Shown here one piece after another: positions 1 through 64,000 of a DNA stretch of 64,000 nt. The stretch covers positions 1 to 64,000 of the forward strand of contig JBHHXN010000008.1 of assembly GCA_046757025.1 (NCBI GenBank), written 5' to 3'. The DNA is from a bacterium (GTDB taxonomy: Bacteria; Zhuqueibacterota; Zhuqueibacteria; Oceanimicrobiales; Oceanimicrobiaceae). Numbering within the stretch: the first letter of the stretch is position 1; the number at the start of each line of letters is the position of its first letter. Position numbers and translations under genes: made by a program. The notes under the pieces were generated by a model. The model searched no databases and was not told where the DNA came from. It saw only the letters and a list, made by a program, of their open reading frames with translations.

Positions 1-7
1 GCTCATC

Positions 8-63
8 GGGAATCTCGTGCCTAACTGAACAATGGATTCCGGCTTCAAGATTGCGGGAATGAC
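8..63. repeat. Partial REP/MITE-like palindromic repeat (GGGAATC...GGATTCC...GCGGGAATGAC type)
   Basis: gggaatc (8-14) pairs with gattcc (35-40), followed by gcgggaatgac; resembles the right half of the common GTCATTCCCGC...GCGGGAATGAC intergenic hairpin; truncated by the window edge. Confidence 0.45.
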
Positions 64-744
64 AAAAAAGGGATCTTTACGGCTGGACACTAATTAGGTA
101 CGGAAACTGCAGTTATTTCTTCTCTCCCCTCAGGTTCATCGATTGAGTTCAAAACTCAATTAATTCGTATCTGAACGAAATCGATTCCTCTCTCCCTCAC
201 AAGCCTCCTGGCCGTGGGGAATCCCTGCTTAGCCCGTCACGACCTGTGTGGAGCTTAGTCGAAGGGACGCTTTCGCATAGATGAAGTTGTCCAGTTACTT
301 TGGGCTCAATCAAATGAACAAAAGACGAGAAAAAACCGTATCCGTAAGCTCAAAATCAACAGCGAAATGCCAACTGCCAACAACTGAATGGGAACCAGAT
401 ATGTAAATTTATTTTATTTTGAGTGCCACAATATTTTTAAAGAATTGCTGATTTCTCACGATTGTATAACAGTATGTTAATACAATTGTTTATTTTACGC
501 AAATGGTCAACACTGCCAGTATGTTTTCGTGTAATTTCAAGGAGCGGGTTCTGATATTTGCCGCTCCTTATTTTTTCATCGGTTTGAATTCGTTTTTTTA
601 ATTTATTTTGAAGCCAGGGAAGGCGAACGTCGATTTGCTCCAAAAGATTTTTAAAACAGATTTCCTTTCAAAAGCAAATTCCTTAATCAACAATTTAACA
701 GTTGTGTTTGAAGGTCTAATATTTACAATTTGAAGAGGCAATGT

Positions 745-3700
745 ATGTCCGCGCCATTTTATTTAAAATTAAAATTCAAATTACTTTTGTGGGGGATATT
801 GCTCACGGTTTTTCCAATAAATATTTTTGCACAAAATGAAGCACCAAAAGTACTTTCCAATTTTACACCTTCGCGGTTTTCTTTGCAAAACGACTCCAGG
901 CCCACTATTCAGGTGCCGTTTGACAGTCCGCTGGATGAATCCACGGTGACCGATCAAAGCATTTTAGTCTTCGGCAACCGCAGCGGTTTTCATCGCGGCA
1001 CCATCGCTTACAATGCTGCTTCCAATACGATTTCGTTTGATACGGTGACGCCCTACGAAGCCGGCGAGATGGTGACAGTGGTTTTGACGCCAGCCATTAA
1101 AGGCGCCAACGGGGTGGCGCTGTCTGCCAGTTTTCAATGGGCTTTTTACATTCAAGCAACAACCGGCACCGCGAAATTTAAATTGGATTCCGCTTATGCA
1201 GCCGGCGACGGACCACACTATGTAGAAGTCGGTAATTTTAACAACGATAACAAGCTGGATATTGCGGTTCCGCACAGCCGGTCCAATGATGTTTTTACCT
1301 GGACCAACCTCGATTCCGGCATCTTTCAACAAAGAAACGTGGTAGGGGTCGGCAACCGACCGCGAGCTTTGACCAGCGGGGATCTCGATTCGGATGGCGA
1401 TCTCGATTTGGCGGTGGTGAGCGAATCGCAGAATTCGGTTGTAATTTTGAGTAACGATGGTACGGGTACCTTCACCAACGACACAACACTGACTGCCGGC
1501 AACGGTCCGGCGTTCATCACAAACGGAGATATTAACGGCGACGGCTTTCTGGATCTGGTGACTGTCAACGGAAATGACAATTCCATCACCGTGCATTTCA
1601 ACCAAAACGGAAGCAGCTTTCAGGCGGGGGTGCCGTTTGCAGTGGATGTCAATCCACAGGAAGCTTATTTAGGGGATTTTGATAACGATGGCTCCCTTGA
1701 CGTGGTGGTATCCAATTCTGACACCAACACGGTTTCTTTGTTGTTCAATGACGGCACGGGTAATTTTCTGGCCGCCCGGAATTTTACCGTCGGCAGACGA
1801 CCGCACAGCATCGAAGGGCAGGATTTGAACGGAGATGGCAGGTTGGACGTGGTGGTGGCGAACCGGCTGGATGACAATGTCACCGTACTGTTCAACATCG
1901 GCGGTGCTGCGGTGTTTTCCCTGCCCAGCGATTTCGCAGCGGGCAATGACCCCATCGCTCTAACCACTGGCGACTGGGATGGCGACCTCGATGTGGATTT
2001 TGTGGTAAGCAACAAAAACTCCAGCAATATGCAGGTGTTTTTAAATAACGGCGCCGGTTTTTTCACTCAGGATTCGCTGTATGCGACCGGCCAACAGCCC
2101 AGAGGAATCAATTCAGGCGATTTTAACGGCGACGGTGTGCTCGATCTGGGCGTGGCAAATTGGAGCTCGGACACTCTGCAAATTTTTTTAAATGCCTTTC
2201 GCCAGCCTGAAAATCTGGCCCCGGAAGCGCCGGCTTTGATCGCTCCGAATGATCTGTTTTTCTTTAATCCCGATTCCGAAAGCGTCATCCTGACCTGGAG
2301 AGTTCCGGTGGATACCGAAGGCGATTTGTTGCACTTTGTGATTGAAATCGCTCAGAGCGCGAGTTTTGTTTCTCCCACCATTTATGATTCTCGTGCGGAT
2401 GCTGGATTTTCACCGGCGGCTCCTTATGATCAAAATACCGCGACCGTGAGTTTTGATTTACCCAAACCTGCTGCCGACGGCGTTTTCTGGTGGCGGGTTT
2501 CAGCCTGGGATGGCGGGAAATTTAGCGTGCCTTCGCAGCCAAGAAGATACAAAGTGGACGGCACCCGGCCCAATATCGATGCGGTGGTCATGACCGCTGC
2601 AGACTTGCTGCCCAACTGGTATAATCCCGGCACCACCGGCGCCATCGACTTTGGGGTGCAATACGATGAAAATAATGCCCTGCGCGCGGAATTCGATCTG
2701 GGTGTGTTTGGCCAGGTGAGCCAGAACATCACCAGCGGACAGAACCGCATCATCCAGGTCCCGGTCAATCTCACCGGCGCTGCCGACGGCCAATATGCCC
2801 TGTCCGTTACAATCATCGACAGCGTCGGCAATCGCTCGAGTACCGACACAGAAATTAGATTGGACAACACTCCGCCAGTGGGCGCTTTTGCCAGTTCCCC
2901 GCAAAATTCCTCTTCGCCTGATTTCCAGGTGAGCTGGGGCAGTGGCGCGTCGGACGGCAGCGGTGTCGGCGTGGAGGGATTTGAGGTGCGCGTGCAAATC
3001 AACAACGGCCCCTGGCAGAGTTGGCGCACCACCAGCGTTTTAGACACATCCGCAATTTACCCGGGCGAACACGGCAACCAATACGGCTTCGAAGCCATCG
3101 CTTTTGATTCACTAGGAAATCGGCCGCAATTCAGTGAAACCGCGCAAACCGTGACCGTCGTGGATACCACTTCTGACGATGTCACGGCGCCGGCTGCGCC
3201 CATTTCACTCACTGTGAACGGTCAGAACCCCAGTCCCTGGCAAAACTCGGCGCAATTTGAAATTCAATGGCAAGCGCCGGCGGACGCCAGCGGTATCGGT
3301 CGCGCCTTTTACAAATTAGGGGATGCCCCTTTGAGCAATAATGATTTTTCTGGCACCATTAGCGACACCACGGCAACCACCGTCAGCGTACAGCAGGAAG
3401 ACGGGCAATTTTTTCATTTGTGGTTTGAAGACCAGCGAGGGAATGTCGATTTTCAGAATCATAGCTCGGTGCTTTTGCGTTATGACGCCACCAGCCCTAA
3501 AATCGTGGAGCTCGATCTCATCAATCCGGATTTATTGCCGAACTGGTATAATCCAAGTCAAAGGGCCGACATGGAGGTGGAAATAAATTACGACGAGCTG
3601 CATCTGCAGCAGCTCACGCTGCAGGTTGCTGGCCTGGACTCCATCGATGTCCGGCCGCCGCGCAGCGGTTTGGACATATTCGAAACGCTCAGCCTCAGCA

Positions 3701-5775
3701 TCCAGAACAAAGAAGATGGCCAGTACAATTTGACCTTTATTTTAACCGATAGCGCAGGCAATTCCACGCGGCTGGACACTATGACTATTTTGCTCGATCA
3801 AACCGGTCCTATCGGTACCGTGGCTTCCTCACCCGCCACCAGTGCCATTGATTCCTTCATGGTTAGCTGGAGTGGTACCGGCACCGACGGCAACGGTGTC
3901 GGGCTAACTCAACGCTACGATGTGCAGTACCAGGTGGATGGCGGTCCCTGGCAGCCGTGGCTTACCGATTTTACCAGTACGTTCAAAATTTTCAAAGGTG
4001 AAAACGGCAAAACCTACGGCTTCGAGGTAGTGGCTTATGACTTGCTTGGCAACCGCGAAACTTTTCACGATACCGCCGAAACCGCCACCCTTATCGATAT
4101 TGAATTCGTGGACGTCACCGCGCCCACCATCTTTCATACCTCGCCTCTGGTGGTTGAGGAAGGTCAGAAAATTACCCTTCAAGCGGTGATCGAAGACGAT
4201 ATTCAGATCACCGAAGCTTCTTTGTTTTACCGGGCTAGCGGAGATGTCAGCTTCAAATCGGTAGCCATGAGCGATTCTGGCAACGGCAATTTTCAAGTTA
4301 CGTTGCCTTCGGAAGAGATTTCTGTGTTTGGGATCAATTACTTCATCGAAGCAACAGATGGAAGCAATTTTGCTTATCATCCCACCAGTAACTGGACTAC
4401 GGTTCCGAACAATCTGTCTGTGCGCATTTCCGGCAGCAATGAAGAAGGATTGCGTAAAAACCAGCCCCAGCCCGGTGGTGATCAGGATTTCTTCTACCGC
4501 ATGATATCGGTACCGCTGAATTTGGAAAACAAAGATCCGCTGGCGGTTTTGGAAGACGACCTCGGCGCGTACGATCCCCAAAACTGGCGATTGTTTCAGT
4601 ATGTTACCAGTAGCGACAGTTATTCTGAATATCCGCAGGTTTCTGCATTTAGTCCCGGCTCAGCTTTCTGGCTTATCGTGCGCGCACCGGACAAAGTGCT
4701 CGATTCGGGAATAGGTACCACGGTGGTCACAAATCAGCCTTTTCAAATTACCCTAAATACCGGCTGGACCGATTTCGGATTGCCATTTAATTTTCCAGTG
4801 GACTGGTCGAATGTGCAGGTTGTTCTGGGCAATGCTTCCGATATCATGGGGCCTTACACCTATCAGGAGGAGTGGCTTCTGCCAAATCAAATTACCACGT
4901 TACAACCGTGGGAAGGCTACACTGTTTACAGTCAGGCTGACAACGTGATCCTTGAAATTTTACCGATCAAATCCGTCTCTCTCTCAAACCTGCAGATGGC
5001 CATGCAAAAGGCATTTGGAGGAACAGACTGGCAGTTGAACATCGAGGCTTACAGCGGCTCTTTAAAAGATCGGTCGAATTACTTAGGGGTCGCGGAAAAT
5101 GCCCGCCTCGATCGGGACGCCATGGATTATCTGGAACCGCCGTTCATCGCGGACTTTGTTTCATTGCGGTTCCCGCATCCGGATTGGCAGATGTACCACG
5201 GTCGATTCACCACCGACTTTCGACCGCCATTTGAAGAGGGACAAATCTGGCAATTCGAAGTGGAATCCAGCGTCCAAAACGAGCCTGTGCATCTAAAATT
5301 TCAACATCTGGACTCGCTGCCATCTGAGCTGCGAATCGTCTTGCTGGATAAAACCACCCGTCAAAAAATCACCATCAGCCAAAATCCAGAGTATCGTTAT
5401 TTGCCGTTGAAAGGTGAGTCCCTGCGGGAATTTGAATTGTTTGTCGGCAGCGAGGAATTTATCGAATCCTCACAGCGATTGCAAGAGCTGGTACCGCAGT
5501 CGTTTGCGCTCAGTCAAAATTACCCCAACCCGTTTAACGCCGGCACCACTATGACTTACCAGGTTTCTGAACCGACACTGGTTGAGATCCAGGTCCTGAA
5601 CATTCTGGGCCAGATTGTTCGAGAATTGGTTTCAGAGAAAAAACAGCCGGGTGTTTATCGAGTTCATTGGGATGCCACGGCCGATGCCGGCATCCCCATC
5701 GGCTCCGGCGTGTATCTGGTTAAATTTAAAGCGGGCTCCTTCCAGCAAATCCGCAAAATAGTATTGGTACGTTAA
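745..5775 (+). CDS. Large secreted protein: Ig-like domain, FG-GAP/VCBS Ca-binding repeats, duplicated Ig/FN3-like modules, C-terminal FlgD-Ig/T9SS-type sorting domain
   Basis: ORF 730..5775; ATG 745 follows GAGG; signal peptide ending IFA-Q; repeated GDxDxDGxLD motifs; C-terminal FALSQNYPNPFN...GVYLVKF...KIVLVR. Confidence 0.85.
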   Translation: MSAPFYLKLKFKLLLWGILLTVFPINIFAQNEAPKVLSNFTPSRFSLQNDSRPTIQVPFDSPLDESTVTDQSILVFGNRSGFHRGTIAYNAASNTISFDTVTPYEAGEMVTVVLTPAIKGANGVALSASFQWAFYIQATTGTAKFKLDSAYAAGDGPHYVEVGNFNNDNKLDIAVPHSRSNDVFTWTNLDSGIFQQRNVVGVGNRPRALTSGDLDSDGDLDLAVVSESQNSVVILSNDGTGTFTNDTTLTAGNGPAFITNGDINGDGFLDLVTVNGNDNSITVHFNQNGSSFQAGVPFAVDVNPQEAYLGDFDNDGSLDVVVSNSDTNTVSLLFNDGTGNFLAARNFTVGRRPHSIEGQDLNGDGRLDVVVANRLDDNVTVLFNIGGAAVFSLPSDFAAGNDPIALTTGDWDGDLDVDFVVSNKNSSNMQVFLNNGAGFFTQDSLYATGQQPRGINSGDFNGDGVLDLGVANWSSDTLQIFLNAFRQPENLAPEAPALIAPNDLFFFNPDSESVILTWRVPVDTEGDLLHFVIEIAQSASFVSPTIYDSRADAGFSPAAPYDQNTATVSFDLPKPAADGVFWWRVSAWDGGKFSVPSQPRRYKVDGTRPNIDAVVMTAADLLPNWYNPGTTGAIDFGVQYDENNALRAEFDLGVFGQVSQNITSGQNRIIQVPVNLTGAADGQYALSVTIIDSVGNRSSTDTEIRLDNTPPVGAFASSPQNSSSPDFQVSWGSGASDGSGVGVEGFEVRVQINNGPWQSWRTTSVLDTSAIYPGEHGNQYGFEAIAFDSLGNRPQFSETAQTVTVVDTTSDDVTAPAAPISLTVNGQNPSPWQNSAQFEIQWQAPADASGIGRAFYKLGDAPLSNNDFSGTISDTTATTVSVQQEDGQFFHLWFEDQRGNVDFQNHSSVLLRYDATSPKIVELDLINPDLLPNWYNPSQRADMEVEINYDELHLQQLTLQVAGLDSIDVRPPRSGLDIFETLSLSIQNKEDGQYNLTFILTDSAGNSTRLDTMTILLDQTGPIGTVASSPATSAIDSFMVSWSGTGTDGNGVGLTQRYDVQYQVDGGPWQPWLTDFTSTFKIFKGENGKTYGFEVVAYDLLGNRETFHDTAETATLIDIEFVDVTAPTIFHTSPLVVEEGQKITLQAVIEDDIQITEASLFYRASGDVSFKSVAMSDSGNGNFQVTLPSEEISVFGINYFIEATDGSNFAYHPTSNWTTVPNNLSVRISGSNEEGLRKNQPQPGGDQDFFYRMISVPLNLENKDPLAVLEDDLGAYDPQNWRLFQYVTSSDSYSEYPQVSAFSPGSAFWLIVRAPDKVLDSGIGTTVVTNQPFQITLNTGWTDFGLPFNFPVDWSNVQVVLGNASDIMGPYTYQEEWLLPNQITTLQPWEGYTVYSQADNVILEILPIKSVSLSNLQMAMQKAFGGTDWQLNIEAYSGSLKDRSNYLGVAENARLDRDAMDYLEPPFIADFVSLRFPHPDWQMYHGRFTTDFRPPFEEGQIWQFEVESSVQNEPVHLKFQHLDSLPSELRIVLLDKTTRQKITISQNPEYRYLPLKGESLREFELFVGSEEFIESSQRLQELVPQSFALSQNYPNPFNAGTTMTYQVSEPTLVEIQVLNILGQIVRELVSEKKQPGVYRVHWDATADAGIPIGSGVYLVKFKAGSFQQIRKIVLVR

Positions 5776-5795
5776 AAAATTTAAGGAACAAATCT

Positions 5796-6542
5796 ATGAA
5801 AATGAGACATAAAATCTGGTTTGGGGGATTGATGGGGATCCTGATTTTCAATCTTCAGCTCTGGGGGCAGGACAAAGCGTTGCCGCAGCTTATCAACGGC
5901 AAAAAGTTTTTTTGGGAAGCCAAATTCGATCAATCCATGCAGGCTTTGAAAGAAGTGATCGGTATCCAGGACGCCAAAACCGAATATTTGTTCGAAGCGT
6001 ATTTGTACATGGGTTTTGTTTTGACCCGGCAGAACGCCGCCAGCTCTGAAGTGGATGCAGCTTTCGAACAGGCTGTTAAATTGGATCCCAAAAGAAAACT
6101 GGATGAGTTAGTGATTCCGCCAGATTTATCCGAAAGATTTAACCGCATCCGTCGTCAGCACGTGGGCTGCGTGTACGTGACCTCGGATCCGGAAGACATC
6201 GAATTCGTGGTAGTGCAAGACGATTCGGTGTTGTACAGCGAATTCACACCCATATTGATCTGCGAGTTAATGAATAAAAAATTTCAATTATTGATCATCG
6301 AAGAAGATTACGAAGAAAAATATATGCCGCTTACCGTCTCTTCGGGCAAAGTGGACACTTTGTATCTCAGCTTAACCCCCGCTTACACTGAAAAGAAATC
6401 CGGTAAAAAAATGTGGACCTGGTTTGCTAGGGGCGGCATTCTTGCTACGGCGGCCGCGGTGCTGTACAAAACGGTTATTGCAAGCAAGGGTGCAGAAGTT
6501 GAAACCCTGCCCGGGCCGCCAGTGCGTCCACCTCGCAATTAG
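5796..6542 (+). CDS. Secreted/membrane TPR-like protein with PEGA-like segment and C-terminal hydrophobic helix
   Basis: AAGGA RBS; signal peptide; EAYLYMGFVL...AFEQAVKLDP TPR-like pair; VYVTSDP PEGA-like start; basic stretch + WTWF + hydrophobic helix, Pro-rich tail. Confidence 0.6.
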   Translation: MKMRHKIWFGGLMGILIFNLQLWGQDKALPQLINGKKFFWEAKFDQSMQALKEVIGIQDAKTEYLFEAYLYMGFVLTRQNAASSEVDAAFEQAVKLDPKRKLDELVIPPDLSERFNRIRRQHVGCVYVTSDPEDIEFVVVQDDSVLYSEFTPILICELMNKKFQLLIIEEDYEEKYMPLTVSSGKVDTLYLSLTPAYTEKKSGKKMWTWFARGGILATAAAVLYKTVIASKGAEVETLPGPPVRPPRN

Positions 6543-6553
6543 TGATTTTTGAT

Positions 6554-8731
6554 TTACATTTTTGAGAAAGTAAAGGCCACGCGTTTAGTCGCGCCTTTCT
6601 CAACCACCACGATAATGTCGCGTGGAATGGAATTAAATCCCTCTCGTCTCACTTCAATGGTATGAGAACCGACCGGTAATTTAACTTCTAATGGCGTGGT
6701 ATTGGGGGTGCCACCCCAGAGATTACCATCGATATAAACATAGCCAAAACCAAACGTCGCAGCGTTTTTAAGAGAGATGGCCACCTTACCGAACTCCGCT
6801 TTGGCAAAGTCATGTTTCACCCGCAAAACCTGTCCCACTTTTAAATTGACCGTTTGCTGCCACGACTTTTTCAAGCTGGCATTGACAAACCGGATTTGAT
6901 GTTCGCCCCATGGCAAAGTGATTTCTAACGGCTGGCCGTTTTGCCTATAGAGGTTGCCGTCCACCAAAATCGAATCGGCTTTGGGCTGCGGGTCTAAAAT
7001 GATTTTGCCAAAAATGTCTAATTTAGGTTTTAGGTCAAAATTTAACACCGGAGAAGTATTCGTGGCTGTGAACTGCTGCGTCACCGTTTCGTAGCCCTTT
7101 TGCGAAACCCGCACAGTGTAGGATTGGTTGATTTGAAGTTTGTCCAATTTTAAAAGGCCGCTGGCACTGGTTTTACCTTTAAATTGGTCGTTTACAAAAA
7201 CCAGAGCTTGGATGGGTTTGTTGTTGGCTTTCACATTAAAAGTTACCGCAGCGGTTTTGGCGGCCGGCGGTTGCGTGTTTTTCGCCGGCTTCGGTTTTGG
7301 CGCGTTAACCACCTTCGGCCGATCGCTGACTTTCTCTGCTCTCTTTGTGATTGCTTCGGATCCCTTCTTCGGTTCGGACTGGCTTTCAACCTTCTTGCTT
7401 TCCACGTGATTTACCAGCGGTTGCGCGCTTTTGGTGGGGGCCGCGCTTTCTTCCGGCAGCTCCGGCTTGCTGTGGTTACTCACAAGCAATTCGGTCATCG
7501 AATCTGGCTGTGAAACCACTTCTTCGATATCCTGCCCGGTGAGCAGGGAGCTTTCCGTTTGTGGGGATTCGGGAAGGATATCAGCCAATTGGTCCACGGG
7601 GTTGGCTGTGGATTTAAATTCGCTGAATTCATAATCGGGTTCGGTTGTTTTTAAAAATGGCAGCGGTAGCTGGTTTGTACTAACCAAAATAATGGAAACC
7701 AGCAAAATCAAGGCCAGCCCCATCCAGGCCCATTTTTTGGAGTTAAAAGTCGTAGCCCGGCGGTACGAGGGTTCTTTTGTTTTCCGTGAGGAAAAGTTTT
7801 GTTTATTATCGGACGCTATGTCATCTTCAAAAAAGTGCTTTTGGGTTTTTTCCAGCTCGTACTTAAAATCAACTTCTGCTGGATTGATCAAATCGCTGCT
7901 CTCGTTCACGTTGAAAAACTGCTGATTTAACTTTTTGAACGCCTCCACAAATTGTTTTAAATTTTGGTAGCGTTTTTCCGGTTCGGTCTGCAGCGCTTTT
8001 GTTACAATGGCATCGAGTTCGGGGGGCACGTCCTCCGGCATGTTTAACAGCGACAGTTTAGCCTCGATGTGTTTGTCCTGAATTTCAGCGACACTGCTGC
8101 CGGTGTAAGGAGGCGACCCGGCTAAAAATTGATACAAGATTATTCCAATCGAATAAATATCAATTCGGCTGTCTGTTTTATCAATTGAATCATAAATTTC
8201 CGGCGAAATGTACTGGGTCAAATACAGCGATTCTCGTTGCTCATCTTTGAATATTTCCGGCGTGAACCAGCTAAAACCAAAATCATCAATTTTGATGTTG
8301 CCATCAGAGTTGATGTAGATACTTTTGGGATTTAGGATGCCGTGTGACATGCCATGCAGATGGGCGTATCGTACCGTGCTGGTAATTCGAATAAAAATTT
8401 CAATCAAATCCTGAAAAGAAAGCGAAAATGTTTCTTTGATCAAAGAATTGATCGGCTCCCAATCCACGGGCTCGGCAGAAATGAAATGCTGATCACGGTC
8501 GCTGCCATAGTCGTACACATTATAAATATTCGGATTTTTGAACAATTTCAACATGTGCGCGCTGCTCATGAAGTTGACCACATACTGGTTGTTTTGCGCC
8601 AACTTTTCGTCGAGCACCTTTAAAAAAACCCGCTTATCATCGGTCAAATCGATGGCATCGTATAAGGTGTAACAAATCTTGTTGCAAATTTTTCTGTTTA
8701 TTTTAAATTTATAAAGCTGCTGGAACGTCAT
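6554..8731 (-). CDS. Membrane-anchored Ser/Thr kinase-like protein (probable pseudokinase) with extracellular PEGA domains
   Basis: PknB-like fold (VFLKVL, DDFG, YISPE, DIYSIGIILYQFLAG.PPY), TM helix WAWMGLALILLVSIILV, low-complexity linker, PEGA repeats (VYIDG...TPL...LPVGSHTIEVRREGF). Confidence 0.85.
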   Translation of the reverse strand: MTFQQLYKFKINRKICNKICYTLYDAIDLTDDKRVFLKVLDEKLAQNNQYVVNFMSSAHMLKLFKNPNIYNVYDYGSDRDQHFISAEPVDWEPINSLIKETFSLSFQDLIEIFIRITSTVRYAHLHGMSHGILNPKSIYINSDGNIKIDDFGFSWFTPEIFKDEQRESLYLTQYISPEIYDSIDKTDSRIDIYSIGIILYQFLAGSPPYTGSSVAEIQDKHIEAKLSLLNMPEDVPPELDAIVTKALQTEPEKRYQNLKQFVEAFKKLNQQFFNVNESSDLINPAEVDFKYELEKTQKHFFEDDIASDNKQNFSSRKTKEPSYRRATTFNSKKWAWMGLALILLVSIILVSTNQLPLPFLKTTEPDYEFSEFKSTANPVDQLADILPESPQTESSLLTGQDIEEVVSQPDSMTELLVSNHSKPELPEESAAPTKSAQPLVNHVESKKVESQSEPKKGSEAITKRAEKVSDRPKVVNAPKPKPAKNTQPPAAKTAAVTFNVKANNKPIQALVFVNDQFKGKTSASGLLKLDKLQINQSYTVRVSQKGYETVTQQFTATNTSPVLNFDLKPKLDIFGKIILDPQPKADSILVDGNLYRQNGQPLEITLPWGEHQIRFVNASLKKSWQQTVNLKVGQVLRVKHDFAKAEFGKVAISLKNAATFGFGYVYIDGNLWGGTPNTTPLEVKLPVGSHTIEVRREGFNSIPRDIIVVVEKGATKRVAFTFSKM

Positions 8732-9153
8732 TAATTCTACCCGCTTTGTATGTTTGGTGTTTAACTTTAGTTTGTGATATCGATTGAAAACAAGATTTCC
8801 CTGAAACCGACAGCCGAGAATAAAAATAAACCGGCTCTAAGGTTGTTTAGAGCCCGTTTAAAAGTCTATATGCATTAACATTAATATGCAGACTATTTAC
8901 ATTGAAAACATACACTTTATGCAACTCTTTTGCAGAAACATGAAACGCGAAACAACTCTGAAAATTAATTCGAGTTTAACCTAATTTTTCTTTAACAAAA
9001 AAAGACTTTTGAAAATTAATTTCAAACTGACATTTATCATACTCGAGCGATATTCTTCTTGAAATTTGAGGTGAATAGTTATACATTCCGACCATCCCAC
9101 GGTTCTTTACTAATCATGGTGTGAAGATTTGTGGGTTTTTATTAAGTGGATAA

Positions 9154-10281
9154 TTGAACATGAAATTCTTTTTTCATAAATCGCAGATACTATTCTTTTG
9201 TTTATTTTTTCTGAGTCCAAATAACTCGGTTTCGGCTTTTCAGACATCACACACCACGGTGCTTCTGGTCATCGATTCGGAGCTGCGGCAGTTCGTCGAT
9301 AAAGTCCAGGAAATTTATTCTGAACCGTTGGCGAATTATGCCATTAATCGCCAACTCCTGCAAGCCGCTCTGATGTTCGACGCATTTGGAGCGTATGGTA
9401 TCCGTTTCAAGTCTAAAAATAAAGATGCTGCCTTTGCTCTCAAACTGATGAATGCAGACAGCTTGACTCTAACACCCGATTTAAGTGTCTTTGCTCGCCT
9501 GAGAGGAAATGAGGAAGAATTGCTGCTCATCTACGCCGCCGCTTTGGAGGCCGCCGGAATTCCCACGGCCATTCTGCAAACGCCCCAGCGCTTTTATGTG
9601 ATGATCAATACCGGCATTCACCGAAAATATGCCGGTTCGGTTTCAAGAGATATCACTTCCTATTTGATCAAAAATGATTATGTTTATCTGTGTGTTGATA
9701 TGCAGGAATTGGGGAAGCCGTTTTACCGAGCCTGGCAAAATACCCGGGGCAAACTCAAAGGGAAGCAGATTAAATTCCTGCCGGTGAATCTATCTTTCTC
9801 GGCAAAGGATAAGTCTCGGCGGGTAAATATTTTTGTCAGTAAAATCAATCGAAAAAATATTGATAAACGGTTTGACCGCGATAAAAATTATTTTGAAGGC
9901 CAAGAGCAGCAGTCAAAATTGCAAAAAGTTACCGAAGTCAAGGCCCGCAACCAGCGCCAGGCGCTTCGGCATCTGAAAAAGGGCCAAACTTTATTAAATC
10001 TCGGTTCCTACGAAAAGGCCATTTTTGAATTAGAAAAAGCCATTGACTTTGGCGGGGATCAAGGCAAAGCCCTCTATCTGATTGCCAAAGCCTTTGGTGA
10101 AAATAAACAGTTCCAGAAAATGAAACAAACCGCTTTGAGATTGATTGAATTCAATCACCGCGATCCCAGAGGATTTAGAATCCTGGGCATTGCCTATTAT
10201 TACACCGGGCAACCCAAAATCGCAGATGGTTTTTATTCGAAAGCGAATTATTTGGAAAAGAAAATCTTCAGTTTGAAATAG
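9154..10281 (+). CDS. Exported protein with degenerate transglutaminase-like domain and C-terminal TPRs
   Basis: Signal peptide; GNEEELLLIYAAALEAAGIPTAILQTPQRFYVMINTG resembles the GDCDD...LLES.GI....PGH...F.TG family; TPRs (LGSYEKAIFELEKAI; GFRILGIAYYYTG). Confidence 0.6.
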   Translation: MNMKFFFHKSQILFFCLFFLSPNNSVSAFQTSHTTVLLVIDSELRQFVDKVQEIYSEPLANYAINRQLLQAALMFDAFGAYGIRFKSKNKDAAFALKLMNADSLTLTPDLSVFARLRGNEEELLLIYAAALEAAGIPTAILQTPQRFYVMINTGIHRKYAGSVSRDITSYLIKNDYVYLCVDMQELGKPFYRAWQNTRGKLKGKQIKFLPVNLSFSAKDKSRRVNIFVSKINRKNIDKRFDRDKNYFEGQEQQSKLQKVTEVKARNQRQALRHLKKGQTLLNLGSYEKAIFELEKAIDFGGDQGKALYLIAKAFGENKQFQKMKQTALRLIEFNHRDPRGFRILGIAYYYTGQPKIADGFYSKANYLEKKIFSLK

Positions 10282-10453
10282 TAAAATGCACTTGATTTTT
10301 CAAGAGGAATTGCTTAACATTTTGCGGTAACGGAGCGTTGAATAAAAAATCACTATCTGTTTTCAATGTTTCTATTTTTGACGGTTCGTAATGAATACCT
10401 ATAATCTTTCGTAAAATGAGGTAAGTTCTCAATAGTCATTTATATGAGGCATT

Positions 10454-11536
10454 ATGTCGGTCATATCTGATTGGTCACGCCAGGAGTTTATTGGTAACCC
10501 GCTTTCGGATTATCTACTATTTTTTCTGATTCTTTTTTCCGTTTATGCGAGCTTTGCATTTTTTATGCGCCTGCTGAGGTCACGTCTGGTGAAAAAAATT
10601 GCCGATGACCGTAGCAGGCTGTTTGAACGCATCATAGGATTCACTCGCAGACCGTTCCGCTTGTTGATGGTGACCTTTGCCTTCTGGCTCGGCGTGAGAA
10701 TATTTAATCTACCGGAAATCGCCAAAGCGGTTGTTCAAAATGTATTTATCGCTTTGCTGGCAGTGACAGTTTGCTACGTTTTACTGCGGGTGGTGGATGC
10801 GGTGGCTGAATTTTTTAGGCCAAAGGTGGCGAAAACCGAATCGAAACTCGACGATCATCTTTTGCCAATCATCAACTCCACCCTCAAAGCCTTTATCATC
10901 ATTGTGGCTATTCTGCTGGTGATTCAGAATTGGGGGTACAATATCACCAGCTTGTTGGCGGGCTTGGGTTTAGGTGGGTTGGCGGTGGCATTAGCTGCTC
11001 AAGATACGCTTACGAATGTTTTTGGGGCGGTTGCCATTTTTGTGGATCAGCCATTTCATGTGGGAGACTTGGTGGCTCTGGAGGGGTTCACTGGCAGCAT
11101 CGAATCCATTGGTGTGAGGAGCACAAGGCTGCGCACCTTTGATGGCACCCTGGTTACTTTCCCCAATAGTATCGTGGCCAAAGCCAAGATCGACAATCTT
11201 ACGGCACGGCCGACTCGACGTACCGTTTTTACCATCGGCGTAACTTATGACACCGGTTATGACAAGCTGCAAAAAGCCGTGCAAATTTTACGGGAGGTCA
11301 TGACAGAGCATGCGGGGACCGCTCAATGTCGCGCCTATTTTAACAGCTACGGCGATTTCTCGCTTAATATTCTGGCGCAACACTGGTGCAAATATCTCGA
11401 TTATGAAATGTATTTGCAATGCCTGGAAGAAATAAATTTTGAAATTATGAAACGGTTTGAGGAGGCGCAGATTGAATTTGCCTTCCCGACGCAGACTCTG
11501 TATCTCAAGTCGGAATCGCAGGAAAAAGATGGATAA
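10454..11536 (+). CDS. mscS: Small-conductance mechanosensitive channel (MscS family)
   Basis: TM helices, LLAGLGLGGLAVALAAQDTL, DQPFHVGD, IGVRSTRLRTFDG, IEFAFPTQT motifs; GAGG RBS. Confidence 0.9.
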   Translation: MSVISDWSRQEFIGNPLSDYLLFFLILFSVYASFAFFMRLLRSRLVKKIADDRSRLFERIIGFTRRPFRLLMVTFAFWLGVRIFNLPEIAKAVVQNVFIALLAVTVCYVLLRVVDAVAEFFRPKVAKTESKLDDHLLPIINSTLKAFIIIVAILLVIQNWGYNITSLLAGLGLGGLAVALAAQDTLTNVFGAVAIFVDQPFHVGDLVALEGFTGSIESIGVRSTRLRTFDGTLVTFPNSIVAKAKIDNLTARPTRRTVFTIGVTYDTGYDKLQKAVQILREVMTEHAGTAQCRAYFNSYGDFSLNILAQHWCKYLDYEMYLQCLEEINFEIMKRFEEAQIEFAFPTQTLYLKSESQEKDG

Positions 11537-11751
11537 GCTGAATTCCAAACATGAACGGTCACCGCTGCTCAATTTGTTGCGTAAAGATAATCAACATCAT
11601 GCAATTTATCGGTGTATTTTTTCGTTTAAAAGATAAAGAATCCAAACGAGCAGAATCCGGCAGTCAATTGATAAGCAGCACCACCGACGAACCCCTAAAG
11701 CAAACTTGAAGTAGCAGACTTTATTAAAAAATCAAATATTCTAGACAAAGC

Positions 11752-12972
11752 ATGTCAAAGACACAACAAAAAAAAATTAAACCACCGCCGAAAATCCTGA
11801 TTGTGGACGACGATGAAATCGTGACCCAAACCTTAACCGCGTATTTGCAGTTAGAAACCGATTACGAGATTTACACCTGTCAATCGCCGCAAGCAGCGTT
11901 GAATCTGTTAAAAAGAATTTCTGTGGACGTGGTGATTTCGGATTTCTTAATGCAGGAAATGAACGGACTGCAGTTTTTGGGTGAAGTGGAAAGCCTGTAT
12001 CCAGAAACCACACGCATTTTGCTCACCGGCTATGCCGACAAAGAAAACGCCATCAAAGCGATTAATGAGGTAAACATTTTCCAGTATATCGAAAAACCCT
12101 GGGACAATGAGCAATTGAAGTTGATCATTCGCAATGGTTTACGCAACAAAAATCTAAATACCGTTCTCCAGGAGAAAATAAGTGAGTTAGACAGCGTATT
12201 GCTGGAAAGAGACACGCTGGCCGAACAAAATGAGATGTTAAAAGAAGAGTTGCTTCTGGCCCGAAACGTACAGGAAAGCATGCTGCCGCAGACTTTTCCG
12301 GGTTTGAACGGACTGTCGATCTCAGCAAAATATTTGCCTGCCTTGGAAGTCGGGGGTGATTTTTATGACGTCGTTCCGCTGGCGAATGAGCATGCGGCCG
12401 TGTTGATGGCCGATGTGACAGGACATGGCATAAAAGCCGCGCTGATAACCGTGCTGTTGAAATCGGAATTTTCCACATATAAAGGCTGCCAGGTCAGTCC
12501 CACCGATATTATTTTACACATGAATAAAGTTCTGAAAAAAGTGCTTCCAAAAGGGCTGTTTGTGGCTGCGCTGGTGATGACCCTTAATTTGAAAAACGGT
12601 CATTGCCGAATCGTGAACGGCGGCGTGCCGTATCCCTATTTGGTTCGCCTAAAAGAGCGATCGGTTGAGCGCATTCATGCCAATGGTTTGCTGTTGGGAG
12701 TGGCGGATGATGAAATGTACACGCCGGGTAAAGAATTTTCCGTTCAATTACAAAAAGGTGATCGCTTGATACTTTTTACCGACGGTTTGAGCGAAGCAGA
12801 AAATGAACGAGAAGAACACTTTGATGCCGAGTCCATGGCAGATTGTTTATTGCAAAATATCCAAAAAAGCAGCGTGGAATTGCTCGACGATTTGACCGAA
12901 GCGGTAGCGAAATTTAGCAAGCCAGAGCACCGCTGGGATGACATCGCGATTCTGGGGATAGAGAGCACTTAA
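11752..12972 (+). CDS. Response regulator receiver fused to PP2C/SpoIIE (RsbU-like) phosphatase
   Basis: ILIVDDD, VISDFLM, LTGYAD, YIEKPW receiver motifs; coiled coil; GGDFYD, DVTGHG, TDG, DD PP2C motifs. Confidence 0.9.
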   Translation: MSKTQQKKIKPPPKILIVDDDEIVTQTLTAYLQLETDYEIYTCQSPQAALNLLKRISVDVVISDFLMQEMNGLQFLGEVESLYPETTRILLTGYADKENAIKAINEVNIFQYIEKPWDNEQLKLIIRNGLRNKNLNTVLQEKISELDSVLLERDTLAEQNEMLKEELLLARNVQESMLPQTFPGLNGLSISAKYLPALEVGGDFYDVVPLANEHAAVLMADVTGHGIKAALITVLLKSEFSTYKGCQVSPTDIILHMNKVLKKVLPKGLFVAALVMTLNLKNGHCRIVNGGVPYPYLVRLKERSVERIHANGLLLGVADDEMYTPGKEFSVQLQKGDRLILFTDGLSEAENEREEHFDAESMADCLLQNIQKSSVELLDDLTEAVAKFSKPEHRWDDIAILGIEST

Positions 12973-13085
12973 AATCTTCCCCCTCGTACTTGGACCATCG
13001 GGAATTTTCAGTAGCAAAATCAACCATTTTTTCCATTCTACAAAGTTCCTTTAAAGCCGGTAGCGGGGAATTCAAGAAAATTTCC

Positions 13086-13113
13086 TTGACAAAGGTTTTT
13101 TTTTTCTTATTTT
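13086..13113 (+). promoter_or_regulatory. Putative sigma70 promoter of radical SAM gene
   Basis: TTGACA 13086-13091, 16 bp spacer, TATTTT 13108-13113. Confidence 0.4.
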
Positions 13114-13181
13114 TGAACGCACGTTAACATTTGCCCTTCTTAAATCTTTTTACCATTCCTAATTAAAATTAAGGAAAATTT

Positions 13182-14840
13182 ATGAAAATTACCTATATAC
13201 ATCCTCTTTTTCCGGATACGCTCTGGAGCTTTCGAGGAATTCGTTCTATCACCGGCGCCCGTACCGCCTTTGCACCGCTGGGGCTTGCCACCGCTGTCGC
13301 TTTAACCCCTGACCATTGGGAAATTGAAATTTTCGATGAAGAAATCGAACCCATCAATTACGACACCGACGCAGATTTGATCGCCATCACGGCCTTCAAT
13401 GTGCAAGCACAAAGAGCTTACGAGATCGCCAAAAAATTTCAGAAACGTGGAAAGCCGGTGGTTTTCGGCGGTCCCTATGCCTCGCTTTGTCCGGAAAACG
13501 TTCGTCCGTATTTTGATACCGTTATTTCCGGTGAATGTGAATACATCTGGCCGGAATTTTTGAATGATTTTAAAAATGGCCGTCAAAAAGATTTTTACCT
13601 ACAGGAAGAAAAGGTCGATATGGCAGATTCACCGCTGCCGGCTTTTGATAAGCTCAAAGCAAATGCCTACCAGGCCTTTTATGTTCAGACCACTCGCGGT
13701 TGTCCGTTCGATTGTGAATTTTGCGATATCATCATTACCGATGGCCGCATACCGCGGGTGAAATCGGTTGAGCAGGTCATGGCGGAAGTGCAAAATCTCA
13801 TGGAGTTGGGGGTTCGTTATGTGACATTTAGCGACGCCAATTTTATCGCGAATACAAAGTTCGCGAAAGAGTTAACGCACGAGCTGATCCGTTTTTGTGA
13901 GACAAACAATTATCCCATCTCTTTTGCTTGTGAAGCGACTTTGAATCTGGCCAGCAAGGATGAGTTGCTGCGGCTCATGCAGGCGGCCAATTTTGAAACC
14001 GTTTTTATCGGCATTGAATCCCCGCGTATGGAAAGTCTCATGGAAACCAACAAGCGCCAAAACACCCATCATCCCATTGTCCATGACGTACATAAGATAC
14101 AGTCTTACAACATGGTGGTGATTGCCGGCATGATCGTGGGGTTTGACAACGACGACAAAAATATTTTCCAGGAGCAATTTGATTTTTTAATGGAAGCCGG
14201 AATTCCTTTTACAACCTCTGGCATTTTGGTGGCCATTGAAAAAACCCCGCTGTATTTGCGGATGCAGCGTGAGGGGCGGTTGTTGGAATACGATTATGAA
14301 AACCAAAAAGCGCACGGTGCCGCAGATATTAATTTTATACCCAAGCAAATGACGCGTGAAGAAATTCTCACCGGTTACAACTGGTTGATTCGGGCATTGT
14401 ATAAATATGAAAATTATTCCAAACGCTTGATTACCGCCATGCAGAACTTTACGCCCGGTCTCACAAAGTTTCGTCAGAACCGGCCCTTCACCACTCTGAA
14501 AACGCCAAAAATATTGTTAAACATCGCCAAACATTTTATCTTTACGAAAAACAAAAAGCTGCGCAGATTCTTTTTTAACACCTTAAAAGCTAGTTTGATG
14601 GGGCATTTCTCCGTTCGAAAATTTGTGGAAGCCACTTCTTTTATGACGCTGCACAAGCATTTTCACGAATATATTTCAAAGACGCACGGCGACCCGGAAA
14701 CCGTGGGTACGCTTTCTCCCTTTAGCAATGACGCCTATGAAAGGGTCGTTTTACCTGAAAATGATAAATTCGAAATTGCAAAGTTGGCTCCGGAGTTTAA
14801 AGAAAATGAGGCAGAGATTTCTAGTACAAAAATTGATTAA
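13182..14840 (+). CDS. B12-binding domain radical SAM protein (DUF4070-type C-terminus)
   Basis: N-terminal PLGLAT...GGPYAS...GE.E cobalamin-binding domain; TRGCPFDCEFCD CxxxCxxC; FIGIES; GMIVGFDND; TPLY.R. Confidence 0.88.
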   Translation: MKITYIHPLFPDTLWSFRGIRSITGARTAFAPLGLATAVALTPDHWEIEIFDEEIEPINYDTDADLIAITAFNVQAQRAYEIAKKFQKRGKPVVFGGPYASLCPENVRPYFDTVISGECEYIWPEFLNDFKNGRQKDFYLQEEKVDMADSPLPAFDKLKANAYQAFYVQTTRGCPFDCEFCDIIITDGRIPRVKSVEQVMAEVQNLMELGVRYVTFSDANFIANTKFAKELTHELIRFCETNNYPISFACEATLNLASKDELLRLMQAANFETVFIGIESPRMESLMETNKRQNTHHPIVHDVHKIQSYNMVVIAGMIVGFDNDDKNIFQEQFDFLMEAGIPFTTSGILVAIEKTPLYLRMQREGRLLEYDYENQKAHGAADINFIPKQMTREEILTGYNWLIRALYKYENYSKRLITAMQNFTPGLTKFRQNRPFTTLKTPKILLNIAKHFIFTKNKKLRRFFFNTLKASLMGHFSVRKFVEATSFMTLHKHFHEYISKTHGDPETVGTLSPFSNDAYERVVLPENDKFEIAKLAPEFKENEAEISSTKID

Positions 14841-15256
14841 GTAAGGATTGAACGAAAACGCACCAAATTCTCAATCAGGCGTCCTCGCCTGCATCCAAAG
14901 AAGTAGTTTTATCCGATGTGGACGCATGCCAGAGCTTAGTAATGTTTTTTCGTTTAGACGCTATGCGTTCTATTTCAGAAATAGTTGTCGGGTTCATAAG
15001 AATATAGAGCCGTACTGCTCTTCACCCTGAGATTTTCGTCGCACTCAGGAATGAATACGTCGAATGCTGAAGTTAAGGGTTTCCTGAATTTGATTTGGGA
15101 CTCTCCATGAAGCCAGGTACCCGACAATTCATTTTGAAATGGAGCACGAATGACTCACTCGATTTATTTGTGTGCACCAGAACCTAAGATTTGTTCGATT
15201 ATTTCAAGTGTGATCTATTCAATCAGTTGCTTTATTTGAATCCTTGGGAGGTAACG

Positions 15257-16774
15257 ATGACAGAGCTACTTGATCGTTTGTTGAGCTTGTCAAATAAAGT
15301 TGCAAACTTCATGTGGGGCGAGTGGATGATTCTTTTGCTGGTGGGAACGGGTGTGTTGTTGACCTTCATGACTGGTTTTATTCAAATACGAAAGTTTGGT
15401 CTTTCCTTAACTCTGGTTTTTCAGGGCCGGAGTAAAAAGGGCCGGGAAAGGCTTAAAAAGGAAGAGGGAGATATTTCGCCTTTTGCCGCATTGATGACGG
15501 CTCTGGCAGCCACAGTCGGCAACGGAAATATCGCCGGCGTGGCGGCCGCCATTGCCACGGGCGGCCCCGGTGCACCATTCTGGATGTGGATTTCCGCTTT
15601 GTTTGGCATGGCTACTAAATACGCAGAAGGTTTTTTAGGAGTTAAATTTCGAAAGGTGGCCGAAGACGGTTCCATGTCTGGCGGCCCCATGTATTATATC
15701 CGATATGGAATAAAGAATCCGATTATTGCGAAATCGTTGGGTATGCTGTTTGCCGTTTGCGGCGCTGCGACCGCTTTATTCGGAACTGGCAACATGATGC
15801 AATCCAATTCCATGGCTCTGGCCTTTAAAACGCAGTTTCACGTACCCACCATCTTGAGCGCTTTGGTTATCACTTTTTTAGTTGGTTTGGTCGTTATCGG
15901 AGGAATCAAGCGAATCGGGGCAGTGGCGGAACGCCTGGTGCCTTCGATGATCGTGTTTTACTTTGTCGGAGCATTGGTTATCATAATTGCTAAATTCACA
16001 CAAATTCCCGCTGCTCTGGCATTAATTGTGAAATCTGCCTTTTCTGTGCAAGCGGTCGGCGGCGCTTTGATTGGAACCTCAGTAAAACAGGCCATCAGTT
16101 TGGGGGTGCGGCGAGGCGTGCTTTCCAACGAGGCGGGAATGGGTTCGGCCGCCATTGCACAGGCAGCGGCCAAATCACCCGACCCTACCTACAACGGCCT
16201 CATCGCCATGACCGGCGTGTTCATCGACACCATCCTGGTGAACACGTTAACCACGCTTTCGATTATCTTAACGGGACTGTGGAAGCTGACTCCTGCGGCC
16301 GGCATTGCGCTTCGAACACCGGGTCAGGTGTTCGATGTCAGCAACGTTTCGCAGCAGGCCATGGATTTTGCCAATAGTCTGGGTATCAACCTTGCGGAAA
16401 CCGGCGGCTTGACTAGCACCCAGCTAACGGCCGAAGCCTTTAACGCTGTGGTGCCTTACGGCGGCATGGGTATTGCCATCGCATCGCTGGTTTATGGATA
16501 CACCACGCTTATCGGCTGGGCCTATTATGGCGAACGCTGTGTGGAATATATTTTTGGAATCCGCTCCATTCTTACCTACCGTATCGTGTATATCGCGCTG
16601 CTCTTTATCGGAGCGCTCATGACGGGAAAATATTTAAACATTGTCTGGTATGTCGGCGACACGTTTAACGCGGTCATGTCGCTGCCGAATTTGATCGGCC
16701 TACTGTTTCTAGCCAAAATTGTGGCTTCCACCACTAAGAAATATTATCAGACCGGTCAGTTTGAAGAATTATAA
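15257..16774 (+). CDS. Alanine/glycine:cation symporter (AGCS family)
   Basis: ATG 15257 after GGAGG; ALAATVGNGNIAGVA.AI..GGPGA.FWMW, GGPMYY, RG.LSNEAGMGS, WAYYGE motifs. Confidence 0.92.
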   Translation: MTELLDRLLSLSNKVANFMWGEWMILLLVGTGVLLTFMTGFIQIRKFGLSLTLVFQGRSKKGRERLKKEEGDISPFAALMTALAATVGNGNIAGVAAAIATGGPGAPFWMWISALFGMATKYAEGFLGVKFRKVAEDGSMSGGPMYYIRYGIKNPIIAKSLGMLFAVCGAATALFGTGNMMQSNSMALAFKTQFHVPTILSALVITFLVGLVVIGGIKRIGAVAERLVPSMIVFYFVGALVIIIAKFTQIPAALALIVKSAFSVQAVGGALIGTSVKQAISLGVRRGVLSNEAGMGSAAIAQAAAKSPDPTYNGLIAMTGVFIDTILVNTLTTLSIILTGLWKLTPAAGIALRTPGQVFDVSNVSQQAMDFANSLGINLAETGGLTSTQLTAEAFNAVVPYGGMGIAIASLVYGYTTLIGWAYYGERCVEYIFGIRSILTYRIVYIALLFIGALMTGKYLNIVWYVGDTFNAVMSLPNLIGLLFLAKIVASTTKKYYQTGQFEEL

Positions 16775-16816
16775 TAGCTCACAGGAATACAACTGAAGTA
16801 GGACAATTCAAAATAC

Positions 16817-16845
16817 AGGCGGAGGACATTCATCCTTCGCCTTTT
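16817..16845 (+). terminator. Rho-independent terminator after AGCS gene
   Basis: aggcggagga-cattca-tccttcgcct stem-loop followed by ttt gttt. Confidence 0.7.
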
Positions 16846-16860
16846 GTTTGAGCAATTATA

Positions 16861-17290
16861 GACTCAAGTTTCGCAGTTATTTAATCAATTGTTTCCAATA
16901 TATTTTTTTTAACCTGAATTCACATAATTCTTTTATTATAACTATCGTTACAAAAATTCAAAAATATTAAATGTAGCCATTTATTTAAGAAGTCATTTTT
17001 AGATCGACTTTTTGATTTATTAGTTAAAAGGCGTTTTACACCTGAACGCAGGATTATCAAATAACCACTTTGATTTTAACGCAGAGGCCGCCGAGCGTTT
17101 CGCACAGAGAAATATTTTTCTCTGCGTCCTCTGCGTTAAATAAAAAGGTTAGAATGTGTAAATAAGTACTCAATCACTCTAATTTTGGAATATTAATGTA
17201 ATATCTTTAATATTAATTGCTTAACTACTAATTCATCAGTTTGGAACTTATTTGTGTTTGTTTACATTAACCAAGTGCGAAACTTGAGTT
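16861..17290. mobile_element. MITE-like element family A, copy 1 (~430 bp)
   Basis: Terminal inverted repeats GACTCAAGTTTCGCA / TGCGAAACTTGAGTT; aligns along its length, inverted, to 43071-43512; no transposase. Confidence 0.75.
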
Positions 17291-17443
17291 AGTGAGTAAC
17301 CCAATAGCCCAATTGGGACAAAAGTGTGCTCATATTTTACAAGATCAATAAGACGTAAACTACGTTTTTATTATTGTAAATTAATGTTAAAATGATAAAT
17401 TAAAGGAATCACGACTTAACTGTAAAATGAAAAAAGGCATTCA

Positions 17444-18646
17444 ATGATTCAACCAAAAATATTTTATCGCGATTTTGATAATCTGCTAAAAAACATTCGT
17501 CATAAAAAAAGCGGTAAAAATTATTTGTGTTCGATTTTGAGTGAAGTTCAAAACAATTTTGGGGATGCGTTAAATTTTAGCAATCTGAGCATTTATGAGG
17601 AAAAAGGCGATGATTTTGTACTGGTGAGCTCGCTTCCGGAAAGCAGCCAATTTTACAAAGCGCAAAATTTGTCGAAGGAATCGCCGGCTGTCCAGCAAGT
17701 ATTAAAGAACGGCACTTTCATATTTGATGAAAAAAAATATACCCTTGTCCCGGAAAAGAGCTCTAAATCGCACAGCATAATCCTTGCCGCTATGGTAATT
17801 CGCGGCCCGGTCCATCGCTGGCTGGTGTTGTTTGAATTACAATCAGGCTGGGTTCGCGATGAAGTGCTGTTTTCATTGAATGCCATTCGCACGGCGGTCA
17901 ACTACCGTTTGTTCTCCGATGCTGTGCAAAATGAGCTGCAACAAGCTGCTCAAATACAAAAGAGTCTATTGCCGCAACAAATTCCCAAAATAAAAGGCTA
18001 CCAAATTGCGGTACGTGCCTATACCACGGAGATTGTCGGAGGCGATCTGTATGATTTTTTTGAATTTGATGATAATAATTTTGGAGTCTGTATCGGCGAT
18101 GCCAGCGGTCATGGCATCCCGGCGGCGTTATTGGTTCGTGATATCGTTATCGGCTTGCGCATGGGATTGGAAAAACACATGAAAATGGTTTATACATTTC
18201 TCAAGCTCAATAGTGTGATTTATCGCAGTACCTATTCTTCCCGATTTGTATCCTTGTTCTACGGTGAAATCGAACAAGATGGTCATCTCATCTATATCAA
18301 CGCCGGTCATCCTGCGCCATTCCTGGTGAGTGGAAAGAAAGTCATTGAGTTAGAAGCTACCGGCCTTATACTTGGCGCTTTGCCCGAGATTACTTTACAC
18401 CGTTCTTATACGCAAATTGAACCCGACGCGGTTCTGGTCATGTTTAGCGATGGTATTTTTGAACGCCTAAATCAAAAAGACGCAATTTTTGGTATTCCAC
18501 GTCTCAAACAACTGGTGATTGAAAATCAAAAAAAAGATGCTCACGAAATTGTGGATATTTTATGTGAACATGTTTATCGATTTGGTAATCGCAGTAAGTG
18601 GGAAGATGACAGTACTTTGCTGGTCATCAAACGGGAGAGACCGTAA
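17444..18646 (+). CDS. PP2C/SpoIIE family phosphatase with N-terminal GAF-like region
   Basis: ELQQAAQIQKSLLP, GGDLYD, GDASGHG, NAGHP, FSDG, EDD.T motifs. Confidence 0.88.
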   Translation: MIQPKIFYRDFDNLLKNIRHKKSGKNYLCSILSEVQNNFGDALNFSNLSIYEEKGDDFVLVSSLPESSQFYKAQNLSKESPAVQQVLKNGTFIFDEKKYTLVPEKSSKSHSIILAAMVIRGPVHRWLVLFELQSGWVRDEVLFSLNAIRTAVNYRLFSDAVQNELQQAAQIQKSLLPQQIPKIKGYQIAVRAYTTEIVGGDLYDFFEFDDNNFGVCIGDASGHGIPAALLVRDIVIGLRMGLEKHMKMVYTFLKLNSVIYRSTYSSRFVSLFYGEIEQDGHLIYINAGHPAPFLVSGKKVIELEATGLILGALPEITLHRSYTQIEPDAVLVMFSDGIFERLNQKDAIFGIPRLKQLVIENQKKDAHEIVDILCEHVYRFGNRSKWEDDSTLLVIKRERP

Positions 18647-18946
18647 ACAACTGACTCGATTAAAGCGACCGTTTTCGTTCTCAGAAACGCCTCTTCACTT
18701 GTAAATCAATCCACAGTTTTATTTTGTAATATGAATGATTCGTTGAAAAATTAGCCTGCGACTCCGCTCAGGCTGAAGCGCACTAATTCATGGTGAGTCC
18801 CGAAAAAAATCCGGGAAACCATGGAAACTCTACAATAATCCATTAAAACAGATTTTCAAATGGTCATTCATACTTGTAATCTTCCTTTTGAATTTTTTCA
18901 AGTATGAAATTTTTTTTCATCCAGTTCTGCATTTAATAAAAAAAGC

Positions 18947-18978
18947 TTGACATTTCTCCCAAATAGGTGTATATTCAC
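18947..18978 (+). promoter_or_regulatory. sigma70 promoter of marR overlapped by palindromic operator
   Basis: TTGACA 18947-18952, 17 bp spacer, TATATT 18970-18975; near-palindrome GTGTATATTCAC 18967-18978. Confidence 0.7.
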
Positions 18979-18982
18979 GCAA

Positions 18983-19435
18983 ATGAATGAATTGATTGAA
19001 AAATTAACATCCTCCCAGGTTTCCGAGTGCGCCTGTTTTAATCTTCGAAAAACCGCACGCGCCGTGACTCAATTTTATGATAGCTGTTTGAAATCGAGTG
19101 GATTAAGAGGAACTCAATTTACTTTGCTCTCTGTCATAGCCGGCAATAAAAGGATTACCATATCAAAATTAGCCCATAAGTTGGTGATGGAGCGCACCAC
19201 TTTGACGCGCAATTTGCGTCCCCTCGCCAGGCAAGGTCTGGTTGAAATCATACCAGGTAACGACAAACGCACTCGCTTTGTGGAATTAACTCCAAAGGGC
19301 CGCAACACTTTGCTTAATGCGCTGCCCTTTTGGCAGAAGGCACAAAAAAAGATTCAAAAGGATTTGGGCAAAACTCAATTCCAAAGTTTACTGCAGAATC
19401 TTTCCAATACCCTTGAACGGATTTTTCTGCAGTAA
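18983..19435 (+). CDS. MarR family winged-helix regulator (CxC N-terminal subtype)
   Basis: CACFNLRKTARAVTQFYD...GLRGTQF.LL...MERTTLTRNL.PL...D.R.R.V.LT.KG; ATG 18983. Confidence 0.9.
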   Translation: MNELIEKLTSSQVSECACFNLRKTARAVTQFYDSCLKSSGLRGTQFTLLSVIAGNKRITISKLAHKLVMERTTLTRNLRPLARQGLVEIIPGNDKRTRFVELTPKGRNTLLNALPFWQKAQKKIQKDLGKTQFQSLLQNLSNTLERIFLQ

Positions 19436-19457
19436 AGAAAAAATTTTAAAATAATAA

Positions 19458-19469
19458 GTGTATATACAC
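19458..19469. promoter_or_regulatory. Palindromic putative MarR operator
   Basis: Perfect palindrome GTGTATATACAC between marR and the next gene; one mismatch to the site in the marR promoter. Confidence 0.6.
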
Positions 19470-19499
19470 AGTATATTAAACTATTTCAGGAGGTACTGA

Positions 19500-20840
19500 A
19501 TGAATACCTTAAACGAACACCCTGCGGTACTACGCTATTTTCAAAATAATAAAGAGCGTGAATCAAAACATCCGAAAATATTGGATCCCATCTGGCTAAA
19601 AAAATTATGCCTGGATGCAGGGGCCGATGACGTGGGATTTGTGAAAATCGACGCATCTGAAATTGCCGATCAGAAACAAGATATCCTTCATTTTTTTCCG
19701 GGGACTCGTTCGCTGATCAGTTTTGTGTGTCGCTTAAATCGCGAACCTATTCGAAATCCGGCCCGCTCTGTGGCCAATGTGGAATTCCATCAAGTGGGCG
19801 AGGAAGTGAACGCAGTGGCACACAAAGTAGTGGCAAAGCTGGAGGAAAAAGGCCTGCGCGCCGTCAGTCCGGCCATGGGCTTTCCCATGGAAATGGATCA
19901 TTTTCCCGGTAAGCTGTGGCTGGTTTCGCACAAGCCGGTGGCCGTGGCGGCCGGGCTGGGCAGCATGGGTATTCATCGAAACGTCATCCATCCAAAGTTT
20001 GGCAATTTCATTTTGCTGGGAACGATTTTATTGGATGCAGAAATTTCGAATTACGATGCTGCCATTGACTACAACCCATGTCTGGAGTGCAAACTTTGTG
20101 TGGCCGCTTGCCCCACCGGCGCCATCTCTCCTGACGGCCACTTCGATTTTTCTGCGTGCTACACGCACAATTATCGGGAGTTCATGGGCGGTTTTACAGA
20201 CTGGGTTGAAAATATCGCGGAGAGCAAAAATGCGGTTGAATATCGCCACAGAGTGACGGACTCGGAATCTGCGTCCATGTGGCAAAGTTTGTCTTATGGC
20301 GCCAATTATAAAGCCGCCTACTGCATGTCTGTTTGCCCTGCCGGCGACGAAGTAATTGCCCCCTATCTTTCTGATAAAAGCGCTTTTCTGAGTGACGTGG
20401 TCAAGCCGCTGCAGCATAAAGAGGAGATGGTGTACGTGGTAGCCGGCTCCGATGCAGTAAACTATGTGGCCACACGATTTCCATCCAAAACCATTCGTCA
20501 GGTGGGTAACGGTTTGCGCCCGCGCACCATTGAGGGATTTTTGGCTGGATTGCCTTTGCTCTTTCAACGCCAGGCGGCAAAAAATTTAATGGCCACTTAC
20601 CACTTCACTTTTACCGGTGAGGAAGCGTTGACCGCTACTGTGAAAATACAAAATAAAACTTTGCAGGTTCTGCCCGGACACGTGGAATCGGCCGATTTGC
20701 ATGTGACTGTGGACAGCCGCACCTGGCTGGCTTTTTTGGCTAAAGAACGGAATTTATTTTGGGCCTGGCTGAGACGGAAAATTAAATTTAAGGGCTCCCC
20801 GCAGCTATTGTTGGCCTTTGGCCGCTGCTTTCCTTCTTGA
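19500..20840 (+). CDS. 4Fe-4S protein of QueG/reductive-dehalogenase-like fold fused to C-terminal SCP2 domain
   Basis: GADDVGF, SHKPVAVAAGLG.MG.HRNVIHPKFG, CLECKLCVAACP, YCMSVCP; C-terminal ATYHFTFTG...ADLHVTVDS..W...IKFKG SCP2-like; AGGAGG RBS. Confidence 0.8.
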   Translation: MNTLNEHPAVLRYFQNNKERESKHPKILDPIWLKKLCLDAGADDVGFVKIDASEIADQKQDILHFFPGTRSLISFVCRLNREPIRNPARSVANVEFHQVGEEVNAVAHKVVAKLEEKGLRAVSPAMGFPMEMDHFPGKLWLVSHKPVAVAAGLGSMGIHRNVIHPKFGNFILLGTILLDAEISNYDAAIDYNPCLECKLCVAACPTGAISPDGHFDFSACYTHNYREFMGGFTDWVENIAESKNAVEYRHRVTDSESASMWQSLSYGANYKAAYCMSVCPAGDEVIAPYLSDKSAFLSDVVKPLQHKEEMVYVVAGSDAVNYVATRFPSKTIRQVGNGLRPRTIEGFLAGLPLLFQRQAAKNLMATYHFTFTGEEALTATVKIQNKTLQVLPGHVESADLHVTVDSRTWLAFLAKERNLFWAWLRRKIKFKGSPQLLLAFGRCFPS

Positions 20841-20926
20841 AAAATTTTTTATGCTGGAAGGGTATAAAAGGTTCAATTAGTATTACGGGCATGGTTAGGG
20901 TTTGAGATTTAGCTGGCATGCTTTGG

Positions 20927-21329
20927 TTAACCACGCAGGGTCATGCAGATGCTGGTGGCTATTGCAAAGAGTTCCTGCTGCTCATCGAAAATTTCACATT
21001 CGACCCCACCGATGGTTTGGCCGTGTTTGAGCTCGTGGCCCACGACCCGGAGTTGGGATTCCCAGATGGGCCTCATAAAATTTATTTTCAGCTCCAGCGT
21101 GCTGAACGATTCGCTGTCATTGAGCAGGCTGGCATACGCCATTCCCATGGCCGCATCCGTGAAGCTTGCCCATAGGATTGGCATGTCGATTGGTCGCTTA
21201 AAACTCCACAGTAGCCTTGCCCGTCTCGATGGATTTGAGTGTAAATCCAATGGGCTGAGCCACCGCAAGCTGGGGCGCTTTACCCCGAATCATTTTTTCC
21301 GCGAACGCTTTCAAGCCTTTTGGGGACAT
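20927..21329 (-). pseudogene. Disrupted PaaI/hotdog thioesterase
   Basis: Frame from ATG 21329: MSPKGLKAFAEKMIRG...GKATVEF*ATNRHANPMGKLHG (in-frame TAA); a different frame continues TDAAMGMAYAS...TLELKINF.RP...ATSICMTLRG. Confidence 0.75.
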
Positions 21330-21470
21330 TTTACATAAATACGGCTTGGTCGATTTCAATTTCTAAACGTTGAAAAAATGGTTAAAATAATTGGAACGTT
21401 ACTGAATTTTGGAGAATCGGGATCAGGCTGATGTGAACATATTGAAGGAATCAGAAGAGATTAAAAAAAA

Positions 21471-21832
21471 TGGTGGAGACGGTGGGAATCGAACCCACGT
21501 CCGCAGGCCAGTCCCTAAGAATTTCTACATGCTTAGTTTGTTGAAAGATCTCATCCCCATTGGCTCAACAAACAAACCCCATGCGGACCAGCCCGGAAAA
21601 ATTCATTACCAACCCCCGGGCAGGATCGATAATATAACCACCTTAAACGACGTTCTGTTTAAACTGTGTGGTGCAGTTTAAACGAACGGGCTGCACTAAT
21701 TAATTAGGCAGCCATTGCATACGCATAATTGTCTGCGTTTAATTGTTTTTTTCAGTTTTTTAACGCGGTTCTGAAAAAACCTCGGCATGCTATTCTTAGC
21801 TCCTCGACCCCCGTCGAAGCCATGTCGTCCCC
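21471..21832 (-). ncRNA. ssrA: tmRNA (tag peptide (A)ADNYAYAMAA)
   Basis: 5' GGGGACGACATGGCTTCGAC; 3' GGACGTGGGTTCGATTCCCACCGTCTCCACCA; acceptor stem with G3-U wobble; tag ORF 21736-21704. Confidence 0.95.
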
Positions 21833-22564
21833 GGAATACATCTAACTTTAACTTTGATTTTGTGGATTTGTTCCAGAGGATTTTTTTTGTTTCAATTATC
21901 ACCTTCATTTTGCACATATAAAAGTCATACCCCGATTTTCCTAATTGTTTATGGAATATCAGTTTAATCTATTTGGTCTGAACAGCCATGGAATTATCTT
22001 CTAAATTTTCAAGAACTTTAGGATTCTATAGTGCAAAATCGGGGTACCCACTTTGATGTCCATAGTTGAAAAAAATGAAATATTCAAAAGCGAATAACTT
22101 TAGGCGGTGAATTTTTCAAATGCATTTGCAATAATATATGTTTTAACTTAATTACCTTTTGTTACAAATTGCATGTAGATTTTCAAAAAAAAATGTATTA
22201 AATTAGTAATGCAATTCTTTCAATTTAATCAGGTGCGGAGGCAGCAATTTGGAATATAAATGTGTTTCCCAGAGTTATTTGAAAACAGTTTAAATTCCAA
22301 TTTTATAATTTGCAAAGTGACCAAAGTCATGGTTCCATATATTAATTTTACAATCTTGGGTTGCTTGATTCACCCTTCATTTCAAAGGCAAGCATGCCCA
22401 CCTGTTTGAAACAAAATGTAACTGCTCAGAAAAAGACGTCAGGATTTGCTGATTCATTCAAAAAACATCATTTGTACTAAAACAATCATTTTTTCACTGG
22501 CACGTGAACCTCGGTATTATCAAATCTTAATAAAAAAGAGAAAATAAAAACAGAAGGAAAAAGG

Positions 22565-24772
22565 ATGATTCAATTAAAGAGGAATTTTATTTTATTTTTA
22601 GTTTTTATTGCGGTTTTCACATTTTATTTGACTGCGGTTTCTGCTTCAGAATGGCCCAGTTGGAGGGGCCCGTTTCACAACGGTGTCTCACCTGAAAAAA
22701 ACTTGATTGCGAATTGGTCTTTGGATGGTGAAAACCTGATTTGGAAAGAGCCGTTCAAAGGCCGTTCTACCCCCATCGTGATGAACGGACGGGTTTATGT
22801 CATCGGGCGCACCGGCAAGGGCATAACGGCTCAGCGCGTGGTGGCTTGCTATGATGCCGAAAAGGGCGGAGTGCTCTGGGAGAACCGCAACAATGTTTTT
22901 CATACCACGGTGCCATTTCCTCGTGTCGGTTGGGCCAGTTTGGCTGGTGATCCCGAAACCGGCAACGTTTATGTGCTGGGGGTGGACGGTTTGTTTACCT
23001 GTTATGATCAGGATGGCAAGGTTGTGTGGGAGCACTCCCTGGTGGAAGAGTATTTTCGTTTTTCCGGCTACGGCGGACGCACCAACACGCCCTTTGTGGA
23101 CGAAGAGCTGGTCATCATCAGTCATAACAACAATAGCTGGGGTGAGCAGATGCCCATGCGGCCGCGATTTTTAGGGTATGATAAAAAGACCGGCGAGCTG
23201 GTCTGGGTGACTTCTCTCAAATCACCGCCGAAGAATACCAATTATTCCAATCCCGTGCTGGCGTTGATAAACGGGCAGCGGGCCATGGTAACCGGCGCGC
23301 CGGACGGCGCCATCTACGCCATAAAAGTGCGCACCGGTGAAATTATCTGGAAATTCAGTTTGAGCAAAGGCGCCATCCAAACTTCGGTGGTTGTGGAAGG
23401 AAACCGTGTTTACGCTGCGCATGGCGCTGAAAATTTTGAATCCGTCAGCCGCGGCAGGGTGGTTTGCTTCGATGCCAACGGCCGCGGCGATATCACCAGG
23501 AGCAACGAAATCTGGAGAGTAGACGATCTCATGGTGGGCTACGCCTCGCCGGTTTTGCATGCTGGCCGTTTATACGTAGTGACCGACGCTGGCAATCTGG
23601 TTTGCCTGGATGCAGCCAACGGTGACAAAAAATGGACGTTTAACCTGGGCACCGTGGGTAAGGGTTCGCCGGTGTGGGCAGACAACAAAATATTTGCCAC
23701 CGAAGTCAACGGGCATTTTCACATCATCAAACCGGGAGAAACCTCAGCCAAATCGCTGGATAAAAAGCAGATCGTTTTTGATGAGAAACGGTACGCTGAA
23801 ATTTACGGTTCACCGGCCATCGCCTATGGCAGAATTTATTTTACCACCGAAGAAGGACTCTACTGTCTGGGGAATAAAAACGCAAAGTTTAGCATAGGTA
23901 AGGGACCAGAGATAATAATCGATGAAGAAAAGGCGGACGAAAAGGCTCTACCGTCGGTTATTAAAATCGTACCGGCGGAAATCTGGATCAAAGCCGGCGA
24001 GACAATCCCTTTTAAAGTCCGGGCCTACGATAACCGCGGTCGTTCGCTGGAACCCGTCAAAGCGACTTTTTCACTGCAAAAATTGCCGGGGCGCGTCAAT
24101 GACGACGGGGTGTACGCCACAGACCGCCAGATGAAAAGCACTGCCGGTTATGTGGTGGCCAGAGTGAATAGTTTGGAGTCCAAAGCCCGGGTGCAGGTGA
24201 TGGCGGATTTACCCTTTTCGGAAGATTTTGAATCGTTCGAAGTTGACAAGAATCCACCGTTGTGGCCGGGCGCTGCCAAATTCGTAGTTAAAAAAATTGA
24301 AGGTAACCAAGTCCTGGTGAAACCGCCGGCAGCCAGAAATTTAAAGCGTCATAATTTGTTTCTCGGACCGCCTGATATGAAAAATTATACCATCCAGGCC
24401 GATTTGCTAGGCACGAAAGAAAAGCGGCGTCGACCGGATATGGGCTTGATTGCCAATCGTTACTATCTCGATCTCATGGGCCGGCATCAGCGGCTGCAGG
24501 TTCGTTCCTGGCCGGCTGAGCTGCGCATGATGAAACAGATCGATTTTACATGGCAGCCGTTTGTCTGGTACACTATGAAAATGCGGGTGGACGTAATCGA
24601 CGGCAAGGCCGTCATAAGAGGCAAGGTCTGGCCCAGAGATGAAAAGGAGCCGCACGCCTGGAGCATTATTGTTGAAGACCCAAAACCGAATACGCATGGC
24701 AGTCCCGGTCTTTACGGCGACTCGGTCACAGACATATATTTTGATAATGTTAAAATTACCAGGAGCAAATAA
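22565..24772 (+). CDS. Secreted PQQ-like beta-propeller protein with C-terminal Ig-like and lectin/DUF1080-like domains
   Basis: Signal peptide ASA-SEWPSWRGP; repeated ..D..TG...W propeller motifs; C-terminal FSEDFE...NYTIQAD...WY.MK..V.....IRGKVW...GSPGLYG...YFDNVKIT. Confidence 0.8.
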   Translation: MIQLKRNFILFLVFIAVFTFYLTAVSASEWPSWRGPFHNGVSPEKNLIANWSLDGENLIWKEPFKGRSTPIVMNGRVYVIGRTGKGITAQRVVACYDAEKGGVLWENRNNVFHTTVPFPRVGWASLAGDPETGNVYVLGVDGLFTCYDQDGKVVWEHSLVEEYFRFSGYGGRTNTPFVDEELVIISHNNNSWGEQMPMRPRFLGYDKKTGELVWVTSLKSPPKNTNYSNPVLALINGQRAMVTGAPDGAIYAIKVRTGEIIWKFSLSKGAIQTSVVVEGNRVYAAHGAENFESVSRGRVVCFDANGRGDITRSNEIWRVDDLMVGYASPVLHAGRLYVVTDAGNLVCLDAANGDKKWTFNLGTVGKGSPVWADNKIFATEVNGHFHIIKPGETSAKSLDKKQIVFDEKRYAEIYGSPAIAYGRIYFTTEEGLYCLGNKNAKFSIGKGPEIIIDEEKADEKALPSVIKIVPAEIWIKAGETIPFKVRAYDNRGRSLEPVKATFSLQKLPGRVNDDGVYATDRQMKSTAGYVVARVNSLESKARVQVMADLPFSEDFESFEVDKNPPLWPGAAKFVVKKIEGNQVLVKPPAARNLKRHNLFLGPPDMKNYTIQADLLGTKEKRRRPDMGLIANRYYLDLMGRHQRLQVRSWPAELRMMKQIDFTWQPFVWYTMKMRVDVIDGKAVIRGKVWPRDEKEPHAWSIIVEDPKPNTHGSPGLYGDSVTDIYFDNVKITRSK

Positions 24773-26235
24773 TGGATCTGCAAGAATATTTAAAAAAGAA
24801 AAGTCTATCGCTGGTACACGTGGTTATTGTCGTGGCGGTGCTTTCCACCATCGGTTTTTACGCCGCGGTAGAAACCGCCATGTGGGGCGGCAGTCCTGAC
24901 CGCAACATGGTTTCCGATGAAACCGGTTTACCAGCTAATTGGGATGCCGAATCGGGTTTGAATTTAAAATGGACCGCCACCTTGGGCTCCCAAACCTATG
25001 GCAATCCCGTCATCCTGGGGGGCAAAGTATTTGTGGGCACCAACAACCAGGGCCTGCGCAATCCCAAACTCGGCGGCGACCGCGGAGTCGTCATGGCTTT
25101 TCGCGAGGCAGACGGGGCTTTTCTCTGGCAAGCAGCGCATGCGAAATTACCCACCGGGCGAGTCAATGACTGGCCGCAGCAGGGCATTTGTTCCGGCCCC
25201 TTCGTTGAAGGAGAACGCATTTTTTATGTATCCAACCGTGCAGAAGTAATTTGCGCCGATACCGAAGGTTTCCGCGATGGTGAAAACGACGGTCCATTCA
25301 AGGATGAAACCGAAACTTCGGACATCGATGCCGATTTTGTCTGGAAGTACGACATGATCGATGAGCTGGATGTGTTTCCGCACAATCTGGCCACCTGCTC
25401 ACCTTTGGTGGTGGGGAACCTGGTTTTTGTGGTGACCTCCAACGGCGTGGATGAAACGCACATCAACATTCCCTCTCCGGATGCCCCCAGCTTCATTGCT
25501 TTAAATAAAAACACGGGTGAGCTAATCTGGGAGGACGCTTCACCGGGAGAAAATATATTACACGGTCAGTGGTCTAACCCGGCCTACGGCGTCGTCAAAG
25601 GCCAGCCCCAGGTGATTTTCCCCGGCGGAGATGGCTGGCTGTATGCCATGGAGCCGGAAACCGGCAAACATATTTGGAAATTTGATTGCAACCCGAAAGA
25701 CGCCGTTTGGGAGCTTGGCGGCGCCGGCACACGCAACAATCTCATTGCCACTCCAGTAATTTATGACAATAAAGTTTACATTTCGGTGGGACAGGATCCG
25801 GAGCACGGAGAAAGCATTGGCCACCTCTGGGCCATCGACGCCACTAAGAAAGGCGACGTGACGGAGTCCGCGCTGGTGTGGCACCGCGGATACGAGGACT
25901 ACAATCGCTCCATGTCCACGGTGGCGATTCACGATGGTTTGCTTTATGCCGCGGATTTGAGCGGCTTCGTGTACTGCCTGGATGCTAAAACAGGTAAGCA
26001 TTACTGGACTTACGATGCCTTTGCCGCTATCTGGGGGTCGCCGTATTATGCCGATGGTAAAATTTATATCGGCGATGAAGACGGCGACGTGGCCATTTTA
26101 AAAGCGGGCAAAGAAGAGAAACTCCTGGCCGAAGTCAACATGGGCAACGCGGTGTACACCACACCGGTGGCGAAAAACGGCGTTTTGTTTATTACCAATC
26201 GTTCCAAACTTTTTGCCCTCTCCATCCCCAAATAG
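24772..26235 (+). CDS. PQQ-like beta-propeller repeat protein (acidic, N-terminal anchor)
   Basis: TAATG overlap with upstream gene; MWGGSPDRNMVS; LGSQTYGNPV; repeated LDAKTGK..W motifs. Confidence 0.8.
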   Translation: MDLQEYLKKKSLSLVHVVIVVAVLSTIGFYAAVETAMWGGSPDRNMVSDETGLPANWDAESGLNLKWTATLGSQTYGNPVILGGKVFVGTNNQGLRNPKLGGDRGVVMAFREADGAFLWQAAHAKLPTGRVNDWPQQGICSGPFVEGERIFYVSNRAEVICADTEGFRDGENDGPFKDETETSDIDADFVWKYDMIDELDVFPHNLATCSPLVVGNLVFVVTSNGVDETHINIPSPDAPSFIALNKNTGELIWEDASPGENILHGQWSNPAYGVVKGQPQVIFPGGDGWLYAMEPETGKHIWKFDCNPKDAVWELGGAGTRNNLIATPVIYDNKVYISVGQDPEHGESIGHLWAIDATKKGDVTESALVWHRGYEDYNRSMSTVAIHDGLLYAADLSGFVYCLDAKTGKHYWTYDAFAAIWGSPYYADGKIYIGDEDGDVAILKAGKEEKLLAEVNMGNAVYTTPVAKNGVLFITNRSKLFALSIPK

Positions 26236-26254
26236 CATCATTCGATAGGAGAGT

Positions 26255-26692
26255 GTGTTGATTCCGGAAGAACACTACCGAAAATTAGAGCGACTGTATG
26301 CCTCGGCTCCGATAAATGAATTCTACAAACCGCGGATTCGAATCAGTTGTGCGCAGGCGGAGATATCTGTAAAAATTAAACCGGATTTTTTTCATGCGGC
26401 GCAGGCGGTACACGGATCGGTCTATTTCAAGTCGCTGGACGATTCAGCCTTTTTCGCCGTCAACTCGCTGGTTTTCGATGTGCTCGTGCTGACCGCCTCG
26501 TTCAACATTTATTTGACACACCCGATTTCTGATGGTGAAATGACCGCGGTCGGTAAAGTCGTTCACCAGTCGCGACGGTTGTTCATTGCGGAGTCGGTGC
26601 TTTTTGATTCGAACCGCAAAGAAATCGCCCGCGGCAGCGGGTCATTTATGCGCAGCGCCATTCCGCTTTCTGAGGAGATGGGGTACAAATAA
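26255..26692 (+). CDS. PaaI family hotdog thioesterase
   Basis: HAAQAVHGSVYFKSLDDSAFFAVNS...TASFNIYL..P...IARGSGSF; GGAG RBS. Confidence 0.85.
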   Translation: MLIPEEHYRKLERLYASAPINEFYKPRIRISCAQAEISVKIKPDFFHAAQAVHGSVYFKSLDDSAFFAVNSLVFDVLVLTASFNIYLTHPISDGEMTAVGKVVHQSRRLFIAESVLFDSNRKEIARGSGSFMRSAIPLSEEMGYK

Positions 26693-26739
26693 GCGAATCA
26701 GTTTCGACGAGTTTCAAGCAAAATTAGATTGAAATTTTC

Positions 26740-27813
26740 ATGAATTTGACTTCAAAAATAAAAGCAGCCCGACAGCAGCTGGACGCCCATGTGCGCGAAA
26801 TGGTGCAGTGGCATTTCGACCCGGCTACCGGCTGCCCGTTTTGGCTGGACTTTGCTGCCAGGCTTGATTACGATCCCCGGAAAGAAATCACTGGTTATGA
26901 TGATTTAAAAATTCTCGGGCATTTTGAAGACCGTTGGCTGCGGGGTGGGCCGGTTCGAAAGTGGCTGCCGAAAGCTTTTGCCAAGGAGCCGGTTTACGTG
27001 TTTGAAACCGGCGGCTCCACAGGTGTGCCCAAAACGCGCATCAACATACGGGATTTTCAAACAGATTATGAATTATTCAGCGAGCAGCTTTCGGAAGAGG
27101 GATTTCCCCCGGGTGCAGACTGGCTCATGCTCGGCCCCACCGGACCCCGCAGACTGCGGCTAGCCATCGAGCATCTGGCGCAGCATCGCGGCGGAATCTG
27201 TTTTTTTGTGGATCTGGACCCGCGTTGGGTGAATAAGCTGATCAAACACGCTGAACTCGCGGAGCTGGAACGCTACAAAAACCACGTCATCGATCAGGCG
27301 TTGAATATTTTGAGGGCGCATGACAACATTCGGTGTTTGTTTTCCACCCCCAAGTTACTCGAAGCGCTGTGTGACAAAATCGCTTTACCGAAAATCGGCA
27401 TCAAAGGCATCTTCTGTGGCGGCACCGAAATGAACGCGCAGTTTCACCGATTTGCCCGGGAGGAGCTGGTGCCGGGAATCGAATTTGTGCCCACTTACGG
27501 CAACACCCTGATGGGGCTGGCGGTCAACAAACCGTTTGACCCGGCAGACAATTATGCCATCATCTACTATCCGCCCTTCCCGCGTGCGGTGTTCGAGTTA
27601 GTCAACCCGGACAACCCTGAACAACCGATCGACTATGGCGAAACCGGCCAGGTGATGCTCACCACTTTGACGCGGGAATTTTTCATGCCGCGTTTTTTGG
27701 AGCGGGATGAAGGGGAACGGGCCGAGCCCATCGAGCGATTTCCCTGGGATGGTGTGCGCAACCTGCGATTGCTGTCTTCCCTGCAAGAGTCTGTCGTGGT
27801 GGGGGTTTATTGA
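26740..27813 (+). CDS. EhpF-like ANL-superfamily adenylating enzyme (short, PaaK/LuxE-related)
   Basis: WHFDPATGCPFWL, FETGGSTGVPK P-loop, GPTGP, DLDPRWV, GGTE, YGNT, GETGQV...ERD, C-terminal VVGVY; same motif order as I recall for phenazine-tailoring EhpF. Confidence 0.75.
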   Translation: MNLTSKIKAARQQLDAHVREMVQWHFDPATGCPFWLDFAARLDYDPRKEITGYDDLKILGHFEDRWLRGGPVRKWLPKAFAKEPVYVFETGGSTGVPKTRINIRDFQTDYELFSEQLSEEGFPPGADWLMLGPTGPRRLRLAIEHLAQHRGGICFFVDLDPRWVNKLIKHAELAELERYKNHVIDQALNILRAHDNIRCLFSTPKLLEALCDKIALPKIGIKGIFCGGTEMNAQFHRFAREELVPGIEFVPTYGNTLMGLAVNKPFDPADNYAIIYYPPFPRAVFELVNPDNPEQPIDYGETGQVMLTTLTREFFMPRFLERDEGERAEPIERFPWDGVRNLRLLSSLQESVVVGVY

Positions 27814-29237
27814 TGCAGCATTTCCCCATTTTAAGAGCCGGAAGCGCCTACCGGAGTTTAAACACGCTGACCGTCAAGGATTTCCGAACTGGCGAGGCCA
27901 TTGCCCAATTGAGCCTGGCGAACACGGGCTTGATACGCAACGATTTTTCCGAGGCCGCAAATAACAAGTTAGCTCTCGAGGCCTTGCCCATTGCAGAATT
28001 GCTGAAGATGTGCAAAAACGCCGCCCATCTCTTCCTGCATGAAGAATTACCGGTGGACGAGGCCAGCCAGTCTCCCGACGAGTACGTTCGTTTGCTTTCT
28101 CTGAGCACGGGCATGCCGGAAGGGTTGTGTCGTTTGAATATGGCGAAAATCTACGCCGTGCTAAATGAAATGGAAGCCGTTTTGGGCGGTTTAACCCGTG
28201 GTCTGGATCTGTCGATTTTAGACACCGGCTGGGGCGAGCAAAACACGCGCACTTTGAGTTATCTCTGTCAAACGCGAGCGCTGGGTGCGATTCTGCCCAA
28301 CAATTCTCCGGGCGTGCATTCGCTCTGGCTGCCCAGCATCCCCTTGAAAGTACCGCTTATGATCAAACCCGGCAGCCAGGAACCGTGGACGCCTTTTCGC
28401 ATCATCCAGGCATTTTTGGCAGCAGGGTGTCCGCCACAAGCCTTTGGCTATTATCCGACGGATTACGCCGGCGCCAATGAAATCCTGTTGCGCAGCGAAC
28501 GTTCAATGCTGTTCGGCGGCGTGGCCATGGTAAAAGCCTGGGAAAACGATCCGCGGGTGCAAATTCACGGGCCGGGCTGGAGCAAAATTATTGTTGGCAC
28601 GGATAAGATTGACCGCTGGCAACAATATGAAGATACTATCGTAGATTCTATCTTAATCAACAGCGGCCGCTCGTGTTTAAACGCTTCCAGCGTCTGGACG
28701 CCGGAAAACGGTTATCAAATCGCCGAAAGTCTGGCTCAGCGCTTGTCGCAAGTGCCGGCCAGGGCGCTGGACGATCCGCAGGCACAATTAGCTGCCTTTG
28801 CCAATCCGCTGGCGGCGCGGCGAATTTCCGAGATGATCGACCGCGGTTTGGCGCAGGGTGGCGCTGAAGACTTGACTGCCAGATATCGTGACCACGGCCG
28901 TTTGATAGAAAAGGACGGTTGCACGTTTCTTTTACCCACTCTTGTCTGGTGTGAAAGTGCAGAACATCCCTTAGCCAATACCGAGCTGTTGTTTCCGTTT
29001 GCAAGCGTGGTCGAATATTCAGAGGATACCTTATTTGAGCAAATCGGGCAAACCCTGGTGGCGACGGCTTTGACAGCGGATAGAAAATTTATTCAAAAGC
29101 TGCTGAATTCGCGGAACATCGATCGCTTGAACATCGGCGCGATTCCTACCTGCACGATCAGTTGGGACCAGCCGCACGAGGGCAATTTGTTCGAGCATCT
29201 GTACAAGCAGCGGGCTTTGCAAATGGCAACAGGATAA
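27813..29237 (+). CDS. Aldehyde dehydrogenase-fold protein, acylating/acyl-reductase (EhpG/LuxC-like) type
   Basis: TGATG overlap; LPNNSPG, KPGSQEP, FGG, HGPGWSK in place of ELGG, NSGRSC catalytic Cys, ELLFPF. Confidence 0.75.
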   Translation: MQHFPILRAGSAYRSLNTLTVKDFRTGEAIAQLSLANTGLIRNDFSEAANNKLALEALPIAELLKMCKNAAHLFLHEELPVDEASQSPDEYVRLLSLSTGMPEGLCRLNMAKIYAVLNEMEAVLGGLTRGLDLSILDTGWGEQNTRTLSYLCQTRALGAILPNNSPGVHSLWLPSIPLKVPLMIKPGSQEPWTPFRIIQAFLAAGCPPQAFGYYPTDYAGANEILLRSERSMLFGGVAMVKAWENDPRVQIHGPGWSKIIVGTDKIDRWQQYEDTIVDSILINSGRSCLNASSVWTPENGYQIAESLAQRLSQVPARALDDPQAQLAAFANPLAARRISEMIDRGLAQGGAEDLTARYRDHGRLIEKDGCTFLLPTLVWCESAEHPLANTELLFPFASVVEYSEDTLFEQIGQTLVATALTADRKFIQKLLNSRNIDRLNIGAIPTCTISWDQPHEGNLFEHLYKQRALQMATG

Positions 29238-29266
29238 AATTCAGAAAAATAAAAGAGCTTTTTGTG

Positions 29267-30415
29267 ATGCAGCCCTTCGATTTTCAATCGAGTATTCGGG
29301 TAGTTTACGGCGAGAACACCCTCAACCAGTTGGGTAATCTGTCAAAGGTGCTGGGGGGGGAGCGGGTGTTGATCGTCACCGATGCAGGCATTGTGGCAGC
29401 GGGATTGGTGGAACGCGCTCGGCAGCTTTTGCAGCATGCTGCCATCGATGCGTTTGTATTCGATGGCGTGGAAACGAACCCCACTACCCGGCATGTTGAG
29501 GACGGATTGCAGTTTGCCCGAGAAATCGCACCTATCGATCTGATTATCGGACTGGGTGGGGGCAGCGCCATGGATTGCGCCAAAGGCATCAATTTTCTAT
29601 TGACCAACGGCGGGAAAATGGAAGACTACTGGGGCGTGGACAAAGCCGCGAAACCCATGCTGCCGTCCATCGGCATCCCGACCACCGCGGGGACGGGCAG
29701 CGAAGCGCAATCCTTTGCCCTCATCGCTCAGGAAGAAGGCCATCGCAAAATGGCGTGTGGAGATAAAAAGGCGCGTTTCAAAACGGTCATTCTCGATCCG
29801 GTGTTAATTAGAAGCGTGCCGCAGGAAATCAAAGCCACCGCTGGCATGGACGCGCTGGCACATGCCGTGGAGAGTTTTGTGTGTACTCGAAGCAATGCCG
29901 TCTCCGAGCTGTTCAGCCGGGAAGCCTGGCGTCTGTTGTCAGGCAATTTTGAGAAAATGCTGAAAGAGCCCGAAAATCTTCGGGCGGCCAGCAGGATGCT
30001 GTTGGGGGCGCATTTTGCCGGCATGGCAGTCGAAAACGCCATGCTGGGCGCGGCGCATGCCTGCGCCAATCCGTTAACCGCGCGCTTCGGCATTTCGCAC
30101 GGCATGGCCGTTGGCTTGATGCTGCCGTCTGTTGTGAGATTTAACAGCCAGGTTGTCGAGGGTCGCTACCAAAAATTGATGCAGGCATTGAATGTTTATC
30201 AAACGGCCGCAAGCCGCTCTGCTGAACAGTTAGCTGAAAAATTGGTGGATTTGATGAGAAAATGCAATTGGCCATTGCAGTTAAGCGAGTTGCATATAGC
30301 AGAAACGGATTTGCCGGCGTTAGCAGAGGAGGCGGCGCAGCAATGGACTGCTCAGTTTAACCCACGTCCGCTGTCTCCGAAGGTCTGTTTGGAGCTGTAT
30401 CAAAAAACTTTTTAG
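29267..30415 (+). CDS. Iron-containing alcohol dehydrogenase
   Basis: GGGSAMD, PTTAGTGSE, DALAHAVE, AHA, HG metal ligands; ATG 29267 chosen to avoid overlap with the ALDH gene. Confidence 0.92.
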   Translation: MQPFDFQSSIRVVYGENTLNQLGNLSKVLGGERVLIVTDAGIVAAGLVERARQLLQHAAIDAFVFDGVETNPTTRHVEDGLQFAREIAPIDLIIGLGGGSAMDCAKGINFLLTNGGKMEDYWGVDKAAKPMLPSIGIPTTAGTGSEAQSFALIAQEEGHRKMACGDKKARFKTVILDPVLIRSVPQEIKATAGMDALAHAVESFVCTRSNAVSELFSREAWRLLSGNFEKMLKEPENLRAASRMLLGAHFAGMAVENAMLGAAHACANPLTARFGISHGMAVGLMLPSVVRFNSQVVEGRYQKLMQALNVYQTAASRSAEQLAEKLVDLMRKCNWPLQLSELHIAETDLPALAEEAAQQWTAQFNPRPLSPKVCLELYQKTF

Positions 30416-30461
30416 AACCCTCGGACTGAAATTGCTTACTATCTGAAAGGCTGTAAATTTT

Positions 30462-31589
30462 ATGCCCGTAAGGAATCTGACAATCCTTTTTGTATTTTTG
30501 TTAACTTGGGATAATTTCGCGCAGAATCATGCCGATGAATTTAGTGCGTCAAATGCCTGGCGGATGTTTCGCGGCAACCCGCAATCAACCGCGGTAAAAG
30601 CCGGCCGGGTTGCTAATGAGCCGCGCTTACTTTGGACCTTTCAAGCTTCAGACGCCATTGAATCTACCGCGGCTATTTATGCAAACCGCGTCTATTTTGG
30701 TACGCTAGACGGCCATTTTTACGCGGTGGATTTTGCCACCGGCGATTCTGTCTGGAAAAGGACCGTGGAAGATGAAATAAAATCTTCCCCCACCGTTTAT
30801 CGGAATAAAATTTTTTTCGGTGATGAGTTTGGTGAATTTCATGCACTCGATGTCAGAACCGGCGAGCAGGTCTGGAAATTCACCACCGAAGCCGGCATTA
30901 TTTCTTCGGCCAATTTCTGGGAAGATTATGTGCTTTTCGGCAGTTATGATAATTATCTGTACTGCCTGTCTGTGGCCGATGGCGCATTACGGTGGAAGTT
31001 GGAAACCGACGGTTATGTGCACGGTACGCCGGCCATTTACAATAATCAAGTCTGCATTACGGGCTGCGACGGCTATTTACGCGTCATCGAAATTGCCAGC
31101 GGCAAAGAAACAAAGAAAATCGAGCTGGTGGATTACATCGCTTCCAGTCCGGCCATCTATAACGGTCGCGTATATTTTGGAACACATGGCAATCGCGTCC
31201 TGTGTGTGAATTTGAAAAGTTCTCAAATCGAATGGGTTTATGAACACCCGGTGCGAAAATTTCCCTATTATGCTTCTGCCGCCGTGAACGCAGAGGTAGT
31301 GCTTATCGGCGGCGGCGATAAAATTTTGCACGCGCTTGATCCGAAATCCGGCAAAGAAAAATGGGCATTTCAGGCTCGATCGAAATTCGAAGCTTCGCCA
31401 ATCATTGTCGGTGAGAGGGCCATTACGGCAACCGTTCGCGGGGTGATTTACCTGTTTGACATCCACAGCGGCAGCGTGCTTTGGGAGTATGAAACCGGCA
31501 CAGCCATCGCTTCCTCCCCGGCTTTTGCCAAGGGCAAATTTGTCATCGGTTCGGATGACGGCATTTTATATTGTTTTGGAAAAAAATAA
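30462..31589 (+). CDS. PQQ-like (BamB/AfsK-like) beta-propeller protein
   Basis: Signal peptide; WRMFRGN; about eight S.PAIY...VYFG..DG..YA.D..TG..W repeats. Confidence 0.85.
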   Translation: MPVRNLTILFVFLLTWDNFAQNHADEFSASNAWRMFRGNPQSTAVKAGRVANEPRLLWTFQASDAIESTAAIYANRVYFGTLDGHFYAVDFATGDSVWKRTVEDEIKSSPTVYRNKIFFGDEFGEFHALDVRTGEQVWKFTTEAGIISSANFWEDYVLFGSYDNYLYCLSVADGALRWKLETDGYVHGTPAIYNNQVCITGCDGYLRVIEIASGKETKKIELVDYIASSPAIYNGRVYFGTHGNRVLCVNLKSSQIEWVYEHPVRKFPYYASAAVNAEVVLIGGGDKILHALDPKSGKEKWAFQARSKFEASPIIVGERAITATVRGVIYLFDIHSGSVLWEYETGTAIASSPAFAKGKFVIGSDDGILYCFGKK

Positions 31590-31597
31590 AGAAAAAA

Positions 31598-32947
31598 ATG
31601 GCAGACCACACCCTTACGCAATTTGCTGAACCTGCGACCACCCGACTCGATGTCAAAGAGACCGAAGCCGGCAGCGTGTTCGTTTCGAATTACCCGCCCT
31701 ATTCGTTCTGGAGCGCTGTGCAGGTTCCGGATGCATTCGCTGCGTTGAATTCTGCTCCAGAACCCACGAACACCCTGGGCCTGTATTTGCACATTCCCTT
31801 TTGTCGCAAGCGGTGTAAATTCTGCTATTTTCGGGTTTATACCGACAAAAACAGCTCACAAATTGCGGAGTACCTGGAGGCTTTGTCCAGGGAAGTGCAA
31901 TTGTATGCTGAGAAACCAGCAGTGGCGGGACGACCCCTGAAATTCGTTTATTTCGGCGGCGGTACCCCCTCCTTCATCAGCGTGAAACATTTGCAACACC
32001 TGGTAACCCGGCTCAAGGCCAGTTTGTCCTGGGATGGCGTGGAAGAGGTCACCTTTGAATGCGAGCCGGGCACGCTTTCGCAGGCCAAATTAGAGGCTAT
32101 TCGGGAAATCGGCGTCACCCGGTTGAGTTTGGGAATCGAAAACTTTCATGACGCTATTTTAAAGGAAAATGGCCGGGCGCATCTTTCCAGAGAAATTTAT
32201 CAGGTGCTGCCCTGGATTCAAGATTTACAATTTCAACAATTGAATGTCGATTTGATCGCTGGTATGGTAGGTGAAACCTGGCACACCTGGAAAGAGAACG
32301 TGCAAAGAACCATCGACATCGATGCCGACAGCGTGACTATTTATCAGTTAGAGCTGCCGTTCAACACCGTTTACACCAGAGAGTTGAGCACCGGTAGCAA
32401 CAAAATTGTGGTGGCGGATTGGCAGACCAAACGAGAGTGGCATGATTACGCCATCGAAGAACTCAGTGCGGCTGGATATGAAATTTCCAGCGCGTACACC
32501 ATGGTTAAAGACAATCACTCCTGTAAGTTTGTTTACCGAGATTCGGTTTGGCGGGGAACCGATATGCTCGGCGCCGGCGTGGCCTCTTTTTCACATATTA
32601 GCGGCGTGCACTACCAAAATGCCGCGGCCTGGCACGATTATCTGGCAAAACTGCAATCGAATAACTTGCCGCTGCATCGAGCCTTTACCGCCACTGCCGA
32701 ACAACAATTGACACGTGAGATGATTTTACAGTTAAAACTGGGCAAAATAAAGACGAAATATTTTAAAGAGAAGTTTAATACCGACATATTAAAAAAGTTT
32801 GAGCGGCCTTTGCAAAAACTACAACAGGAGGGGTTGTTGAGCTGCAAACAGAATGAGGTTCGTCTGACCCGTAGCGGCTTGCTGCGAGTGGATCAGCTTT
32901 TGCCGGAATTTTATTCTGAATCATTTCGAAACGCCCGTTATACCTGA
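31598..32947 (+). CDS. HemN-like radical SAM protein (class C methyltransferase-like)
   Basis: NYPPY, LYLHIPFCRKRCKFCYF, YFGGGTPS, RLSLG, DLI.G; HemN_C tail LTRSG. Confidence 0.85.
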   Translation: MADHTLTQFAEPATTRLDVKETEAGSVFVSNYPPYSFWSAVQVPDAFAALNSAPEPTNTLGLYLHIPFCRKRCKFCYFRVYTDKNSSQIAEYLEALSREVQLYAEKPAVAGRPLKFVYFGGGTPSFISVKHLQHLVTRLKASLSWDGVEEVTFECEPGTLSQAKLEAIREIGVTRLSLGIENFHDAILKENGRAHLSREIYQVLPWIQDLQFQQLNVDLIAGMVGETWHTWKENVQRTIDIDADSVTIYQLELPFNTVYTRELSTGSNKIVVADWQTKREWHDYAIEELSAAGYEISSAYTMVKDNHSCKFVYRDSVWRGTDMLGAGVASFSHISGVHYQNAAAWHDYLAKLQSNNLPLHRAFTATAEQQLTREMILQLKLGKIKTKYFKEKFNTDILKKFERPLQKLQQEGLLSCKQNEVRLTRSGLLRVDQLLPEFYSESFRNARYT

Positions 32948-33010
32948 TTTAACGAATGGAATTAAAGCAACTAAAAAATAACCATCCAACCTGAGTTTTG
33001 AGAATTTAAG

Positions 33011-34339
33011 TTGAGTCGTAAAAAATATTTTACACTTGGTAGTTTCATCTTGTTTATTTTAGGGTTGATTGTCCTGTTGAACAGCACTGTGCTGGCGGGC
33101 GATAAGAAGTCCAGCTCCAATTATGACTGGCCGCAGTGGCGCGGTCCGAATCGCAACGGCATTTCATACGAGACCGACCTGATTACGAGCTTTTCAAATG
33201 ACGTCCCAACCGTTTTGTGGAAGCAAGTTCTGGGAGATGGTTATTCTGGAATCGCGGTGAAAAACGACAAAGTTTATACCATGTACGACGAATCGTGGGG
33301 GCAGGAGTACGTGATTTGTCTGGAAGCCGATTCCGGCCACATAATCTGGCTTTTTGCCGTGGACGACTATTTCTTAAATCGTGAAGGCGCTGGACCACGT
33401 TCCACCCCCACCGTGGATGGGGACAAGGTATTTGTATTGAGCGCCACCGGTTTATTGTACGCATTGAATGCCGATTCTGGTTATGAAATCTGGGAGGTTG
33501 ACTTGCAGAAAGAGCTGGGTGCGAAGAGACCACGGTATGGATTCGCGGCTTCCCCCCTCGTGGAAGGCGAACTGCTTTTGATTGAAGTGGGTCGGAATTC
33601 TAAAAATGAGATTGTGGCCTTAAATAAAAACACCGGCAAATTAGTTTGGCGAACCTGGACCCTGCCTGAACATTTCGATATATCCAATTATCCGCTCAAG
33701 TCGGATAGATCCGGCTATTCATCGCCGGTGGCGGTGAATTTGAACGGTGTGCGTCAGATTCTATTTTTAACGGGAAATCAATTACTTTCCATCTCGCCAG
33801 AGGGCAAGATTTATTGGCGCTTTCCGTGGAAAACCTACAAGGGCGCCAATGTCGCCAGTCCCGTCGTGATACCTGAAAACAAGATTTTCATTTCATCGGG
33901 TTACGACAAAGGCGCGGTCATGTTAAAAATCCATGGGGATAAAAAGGCGTTTGAGGTTCAAAAAATCTGGCAGAGCAAAATAATGCGCAACCGTATTTCC
34001 ACCGCCATCTGCTACAATGGATACCTTTTTGGATTTGATCGCAAAACGCTGAAATGCATCGATGTTTACAGCGGCTTCGAAATGTGGAAGAAAAAGGGCT
34101 TTGGCATGGGAAATATTTTTTTAGCGGATAACCATCTGTTCATTTTCAGTGAACGTGGGAAATTAGTCATCGCGGACGCCACACATACCGGCTATCGGGA
34201 ACTCACTTCGGTCAAGGTTTTGTCGGGTAAGTGCTGGACTCCGCCTTCCCTTGCCAATGGCAAATTGTTTGCACGAAATCAATATCAAATTATTTGTATC
34301 GATTTAATTGGTGAAAATAATCCAGCCGGGTCAGAATAA
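33011..34339 (+). CDS. PQQ-like beta-propeller protein (WPQWRG type), paralog 1
   Basis: Signal peptide; DWPQWRGPNRNGIS, GDGYSG, GPRSTPTVDG, GYSSP, KCWTPP.LANGKL..RNQ. Confidence 0.85.
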   Translation: MSRKKYFTLGSFILFILGLIVLLNSTVLAGDKKSSSNYDWPQWRGPNRNGISYETDLITSFSNDVPTVLWKQVLGDGYSGIAVKNDKVYTMYDESWGQEYVICLEADSGHIIWLFAVDDYFLNREGAGPRSTPTVDGDKVFVLSATGLLYALNADSGYEIWEVDLQKELGAKRPRYGFAASPLVEGELLLIEVGRNSKNEIVALNKNTGKLVWRTWTLPEHFDISNYPLKSDRSGYSSPVAVNLNGVRQILFLTGNQLLSISPEGKIYWRFPWKTYKGANVASPVVIPENKIFISSGYDKGAVMLKIHGDKKAFEVQKIWQSKIMRNRISTAICYNGYLFGFDRKTLKCIDVYSGFEMWKKKGFGMGNIFLADNHLFIFSERGKLVIADATHTGYRELTSVKVLSGKCWTPPSLANGKLFARNQYQIICIDLIGENNPAGSE

Positions 34340-34459
34340 TCTAAACCCTTCAATGAGCAATTATTGCCCCCCCTTTTCCCTTATCGTCTTGATGTTGGGC
34401 AGGAGGAACCACACTGTGTCTTTATCTGGGGCGAATAACAATTTTGTGCTGGAGGTATT

Positions 34460-35743
34460 ATGAGAATGAAAAAAACCAGCGCTCGGTTTTTGAGCTTATT
34501 CTATACCGGCATTTTGTTGGGAAGCGGCTTTTTGCTGGTGGAGCAAGGCATTTCTGGTTCGGGAGAAAAAGATCGCTTTGATTGGCCGCAATGGCGCGGT
34601 CGCCAACGCGACGGCGTTTCCAGAGAAACCGGCATTCTGAAAAACTGGCCGGAAAGCGGTCCGAAAGTGGTTTGGCAGGCGCCATCCGGCGATGGCTATT
34701 CCGGCATATCTGTTTCCGATGGCCGACTGTTTACCATGTACGGTGACGCCGGCGCCGAAGTGGTGGTTTGTCTGGATGCGGGTTCGGGTCGCGAGCTCTG
34801 GCGGTTTCAATCCGAGGCCCGGGTCTATCGAAATTCCTTCGGAAATGGCCCGCGCTCCACTCCCACGGTGGATGGGGAAGCGGTGTACACGCTGGGCGCC
34901 ACGGCCAGGCTTTACGCGCTGAATGTAAAAAACGGTGACAAAATTTGGAGCCATGATTTGAAAGCCGAGTATGGCGCACAGATTCCCACCTGGGGCGTGG
35001 CCTGCTCCCCTCTGGTGGACGGGAATTTGCTTCTGGTGGATGTGGGCGGTCGCGGCGATTACGGTGTCATAGCTTTTAACAAATTCAATGGCAAAGTGGT
35101 CTGGAAATCCAAAACCAGCTTGCCGGGTTATTCTTCGCCGGTGGCAGTGAGCGTGGGCGGCGTGAAGCAAATTCTGTTTTTCACCGGTGCCGCTCTGATT
35201 TCCGTGGCTCCGGAAAACGGTAAAAAATACTGGAGCGTCCCCTGGCGTACGAGCTACAATGTCAACGCGGCCACGCCCATTTTTATTGCCCCGGACCGAG
35301 TGTTCATTTCCTCCGGTTACAACGTGGGCGGTGCGGTGCAGCAAATGGAGGTCGTGAATGGCCGGGTGACGGTTCGAGAAATCTGGAAAAACCGCGTGAT
35401 GCGCAACCACTTCTCTTCTTCGATATTAGTGGGAAGTCATTTGTACGGTTTTGACGAAGGCACCTTGCGCTGCGTGGATGTGAACGACCACCGATCGCAA
35501 TGGGCCAAACGCGGCTTCGGAAAAGGCGCTTTGTTTTATGCCGACGGCCATTTGATTGTTCTGAGTGAGCGCGGAAAATTGCTTTTGATCAAAGCTACAC
35601 CGGAAAACTATCTCGAGGTGGCCAGTGCTCAGGTGTTGCGAGGTAGATGCTGGACCGTGCCCACCCTGGCAGGCGGAAAATTGTACGTCCGCAACCAAAA
35701 GGCCATGCTTTGCCTGGAGTTTTCTGCGTCCGACCGATTATGA
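34460..35743 (+). CDS. PQQ-like beta-propeller protein (WPQWRG type), paralog 2
   Basis: GGAGG RBS; DWPQWRG..RDGVS, GDGYSG, GPRSTPTVDG, GYSSP, CWT.P.LAGGKL..RNQ. Confidence 0.85.
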   Translation: MRMKKTSARFLSLFYTGILLGSGFLLVEQGISGSGEKDRFDWPQWRGRQRDGVSRETGILKNWPESGPKVVWQAPSGDGYSGISVSDGRLFTMYGDAGAEVVVCLDAGSGRELWRFQSEARVYRNSFGNGPRSTPTVDGEAVYTLGATARLYALNVKNGDKIWSHDLKAEYGAQIPTWGVACSPLVDGNLLLVDVGGRGDYGVIAFNKFNGKVVWKSKTSLPGYSSPVAVSVGGVKQILFFTGAALISVAPENGKKYWSVPWRTSYNVNAATPIFIAPDRVFISSGYNVGGAVQQMEVVNGRVTVREIWKNRVMRNHFSSSILVGSHLYGFDEGTLRCVDVNDHRSQWAKRGFGKGALFYADGHLIVLSERGKLLLIKATPENYLEVASAQVLRGRCWTVPTLAGGKLYVRNQKAMLCLEFSASDRL

Positions 35744-35852
35744 AATTTAAAATGTTTTTCAATTTCTGAAATTTGTTGGCTTTTTTGGTTTATTTTAATA
35801 TAAAATTGAGGTAATTTTATTTAATTCTGCAAAATGAGGTGTTCAACCTTTA

Positions 35853-36027
35853 CAGATGGTGTGAAAAGTCGAAACGTTAACTAAGAACTAAAAGCATCTT
35901 AATTGTCATTTCTCGCCTTGCGGGACAGGCTGGAAGAATCTTTTTGATAAACAGCCCTTTACGTCAAATTAACAAGTTTCTTCCAGAATGACATACCCCC
36001 CTGGATTGGTCTTTTCACACTGACTCT
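35853..36027. mobile_element. MITE-like element family B, copy 1
   Basis: Imperfect TIRs ..GTGTGAAAAG / CTTTTCACAC..; inner hairpin GTCATT...GGAAGAATCTTTTT...TTCTTCCAGAATGAC shared with 39746 and 48917. Confidence 0.55.
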
Positions 36028-36115
36028 TTTGTTGAAGCAGGCGGATGCCTGACACCCCTCCGTAAATTCATTTTGCAGAAGTCTTGTAACTTTAAGATAT
36101 GGAGGACAGGAATAA

Positions 36116-38290
36116 ATGAGATTATTACATAGAGCGTGGCCCTGCTTTGTTCTGCTGCTTCTTTGCGGCATCTTGGCGCCAACGCATTTACACGCCGATG
36201 ACGGCGACACCAAACACTACGTCATGCGCGATACCATCACCGTCATCGGCAAGCGTTATTTGACCATTCCTGAAATCAGCGCCATCGCCACTAAGCTACC
36301 GGCGCCGCTGCTGCGGACTCCCGCCAGCATTGGCGTGGTCACCCGAGCGCTGTTCGACCACCAGAACGGCATCGTCATGGGCGACGCGCTGAAAAATGTC
36401 AGCGGTGTGAATGTGCAAAATAATTTTGGTATTCACGATTTTTTTCTCATCCGTGGATTTGAGTCGCTTTCCAGCGGCCTGGTACTCACGGACGGCGCCG
36501 CCGAACCAGAAGTCAGTTTTTATAACCTGTACAACATTGAACGTGTGGAAGTGCTGAAAGGTCCTGGCGCCTTTCTCTATGGCGGCAACCCGCTGTCTGG
36601 CGCGGTGAACCTCGTTCGCAAACAGCCGCTGTTTCAGAATTTTGCCTTTGTTTCGGGTTCGTACGGCAACTTTAACTCGTTCCGCAGCACCTTTGATGTC
36701 GGTTTGAATAACGGCAATGACAACCTTGCTTTTCGTTTGAATGGCCTTTGGCAGGATTCGGAAAACTATCGCGACCAGAAGGATCACCTTTCCTACGCCA
36801 TCAACCCGGCCGTGACCTGGTCAGTGGACAATCGCACTTCGATTACGGCGAATTTCGAGTACGTCAATAGCGAAAACAAACCGGACTCCGGCATCCCCAT
36901 TTTGTTTCAGTTTGGTGAATCGCCGTTACCCAAGCCGGTTGCTGGTTTGCCGGAGGTACGCCGTACGCAGTCTTATCAAACACCCCTGGATATTTCAAAC
37001 CAGGAGCTTTTCAGAATACGACTCGATTTTAAACGAGACGTCAATACGTCTTTCACCTTGCGGAATAAATTTTATTTCACTCAACTGAACTGGCAGTCCG
37101 TGGGCACGCTTTTAAACGGCGCTTTTGCGGATTTCACCGTACCTGGAAAATTCATTGTTTTACGCCGGCTGAATTCATTGGATGATCAGCAAAAGTTGAT
37201 CGGAAATCAACTGGAAAGTTTGCTAAATTTCCGGACTGGTATCCTGAGCCACCAAGTGGTTGTCGGAATTGAAACCGCCTGGCTGGATGACGATTTTCAT
37301 CTCAATTTAGCGGAATTGCCGGCGCTGGATTTGTTCGAGCCAGATGAATCCATTGCCAGCATGAACCAGTTGCAGCCATTTCCCATCGCTTCCGGAGAAG
37401 CCAGAAGCTTTGTGTTCGCGCCCTATTTTATCAGTCAGACTTCGTTTTCAGAGAAGCTGCAACTGTTTTATGGCGGGCGTCTGGATATCATCGATTATGA
37501 TGATGAGCGCACGGATCTGGTGGATTTAAAGCGTTTCCTTTTATTGGATTCAAAAAATAAAAGAAATTATCAGAAATTCAGTCCCATGGTTGGACTGGTG
37601 GTTTCCCCGCAGTCGAACCTGACCGTTTATGCCAACGCGGCGCAATCCTTTGCTCCACCCTCCACGCTTACGCTGGGTTCACCCAAACCAGAAGAGAGTG
37701 TGCAGTATGAGCTGGGTAGCAAACTCAAACTGTTTGACGGCAGACTCACGACTTCGCTGGCGCTCTTTTATCTCGAGAAAAGCCACATCGACATTCCCGA
37801 TGATGTCACCGGCGTACCGCAACAAACCGGCGATCAGCGTTCACAGGGCGTGGAATTTGAAATCGCTGCACTGCCGGCCAGAGGCTTGCATACTTTTTTC
37901 AACTACGCTTTTACCGATGCGGAGCTGACGGAATTTCGAGAGTTTAATTTTCTCACCAATCAAATCGATGACCACAGCGGACGCACGCCGGCTTTTGCTC
38001 CCAAACACATCATGAATTTTTGGGTGACCCAATCCTTTAAAAATGGCCTCAGCGCCGGCACCGGTTTGCGCTATGTCAGTAGTCAATTCATCGATGAAGA
38101 CAACCTGTACAAAATAGATGATTATTTGACCTGGGATGCGACTTTGCATTTTACGTACGACAATTTCCGTTGGAGCTTGAATGTCAAGAATATCACCGAT
38201 CGGGCTTATGAAACCCGCGGATTTAACGCGTTTTCGGTGACGCCGGCCAACCCACGGGCGTTTTATGGCTCCATGGATTTTGTGTTTTAA
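36116..38290 (+). CDS. TonB-dependent receptor (siderophore-receptor-like)
   Basis: Signal peptide; DTITVIG TonB box; LKNVSGV, IRGF, IERVEVLKGP...YG...GAVN plug; C-terminal NITDRAY...F. Confidence 0.92.
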   Translation: MRLLHRAWPCFVLLLLCGILAPTHLHADDGDTKHYVMRDTITVIGKRYLTIPEISAIATKLPAPLLRTPASIGVVTRALFDHQNGIVMGDALKNVSGVNVQNNFGIHDFFLIRGFESLSSGLVLTDGAAEPEVSFYNLYNIERVEVLKGPGAFLYGGNPLSGAVNLVRKQPLFQNFAFVSGSYGNFNSFRSTFDVGLNNGNDNLAFRLNGLWQDSENYRDQKDHLSYAINPAVTWSVDNRTSITANFEYVNSENKPDSGIPILFQFGESPLPKPVAGLPEVRRTQSYQTPLDISNQELFRIRLDFKRDVNTSFTLRNKFYFTQLNWQSVGTLLNGAFADFTVPGKFIVLRRLNSLDDQQKLIGNQLESLLNFRTGILSHQVVVGIETAWLDDDFHLNLAELPALDLFEPDESIASMNQLQPFPIASGEARSFVFAPYFISQTSFSEKLQLFYGGRLDIIDYDDERTDLVDLKRFLLLDSKNKRNYQKFSPMVGLVVSPQSNLTVYANAAQSFAPPSTLTLGSPKPEESVQYELGSKLKLFDGRLTTSLALFYLEKSHIDIPDDVTGVPQQTGDQRSQGVEFEIAALPARGLHTFFNYAFTDAELTEFREFNFLTNQIDDHSGRTPAFAPKHIMNFWVTQSFKNGLSAGTGLRYVSSQFIDEDNLYKIDDYLTWDATLHFTYDNFRWSLNVKNITDRAYETRGFNAFSVTPANPRAFYGSMDFVF

Positions 38291-38310
38291 AATGATTGTT
38301 CGAGTAAAAA

Positions 38311-39573
38311 ATGAACAAGCCTAACACAAATTTAATCCCTAATTTGACTTCAGGACCCACCGACGTCGTCGTCATCGGCGGCGGTCCGGCCGGCGCCACC
38401 GTGGCTGCACTGGTGGCTGAGAAAGGTCACCGGGTGCAGTTGTTTGAGCGGGAGATTTTCCCAAGATTCAGCATCGGCGAGTCGCTCATGCCTGGCACCT
38501 ACTGGACCCTTAAGAAGCTGGGCGTGCTGGAAAAAATGAAAAGCAGCGCTTTTCCGCAAAAATGCAGCGTTCAATTTTATTCGCGTTCGGGTCGAGCTTC
38601 GGCGCCCTTTTACTTTTTTGAAAATGATTCACACGAAAGCTCCCAAACCTGGCAGGTGCTGCGCAGCGAGTTTGATGAGATGATGCTGGAGAATGCCCGG
38701 GAAAAAGGTGCTCAGGTGCATCAGGGAGTCAGTGTGACAGAGGTGTTGTTTGAAGAATCGAAAGCGACGGGCGTACGTGTGCGCTTGCCGGATAAAAGCT
38801 TGTACGATATTCAATCCAAAATTGTAGTGGATGCCTCCGGTCAGAGCACGTTGATTGCGCGGAAACTGGACCTCAAGCGGCGCGAACCGGCATTGAAAAA
38901 AGCCGCAGTGTTCAGCCATTTTAAAGGCAGCGTTCGCGACACTGGGGTGGATGAAGGCGCCACCCTCATTTTTCAAACGCAAAATCAGGATTCGTGGTTC
39001 TGGTTCATTCCCCTGCCTCAAGACCTGACGAGTGTGGGCGTCGTGGGCGATGTCGATTATCTGCTCGGGCAAGCTCTGGAAGATCTACAAAACATTTTCA
39101 AACGTGAGCTGGAAATCTGCCCGGCGTTGCAGCCGAGATTGGCGCCGGCCCGGCAGTTATTTCCGATGAAGATCACCCGAGACTTTTCCTATCGCAGTGA
39201 GCAGATCGCCGGCCAAGGCTGGGTGCTGGTGGGCGATGCTTTTGGATTTTTGGATCCCATCTATTCTTCCGGCGTTTTTTTAGCGTTGAAATCAGCGGAA
39301 TTCGCCGCGGCCTGCGTTCATGAAGCGCTAAAAAATCAAGACTTTTCTGCGCCGCAACTGGGGAAATTTCAGAGTGAGTATCTGGCCGGCATGGAGTCCA
39401 TTCGGAAGCTGGTGTACACATTTTATGCGCGGGATTTTAGCTTCGGGCGCTTTCTCAATAAACATCCCGAATGCAGAAAAGACATCATCAATATTTTGGT
39501 GGGCAACGTGTTCAGGGAACCCGTCATTGGGCTGTTTGAACGATTAGGAGAATTCTGCCAGATTCCTGAATAG
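38311..39573 (+). CDS. Flavin-dependent halogenase-like FAD oxidoreductase
   Basis: VIGGGPAG, FPRFSIGES, FPQK (putative catalytic Lys), R.EFD, DASG, WFWFIP, GDAFGFLDPIYSSGV. Confidence 0.8.
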   Translation: MNKPNTNLIPNLTSGPTDVVVIGGGPAGATVAALVAEKGHRVQLFEREIFPRFSIGESLMPGTYWTLKKLGVLEKMKSSAFPQKCSVQFYSRSGRASAPFYFFENDSHESSQTWQVLRSEFDEMMLENAREKGAQVHQGVSVTEVLFEESKATGVRVRLPDKSLYDIQSKIVVDASGQSTLIARKLDLKRREPALKKAAVFSHFKGSVRDTGVDEGATLIFQTQNQDSWFWFIPLPQDLTSVGVVGDVDYLLGQALEDLQNIFKRELEICPALQPRLAPARQLFPMKITRDFSYRSEQIAGQGWVLVGDAFGFLDPIYSSGVFLALKSAEFAAACVHEALKNQDFSAPQLGKFQSEYLAGMESIRKLVYTFYARDFSFGRFLNKHPECRKDIINILVGNVFREPVIGLFERLGEFCQIPE

Positions 39574-39692
39574 GACGCGTTTTTGCACTTTACTTTTGAC
39601 TTATATTCAAATAGTATAAAATGAGATTCAGCTTCGTGTTTCAGCCATGGAATAGAAAAGGGTGTACAGGCTTTTAGCCTGTTTCAACCTCA

Positions 39693-39850
39693 AGAGCCTG
39701 TGTGAAAAGTTGAAATATAGACTATAAACCAAACATCCCAGTATTGTCATTCTGGAAGAATCTTTTTAATAAACAGCACTTTACGTCCAAGTAATAAAGA
39801 TTCCTACAGAATGACAGAAGTTTCGTTTTACAAGTTTTCACGCGGACTAT
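39693..39850. mobile_element. MITE-like element family B, copy 2
   Basis: AGAGCCTGTGTGAAAAG ... GTTTTCACGCGGACTAT ends; inner GTCATTCTGGAAGAATC...GATTCCTACAGAATGAC hairpin 39746-39815. Confidence 0.6.
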
Positions 39851-39906
39851 AAAGGCTAAACACCTTATGTTGCATAATTCTAAATTTTTAATTTGAGGAG
39901 GAATTT

Positions 39907-40137
39907 GTGAAAAAAGCCTTTCCAAAATGGAGCTTGTTTCTAGCCCTTTTTGTTTTGTATCTGCTCCACAACGATCTCTGGTTCTGGCACAATGCCGATT
40001 TGGTTTTCGGCATTCCCATCGGATTGTTTTACCACATTGTTTACTGCGCCGCAGCTTCCCTCATGATGATTCTGTTGGTCAAATATGCCTGGCCCCATCC
40101 TTCCCAAACTAAAGACAAAAAGGAAATACTGAGATGA
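39907..40137 (+). CDS. Small 2-TM partner of SSS symporter (DUF3311/DUF997-like)
   Basis: GAGGAG RBS + GTG; LLHNDLWFW...VFG.PIGL.YH..Y...WP; ATGA overlap with symporter. Confidence 0.75.
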   Translation: MKKAFPKWSLFLALFVLYLLHNDLWFWHNADLVFGIPIGLFYHIVYCAAASLMMILLVKYAWPHPSQTKDKKEILR

Positions 40138-41651
40138 CACTGATCATTATTTTTATCTACCTGGCTTTAGTGATTGGGATTGGAGCTTTTAGCCACAAAC
40201 TGTTTCGCGGTACGGGAGAAGATTATTTCGTGGCCACCCGCACCATTGGCCCTTTCATCCTTTTGATGTCGCTGTTCGGCACGAATATGACCGCTTTTGC
40301 CTTGCTAGGCGCTTCCGGAGAAGCTTATCATAACGGCATCGGTGTGTTTGGCTTGATGGCTTCCAGCTCAGCCTTGATCATCCCGTGTGTTTTCTTTTTT
40401 GTGGGTACCCGTGCCTGGGCCTTGGGAAAAAAATTCGGCTATTTGACCCAGGTACAATATTTCAGAGAGCGCTGGGGATCTGACGGACTCGGCTTGCTGC
40501 TCTTTTTTGTGCTCATCGGCTTTGTGATCCCGTACCTGCTGATCGGGGTGATGGCCGGCGGCGTGACCATGAATCAAATCACGCAAGGGCAGTTTCCGGA
40601 ATGGGCCGGCGGCCTTTTGGTGTGCATTGTGGTGCTAATTTATGTGACGTATGGTGGATTGCGCGGCACCGCCTGGGCCAACACCTTTCAAACCCTGGTG
40701 TTCATGATACTGGGCGGTGTCACGTTTTACGTCATCGTCAATAAACTGGGCGGGCTGACCAGCGCTATGAATAGGGTGGCCGAAGAGCACCCACAGTTGC
40801 TGGTACGCGGGGAATTGATCAAGCCGCTGCGGCTGTTGACGTACACCTGCATTCCGCTGTCCGTGGGGATGTTTCCACACATGTTCATGCACTGGCTATC
40901 TGCCAATCGCGCAGAAAGTTTCCGGCGGCCGTTGATGTTTTATCCTCTGTGCATTGCCGCGGTCTGGGTTCCCAGCGTTTTGTTGGGAGTCCTGGGCAGT
41001 ATCGATTTTGCAGGCTTAAAAGGCCCGGCGGCCAATTCTATTTTAGTAAAAATGATCGACATGTATTCGCCCGACATTCTGGCCGGGCTGTTAGCTGCCG
41101 GGGTGTTTGCAGCGGTCATGTCGTCGCTGGATTCGCAGGTGCTGTCCATCGGCAGCATGTTTACACAGGACATCACCCGCCATTATGGATTCCATGACAA
41201 AATGAGCGAAAAGCAGCAGGTGCTTTTCGGGCGGCTGTTCGTTTTTGCCGTGCTGCTGGTCACCTACGTGTTGTCGCTGGTTTCCAATCGCAGTATTTTC
41301 AAACTGGGGGTCTGGTCTTTTACGGGATTCGCTTCTCTGTTCCCGGTGGTGTTTGCGGCGTTATTTTGGAAACGCAGTACCAAATACGGCGCCTTTGCTT
41401 CTGTCATCAGCGTGGTGGGGCTCTGGACGTACTTTTTTATTCAGGGGTGGCAGCAGCCGGGATACACCGTCGGCGGCAGCGGAGTCATGCCGGTGGCGGT
41501 GATTTTGCCGGTATCCACTTTGGCCATGATCATCGGCTCCCTGTTGAGTCCGACACCCCAGCAAGCGATCCTTGATAAATTTTTTACCAGCACCCGGCAG
41601 AGCCCCGACGAAGATTTGGAAAAGAAAAAAGTGGAGAGTCGTTCCGGATAG
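40134..41651 (+). CDS. Sodium:solute symporter (SSS family)
   Basis: EDYFVA.R.IG, GGLRGTAW.NT.Q, AAVMSSLDSQ, FWKRSTK.GA motifs; many TM helices. Confidence 0.92.
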   Translation: MTLIIIFIYLALVIGIGAFSHKLFRGTGEDYFVATRTIGPFILLMSLFGTNMTAFALLGASGEAYHNGIGVFGLMASSSALIIPCVFFFVGTRAWALGKKFGYLTQVQYFRERWGSDGLGLLLFFVLIGFVIPYLLIGVMAGGVTMNQITQGQFPEWAGGLLVCIVVLIYVTYGGLRGTAWANTFQTLVFMILGGVTFYVIVNKLGGLTSAMNRVAEEHPQLLVRGELIKPLRLLTYTCIPLSVGMFPHMFMHWLSANRAESFRRPLMFYPLCIAAVWVPSVLLGVLGSIDFAGLKGPAANSILVKMIDMYSPDILAGLLAAGVFAAVMSSLDSQVLSIGSMFTQDITRHYGFHDKMSEKQQVLFGRLFVFAVLLVTYVLSLVSNRSIFKLGVWSFTGFASLFPVVFAALFWKRSTKYGAFASVISVVGLWTYFFIQGWQQPGYTVGGSGVMPVAVILPVSTLAMIIGSLLSPTPQQAILDKFFTSTRQSPDEDLEKKKVESRSG

Positions 41652-41763
41652 TTGGGATTTGGGTAACCTTTTAGCTATTGGCTAACGGCCAGCAGCAAGA
41701 ACGTTGCGACATTCGTAAAAAATAAAAAGTTAATAATGACAATAGCTTTCCCTAAATAAAATT

Positions 41764-43053
41764 ATGAGAATCGCCTACATCTCTGCTGGCGCCGGCGGAA
41801 TGTACTGCGGAAGCTGCATTCACGACAACACGCTGGCGGCCGCATTACAGCAGAAAGGGCACCAGGTGGCTTTGATTCCCACCTACACGCCGCTTCGCAC
41901 CGACGAGACCAACGTCAGTTTGGGCCGCGTTTTTTATGGCGGTTTGAACGTGTATTTGCAGGAGAAGTTTAAAATATTTCGCCGTACCCCGTGGCGGGTT
42001 GACGATTTTTTAAATCAAACGTTTTTGTTGAAATGGATATCCAAACTGGGTTCGTCCACCAATGCCCGCGACTTAGGCACTTTAACGGTTTCGGTGTTAA
42101 AGGGCGAGCACGGGCATCAAAAAAAAGAGCTGGCAAAATTGGTCACCTGGCTTAAAAACGACTATCAACCCGATCTGGTTCAGCTCACCAATTCCATGTT
42201 TTTGGGTATGGCGCGCGAGATCAAACGACAATTGCAGGTGCCGGTGCTCTGTGCTGTTCAGGGGGAAGATCTCTTTTTGGAGGATTTGATCGAGCCGTAC
42301 CAAGAAGAGGCGCGGCTGCTGCTGCAGGAAAAAGCGCAGAACGTCGATGCCTTTATCGCCACCAGCGATTACTATGCCGGCTTCATGGCTGAATTTTTAA
42401 GCGTGCAAAAACAGAAAATGCACACCGTGAAACTGGGCATTAATTTGGATGGTTTGGAAAACGGCCGTATCAACGTGCAAAGCGATTCTTTCATCGTCGG
42501 CTACCTGGCGCGGATTTGTCCGGAAAAAGGTCTGCACTTGCTCGTTCAGGCCTGCTATCGGTTGTGGGAAAAGCTCGGTCGCGACAAAATTCAGCTTAAA
42601 GTGGCGGGCTATTTGTCAAAAAGAGACGGTCTTTATTTTAATGATATTAAAAAACAAATCGCTGAAAGAGGATTCGGCGGTTCATTTGAATATGTGGGCG
42701 AGGTGGATCGTTTGAGTAAAATCATTTTTCTCAGCTCACTGCATGTGTTGTCGGTACCCACTACATATCAAGAGGCCAAAGGATTGTTTGTACTGGAAGC
42801 GCTGGCCAACGGCGTGCCGGTAGTGCAACCGCGACACGGTTCTTTTCCAGAGATCGTGGCGGCCACCGGCGGCGGGATTCTGGTGGCTCCCCACTCGCCG
42901 CACTCTTTAGCCCACGGCATTCTGCAGCTTCTGGAAGATGCTGATCTGAGAAAAAAGTTAGGGCAAAAGGGCCAAGCGGCCGTTCAAAAATCCTTCAGCT
43001 CGCAGGCCATGGCAGAAGCCACGCTGAAAGTTTATGAAAAGTATGTTAAATAA
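41764..43053 (+). CDS. Glycosyltransferase family 4 (GT-B) with N-terminal CxxC motif
   Basis: GYLARICPEKGL, E.KGL.VLEALA.GVPVV, G.FPEIV; N-terminal GAGGMYCGSCIHD. Confidence 0.88.
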   Translation: MRIAYISAGAGGMYCGSCIHDNTLAAALQQKGHQVALIPTYTPLRTDETNVSLGRVFYGGLNVYLQEKFKIFRRTPWRVDDFLNQTFLLKWISKLGSSTNARDLGTLTVSVLKGEHGHQKKELAKLVTWLKNDYQPDLVQLTNSMFLGMAREIKRQLQVPVLCAVQGEDLFLEDLIEPYQEEARLLLQEKAQNVDAFIATSDYYAGFMAEFLSVQKQKMHTVKLGINLDGLENGRINVQSDSFIVGYLARICPEKGLHLLVQACYRLWEKLGRDKIQLKVAGYLSKRDGLYFNDIKKQIAERGFGGSFEYVGEVDRLSKIIFLSSLHVLSVPTTYQEAKGLFVLEALANGVPVVQPRHGSFPEIVAATGGGILVAPHSPHSLAHGILQLLEDADLRKKLGQKGQAAVQKSFSSQAMAEATLKVYEKYVK

Positions 43054-43070
43054 TGTTTTCATTCTCATTT

Positions 43071-43512
43071 GCTCAAGTTTTGCAGTTAGAATTTAAACAA
43101 AATCAAATAAGATCCGGCCGATGAATTTGTATTTCAGCAATTACTATGAAAGAGAGATTACCTTACTATTCCAAAATTGGAGTGATTGAGTCGTTATTTA
43201 CATATTCTAACATTTCTCCTTAACGCAGAGCCGAGGACGCAGAGAATAATATATCTCTCTGCGAAACGCTCTGCGCTTTCCGCGGCCTCCGCGTTGAAAA
43301 AAAAGTGGTTATTTGATAATCCTGTGTTCAGTGGTAAAGCGCCTTTTTTATCGTAAATCAAAAAGTCGATTTTAAGATGACTTTTGCAATAACTGGCTAC
43401 ATACTCATATTTTGGAATTTTTGTGACTAAAGTTATTATAAAGAATTCTGTGAATTCAGTTTGAGTAAAACACCTTAAAAACAATTGATTACACAACTGC
43501 GAAACTTGAGTC
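43071..43512. mobile_element. MITE-like element family A, copy 2 (inverted relative to copy 1)
   Basis: TIRs GCTCAAGTTTTGCAG / CTGCGAAACTTGAGTC; reverse complement matches 16861-17290 throughout. Confidence 0.75.
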
Positions 43513-43550
43513 AATTATTACCTGGGTGAATCCTGAAGGAAGAGCAAAAT

Positions 43551-44117
43551 ATGACCACTGCTGAAACATCAACGTCCGGTTTGGCCTGGCTACTATTCGT
43601 CCTGATGACGGTTATCTCCTGGGGTGTGTATGGCATTTTTCTGCACAGCGGTCAGGTGGCCATGGGCGATGCAGCCAACGGTCGTTACAAAGCTTTTTTG
43701 TTTGTGGGTATCGCGTATTTGATCACCGCTGTCATCGGGCCGCTGATCATCCTGGGTATAAACGGCGCTACTTGGAGTTTTTCCGCGAAGGGCATGTTCT
43801 GGTCGCTGGCGGCCGGCATCGTCGGGGCCCTGGGTGCATTTTGTGTGTTGCTGGCTTTTGGGGCTAAAGGTCAGCCGAGCGTGGTCATGTCCATTGTTTT
43901 CGCTGGGGCACCGGTAGTCAATGCTGTGGTCGCTTTGGCGGTTCATCCGCCCGCCGGTGGATTCAGCCATTTGCGCTGGCAGTTTGTGGCGGGTATTTTG
44001 ATGGCTGCACTTGGAGGTTGCCTGGTGACGTTGTACAAGCCCGCTCCGGCGGCGTCTCAGGCGGAAAAGGCGCGGGTGGTTCAGAATGATCAATTTAATT
44101 CAGAAAAAGGGAAATAA
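43551..44117 (+). CDS. 5-TM membrane protein, DMT/EamA-like
   Basis: WL.FV.MTV.SWGVYG, AG..GALGA, VMSIVF.GAPVVNA, five hydrophobic helices. Confidence 0.7.
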   Translation: MTTAETSTSGLAWLLFVLMTVISWGVYGIFLHSGQVAMGDAANGRYKAFLFVGIAYLITAVIGPLIILGINGATWSFSAKGMFWSLAAGIVGALGAFCVLLAFGAKGQPSVVMSIVFAGAPVVNAVVALAVHPPAGGFSHLRWQFVAGILMAALGGCLVTLYKPAPAASQAEKARVVQNDQFNSEKGK

Positions 44118-44123
44118 CACGTA

Positions 44124-44555
44124 ATGACAAACATGAAAAGTGATTTTCGTACCAAACGAAAAATTGAATTTGCCGACACCGACCTGGCAGGCATTGTGCA
44201 TTTCGCTCGTTTTTTTGTGTTTATGGAGACGGCGGAGCACGAATTCCTGCACTCACTGGGAACCAGCGTTTCCACGCAATTGAACGGCGACCAAATCGGC
44301 TGGCCGCGACTGGCGGCTTCCTGCGAATATCTGAGCCCGGCTACCTTCGAAGAAGAAATCGATATTTACCTGACGGTTTACAGGAAGGGCAACAAATCCT
44401 TGACTTACAAATTCCTGTTCACGCGCGATGAAAAAATCATTGCCCGCGGACAGATGACTTCGGCCTGCTGCGTTTGCAATCCCGGTGAAAAAATCAAAGC
44501 CATTCCCATCCCCGATTTTATTGCAGATAAAATATCAGAGACTTCAAAAGAGTAG
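44124..44555 (+). CDS. Acyl-CoA thioesterase (4HBT/YbgC family)
   Basis: FADTDLAGIVHFA.FF.FME.AE, C.YLSP..FEE. Confidence 0.88.
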   Translation: MTNMKSDFRTKRKIEFADTDLAGIVHFARFFVFMETAEHEFLHSLGTSVSTQLNGDQIGWPRLAASCEYLSPATFEEEIDIYLTVYRKGNKSLTYKFLFTRDEKIIARGQMTSACCVCNPGEKIKAIPIPDFIADKISETSKE

Positions 44556-44689
44556 AAAATCATTATGCAGTTGGTTTAACTGAGATTTCGACTGGCTCGG
44601 TTCAAAAAGCCATTCTAACAACCACTAAGATATTTGAAACCAATATTAATCGGCCAAAATCTTTTCAATAAATTTAAATCGCAAACATT

Positions 44690-45379
44690 ATGAAAAAGTC
44701 AAACGCCGTATCGCTGCAATTAAAAGAGGTGTATAAAAACTACGGCGCCGAATCCCGGTCGGTACCCGTGCTGCGGGGCGTTTCTTTCGAAATATCGGAA
44801 GGTCAAGCCCTGGTGATCACCGGGCCTTCAGGTTGCGGTAAAAGCACATTGCTGCACCTCATCGGCACGTTAGATACTCCCTCCTCCGGTCAAATCCACA
44901 TAGCCGGTCAGGACCCCTTTACCTTTTCTGAGGTCGATTTAGCCAAATTTCGCAACCAAAACATCGGCTTCGTCTTTCAGGATCATCACCTCTTGCCGCA
45001 GTACTCTGTGTTGGAAAACGTGCTTTTACCCACGCTGGCTTTCAAGAAATCGAACGGCGAATCTTTGCGGCGCGCACAAGATTTTCTATCGCGAGTGGGA
45101 CTATCGGATCGCCTCGAGCACCGACCGGCCGAGCTTTCCGGCGGGGAAAAACAGCGGGTGGCCATCGCGCGAGCTTTGATCAACCAGCCCCAAATCGTAC
45201 TATGTGACGAGCCCACCGGCAATCTGGATCGCCAAACCGCCGGAAACGTAGCGGATCTGTTTTTTGAGCTGCATAAGCAGGAAAAAAACATTCTCATCGT
45301 GGTCACCCACAGCCTCGAGCTCGCTGCCCGCTTCAACCGACGTTTTGAATTGCAGGAGGGAAAATGCGTCGCAGTTTAG
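44690..45379 (+). CDS. ABC transporter ATP-binding protein (LolD/MacB-like)
   Basis: GPSGCGKS, IGFVFQ, LSGGE.QRVAIARAL, DEPTGNLD, VTH. Confidence 0.95.
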   Translation: MKKSNAVSLQLKEVYKNYGAESRSVPVLRGVSFEISEGQALVITGPSGCGKSTLLHLIGTLDTPSSGQIHIAGQDPFTFSEVDLAKFRNQNIGFVFQDHHLLPQYSVLENVLLPTLAFKKSNGESLRRAQDFLSRVGLSDRLEHRPAELSGGEKQRVAIARALINQPQIVLCDEPTGNLDRQTAGNVADLFFELHKQEKNILIVVTHSLELAARFNRRFELQEGKCVAV

Positions 45380-48300
45380 CCTACTACTGGCGTCTCAATC
45401 TGGCGGTGGTTTTGGCGGCGGCGGTTGCCACTGCGGTTTTGACCGGCGCCCTGTTGGTGGGCGATTCGGTACGCGGAAGTCTGCGCGATTTAACGCTGGC
45501 CCGTCTGGGCGAAATCGACTATGTTCTGGTGCGACAAAAGTTTCTTCGGGAAGACCTCCTGTTGGATTTAATTCAATCGGTGGGCTTCGAAAAGCAATTT
45601 GACGCCATCGCCTCGGCCATCTTTTTGAACGGGAACGCTTTGCATACTCAATCCCGGGCGCGAGCTTCAAACGTCAATCTTCTGGCCATCGACGAACAAT
45701 TTTTGACTTTTTACGCATCGGATTCAATTTTGACTCACCTTTCTGCTGGCTTAAAAAAATCGGCAGGCCAAAATATGCCTTCCATCGTCATTAACCGGTC
45801 ACTGCAAAAAGAGCTACAGGCAAAACCCGGCGATCATTTACTGATTTCTTTTCCCCGTCCCAGCACCGTTGCCCGCGGCTCGTTGATGGGTCGGAAACAC
45901 ACAGATGAGGTGGTGGAAACCGTGCGGGTGATTATAACGCGCGTACTGCCGGATCGCGGAGTCGCTCGATTCGGCTTGCACCCACATCAGACCATGCCGC
46001 TCAACGCGTTTATTTCGCTGCCGGTCTTGCAGACCATTTTGCCCCGGCAAGACGAGGTAAACGCCCTGTTGCTGTCTCAGCGATCAAATACGACAGAAAG
46101 CGACCTGTCTGCCGCTTTGCAGCATCATCTGAGCTCCGCTCTCACGCTGGATGATCTCGATTTAAAGATGACCGAGCAGGAGACCTTTTTGCTGCTGGAG
46201 AGTCGGGAGTCCCTGCTGGCGCCGCCCCTGGAGGAATTAATTGCGACGGTGGCGGAAGATATTGCCGCGCCGGTTCTGCCCATCTTGACCTATCTGGCCA
46301 ATTCCATGCGTGTCCGCGAGCGGCGGCTGCCGTATTCAACCGTGTCCGCCCTGCAGGTTTCCGAAATCCCCGCGTTTGGTGAATGGACCCTTGTCAACGG
46401 AAAGCCGGTGACGGAGCTTTCAGATGACGAGATTTTGCTGAATGAATGGGCGGCCCACGATTTGCGCGCTCAGCCCGGTGACAAAATCCATATACAGTAT
46501 TATGAAGTGGGGCCCGCGGATCAATTGATTACCAATCAGGCCACTTTCAATTTGAAGGGGATCGTGGCATTAAAAGGCTTTGCAGTAGATTCCACGCTGA
46601 CGCCGGACTACCCCGGCATTTCCGATACCGACGACATGACGGAATGGGATCCGCCCTTTGCCATCGATTTGAATTTGATTCGACCCGTGGATGAGGCCTA
46701 CTGGGACCATTATCGCGCCATTCCCAAAGCGTTTATTCCGGCTGCTACCGGCGAAAAATTGTGGGGCAGCCGATTTGGCAAGGTGACTTCCATGCGCATC
46801 GCACCGGCAGAGAGCCTGGATGTGGTTGAAACCCGAGCTGTTTTCGAGAAGCGGCTGTTGGAAACGGTTCGACCCGAACAATTCGATTATGTGTTCCAGC
46901 CGGTGAAAAAACAGGGCCTGGCGTCCTCTGCCGGCGCCACCGATTTCAGCGGGCTTTTTTTCGGCTTTAGTTTGTTTTTAATCGTCTCGGCCGCCCTGCT
47001 GGTGGGTTTAATGTTTCGTCTGGGGGTGGAACGGCGGGTGCGTGAAATCGGTACTCTTCTGTCGGTGGGGTTTTCTGTGAAAATGGTCCGGAAACAATTT
47101 TTACTGGAAGGAGCTATTCTGGCGGCAACCGGAGCCGTTCTGGGACTTGGTGGAGCGGTTTTTTACGCCGGCTTGCTCATGCACGGTTTGCGTACCTGGT
47201 GGCTGTCGGCCATTGGCGCGCCTTTTCTGTTTTTGCACGTTCAGATTTTGAGCCTGGCACTGGGAGCGAGCATTTCATTAACGGTTAATCTGGTTGCCAT
47301 CTGGTTGAGTTTTCGCAAACTAAGCAAAGTGCCGCCACCGGCCTTGCTGGCAGGGGTGACGACGGAGGAGAGATTTTCGCCAGCCCGGCGCTGGACAAAA
47401 ATGATCTCTCTGGTCAACTTGATACTGTCGGTGAGTTTGACAGTGGCTGCCTTTTTCGTGGACGCGTCGGCTGCCACCGGCTTGTTTTTTGGCGCCGGCG
47501 CCATTCTGCTGATTGCCAGCCTGTCCTATTTTTCGATCTGGCTCAGAAGCCCGCATTCGACTGTGGGATGGAATACGGGTCGAGCGCCGATGGTACGCCT
47601 GTCCTTTCGAAACACACATAGAAATCCGGGACGCAGCCTGCTGAGTGCGGCGCTGGTTGCCAGCGCGTGTTTTGTCATCGTGGCGGTGGAAGCGTTTCGT
47701 CTGGACTTTGACCAGGAAGTACTGCAGAAAGATTCCGGCGCGGGGGGCTTTACGCTGGCGGCGAAGGCAGACGTGCCCCTGCATCACGATTTGAGTACGG
47801 CAACAGGGCGATTCGAGCTGGGATTCAGCGATGAGGAATCGCAGTATTTGCAGCGTTCACACATTTACGCCTGCCGCTATCTGCCTGGTGACGACGCGAG
47901 TTGCTTGAATCTGTATCGTGTGGAAAAACCGCGGTTGCTCGGCGTGCCGGACGAGTTCATTCAACGCGGCGGCTTTCGTTTTCAGGCTCTGGCGTCATCG
48001 CCAAACGACGAGCAAAATAATCCCTGGCAGCTTCTGAATAGGGAAATCGCACCCGATGTGATTCCGGCTTTTGGCGATTACAATTCCGTGAAATGGATTT
48101 TGCACTCTGGTTTAGGAAAGGACTTGATTTTGACCGATGAACTGGGAAGCAAGATTAAACTGCGATTTATGGGCCTGTTACAAAAAAGCATTTTTCAGAG
48201 CGAGCTACTCATTTCTGAAAATTTATTTTTAAAGCACTTCCCGAATCAAAGCGGCTATGCGTATTTTTTAATGGAAACTCCTCCTTCGGAATCCGATAAG

Positions 48301-48777
48301 TGTGCGCAAATTTTGGAAAAAAATCTAACCGATTACGGTTTCGACATCACGTCCACCGCTGATAAATTGGCCAATTTTCAGGCGGTGGAAAACACCTACC
48401 TTTCCACGTTTCAAACCCTCGGCGGCCTGGGCTTGCTGCTGGGAACTTTGGGTCTGGGATTGATTCTCATCCGCAACGTGGTGGAACGTCGGGGCGAGCT
48501 GGCGACCCTGCGAGCGTTCGGCTATCGCCACCGGACGCTGGCTTTCATGGTGCTCGCTGAAAACGGTTTCCTGCTCATCCTGGGAATCGGCATGGGAACC
48601 TTTTCCGCCGTGATTGCGGTGTTGCCCCACATCTGGAGCCGCGCTTCGCAGGTGCCCTATCTTTCTCTTGCGATCATCCTGATAGCGGTTTTTAGCGTGG
48701 GCATGTTGGCCAGCCTGGGAGCGGTGCGCGCGGCGTTAAAAATCCCACTGCTCCCTGCTTTGAAAGTGGAAGGGTAG
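45364..48777 (+). CDS. Large FtsX/MacB-like ABC permease (two permease halves)
   Basis: Overlaps ATPase 3' end; ERRVREIGTL...G and ERRGELATLRAFG FtsX motifs; large periplasmic domains. Confidence 0.88.
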   Translation: MRRSLAYYWRLNLAVVLAAAVATAVLTGALLVGDSVRGSLRDLTLARLGEIDYVLVRQKFLREDLLLDLIQSVGFEKQFDAIASAIFLNGNALHTQSRARASNVNLLAIDEQFLTFYASDSILTHLSAGLKKSAGQNMPSIVINRSLQKELQAKPGDHLLISFPRPSTVARGSLMGRKHTDEVVETVRVIITRVLPDRGVARFGLHPHQTMPLNAFISLPVLQTILPRQDEVNALLLSQRSNTTESDLSAALQHHLSSALTLDDLDLKMTEQETFLLLESRESLLAPPLEELIATVAEDIAAPVLPILTYLANSMRVRERRLPYSTVSALQVSEIPAFGEWTLVNGKPVTELSDDEILLNEWAAHDLRAQPGDKIHIQYYEVGPADQLITNQATFNLKGIVALKGFAVDSTLTPDYPGISDTDDMTEWDPPFAIDLNLIRPVDEAYWDHYRAIPKAFIPAATGEKLWGSRFGKVTSMRIAPAESLDVVETRAVFEKRLLETVRPEQFDYVFQPVKKQGLASSAGATDFSGLFFGFSLFLIVSAALLVGLMFRLGVERRVREIGTLLSVGFSVKMVRKQFLLEGAILAATGAVLGLGGAVFYAGLLMHGLRTWWLSAIGAPFLFLHVQILSLALGASISLTVNLVAIWLSFRKLSKVPPPALLAGVTTEERFSPARRWTKMISLVNLILSVSLTVAAFFVDASAATGLFFGAGAILLIASLSYFSIWLRSPHSTVGWNTGRAPMVRLSFRNTHRNPGRSLLSAALVASACFVIVAVEAFRLDFDQEVLQKDSGAGGFTLAAKADVPLHHDLSTATGRFELGFSDEESQYLQRSHIYACRYLPGDDASCLNLYRVEKPRLLGVPDEFIQRGGFRFQALASSPNDEQNNPWQLLNREIAPDVIPAFGDYNSVKWILHSGLGKDLILTDELGSKIKLRFMGLLQKSIFQSELLISENLFLKHFPNQSGYAYFLMETPPSESDKCAQILEKNLTDYGFDITSTADKLANFQAVENTYLSTFQTLGGLGLLLGTLGLGLILIRNVVERRGELATLRAFGYRHRTLAFMVLAENGFLLILGIGMGTFSAVIAVLPHIWSRASQVPYLSLAIILIAVFSVGMLASLGAVRAALKIPLLPALKVEG

Positions 48778-48890
48778 TTTAAGCCTGATGAAACAGTCCA
48801 GAAATAAATCAGATGCCGGATTCGTGGAGGGAGGGAGAAAAGGAATCGTACTAAATTTGAAAAATTAATGAATTTCAGCCGCAATTTATT

Positions 48891-49038
48891 TAACCTGACT
48901 AATTCACAACTTCGTTGTCATTCAGGAGGAATCCTTTTAATTAACAGCAGTTTACTTTAATAAAAAGACTCCTCCTGAGTGACAACCGGATTTATGACCA
49001 ATGACCATAAACCGTGAATTTGGGAATTGATCAGGTTA
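48891..49038. repeat. Inverted-repeat-bounded element containing the family B hairpin
   Basis: TAACCTGACTAATTCACAA ... TTGGGAATTGATCAGGTTA ends; inner GTCATTCAGGAGGAATC...GACTCCTCCTGAGTGAC 48917-48983; lies between convergent genes. Confidence 0.55.
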
Positions 49039-49104
49039 AAGAAATCTCTACGCCGTCCGGCCTTTGCGTTAAAAGATAAAATCGATCAGTCGAATTTCAC
49101 AGAA

Positions 49105-51519
49105 TCAGTACTGCAGATCTAATCCCAGAATAAAATTGCGGCCGGGGGCATTGAACCCGCTGAGATGCTCGCGGTAGTTGCGGTCGAAAATGTTTGCCAC
49201 CGCTATTTTCAGACTGATTTTTTGGGAAATCGGCACCTCGGAACGGAAAGTCAGTGTGAACCATCCTAAAGACCCGCCTTCGGGAATACGCAGATCCAGT
49301 TGGTCTTCTGCTGACAGCCGGCTCTGAGCGGAAGAAAATCTCGAATGCAGCTCAGCCCAGAAGTGTTGTCGTTGCCATCGAATTCCCAACAAACCGTTCA
49401 GTGGGGGGATGGCGGACAGGGGCTCGGAATCGGAGACGTTCTGACCGTAAGTGTAGCTGAGATTCCCAAAGAGGAGGAGCTCTGGATTGACGCGATAATT
49501 AAAATTTGCAGCCATGCCCGCGGTGTAGGCTTTGCCGGCATTCTCTTTATGAAAAACGAGCAGCGTATCGCCACCATCCACGACGAAAGCCGAGCCGTTA
49601 AATTGGGCGGGCTTGCGGATGAGTAGATCGGTGACATAGTTGTAATAACCAAAGAGGTTGCCTTCCAGTTGGCCAGAATGGAATTTCAAACCCAGATCCA
49701 AACTCAAAGTTTTTTCGGGTCCCGCGTCGGGATTGGGCACGTCGTAGAAGCTGGCGCCTTTGCCCGGGCCCAGTTTGGAGACGTCGTCCAGGTTGGGCGT
49801 GCGAAATCCCTGGGCCAGATTGAACGACAATTTCAAGTTTTCGTTGACAGAGAATTGCGAACCGAGACTACCCGTAAAAGCCGTGGTGGTTTGCTCGATG
49901 GTGCCAAAATCAACATCGCGATCGAATTCTTCGGCAAACGGCGCTTTTAGTTGGGCTGCGCTGAACCTTCCGCCCACGAAGACCTGCCAGCGTTTTAGCG
50001 GCTGAAATGAATCTTGAACGAACAAACCGTAGTTGAGAAAAGAGGAGCCGTCTGGAAATAACGGGGTCGTTGTGACTTGTTCTGTGGTCTGAGTATTCAG
50101 AGAGTAGGATTTGCTGGAAACCTTGTCGAAATAGATTTCAGAACCATAAACAAGATGATGGTGCTCTGCGAGAATTTTATTGAATTCCACCTGCAAACCC
50201 GTGGTCCACGTCTGAAATTGATCCGCCGTTTGTTTTTCGCTGCCAAATGTTTGCCGTCGTCTGAGTTCGAACTGTCGGTGGAAAGAAAGCGTGGCTTTGA
50301 CGTTGTTGAAAAACTTATTTCCGTTTTGATTGAAATACTGAATATAAGCCAGATCGCGCTCTTGCGGATCGAACAGCCGGATAGAATCTTTCCGGGCTTC
50401 CACCACGTCGTAGCGCGGTACAGCACTTTGGCGGTTGAGCTGATAAGCCAGCATGAGCTGCTGCGTTTCGGACAGGTTCAGCAACACTTTCGAATTCAAA
50501 CCAAAGGCATCGTAATCGTTGGGAGACTGGGTTTTGTTTAACACACGCTGGGTGCGGGAATCGTTTTGCAGTCGCCGCATTAGCGTTTCGCCCCCCTGGC
50601 TGCCTCGGGTAATGTTGCCAAACGAACTGAAATATCCCTCCAGCAGCACACCGAATTTTGAGTTGGCGCTCATGAGAGAAAGATGCGTGTTCTGGGTGTG
50701 GTCGGCGGTGGACAACCCGCCGCTCACCGCGCCGCGGAAATGGTAGCCCCCTTCGCTGTTCAAGATCGGCTGTCTGGTCATGACGTTGATGGCGCCCCCC
50801 AGCGCATCGCTGCCGTACATGACTGAAATCGGCCCGTGCACGATTTCCACCTTTTCGATGGCCCGAGAAGCCACTGTGTTGAGATACTGAATATTCCCAC
50901 CGCGGTACGTGGCATTGTTCATACGGATGCCGTCCACTAAAAACAGCAGTTTGTTGGCTTTCAGTCCGCGAATGATGGGCGAGCCGCCGCCTTGGTTGGT
51001 TTTCTGCACCACCACGCCCACCTCTTCCCGCAGCAGCTCGGGCGTTTGTGCCTGATTCCGTTTTTGAATGGCCTCCGCCCCGACTATGGAAACCAGCTGC
51101 GGCACTTCAAAAGCGCGGTTGCGGTGACGGGTTGCAGTGAACAGCACCTCGTCAAATTCAATGACTTGGGTAGTCATGCTGATCTGAAATTCCAGGGTTT
51201 CGTCCGGACTGATCAGGATGTCTTTTTTGTGCTGGGTCTGGTAGCCCTGGATTTTGAACGTCAGATCATAACGCCCCGGCGGTATCTTTTCGATCTGAAA
51301 CTCGCCGGCTGAGTTGGTGACGTCACCGCGATTGATGGATTCGATAAACACCTGAACATGCGCCAGCGGCGATCGGCTGTTTTTATCGAGCACCTGCCCG
51401 ATGATTTTCGCCGTGTGCGTGTCTTCTGAAAAGACCTGAAAAGGAGATATCAAAAGTGACAGCAAGAACAGCATATCGTGAAAGTGGCGGTTATGCGGTA
51501 AACGCTGTAATAGTTTCAT
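49105..51519 (-). CDS. TonB-dependent receptor with N-terminal carboxypeptidase-regulatory-like domain
   Basis: GQVLD...PL...V....G..T...G.F.I..IPPG.Y; SPIIRG...LFLVDGIR; YGSDALGG.IN; GFRTPNLDD; NIFDRNY...PGRN; terminal Y. Confidence 0.92.
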   Translation of the reverse strand: MKLLQRLPHNRHFHDMLFLLSLLISPFQVFSEDTHTAKIIGQVLDKNSRSPLAHVQVFIESINRGDVTNSAGEFQIEKIPPGRYDLTFKIQGYQTQHKKDILISPDETLEFQISMTTQVIEFDEVLFTATRHRNRAFEVPQLVSIVGAEAIQKRNQAQTPELLREEVGVVVQKTNQGGGSPIIRGLKANKLLFLVDGIRMNNATYRGGNIQYLNTVASRAIEKVEIVHGPISVMYGSDALGGAINVMTRQPILNSEGGYHFRGAVSGGLSTADHTQNTHLSLMSANSKFGVLLEGYFSSFGNITRGSQGGETLMRRLQNDSRTQRVLNKTQSPNDYDAFGLNSKVLLNLSETQQLMLAYQLNRQSAVPRYDVVEARKDSIRLFDPQERDLAYIQYFNQNGNKFFNNVKATLSFHRQFELRRRQTFGSEKQTADQFQTWTTGLQVEFNKILAEHHHLVYGSEIYFDKVSSKSYSLNTQTTEQVTTTPLFPDGSSFLNYGLFVQDSFQPLKRWQVFVGGRFSAAQLKAPFAEEFDRDVDFGTIEQTTTAFTGSLGSQFSVNENLKLSFNLAQGFRTPNLDDVSKLGPGKGASFYDVPNPDAGPEKTLSLDLGLKFHSGQLEGNLFGYYNYVTDLLIRKPAQFNGSAFVVDGGDTLLVFHKENAGKAYTAGMAANFNYRVNPELLLFGNLSYTYGQNVSDSEPLSAIPPLNGLLGIRWQRQHFWAELHSRFSSAQSRLSAEDQLDLRIPEGGSLGWFTLTFRSEVPISQKISLKIAVANIFDRNYREHLSGFNAPGRNFILGLDLQY

Positions 51520-51806
51520 GATTCAAAGTTTAACAAAAAGTTTGACCGTTTCCAGATGTGTTGGGATTATCAAGAATAAATTACCCCAAATGACCGTATG
51601 GTAAAATACAAAATATCTAAAACAATTCAAATAATAAAATGCTTATATTTAAGGTTTTAGTTTCGCTTTGAAACAAAGTGGTTAGCAGTTTTATATGACC
51701 TTGTCGTCATCACAGTAAAAAGGTGAGAAAAACAAAACGCACTCACGCAAAGCTAACTAATTCAAGAATGATTCCAATCATTCTTCAAAGTAAAGTTATG
51801 GAGTAT

Positions 51807-53147
51807 CTAAAAGAAAGTATGAAACACGTCTTTCAATCCCAGGGCCAGAATGACCGCGATGCCCACCGGAATGACGTATTTGCTCCAGTAAAACCAGAAT
51901 CGCCCCAGGGGCGTGCCGGAGTTGCCCTTGTTGGCCTCCAAAAGCGTTTTGCGCAAACCCACCATGTAGGTGAGTCCGAGCAGCACCAGGGCGCTGCCGA
52001 TTGGCTGCATGGTAGAGCCCCAGATGAGATCGTTTTTGAGTAAAAAGTCCAGACTGTTCATGGAAACGGTTGCCAGAGCTAATTCAACAGCACCCAACAA
52101 AAGGATGGCCTTTTTTCGCGTCCAATTTAATTCATCCACCAAAGTGGTAATCAACACTTCGAATGCGGCGACGTTGGAAAGAAAAGCGGCGATGAACAAA
52201 AGCGCAAAGAACAGCGCGGCAAAAACCACTCCGCCGGAAAGGTTGTTGAAAATACTGGGTACGATGATAAAGGTCAGGGAGGGCCCGCTGTCCAGCTCGA
52301 GGCCGAAAGTAAAAGCTGCCGGCACGATGACCAGACCGGCAAAAACCGCAGCTAGCCCATCTCCCAAACCCGTTGAAATAGCGTTCAATTTGATGTTAGA
52401 ATGGTCCGGCAAATAGCTGGCGTAGGTCAATAGAAAGGTGCCGCCCAAACTCAGAGAGAAAAAAACCTGTCCCAGGGCCGCGGCGGTGACCGAAAAATCG
52501 ATTTTGCTGAAATCCGGCCACAGGTAAAATTTTAAACCTTCAGCGGCGCCGGGAGTGGAAAGCGTGCGTACCATCAAGATCAGGAAAATCAAAAATAACA
52601 GCGGAATGGCCCATTTGCTGACCTTTTCCACTCCGCGTTTGATGCCCCAATAGAGCACCACCATCGCCAGAAAGATGACCACAGCCGTGGTTTGAAATTG
52701 CCCCCAGAACCCGCCGAGAACGGCGTCAAAAAACGGCGCCGGTTGAATGTGCGAGATTTTGCCATTCAGGGAAATAAAAAAATATTTCAGCACCCAGCCG
52801 ACCACCACCGAGTAGTAGGAGGTGGCCATGAACACCGTGAAGAACAGCAGCCAGCCCACAAACTTACCACCGCGCATGGCGATTTGTGTGAAAGCGCCCA
52901 GCGGTCCGCGCCGGGTCATTCGGCCCAGAGTGAGCTCGGCCATCAGGGCCGGAATGCCAAACACGCTGAGCAGTAAAAAATATACGATCAAAAACGCGCC
53001 GCCGCCAAATGCCGCGGCCATGTACGGAAAGCGCCAGACATTGCCCAGGCCCACGGCCACCCCTATGAAGCTCATGGCGATGCCAAAAGCGGAGCCGAAT
53101 TTTTGCCGGGTGGCTCGATCTGAGGCGGCTTCTTTTTGTTTTTCCAT
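51807..53147 (-). CDS. Sodium-dependent transporter (NSS/SNF family)
   Basis: G.AVGLGNVWRFPY...GGGAFL, GIKRGVEK, GQVFFSLSLG, GP.L.F. Confidence 0.92.
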   Translation of the reverse strand: MEKQKEAASDRATRQKFGSAFGIAMSFIGVAVGLGNVWRFPYMAAAFGGGAFLIVYFLLLSVFGIPALMAELTLGRMTRRGPLGAFTQIAMRGGKFVGWLLFFTVFMATSYYSVVVGWVLKYFFISLNGKISHIQPAPFFDAVLGGFWGQFQTTAVVIFLAMVVLYWGIKRGVEKVSKWAIPLLFLIFLILMVRTLSTPGAAEGLKFYLWPDFSKIDFSVTAAALGQVFFSLSLGGTFLLTYASYLPDHSNIKLNAISTGLGDGLAAVFAGLVIVPAAFTFGLELDSGPSLTFIIVPSIFNNLSGGVVFAALFFALLFIAAFLSNVAAFEVLITTLVDELNWTRKKAILLLGAVELALATVSMNSLDFLLKNDLIWGSTMQPIGSALVLLGLTYMVGLRKTLLEANKGNSGTPLGRFWFYWSKYVIPVGIAVILALGLKDVFHTFF

Positions 53148-53178
53148 CTGCTAATTGAACGGGGTTAAATTGGCTCGG

Positions 53179-54336
53179 TCAACTGAATACACCGCCGGGT
53201 TGTCGGATGATTTTTGATATTTCCATCAAAACTTGTTCGATGTCTTCCAGGGTGGTAAAAAAATGCGGCGCGATTCGGATGACCTCGCCCCGTGCCGAAG
53301 CGATGATGTTTCTTTCTTTGAGCAAGGATTCGACTTTGTGCGGGTTTGGCACTTTGATGGCCGTGATGGCGCCTTTTTCGGCGAGATTTTCTGGGCCGGC
53401 GTATTCCAGACCCAACTGCCGGGCGCATGCCACAGTAAAATCCGACAGGGTCCGAATTCGGGCTTCGATGTTCTGGCTGCCGACTTCGTTGATGATTTGC
53501 ATGCCGGCCCGTGCCGCGTAGGCGGTGATCAGCGACGGCGTGCCCGTTTCAAAGCGGCGGCTGTCGTTTGCGAAACTAAGATATTTGCTGTCAAAGGCAA
53601 ACGGATCGGCCTGACCAAACCAACCGGTGAGCGCCGGCCGCAACGATTCCACCAGCTCATTTTTTACGTAAAGAAAGGCGATGCCGGGAATCCCCAGCAA
53701 ATATTTCAGATTACCGCTGATCAGGAAGTCGATATCCATTTTTCGAACGTCCACCTGACAGACGCCCAGCGATTGGTAAGCATCCACGAACAACCAGGCT
53801 CCCCGCTGGTGCACGATTTCTGCGATTTTTTGCAGATCCTGTTTGAATCCGTTCTGGTAGTAAATGTGCGTGGCCGATGCGAGTAACGTGGTTTCATCCA
53901 CGTGGTCGCGATAGGCTTGCAGGGGGATGCGGCCATTTTGCAGAGGCAGGTGCGCCACCTGCAGGCCGTATTTTTGATGCGCCAGCCAGACCAGCACCAC
54001 TGTGGGAAATTCGGCTTCGGTGGTGACCACTTTGTTGCGCCGTCCGCTCAAATTTAGTGCGCTGGCCACGGACGCGGTGGCCGCGGAGGCGGAGGTGGAA
54101 AGGGCAATTTCGTCCGCTTCGGCGTGGATGAGTCTGGCAAATTCCTGTTTGGCTTTGAAGACTTCTTCCAGCCAGAGCTCCCAATCCATGCCGGCTGTCT
54201 GCCAGCTTTTCAGGTACGCGTCAATCGACTCACGAACCCGTTTGGACTGCGGACCCTGGGAGCAGTTTGCCACGTGAATTTTCTGCGCCAGAATCGGAAA
54301 CTCCTGCCGCCAGTTTAAGATTTGTTCTTCGGTCAT
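53179..54336 (-). CDS. Aminotransferase class V-fold PLP enzyme (kynureninase-like)
   Basis: R.EFPIL, EFPT, VDAYQSLG, SGNLKYLLG.PG (PLP Lys), GWFG, RFETGTP, IRIAPHFF. Confidence 0.85.
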   Translation of the reverse strand: MTEEQILNWRQEFPILAQKIHVANCSQGPQSKRVRESIDAYLKSWQTAGMDWELWLEEVFKAKQEFARLIHAEADEIALSTSASAATASVASALNLSGRRNKVVTTEAEFPTVVLVWLAHQKYGLQVAHLPLQNGRIPLQAYRDHVDETTLLASATHIYYQNGFKQDLQKIAEIVHQRGAWLFVDAYQSLGVCQVDVRKMDIDFLISGNLKYLLGIPGIAFLYVKNELVESLRPALTGWFGQADPFAFDSKYLSFANDSRRFETGTPSLITAYAARAGMQIINEVGSQNIEARIRTLSDFTVACARQLGLEYAGPENLAEKGAITAIKVPNPHKVESLLKERNIIASARGEVIRIAPHFFTTLEDIEQVLMEISKIIRQPGGVFS

Positions 54337-54587
54337 GATGGTCGTGTTTAAAGGCTTAAGGTCTGTATTTAAAATGGCAAAATAGAGAGTTGCAAGGATA
54401 TTTGCAAGGGATATTTCAAATGAATACCAGATTTAACAGTATCAATATATTGGAGCAGTATTTTTAAAATCATACGAGATGTAGTTTTTCTTGACTTTTT
54501 GAAAGGATTTCTTAAATTATATTGAACTGTCCTTTGCATGCGCAAATCCATGAACGCATCGAATCCCAATCCACAATAGCTGAATAA

Positions 54588-55460
54588 ATGAGCACTCTGA
54601 CATTCTCTGGCCATGAAACCTTTCACTGCCGACATTTTTGGTTAAAAAAGGGCTACGATTTCTTGATAAACAATCACCGCTTTGTAAATGATACAGCCGT
54701 TGTGGAGTTGGGTGTTGGCAAAAACATGGTGACAGCGATAAGGTACTGGTTGCGAGCTTTTGAAATCATAGATGAAAGAGACGAACCACAAAAAATCGCA
54801 AATTATTTTTTTGCAAATGATGGTAGAGATCCGTATTTAGAAAACAATGGGACACTTTGGCTTTTTCACTATTTGCTGGTTACTCGTGCTAGAGCCTCGA
54901 TTTATTCTCTGGTATTTAATGAATTCAGAAAAGAGAGAATTGAATTCAACAAGGAACACCTGAATTCGTTCATTAAAAGAAAATGTGAAGAAAACAGCCA
55001 CGCTTATAATACAAATACCATTAAGAATGACATCAATGTTTTTTTGAAGACTTATATTAGACCTCAGAAAAATACAAAAAATATTGAGGATGACTTCTCG
55101 GGTTTGCTGATTGATCTGGATTTATTGCAGCGTTTAGATGGATTTGAGTCAGATTCAGGATCCGGGTTTAAGATAGAAAGTAAAGAGCGGCAAGAAATTC
55201 CAACCGAAATCTTCCTGTTTTCCCTGCTTGATAACGACCAATATGGGAATTCGATTTCTTTTAACGAACTTCTGAATGGTTACAACAGTGTAGGGATGGT
55301 TTATGCCATGAATGCGAGTGGTCTGATGGCAAAAATCGAAGATGTAATCAGCAAATTTCTAGGAGTCACTTTTACAGAGGATGCTGGTTTAAGAGAATTA
55401 CAATTTAAAGAAAAACCGGATAAATGGGAAATTCTAAATCTTTATTACCATGAAAACTAA
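54588..55460 (+). CDS. sspB: DUF4007 family protein, SspB-like
   Basis: FSGHETF.CR..WLKKG, LGVGKNMV.AIRYWL, DPYLE...TLWL.HY; first gene of a DUF4007-ATPase-PAPS reductase trio. Confidence 0.8.
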   Translation: MSTLTFSGHETFHCRHFWLKKGYDFLINNHRFVNDTAVVELGVGKNMVTAIRYWLRAFEIIDERDEPQKIANYFFANDGRDPYLENNGTLWLFHYLLVTRARASIYSLVFNEFRKERIEFNKEHLNSFIKRKCEENSHAYNTNTIKNDINVFLKTYIRPQKNTKNIEDDFSGLLIDLDLLQRLDGFESDSGSGFKIESKERQEIPTEIFLFSLLDNDQYGNSISFNELLNGYNSVGMVYAMNASGLMAKIEDVISKFLGVTFTEDAGLRELQFKEKPDKWEILNLYYHEN

Positions 55461-58400
55461 TTTTAGTCCTTCGATCAATATTATCAGAGACATCGACAAG
55501 GATTTCAACTATATTCCCACTCCAAATGCTCACCGCATCTTCAAGCAAATAATAAGCGACTTCAAAGTAGGGATTCACTCATTCAATATTATTGGTTCCT
55601 ACGGTACCGGTAAATCTGCTTTCCTACTTGCTTTCGAAAAAACGCTCAATGGTGATAAAACTTATTTCGAACCCATTGACGGTCAACTCAATGGATTGAG
55701 AAATTTTCGTATTTTAAATCTAGTAGGGAAGTATGATTCCATACTTAAGACTTTTGCGGATTATTTGAACGTTAACCAAGGAGTGTGGTCCACAGATATA
55801 ATATTTGACAAGCTCGACGCTTACTATCAAGAAGCACAAAGCAAAAATGTGTTACTGGTTATTGTCATTGACGAGTTCGGCAAATTCTTGGAGTACGCCG
55901 CGGTACATAATCCAGAAAAGGAACTTTATTTCATTCAACAGCTTGCTGAATATGCAGCCGACAAGAACATCATTTTTATCACGACGCTACATCAGAGTTT
56001 TGGTTCTTACTCCCAGCGTCTGTATAGAAATCAGCAGCAAGAGTGGGAGAAGGTTAAGGGACGGCTCAAAGAGCTAACCTTTAATGAGCCAGTTGAGCAG
56101 CTCTTGTTTCTTGCGGCTCGCCAAATTGAAAGCAAGAACAGATTTGAGACAAATGCCAATATACCCGAATTAATCGAAATAGTAAAAGCCTCAGATGCTT
56201 TCCCTCTCCAAGGCGACCTATCGTTAGAGTTAGCTAAGGAACTCTTTCCTTTAGATATTGTCTCCGCTGCGGTTTTAACTTTAGCGCTTCAGAAATACGG
56301 CCAAAACGAGCGTTCTCTGTTTACATTTCTAGAATCAAACGAATATCGAGGCATAAATGACTTCGATGACCGGAATAGTCCGTTCTACAACCTGAGCAAT
56401 GTTTTCGATTACTTATTGCATAACTATTATTCGTTTCTCTCAACTAAATATAATCCTCACTACGTGCAGTGGTCTGCAATCAAGAAAGCCATTGAACGAG
56501 TTGAAGGTCATTTCGATAAGGAACTCAGGGATGCGTTAAAGTTAGTTAAGACCATTGGCTTACTCAACATCTTTGGAAAAGAGTCAGCGAGACTTAACTT
56601 AGATTTCCTTTCAGCGTACGCACGGATCTGTCTTGGGGTAGAGGATCCGAAGTCAGTTCTTAATAAGTTAGCATCTAAGAAAATCATTCGGTATGTAAAG
56701 TTCAAAAACAAGTTCGTTTTGTTTGAAGGGACCGACTTAGATATCGAATTAGCCATATCAGAAGCTTCTAACAAAATTGAACCAATAGGCGAAATAGTTT
56801 CTGCACTTAGAAAGTACTTTGCTTTCCCATACATCTCTGCCAAAGCTGTCCACTACAAATATGGCACCCCTCGCTTTTTTAAATTTGAATTGTCAGAACA
56901 GCCGATTGACAAAGTCCCTGTCGGTGAGGTGGACGGAATCATTAATCTTATTTTTTCTGAAAAGCTTTCAGAACAAGACATAATCGAATTTTCGCAGAAA
57001 GTAGAGCAGGCCATCTTATTTGGGTTTTATAGAAATACGAAGTCAATTAAGGAGATTCTGTCAGAAATCGAGAAAATAAGATATGTGATAAACTCAATTG
57101 CAGACGACAGAGTGGCTTTTAGAGAATTAAAAAACGCGCTTTCCCATCAAATAGAGCAATTGAACGCTCAGGTTCTCAACAAACTTTATTCAAAAGACGA
57201 TGATGTGATGTGGTTTTTCAACGGTGCGAAAATACATATAGCAAACAGAACAGAGTTTAACAGTTGGCTTTCGAAGATTTGTGGACAAGTTTATGACGCT
57301 ACGCCGGTATTTCAAAATGAGCTGGTGAATCGACATAGGCTTTCATCTTCCATAACTTTAGCCAGGAAGAACTTCTTTCAGGCGCTGCTGAACAACTGGG
57401 AGATACCAGATCTCGGTTTGCCGAAAGACAAGTTTCCAGCCGAGAAAACCATCTACTTCACGCTGATCAAAAGAACCGGAATTCACCAGGGGAAAAATGG
57501 TAAATACTTTCTTTCGTACCCGCAAGAAGAATCTTTCCGAGAACTTTGGCAGAAGAGCCAGGAATTCCTAAATAGTGCGAAAGTCAGCCGGAAGAGTCTA
57601 TCGGAGTTTGAGGAAATGCTGGCTGCAAAGCCTTTCAAACTCAAACACGGCTTTATTGAGTTTTGGTTGCCGCTATTCTTGTTCATCAAGAAGGACGATT
57701 TTGCACTTTTCGGCGAGAATGGTTACATTCCCTTTCTCACGCCCGAAGTCATCGAATTGATCATCAAGAAGCCCCACAAGTTTCAGATAAAAACGTTTGA
57801 CGTCACCGGAATCAAACTGGATCTGTTTAACAAATATCGGACGCTACTGCAGAAGCACAGCGAGAACCGTTTTTCGAACCAGAGTTTTATCGACACGATC
57901 AGACCTTTTCTTACGTTTTACAAAGAACTGCCGCAGTACACGCGCAAGACGAAAAGACTATCGAAACCCGCCGCAGCTCTACGAGAAGCCATCGAAAATG
58001 CCACGGACCCTGAGAAGACTTTTTTTGAGAATTTTCCAAGAGCTTTGGGTTATGCGAATGTAGATTTGCGTGAGGACGACAGCCTTCTGGAGGATTTTAT
58101 TGTTCAGCTCCAAAATGCCATCAGGGAATTGAGAGGCTGTTTCGACAGTCTGGTAGACCGCGTTGAAGCGCATTTTTTGCAGGAGCTTGATTGCGCAAAT
58201 CTGCCTTTTCCAGAATACAAGAACGAAATAGAAAAACGCTACCGATCTCTCAAGCGACATTTGTTGCTGCCTCATCAGAAAACGTTTTATGTTAGATTGC
58301 AATCGGAATTAGAAGATCGGAGGGCGTGGATTAATTCGCTCGTTCACGCTGTGATTGGCAAGACTTTGGACACGCTCAAAGACGAGGAAGAAGAAATCGT

Positions 58401-58671
58401 TTTTGACAGGCTTAGCCAGGTTTTGATGGAGTTAGATAATCTCTGTGAAATCAGTCAATTGGACTTTGATCCGGACAAGGAATGCGTGGTGAAATTGGAG
58501 CTGACTTCGACGCAGGAGGGACATACAAATTACCTCTTTCGAATTCCAAAAGACAAAAGAGTGGACGTTAACTCAGTTGAAGCTAACATCCGATCCCAGC
58601 TTTCGAAGGACAAGAAAATCAACCTGACAGTTTTGACCAAACTCTTGAAAGAACAGTTCACAAATGAATAA
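55450..58671 (+). CDS. sspC: Large P-loop ATPase, SspC-like
   Basis: FSPSINIIRD, GSYGTGKS Walker A, IDEFGKFLE Walker B, LHQ.F..Y, EW.KV.GR, GQNERSLF.FL. Confidence 0.8.
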   Translation: MKTNFSPSINIIRDIDKDFNYIPTPNAHRIFKQIISDFKVGIHSFNIIGSYGTGKSAFLLAFEKTLNGDKTYFEPIDGQLNGLRNFRILNLVGKYDSILKTFADYLNVNQGVWSTDIIFDKLDAYYQEAQSKNVLLVIVIDEFGKFLEYAAVHNPEKELYFIQQLAEYAADKNIIFITTLHQSFGSYSQRLYRNQQQEWEKVKGRLKELTFNEPVEQLLFLAARQIESKNRFETNANIPELIEIVKASDAFPLQGDLSLELAKELFPLDIVSAAVLTLALQKYGQNERSLFTFLESNEYRGINDFDDRNSPFYNLSNVFDYLLHNYYSFLSTKYNPHYVQWSAIKKAIERVEGHFDKELRDALKLVKTIGLLNIFGKESARLNLDFLSAYARICLGVEDPKSVLNKLASKKIIRYVKFKNKFVLFEGTDLDIELAISEASNKIEPIGEIVSALRKYFAFPYISAKAVHYKYGTPRFFKFELSEQPIDKVPVGEVDGIINLIFSEKLSEQDIIEFSQKVEQAILFGFYRNTKSIKEILSEIEKIRYVINSIADDRVAFRELKNALSHQIEQLNAQVLNKLYSKDDDVMWFFNGAKIHIANRTEFNSWLSKICGQVYDATPVFQNELVNRHRLSSSITLARKNFFQALLNNWEIPDLGLPKDKFPAEKTIYFTLIKRTGIHQGKNGKYFLSYPQEESFRELWQKSQEFLNSAKVSRKSLSEFEEMLAAKPFKLKHGFIEFWLPLFLFIKKDDFALFGENGYIPFLTPEVIELIIKKPHKFQIKTFDVTGIKLDLFNKYRTLLQKHSENRFSNQSFIDTIRPFLTFYKELPQYTRKTKRLSKPAAALREAIENATDPEKTFFENFPRALGYANVDLREDDSLLEDFIVQLQNAIRELRGCFDSLVDRVEAHFLQELDCANLPFPEYKNEIEKRYRSLKRHLLLPHQKTFYVRLQSELEDRRAWINSLVHAVIGKTLDTLKDEEEEIVFDRLSQVLMELDNLCEISQLDFDPDKECVVKLELTSTQEGHTNYLFRIPKDKRVDVNSVEANIRSQLSKDKKINLTVLTKLLKEQFTNE

Positions 58672-59629
58672 AGTACGACACGTACTCGGCATTTCCGGCG
58701 GTAAGGACAGCACGGCTTTGGCTATTTATTTGCGAGACAAATATCCCGACCTGAACCTTGAGTATTACTTTTGCGATACGGGCAAAGAACTCGACGAAAC
58801 CTATCAGCTTATCGACAATCTGGAGGCCTACCTCGGCAAACCCATAATCAGACTAAAAGCCGTGCCCGACAGCTCCGAAGCCCCCTTTGATCATTTCCTG
58901 ACCATGTACGGAGGCTACCTGCCGTCGGCAGGTTCCAGATGGTGTACGCGGAAGCTCAAACTCGAGCCGTTTGAGCAGTGGGTCGGAGAAGACCCCGTAG
59001 TTTCGTATGTTGCGATTAGGGGGGACGAACAGCGCGAAGCCTACATCTCCAGGAAATCGAACATTCAGTCCATTTTCCCGTTTCGGAAAAATATTTGGAG
59101 TGAAGATGTCATTTCCTTACTGCTTAAAAATGAGAATAGGCAACATTTAGCTGAGAATTATCGGCCTCACGTTCTAGAAGAAAAATGGCCGTTCCTGATA
59201 GAAATCGTCAATCGACCCTTGTCGCTCCAGTTCAGCCAGGCCCGCAAGCTGAACGCATTACTGGATTTCAACACCTCTGTTTTCAATCGGGTGGTATTCG
59301 ACTTCTTGAAAAGCACCGACTACTCGCTGGCAACGGAGGAAGATTTTCCTCTCTTGGACAACGAAGACAACTTGGTAAAAGAGGACGTCTTCCGAATTTT
59401 GATAGAGAGCGGCGTAGGGCTGCCTAGTTACTACACCAAACTTGAGTTTGAAGTGGATGGCCAGAAAGGAATTTACCACCGCAGTCGCTCAGGATGCTTC
59501 TTTTGTTTTTTCCAACAAAAAATCGAATGGGTTTGGCTTTACGAACAGCATCCGGGGTTGTTTGAGAAAGCCATTACCTACGATGAAGGGATTTTACCTG
59601 GAAACAAAATGAGCACTTATAGGAGTTGA
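58664..59629 (+). CDS. sspD: PAPS-reductase family phosphorothioation enzyme SspD-like, C-terminally frameshifted (possible pseudogene; remnant to 59765)
   Basis: SGGKDS, DTGKELDETY, RWCT..LK..PF, RSRSGCFFCFFQ; the expected tail (FTWKQNE...GCAVSFI) lies in other frames with stops. Confidence 0.75.
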   Translation: MNKVRHVLGISGGKDSTALAIYLRDKYPDLNLEYYFCDTGKELDETYQLIDNLEAYLGKPIIRLKAVPDSSEAPFDHFLTMYGGYLPSAGSRWCTRKLKLEPFEQWVGEDPVVSYVAIRGDEQREAYISRKSNIQSIFPFRKNIWSEDVISLLLKNENRQHLAENYRPHVLEEKWPFLIEIVNRPLSLQFSQARKLNALLDFNTSVFNRVVFDFLKSTDYSLATEEDFPLLDNEDNLVKEDVFRILIESGVGLPSYYTKLEFEVDGQKGIYHRSRSGCFFCFFQQKIEWVWLYEQHPGLFEKAITYDEGILPGNKMSTYRS

Positions 59630-59839
59630 TCAAGCCGGGCCGATTAAAAGTGAATAAGGAAGAACACGTTTAACGGTTTGCAGTCAATCACAGTGAATTT
59701 AAGATAAGTTGCTGAATATTTTAACCGAAGATGATGAAGTAGGGTGTGCGGTATCTTTTATATAGAAACAAAAACAAACTATGGATAGTTTTAAGTTTAC
59801 AATCATATTAGCATGGAATTTAACAAACGAGGTGATATT

Positions 59840-60100
59840 TTGGTCACAAAGGAATTCTTGAAAACAGAAATTGACAAGATACCAGATGATTATTTAGAAC
59901 TCTTATACCGAATTATGAAGGCGTTAGAGGTTCCCGCGAGGGTACCGACGGCAGATGATACTGTCAAATCCCGAAAGATTCCTGCAAATGGACCTTTCGA
60001 TTGGCAGCAATTTATCGAAGAGACCTATGGTTCCTTGGCAGATGCGCCCATACAACGAGGCGACCAGGGGAAATTTGAGAAGCGAGAGATAATGAAATGA
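59840..60100 (+). CDS. Putative antitoxin (VapB-like)
   Basis: GAGGTG RBS + TTG 59840 (ORF open from 59813); C-terminal YGSLAD.PIQRGDQG..E.RE; ATGA overlap with PIN gene. Confidence 0.65.
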   Translation: MVTKEFLKTEIDKIPDDYLELLYRIMKALEVPARVPTADDTVKSRKIPANGPFDWQQFIEETYGSLADAPIQRGDQGKFEKREIMK

Positions 60101-60507
60101 GCTACTTGTTGGATACGAATACCTGCATTCGTTATCTCAATGGAACTTCAAAAAGCGTACGCTTAAATTTGGAATCCAGACAACCGGAAGACATTATTCT
60201 TTGTTCTGTAGTAAAGGCTGAGCTCTTCTACGGTGCTATGAAAAGCGCCAAGCCCAGGAAAAATCTCCAACGGATAGAAAAGTTTTTTGAACCTTTTATC
60301 TCGCTGCCTTTTGATGATAGGGCATCGAAGGTTTATGGCAAAATTCGGTGCGATTTAGAAAAATCAGGGACTCCGATTGGGCCCAATGATTTGCTGATCG
60401 CTGCCATAGCTGTGGCAAACGAGGTGATTTTGGTAACGCATAATGTCAAAGAATTTCGCAGAATCAGGGGGATGAGCCTGGAAGACTGGGAAGGCAAGAG
60501 TAGCTGA
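60097..60507 (+). CDS. vapC: VapC PIN-domain toxin
   Basis: YLLDTN.CI, ELFYGA.KS, G.PIGPNDLLIAA.A, LVTHNVKEF.RI. Confidence 0.93.
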   Translation: MSYLLDTNTCIRYLNGTSKSVRLNLESRQPEDIILCSVVKAELFYGAMKSAKPRKNLQRIEKFFEPFISLPFDDRASKVYGKIRCDLEKSGTPIGPNDLLIAAIAVANEVILVTHNVKEFRRIRGMSLEDWEGKSS

Positions 60508-61124
60508 CCAAGCCGGACTAATGAACGTGTTTTGTTAAGAGCCTGTTAAATTTAAACGATATATAGGACGAGGACAATGAATTACAAATCGACAAGTTTT
60601 TCTAAGAAATTACACAATCTTCAGTGAAAATCGAATCACACAATGCTGGCAGTCGATGGTGCGTACAAGGGATGCGTCGTGACTGTGCACACCCATGCGT
60701 CATCTCATTGGAAGTGAGAGCGATCGATTTCCCTTATGCAATTACCTGGTGCAACAACGAGGAGCGCTTCATCTCTGGCAAAATATGTGGCGCTCATTCT
60801 AATTATCACGGTTGCGTGATGAAACCAATGCATGCACTCCCACGCAATTTTACTATCCAGGTTCGTCTATAGATAGAGTAGTGCCGCGGCCAGGACAGCT
60901 CGCTTTGGGTTGATATCGATGACGTGCCGGAGTAGGTCACAGTCTACGAAACATTTAATTACCCCCATCTCTGGTTGAAAAAGTGCGAAGGAGTCCATGT
61001 TTAAAAGGGCCACTGGTGACGAAGGATTTTGTCGCCAAAGCTAAACTGATCTTGTAACAAAAGTGATTGCTTACTACAACACTAACACCATTATAAAGAG
61101 AAAGGAAAATAGCTATCAACTCCG

Positions 61125-62243
61125 ATGAGGCTTCCTCAGTCAAACATTCTTCCTATTAAATATTTGTCTAGTATTTTTAATAATACGACCAATTCGTATA
61201 AATTTTACTGGTTTGTCGCAATCCTCGAATACATCAGCGCAAAAATCCAACCTGTAATTCCTTTACAAGAACTATCGGCTAGAATGATAGCGCGTGCTTG
61301 GTATCCAGTGAATTATTTTAACATTTCATTCGGCAAACAGGATAGACTAGCGATTATTGCTTTCAAGGTAAAAGCAGAAAATCAGCTTAATGAAAATGCC
61401 AAAGAACATGATGTTCTTGGTGAGGTTCTTAGAATATTAAATCATTCTAAAAACACCGAGATTTTGAAGGACTTGGACAGCTTGATACGTTATGTACCCT
61501 ATCGTTTTTTACGTCCGTGGTTTACAAAAGAATTAAGAGGAATAGCAGATTACGAAATAAACCCCCAAATCGTTAAATTGGCTGAGCAAGGATTTGAGAA
61601 TCAAAGTGAGCTATGTTTATATAAGTTCGTAGGGAAGGAGGAAAAAGCTATTGAAATTCAACGAAACTGGTTTGAATATCTTCAGAAGCATAATAAGATT
61701 TTGATGGACTTTTGCTCTTGGAATCTGCTGATCTATTTACAAAAAAATAATCCGAACGTTCCCAATATTGCTGAAAAACTTTTTGCACCAAAAAACCGAA
61801 AACTTAGAAATGCAAGAAGATTTTGGGATTTCGTTCTAAAAGAACAGGAAGCTTTTTATTGTATCTATTCACAAGTGCCTGTTGTTGTAAATGAATATAG
61901 TATTGATCATTTCATTCCATGGAAGTTTGTCACCCATGATCAACTTTGGAATTTGATTCCAGTCCCGAAATTCATAAACTTTGCCAAAAGTGATTTCCTA
62001 CCATCTCTTGATCAATATTTTGGCCGATTTGCTAGAGTTCATTATCAGGCTTTCCGACTTGCGTTCAAAAAAAATAAATTGAAAATTCTTGAAGATTATA
62101 CAACGTTGTACCAAAGTGAGTTAACAACTATTTATCAAATGCCAGAACATGAGTTTAAATATAGGCTGCGTTCTGCGGTTGCCCCTTTAGTTCAGATTGC
62201 TGAAAATATGGGTTTCGAATCAAATTGGATTTATAAAAAATAA
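61125..62243 (+). CDS. HNH endonuclease with helical N-terminal domain (TTNSYKFYW type)
   Basis: CIYS...IDHFIPW...DQLWNLIP....N..KSD HNH motif; N-terminal FNNTTNSYKFYW, VPYRFL.PW. Confidence 0.8.
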   Translation: MRLPQSNILPIKYLSSIFNNTTNSYKFYWFVAILEYISAKIQPVIPLQELSARMIARAWYPVNYFNISFGKQDRLAIIAFKVKAENQLNENAKEHDVLGEVLRILNHSKNTEILKDLDSLIRYVPYRFLRPWFTKELRGIADYEINPQIVKLAEQGFENQSELCLYKFVGKEEKAIEIQRNWFEYLQKHNKILMDFCSWNLLIYLQKNNPNVPNIAEKLFAPKNRKLRNARRFWDFVLKEQEAFYCIYSQVPVVVNEYSIDHFIPWKFVTHDQLWNLIPVPKFINFAKSDFLPSLDQYFGRFARVHYQAFRLAFKKNKLKILEDYTTLYQSELTTIYQMPEHEFKYRLRSAVAPLVQIAENMGFESNWIYKK

Positions 62244-63052
62244 TGATTTTTCGCTCACCCCAAAATCCCAATTCTCATTTAACTATTAAAGAAAGAAAAT
62301 GGCCTTCATATCCTACAAAACAATTATTTTCAAGAAAATTGATAAAGGGAAAAGTATTGGATTTTGGGTGTGGACTGGGTGTCGATTATGAATTTTTAAG
62401 AAAAAATGAAGTAAATGTGGTTGGATATGATCCACATTACAAACCCGATTATCCAAAACAGAAATTTGATACTATCCTGTGTAATTATGTTTTAAATATC
62501 TTGCTTCCTGAGGAGCAAGCACATGTTCTTATGGCAGTGTCCGAATTACTCAACTCAGATGGTCGGGCTTATTATGCCGTACGAAGAGATGTCAAGCGGA
62601 GTGGTTTTCGATATAATTCAAAACATAAATGTAAAACTTATCAATGTAATGTAATTTTACCATTCAAATCTATTATTCTAACCGAACATTGTGAAATATA
62701 CGAATACCAACATATTAATCAACTCCCGGCGAGTAATAAGAGGAAAAGTTGTTCTCTTTGTCATCCATCTTCTCAGAATGAATTAATCACAGAATCTGCA
62801 ACAGCGTATGCATTATTCGATGATTCATCATTTTCAAATGGTCATGTAACTATCGTTCCAAAGAGACACGTTAGAGATTATTTCGAGCTTTCTTTTAAAG
62901 AACAATGTGCTTGTTGGTTAATGCTAAATCGAATAAAAGAATTGTTAAATGCAAGATTAAAACCAGTTGGAATACAGATTAGATTCTACTCAAATAATGG
63001 GTTGTCGAGTGCTTCGGAACACTTTTCCATTTTTGTCATACCCGAAATTTAA
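62243..63052 (+). CDS. Class I SAM methyltransferase fused to degenerate HIT domain
   Basis: TAATG coupling; VLDFGCGLG.D, GYDP.Y, NYVLN; CSLC, GHVTIVPKRHVRDYFEL, but HIT triad reads HFSIF. Confidence 0.78.
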   Translation: MIFRSPQNPNSHLTIKERKWPSYPTKQLFSRKLIKGKVLDFGCGLGVDYEFLRKNEVNVVGYDPHYKPDYPKQKFDTILCNYVLNILLPEEQAHVLMAVSELLNSDGRAYYAVRRDVKRSGFRYNSKHKCKTYQCNVILPFKSIILTEHCEIYEYQHINQLPASNKRKSCSLCHPSSQNELITESATAYALFDDSSFSNGHVTIVPKRHVRDYFELSFKEQCACWLMLNRIKELLNARLKPVGIQIRFYSNNGLSSASEHFSIFVIPEI

Positions 63053-63099
63053 TGATTATATTATTTCGTCCAAGGATTTTTGGGACACCTCTCTCCCCA

Positions 63100-63325
63100 A
63101 ACCCCTCCGGCATACAAAACGGCTCGGGCTGCGAACCGTCGATATCGGTGAAGCCGTAGTCCAGTCTCAGTTGGCCTGCTTTGAACACACCGCCGGTGCG
63201 CTGCATCAGATTGGCATCGGTGGCGAGGACGACCACAGCCCGGCCGACGAATCGGGGTGAGTGCGTTTCCAGCCGCTCTTTCTCAGGGGCTTCGGCTTCC
63301 ATGCGTTCCTTACGGGTGAATTGTC
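63100..63325 (-). pseudogene. 3' remnant of an SDR oxidoreductase (DHRS1-like)
   Basis: HSPRFVGRAVVVLATD......G.V......L..DYGFTDIDGSQP matches the C-terminus of this SDR subfamily; in-frame stop upstream and no N-terminal TGxxxG motif. Confidence 0.6.
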
Positions 63326-63498
63326 TGAGATCATTGACTGAGGTTGGCAGAAAATTAGCGGCACTTTAGATCAGTCTAATGCGATATTTCGAAGGAAAAA
63401 TAGGATACTTTTTGAAATGTAAAATAAAATTTATTTACTTGATATTTATTATTATTTTACTTTTATTTATGTAAAGTATTTATTGGAGTAAAGTAAAA

Positions 63499-63750
63499 AT
63501 GGTTTACAAGGTTAAAATTTCATCAAAGGGTCAAATAAGTATTCCAACTGAAATAAGAAAAAATCTCTCAACAAATATTTTGGAAATGCATCTTGACAAG
63601 GATCAAATCATTCTCAAACCTTCCCATTCCATTCTCTCCATTGGCGGTGCTTTGAAAAAATATGCTCAAAATAAAACGACAAAAAGGATAGACCAGGAAG
63701 ATGAAACGGCCTGGAAAACGCATGTCCAAGAAAAATACAATCGTTCTTGA
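63499..63750 (+). CDS. AbrB/MazE family antitoxin
   Basis: VKISSKGQISIP.EIRK.L; GGAG RBS; repeated GTAAAGTA / TACTTT motifs upstream as likely operator. Confidence 0.85.
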   Translation: MVYKVKISSKGQISIPTEIRKNLSTNILEMHLDKDQIILKPSHSILSIGGALKKYAQNKTTKRIDQEDETAWKTHVQEKYNRS

Positions 63751-64000
63751 TACCAATGTGATTATTCGTTTTCTTGTCGGTGACGACCGTGTCCTCTACG
63801 AAAAGGCTGCTGCTATTTTCTCCGATGTTGAAAAGGATCTGGTCAAAGCCGTCATTCTTGAATCGGTAATGGCTGAAACCGTTTTTGTCCTCGAAAAAGT
63901 TTACCAGGTCGAAAGAGTTCTCATCGCTGATTTGTTAATTAAATTATTAGATATAAAAGGTGTCAAAAACGCAAACAAGCAAATCTTGACTAATGCCCTT
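63722..64000 (+). CDS. PIN-domain toxin (VapC-like), truncated at window end
   Basis: Translated by hand: MSKKNTIVLDTNVIIRFLVGDD...VMAETVFVLEKVY...; overlaps the AbrB gene; not in ORF track. Confidence 0.85.
   Translation, partial: MSKKNTIVLDTNVIIRFLVGDDRVLYEKAAAIFSDVEKDLVKAVILESVMAETVFVLEKVYQVERVLIADLLIKLLDIKGVKNANKQILTNAL

What the first reader, a model, noticed from the sequence alone, without database searches (positions are those of the whole stretch)
22565..48777. ~26 kb orphan tailoring/transport cluster built around five PQQ-like propellers: candidate undescribed metabolite or cofactor maturation system
Seen: 19 co-oriented genes, several coupled by TAATG/TGATG/ATGA overlaps. They encode 5 exported beta-propellers, an EhpF-like adenylase, an acylating ALDH, Fe-ADH, a HemN-like radical SAM enzyme, an FAD halogenase-like enzyme, a GT4, PaaI and 4HBT thioesterases, a TonB receptor, an SSS symporter + partner, a DMT-like protein and a MacB-like ABC exporter. 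No PKS, NRPS, ACP, terpene cyclase, phz core genes or precursor peptide is visible. Known: each enzyme type is a tailoring enzyme for aromatic or heterocyclic acids. Inference: an aromatic acid is imported, activated, reduced, methylated/halogenated, glycosylated and exported, possibly as a ligand or redox cofactor for the periplasmic propellers (logic like PQQ or mycofactocin). Lacking a core synthase, rule-based BGC miners might miss or mislabel it.
Basis: partly seen in the sequence, partly recalled or inferred. Interest (0 to 1): 0.9.

Follow-up and report, generated by a model that had tools for sequence, protein, structure and literature searches.

The report
Shared machine serving orphan propeller proteins
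This real 19-gene cluster, conserved across several little-studied bacterial phyla, joins a sugar-transferase and export-pump core that travels with a family of unexplained propeller-shaped proteins to enzymes that likely turn 4-hydroxybenzoate into a ligand or redox cofactor for them, while related bacteria keep the core but replace those enzymes with a predicted iron-sulfur electron wire.

Summary
The 19 co-oriented genes are real; only the 'DMT' label and the PaaI gene's membership are weak. Orthologues recur in KSB1, Calditrichia, Poribacteria, Latescibacterota, Acidobacteriota and others. Whole-genome profiling splits the cluster in two. A chassis (propeller P3, CxxC-bearing GT4, ABC ATPase, 1137-aa permease) tracks the WPxWRG propeller motif: permease in 69 of 72 motif-bearing Acidobacteriota and 38 of 39 in the window's phylum. 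A tailoring module (EhpF/EhpG-type acid reductase, Fe-ADH, HemN-like, halogenase, symporter) is optional. In the window's phylum 23 of 25 permease genomes lacking EhpF carry a NuoEF/GltD-like/NapH/ferredoxin module instead; 44 of 46 have one or the other. A chorismate-lyase-like gene occurs only in EhpF carriers (22 of 67 versus 0 of 184), pointing to 4-hydroxybenzoate. Best reading (0.38): a system supplying a redox-active aromatic to exported propellers; the product and every reaction are untested. This scan found the tailoring cluster, the hydroxybenzoate lead and the electron-wire cluster before on other DNA; none of the notes I saw links them through one chassis. No characterised pathway was found in nine literature searches.

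The parts
22565..24772 (+). P1: WPSWRG propeller with C-terminal Ig-like plus lectin-like part; tailoring-module associated
   Evidence: missing from the EhpF-less locus L158/L159
24772..26235 (+). P2: most conserved propeller, BamB/quinoprotein-type fold, with invariant His/Asp/Glu/Cys motifs (H204, H230, H264, H345, C140); predicted enzyme
   Evidence: (pLDDT 92)
26255..26692 (+). PaaI-type thioesterase; lineage-specific passenger
   Evidence: seen only in L151 and L159
26740..27813 (+). EhpF/GriC-type adenylating enzyme (module A)
27813..29237 (+). EhpG/GriD-type reductase, ALDH fold with Cys in GRSCLN and no ELGG motif (module A)
29267..30415 (+). Fe-containing alcohol dehydrogenase (module A)
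30462..31589 (+). P3: ACSF4-type propeller with invariant GCD; chassis
   Evidence: present in A and B loci
31598..32947 (+). HemN-like (class C type) radical SAM enzyme, CxxxCxxC intact (module A)
33011..34339 (+). P4: WPQWRG propeller, 44% identical to P5
34460..35743 (+). P5: WPQWRG propeller
36116..38290 (+). TonB-dependent receptor, siderophore-receptor class; chassis accessory
   Evidence: orthologue in 28 of 113 own-phylum genomes, all with the permease
38311..39573 (+). Flavin-dependent halogenase of the PltA/CndH/Bmp2 type (module A)
39907..40137 (+). DUF3311 small partner of the symporter
40134..41651 (+). Sodium:solute symporter (module A)
   Evidence: orthologue not found in 5 of 5 EhpF-less permease genomes
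41764..43053 (+). GT4 (GT-B fold) with invariant N-terminal CxxC; chassis
   Evidence: fused to the ATPase in L142
43551..44117 (+). Five-segment membrane protein, no family match; 'DMT' unverified
44124..44555 (+). 4HBT/YbgC-type thioesterase
44690..45379 (+). LolD/MacB-type ABC ATPase; chassis
45364..48777 (+). 1137-aa double-FtsX (type VII) permease, ten hydrophobic segments, two large periplasmic parts, invariant SC-NL motif; chassis marker

Best explanation
The cluster is a conserved GT4-ABC-permease-P3 chassis that co-occurs with WPxWRG propeller genes, plus an optional enzyme module that likely converts 4-hydroxybenzoate into a halogenated, reduced aromatic which is predicted to be glycosylated, exported and loaded onto the propellers as a ligand or redox cofactor. 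Shown: gene content, synteny, intact motifs, co-distribution, and near-alternation of module A with an Fe-S module B. Inferred steps: (1) the acid comes from chorismate lyase, or by import through the symporter where that gene is missing, as in this genome; (2) thioester activation, ring halogenation and release by the 4HBT thioesterase; (3) EhpF and the ALDH-fold partner reduce acid to aldehyde, and Fe-ADH takes it to the benzylic alcohol; (4) the HemN-like enzyme methylates or otherwise modifies the ring; (5) GT4, coupled to the ATPase, adds a sugar, and the permease hands the product to P3 and the other propellers. Module B (NuoE-F fusion, 2Fe-2S/GltD-like flavoprotein, NapH-like membrane protein, Tat-type ferredoxin, own propellers) would be a second client or input of the same chassis, probably the anaerobic one. 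That suggests the propellers do redox chemistry.
For: Motif x permease: 69 both, 3 motif only, 1 permease only, 178 neither among 251 Acidobacteriota; 38/1/8/66 among 113 own-phylum genomes. The three motif-only hits read Cys or Leu instead of Trp/Phe. Reversed-pattern controls gave 2 hits in 251 and 0 in 113 genomes. P2, HemN-like, halogenase and GT4 orthologues are kept in 5 of 5 Acidobacteriota carriers tested, even when scattered over the chromosome. EhpF and ALDH both hit the same adjacent gene pairs in phenazine and aryl-reductase loci; GriC/GriD reduce an aryl acid to the aldehyde (PMC10179220, passages). Chorismate-lyase-like gene: 22 of 67 EhpF carriers, 0 of 184 others; it sits beside the halogenase or HemN-like gene in L146, L153, L187, L193, L195 and beside a PaaK-like ligase in L189, L190. 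Halogenase is nearest to PltA-type enzymes with the lysine aligned. A planctomycete with adjacent chorismate lyase and halogenase genes makes 3,5-dibromo-p-anisic acid (10.1101/723874, passages). GT4-ATPase fusion in L142. No PqqC hit in 5 of 5 carriers (but its control was silent).
Against: 23 own-phylum genomes run the chassis with module B and no EhpF. Their GT4s keep the same invariant N-terminal residues, 5 of 5 tested lack the symporter orthologue, and only 8 of the 25 EhpF-less permease genomes have the TBDR orthologue, so scavenging of an A-made product is not evident. The window's genome has no chorismate-lyase-like or PaaK orthologue by blastp. Motif counts are small (1-10 per genome) and may partly count the system's own dispersed propellers, not a wider client family. 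The P2 model is nearer to the non-enzymatic BamB than to quinoproteins. Kin are not independent, only two phyla were profiled, and Planctomycetota and Bacteroidota could not be sampled. The aerobic/anaerobic split is supported only by one oxidase motif in this genome.
Confidence: 0.38

Rival explanations
1. Electron shuttle: module A does the job of module B with a diffusible molecule. An aromatic acid is reduced in the cytoplasm using ATP and NAD(P)H, exported through the five-segment protein, oxidised at P1/P2, and re-imported by the symporter. The chassis matures the propellers by some other means.
For: A and B nearly alternate: within 46 permease genomes 17 A only, 23 B only, 4 both, 2 neither. 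B was never found without the permease (27 of 27). G332 keeps an A-type chassis (52-81% identical to the window) but lacks P1, EhpF, ALDH, ADH, HemN, halogenase, symporter and the five-segment gene in its locus, and carries B elsewhere; its GT4 nests among A sequences. Both modules are reductive by family.
Against: Near-exclusion may only reflect oxygen preference or descent. Direction of electron flow in B is unknown. Halogenase and radical SAM steps are unexplained unless they tune the mediator. No biochemistry.
Confidence: 0.2
2. Module A is a secondary-metabolite or metallophore pathway whose halogenated aromatic product is secreted and taken back through the TBDR; the link to propellers is regulatory or historical.
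For: Siderophore-class TBDR in 20 of 21 A genomes with the permease. A planctomycete makes a dibrominated hydroxybenzoate derivative (10.1101/723874). Similar halogenase plus ligase clusters with PQQ-like domains were mined as BGCs from sponge symbionts (10.64898/2026.08.03.742642, section 14).
Against: EhpF is mostly single-copy and 59-86% identical across phyla. It stays tied to the permease (66 of 67; 21 of 23) even when unlinked, which looks more like housekeeping than like a patchy BGC. No chelator-assembling enzyme in the cluster.
Confidence: 0.18
3. Envelope biogenesis: the chassis makes and extracts a glycolipid or other glycoconjugate (LolCDE-like), with the propellers as BamB-like scaffolds and module A supplying an alcohol acceptor.
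For: LolD is the best ATPase model, though below cut-off. P2 folds like BamB. Several type B P3 N-termini look like lipoprotein signals.
Against: P2 and the B propeller PBa have many invariant His/Cys/Arg/Tyr residues unlike a scaffold. The aromatic clues (chorismate lyase, PaaK-like ligase, PltA-type halogenase) and the Fe-S wire are unexplained.
Confidence: 0.12
4. Metal loading: the chassis is an ATP-driven metal or cluster insertion machine for propeller metalloenzymes, in the manner of NosDFY (recalled).
For: Invariant cysteines in GT4 (CxxC), P3 (GCD), permease (SC-NL) and the NHL protein (GCCNP); four conserved His in P2; NapH/NosH-like partner in B; class V PLP genes beside some loci.
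Against: GT4 keeps its sugar-nucleotide motifs (R250-x4-K, E337-x7-E). No metal riboswitch in Rfam scans. Module A is unexplained unless it makes a metallophore.
Confidence: 0.12

Closest known systems
EhpF/EhpG (D-alanylgriseoluteic acid cluster; PDB 3l2k, 3hgu) and GriC/GriD (grixazone)
   Same: Adjacent adenylating enzyme and ALDH-fold reductase; EhpF E 6e-46; about 36% and 27% identity to the paired genes in plasmid phenazine and aryl-reductase loci.
   Different: No phz genes in the cluster; no PhzA/B or DHQS-II (GriH-type) hit in 5 carriers. Here the pair forms a separate, highly conserved clade tied to a permease and propellers.
BaaA/BaaB locus of Planctomycetales strain 10988 (10.1101/723874)
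   Same: Adjacent chorismate-lyase-like and flavin halogenase genes, as in L146, L153, L193, L195.
   Different: The paper has no genetics and the passages read mention no reductase, GT4, ABC or propellers. It may be a fragment of this system.
'Halo_AMP' clusters of sponge symbionts (10.64898/2026.08.03.742642)
   Same: Halogenase plus PaaK-like ligase with frequent PQQ-like domains, TBDTs, radical SAM and thioesterases in Acidobacteriota, Latescibacterota and Poribacteria; none grouped with MIBiG.
   Different: Read there as BGCs for secreted brominated compounds; the focal cluster has P450s. No chassis or B module in the sections read. Sequence overlap not tested.
PQQ system and mycofactocin (logic; recalled)
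   Same: A small redox cofactor serving many dehydrogenases; the propellers share the quinoprotein fold and weakly hit TIGR04528 'acido-empty-quinoprotein'.
   Different: No precursor peptide, no PqqC hit, all quinoprotein models far below cut-off; an ATP-driven loading step and a non-peptide aromatic source would be new.
NosDFY with NosGH, and NapGH (recalled)
   Same: An ABC machine plus Fe-S membrane relay serving a periplasmic propeller; B has a NapH/MauN-like protein.
   Different: Type VII permease and GT4 instead of NosD/Y; no NosZ or NapA in the fetched loci; NapH score far below cut-off.

Membership tests
EhpF/GriC-EhpG/GriD two-protein carboxylate reductase | EhpF-type adenylating enzyme directly followed by an ALDH-fold reductase homologous to the same pairs | tested here: met
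EhpF/GriC-EhpG/GriD two-protein carboxylate reductase | Catalytic Cys kept, ELGG general-base motif absent (motif roles recalled) | tested here: met
   GRSCLN at 286, HGPGWSK at 253, no ELGG
EhpF/GriC-EhpG/GriD two-protein carboxylate reductase | ATP- and NAD(P)H-dependent aryl acid reduction | not testable with these tools
   needs an assay
Phenazine (ehp/phz) pathway | phz core genes | tested here: not met
   None among the 19 genes; PhzA/B 0 of 5 genomes (control silent, so the genome-wide part is weak)
Grixazone/3,4-AHBA pathway | GriH-type DHQS-II synthase | tested here: not met
   0 of 5 carriers; control rang in 3 of 14
PQQ biosynthesis | PqqC and precursor peptide | tested here: inconclusive
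   PqqC 0 of 5 with a silent control; no precursor candidate in the gaps
PQQ-dependent dehydrogenases | Score over the family cut-off and the PQQ-binding residues | tested here: not met
BamB | Score over TIGR03300 cut-off | tested here: not met
   at most 136 bits against 285; fold similar, TMq about 0.65
Flavin-dependent halogenases | GxGxxG, catalytic Lys, WxWxIP, Fx.Px.SxG (motifs recalled) | tested here: met
   positions 23, 84, 229, 313; Lys aligns with PltA
Flavin-dependent halogenases | Halogenation rather than hydroxylation | not testable with these tools
   QhpG/LodB hydroxylase models also hit, below cut-off
HemN-like class C radical SAM enzymes | CxxxCxxC plus HemN C-terminal domain | tested here: met
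   below cut-off for HemN, HemW and HutW, so reaction unassigned
GT4 glycosyltransferases | GT-B fold, R-x4-K and E-x7-E donor motifs (recalled) | tested here: met
   acceptor unknown
Type VII (MacB/LolCDE-like) ABC | LolD-type ATPase and FtsX permease with large periplasmic parts | tested here: met
   below the LolD cut-off, so not LolCDE itself
DMT transporters | EamA/DMT family match | tested here: not met
   no Pfam hit for two homologues
baa locus | Orthology to BaaA and BaaB | not testable with these tools
   sequences not available

The most novel reading that the evidence does not exclude
A widespread, undescribed periplasmic redox system: one GT4-ABC chassis matures a family of PQQ-less propeller enzymes, and bacteria feed them either with a new hydroxybenzoate-derived halogenated cofactor or mediator (module A) or with an NADH-to-periplasm iron-sulfur wire (module B), the two being interchangeable.
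Probability: 0.35. Interest if true: 0.93.

Novelty: categorically new. Interest (0 to 1): 0.77.

Why it matters
About a quarter of sampled Acidobacteriota (70 of 251) and 46 of 113 genomes of the window's phylum carry the chassis, and databases label its propellers only 'PQQ-binding-like' or 'BamB'. The profile gives these proteins a dedicated partner machine and a concrete chemical lead (4-hydroxybenzoate, halogen isotope pattern), which makes their function testable. It also offers another origin for halogenated hydroxybenzoates from planctomycetes and for 'Halo_AMP' clusters in sponges. 'Categorically new' refers to the chassis-plus-alternative-module architecture; each enzyme family is known, and the scan has met the parts before.

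Tried and rejected
Loose motif WPxWRGP: clean in the low-GC relatives but swamped by out-of-frame matches in GC-rich Acidobacteriota (158 of 251); replaced by the longer pattern. G332 as a 'scavenger-only' genome: rejected when module B was found on another contig. ADH-P3 fusion suspected from long ORFs: rejected, no two-domain hit. Riboswitch clue to the TBDR substrate: none in the cluster or 7 loci. Promoter and terminator scan at chance level. tmRNA-island origin: the cluster lies at the 5' side of the tmRNA and GC is 0.50 against 0.47; not supported. Chorismate-lyase-like protein against PDB: no hit; its name rests on the Atlas and JGI labels. Expression: no RNA holder listed. Literature searches found no characterisation of the cluster; MIBiG and MetaCyc could not be searched directly.
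Full report
Observation. Pfam, NCBIfam and PDB searches confirm every label except 'DMT'. The cluster lies between a divergent tmRNA and a convergent operon. The best named relatives are KSB1-type genomes, and the DNA is held by hydrothermal vent metagenomes of one study.

Conservation. EhpF found 519 related stretches among 569 pattern matches in the genome collection; the best 80 (71-84% identical) come from KSB1, Calditrichia, Poribacteria, Latescibacterota, Acidobacteriota, Gemmatimonadota and a Polyangiaceae genome. Of these 80, 51 have full 10-kb flanks; at 40% identity or more, ALDH is present in 48, P2 45, P1 44, ADH 39, P3 28, HemN 27, P5 14, TBDR 11, halogenase 10. Distal genes are undercounted by the flank limit. 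In five Acidobacteriota carriers the genes are split over several places, yet P2, HemN-like, halogenase and GT4 orthologues are present in all five.

Profiling. I used a DNA pattern for W-P-x-[W/F]-R-G-P-x-x-[N/D]-G as a propeller marker. Among 251 Acidobacteriota, EhpF was found in 67 (two are divergent, 33% and 38%), the motif in 72 and the permease in 70. EhpF and permease coincide in 66; motif and permease in 69. Among 113 genomes of the window's phylum, EhpF was found in 23, the motif in 39 and the permease in 46; 38 of the 39 motif genomes have the permease. I asked for 90% completeness, but the tool did not report it for these sets. Relatives are not independent, so the Fisher values overstate. 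Unpublished genomes G073, G098, G195 and G408 are in these counts (G098, G195 and G408 as carriers; G098 also among the 22 chorismate-lyase genomes); removing them changes no conclusion.

Two modules, one chassis. Loci around the permease in EhpF-less genomes keep P3-GT4-ATPase-permease but are preceded by propellers, an NHL protein, a twin-arginine-type ferredoxin, a NapH-like protein, a membrane-anchored propeller, a NuoE-NuoF fusion and a 2Fe-2S/GltD-like flavoprotein. The ferredoxin marker occurs in 27 of 113 genomes, all with the permease. Within the 46 permease genomes: 17 A only, 23 B only, 4 both, 2 neither; 2 of 67 permease-less genomes have EhpF. Where both occur, B stands apart from the chassis. 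G332 (95% complete) has P2-PaaI-P3-P5-TBDR-GT4-4HBT-ATPase-permease close to the window's, no EhpF, HemN or symporter orthologue, and B on another contig. In a GT4 tree of 35 sequences, 13 B sequences form one clade (100/100), while G332 and G236 nest among A sequences; G236 was not tested for HemN or halogenase. One Acidobacteriota genome, G136, has the B arrangement. The TBDR orthologue is confined to permease genomes: 20 of 21 with EhpF and 8 of 25 without.

Substrate lead. Some carriers add a 186-194-aa gene and a PaaK-like ligase. The former is nearest to Rv2949c/chorismate-lyase clusters (score 0.96, family on a minority of members) and JGI names some homologues chorismate-pyruvate lyase. 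Its profile hits 22 of 251 Acidobacteriota, all EhpF carriers. It is linked to system genes in 7 of the fetched loci where it occurs and unlinked in several others. This genome has neither gene by blastp, so here the acid would be imported or made otherwise. A planctomycete with adjacent chorismate lyase and halogenase genes makes 3,5-dibromo-p-anisic acid, without genetic proof (10.1101/723874; passages of section 2.3 and conclusion).

Proteins. The reductase pair matches adjacent pairs in phenazine and aryl-reductase loci. GriC/GriD are described as adenylating and reducing 3-amino-4-hydroxybenzoate (PMC10179220, passages), and EhpF-O as converting phenazine dicarboxylate (PMC3175449, passages). 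Catalytic motifs of ALDH, HemN-like enzyme, halogenase, GT4 and ATPase are intact. The P2 model (pLDDT 92) is a BamB/quinoprotein-type propeller with no close solved relative and carries many invariant His, Asp, Glu and Cys residues; I could not map them on the model. GT4 is a GT-B fold nearest MshA with an invariant CxxC in both types, and is fused to the ATPase in L142.

Mechanism. The chassis-propeller link and the modularity are shown. The chemistry is inferred. I favour a hydroxybenzoate-derived ligand or cofactor delivered to the propellers (0.38). Its main weakness is that B-only genomes use the same GT4 without module A, and mostly without either importer. The shuttle reading (0.2) explains the alternation best but has no direct support. 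Secreted metabolite (0.18), envelope glycoconjugate (0.12) and metal loading (0.12) remain open.

Prior knowledge. No characterisation was found in searches. A 2026 preprint mined halogenase-plus-ligase clusters with frequent PQQ-like domains from sponge symbionts, none matching MIBiG (10.64898/2026.08.03.742642; passages and sections 14-16); overlap with this system is likely but untested. The supplements of both bioRxiv papers were closed and may bear on this. This scan had already described module A in at least eleven notes, including the hydroxybenzoate and cofactor ideas, and module B in two. The short notes I saw do not state that both share one chassis and alternate; one B note does list the GT4 and ABC genes. 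NosDFY, NapGH, PQQ and mycofactocin comparisons are recalled, not tested.

Verdict. A real, widespread, uncharacterised system; interest 0.77.

Noticed in passing
window 54588-59629 (+): SspB, SspC and SspD-like genes of a phosphorothioation defence system, in lower-GC DNA, followed by two small ORFs and two unassigned genes.
   Followed up: partly
window 21471-21832 (-): tmRNA with tag ADNYAYAMAA, 730 bp upstream of the cluster and divergent.
   Followed up: yes
window 49105-54336 (-): Convergent operon of a class V PLP enzyme, a sodium-dependent transporter and a TonB receptor; unrelated to the cluster as far as seen.
   Followed up: no
window 18947-20840 (+): MarR regulator followed by a QueG/reductive-dehalogenase-like Fe-S protein fused to an SCP2 domain; of interest beside a halogenase cluster.
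   Followed up: no
window 13182-14840 (+): B12-binding radical SAM protein with DUF4070 between two SpoIIE-type phosphatase genes.
   Followed up: no
G000:C330 (2954 bp): A second symporter and GT4 pair, 72% and 68% identical to the window's, at GC 0.44; paralogue or contamination.
   Followed up: partly
G000:C67:9503-10843: Second HemN-like protein of the same subfamily (40%), outside any cluster.
   Followed up: no
L142:10069-12126: Natural GT4-ABC ATPase fusion directly before the permease.
   Followed up: yes
L178, L180, L182; L158:13215-14444: A NifS-like class V PLP gene follows free-standing B modules in three genomes, and another class V gene sits inside the G332 chassis.
   Followed up: partly
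L151:14025-18932; L174:1578-8970: About 800-aa propellers in tandem, one shown to be fused to an esterase domain, inside the cluster; suggests diverse client enzymes.
   Followed up: partly
L103 (G257:C4): Two EhpF paralogues (67% and 59%) flank the GT4 in one locus.
   Followed up: no
plasmids NZ_CP119993.1 and NC_014299.1: EhpF/EhpG-type genes on haloarchaeal plasmids.
   Followed up: no
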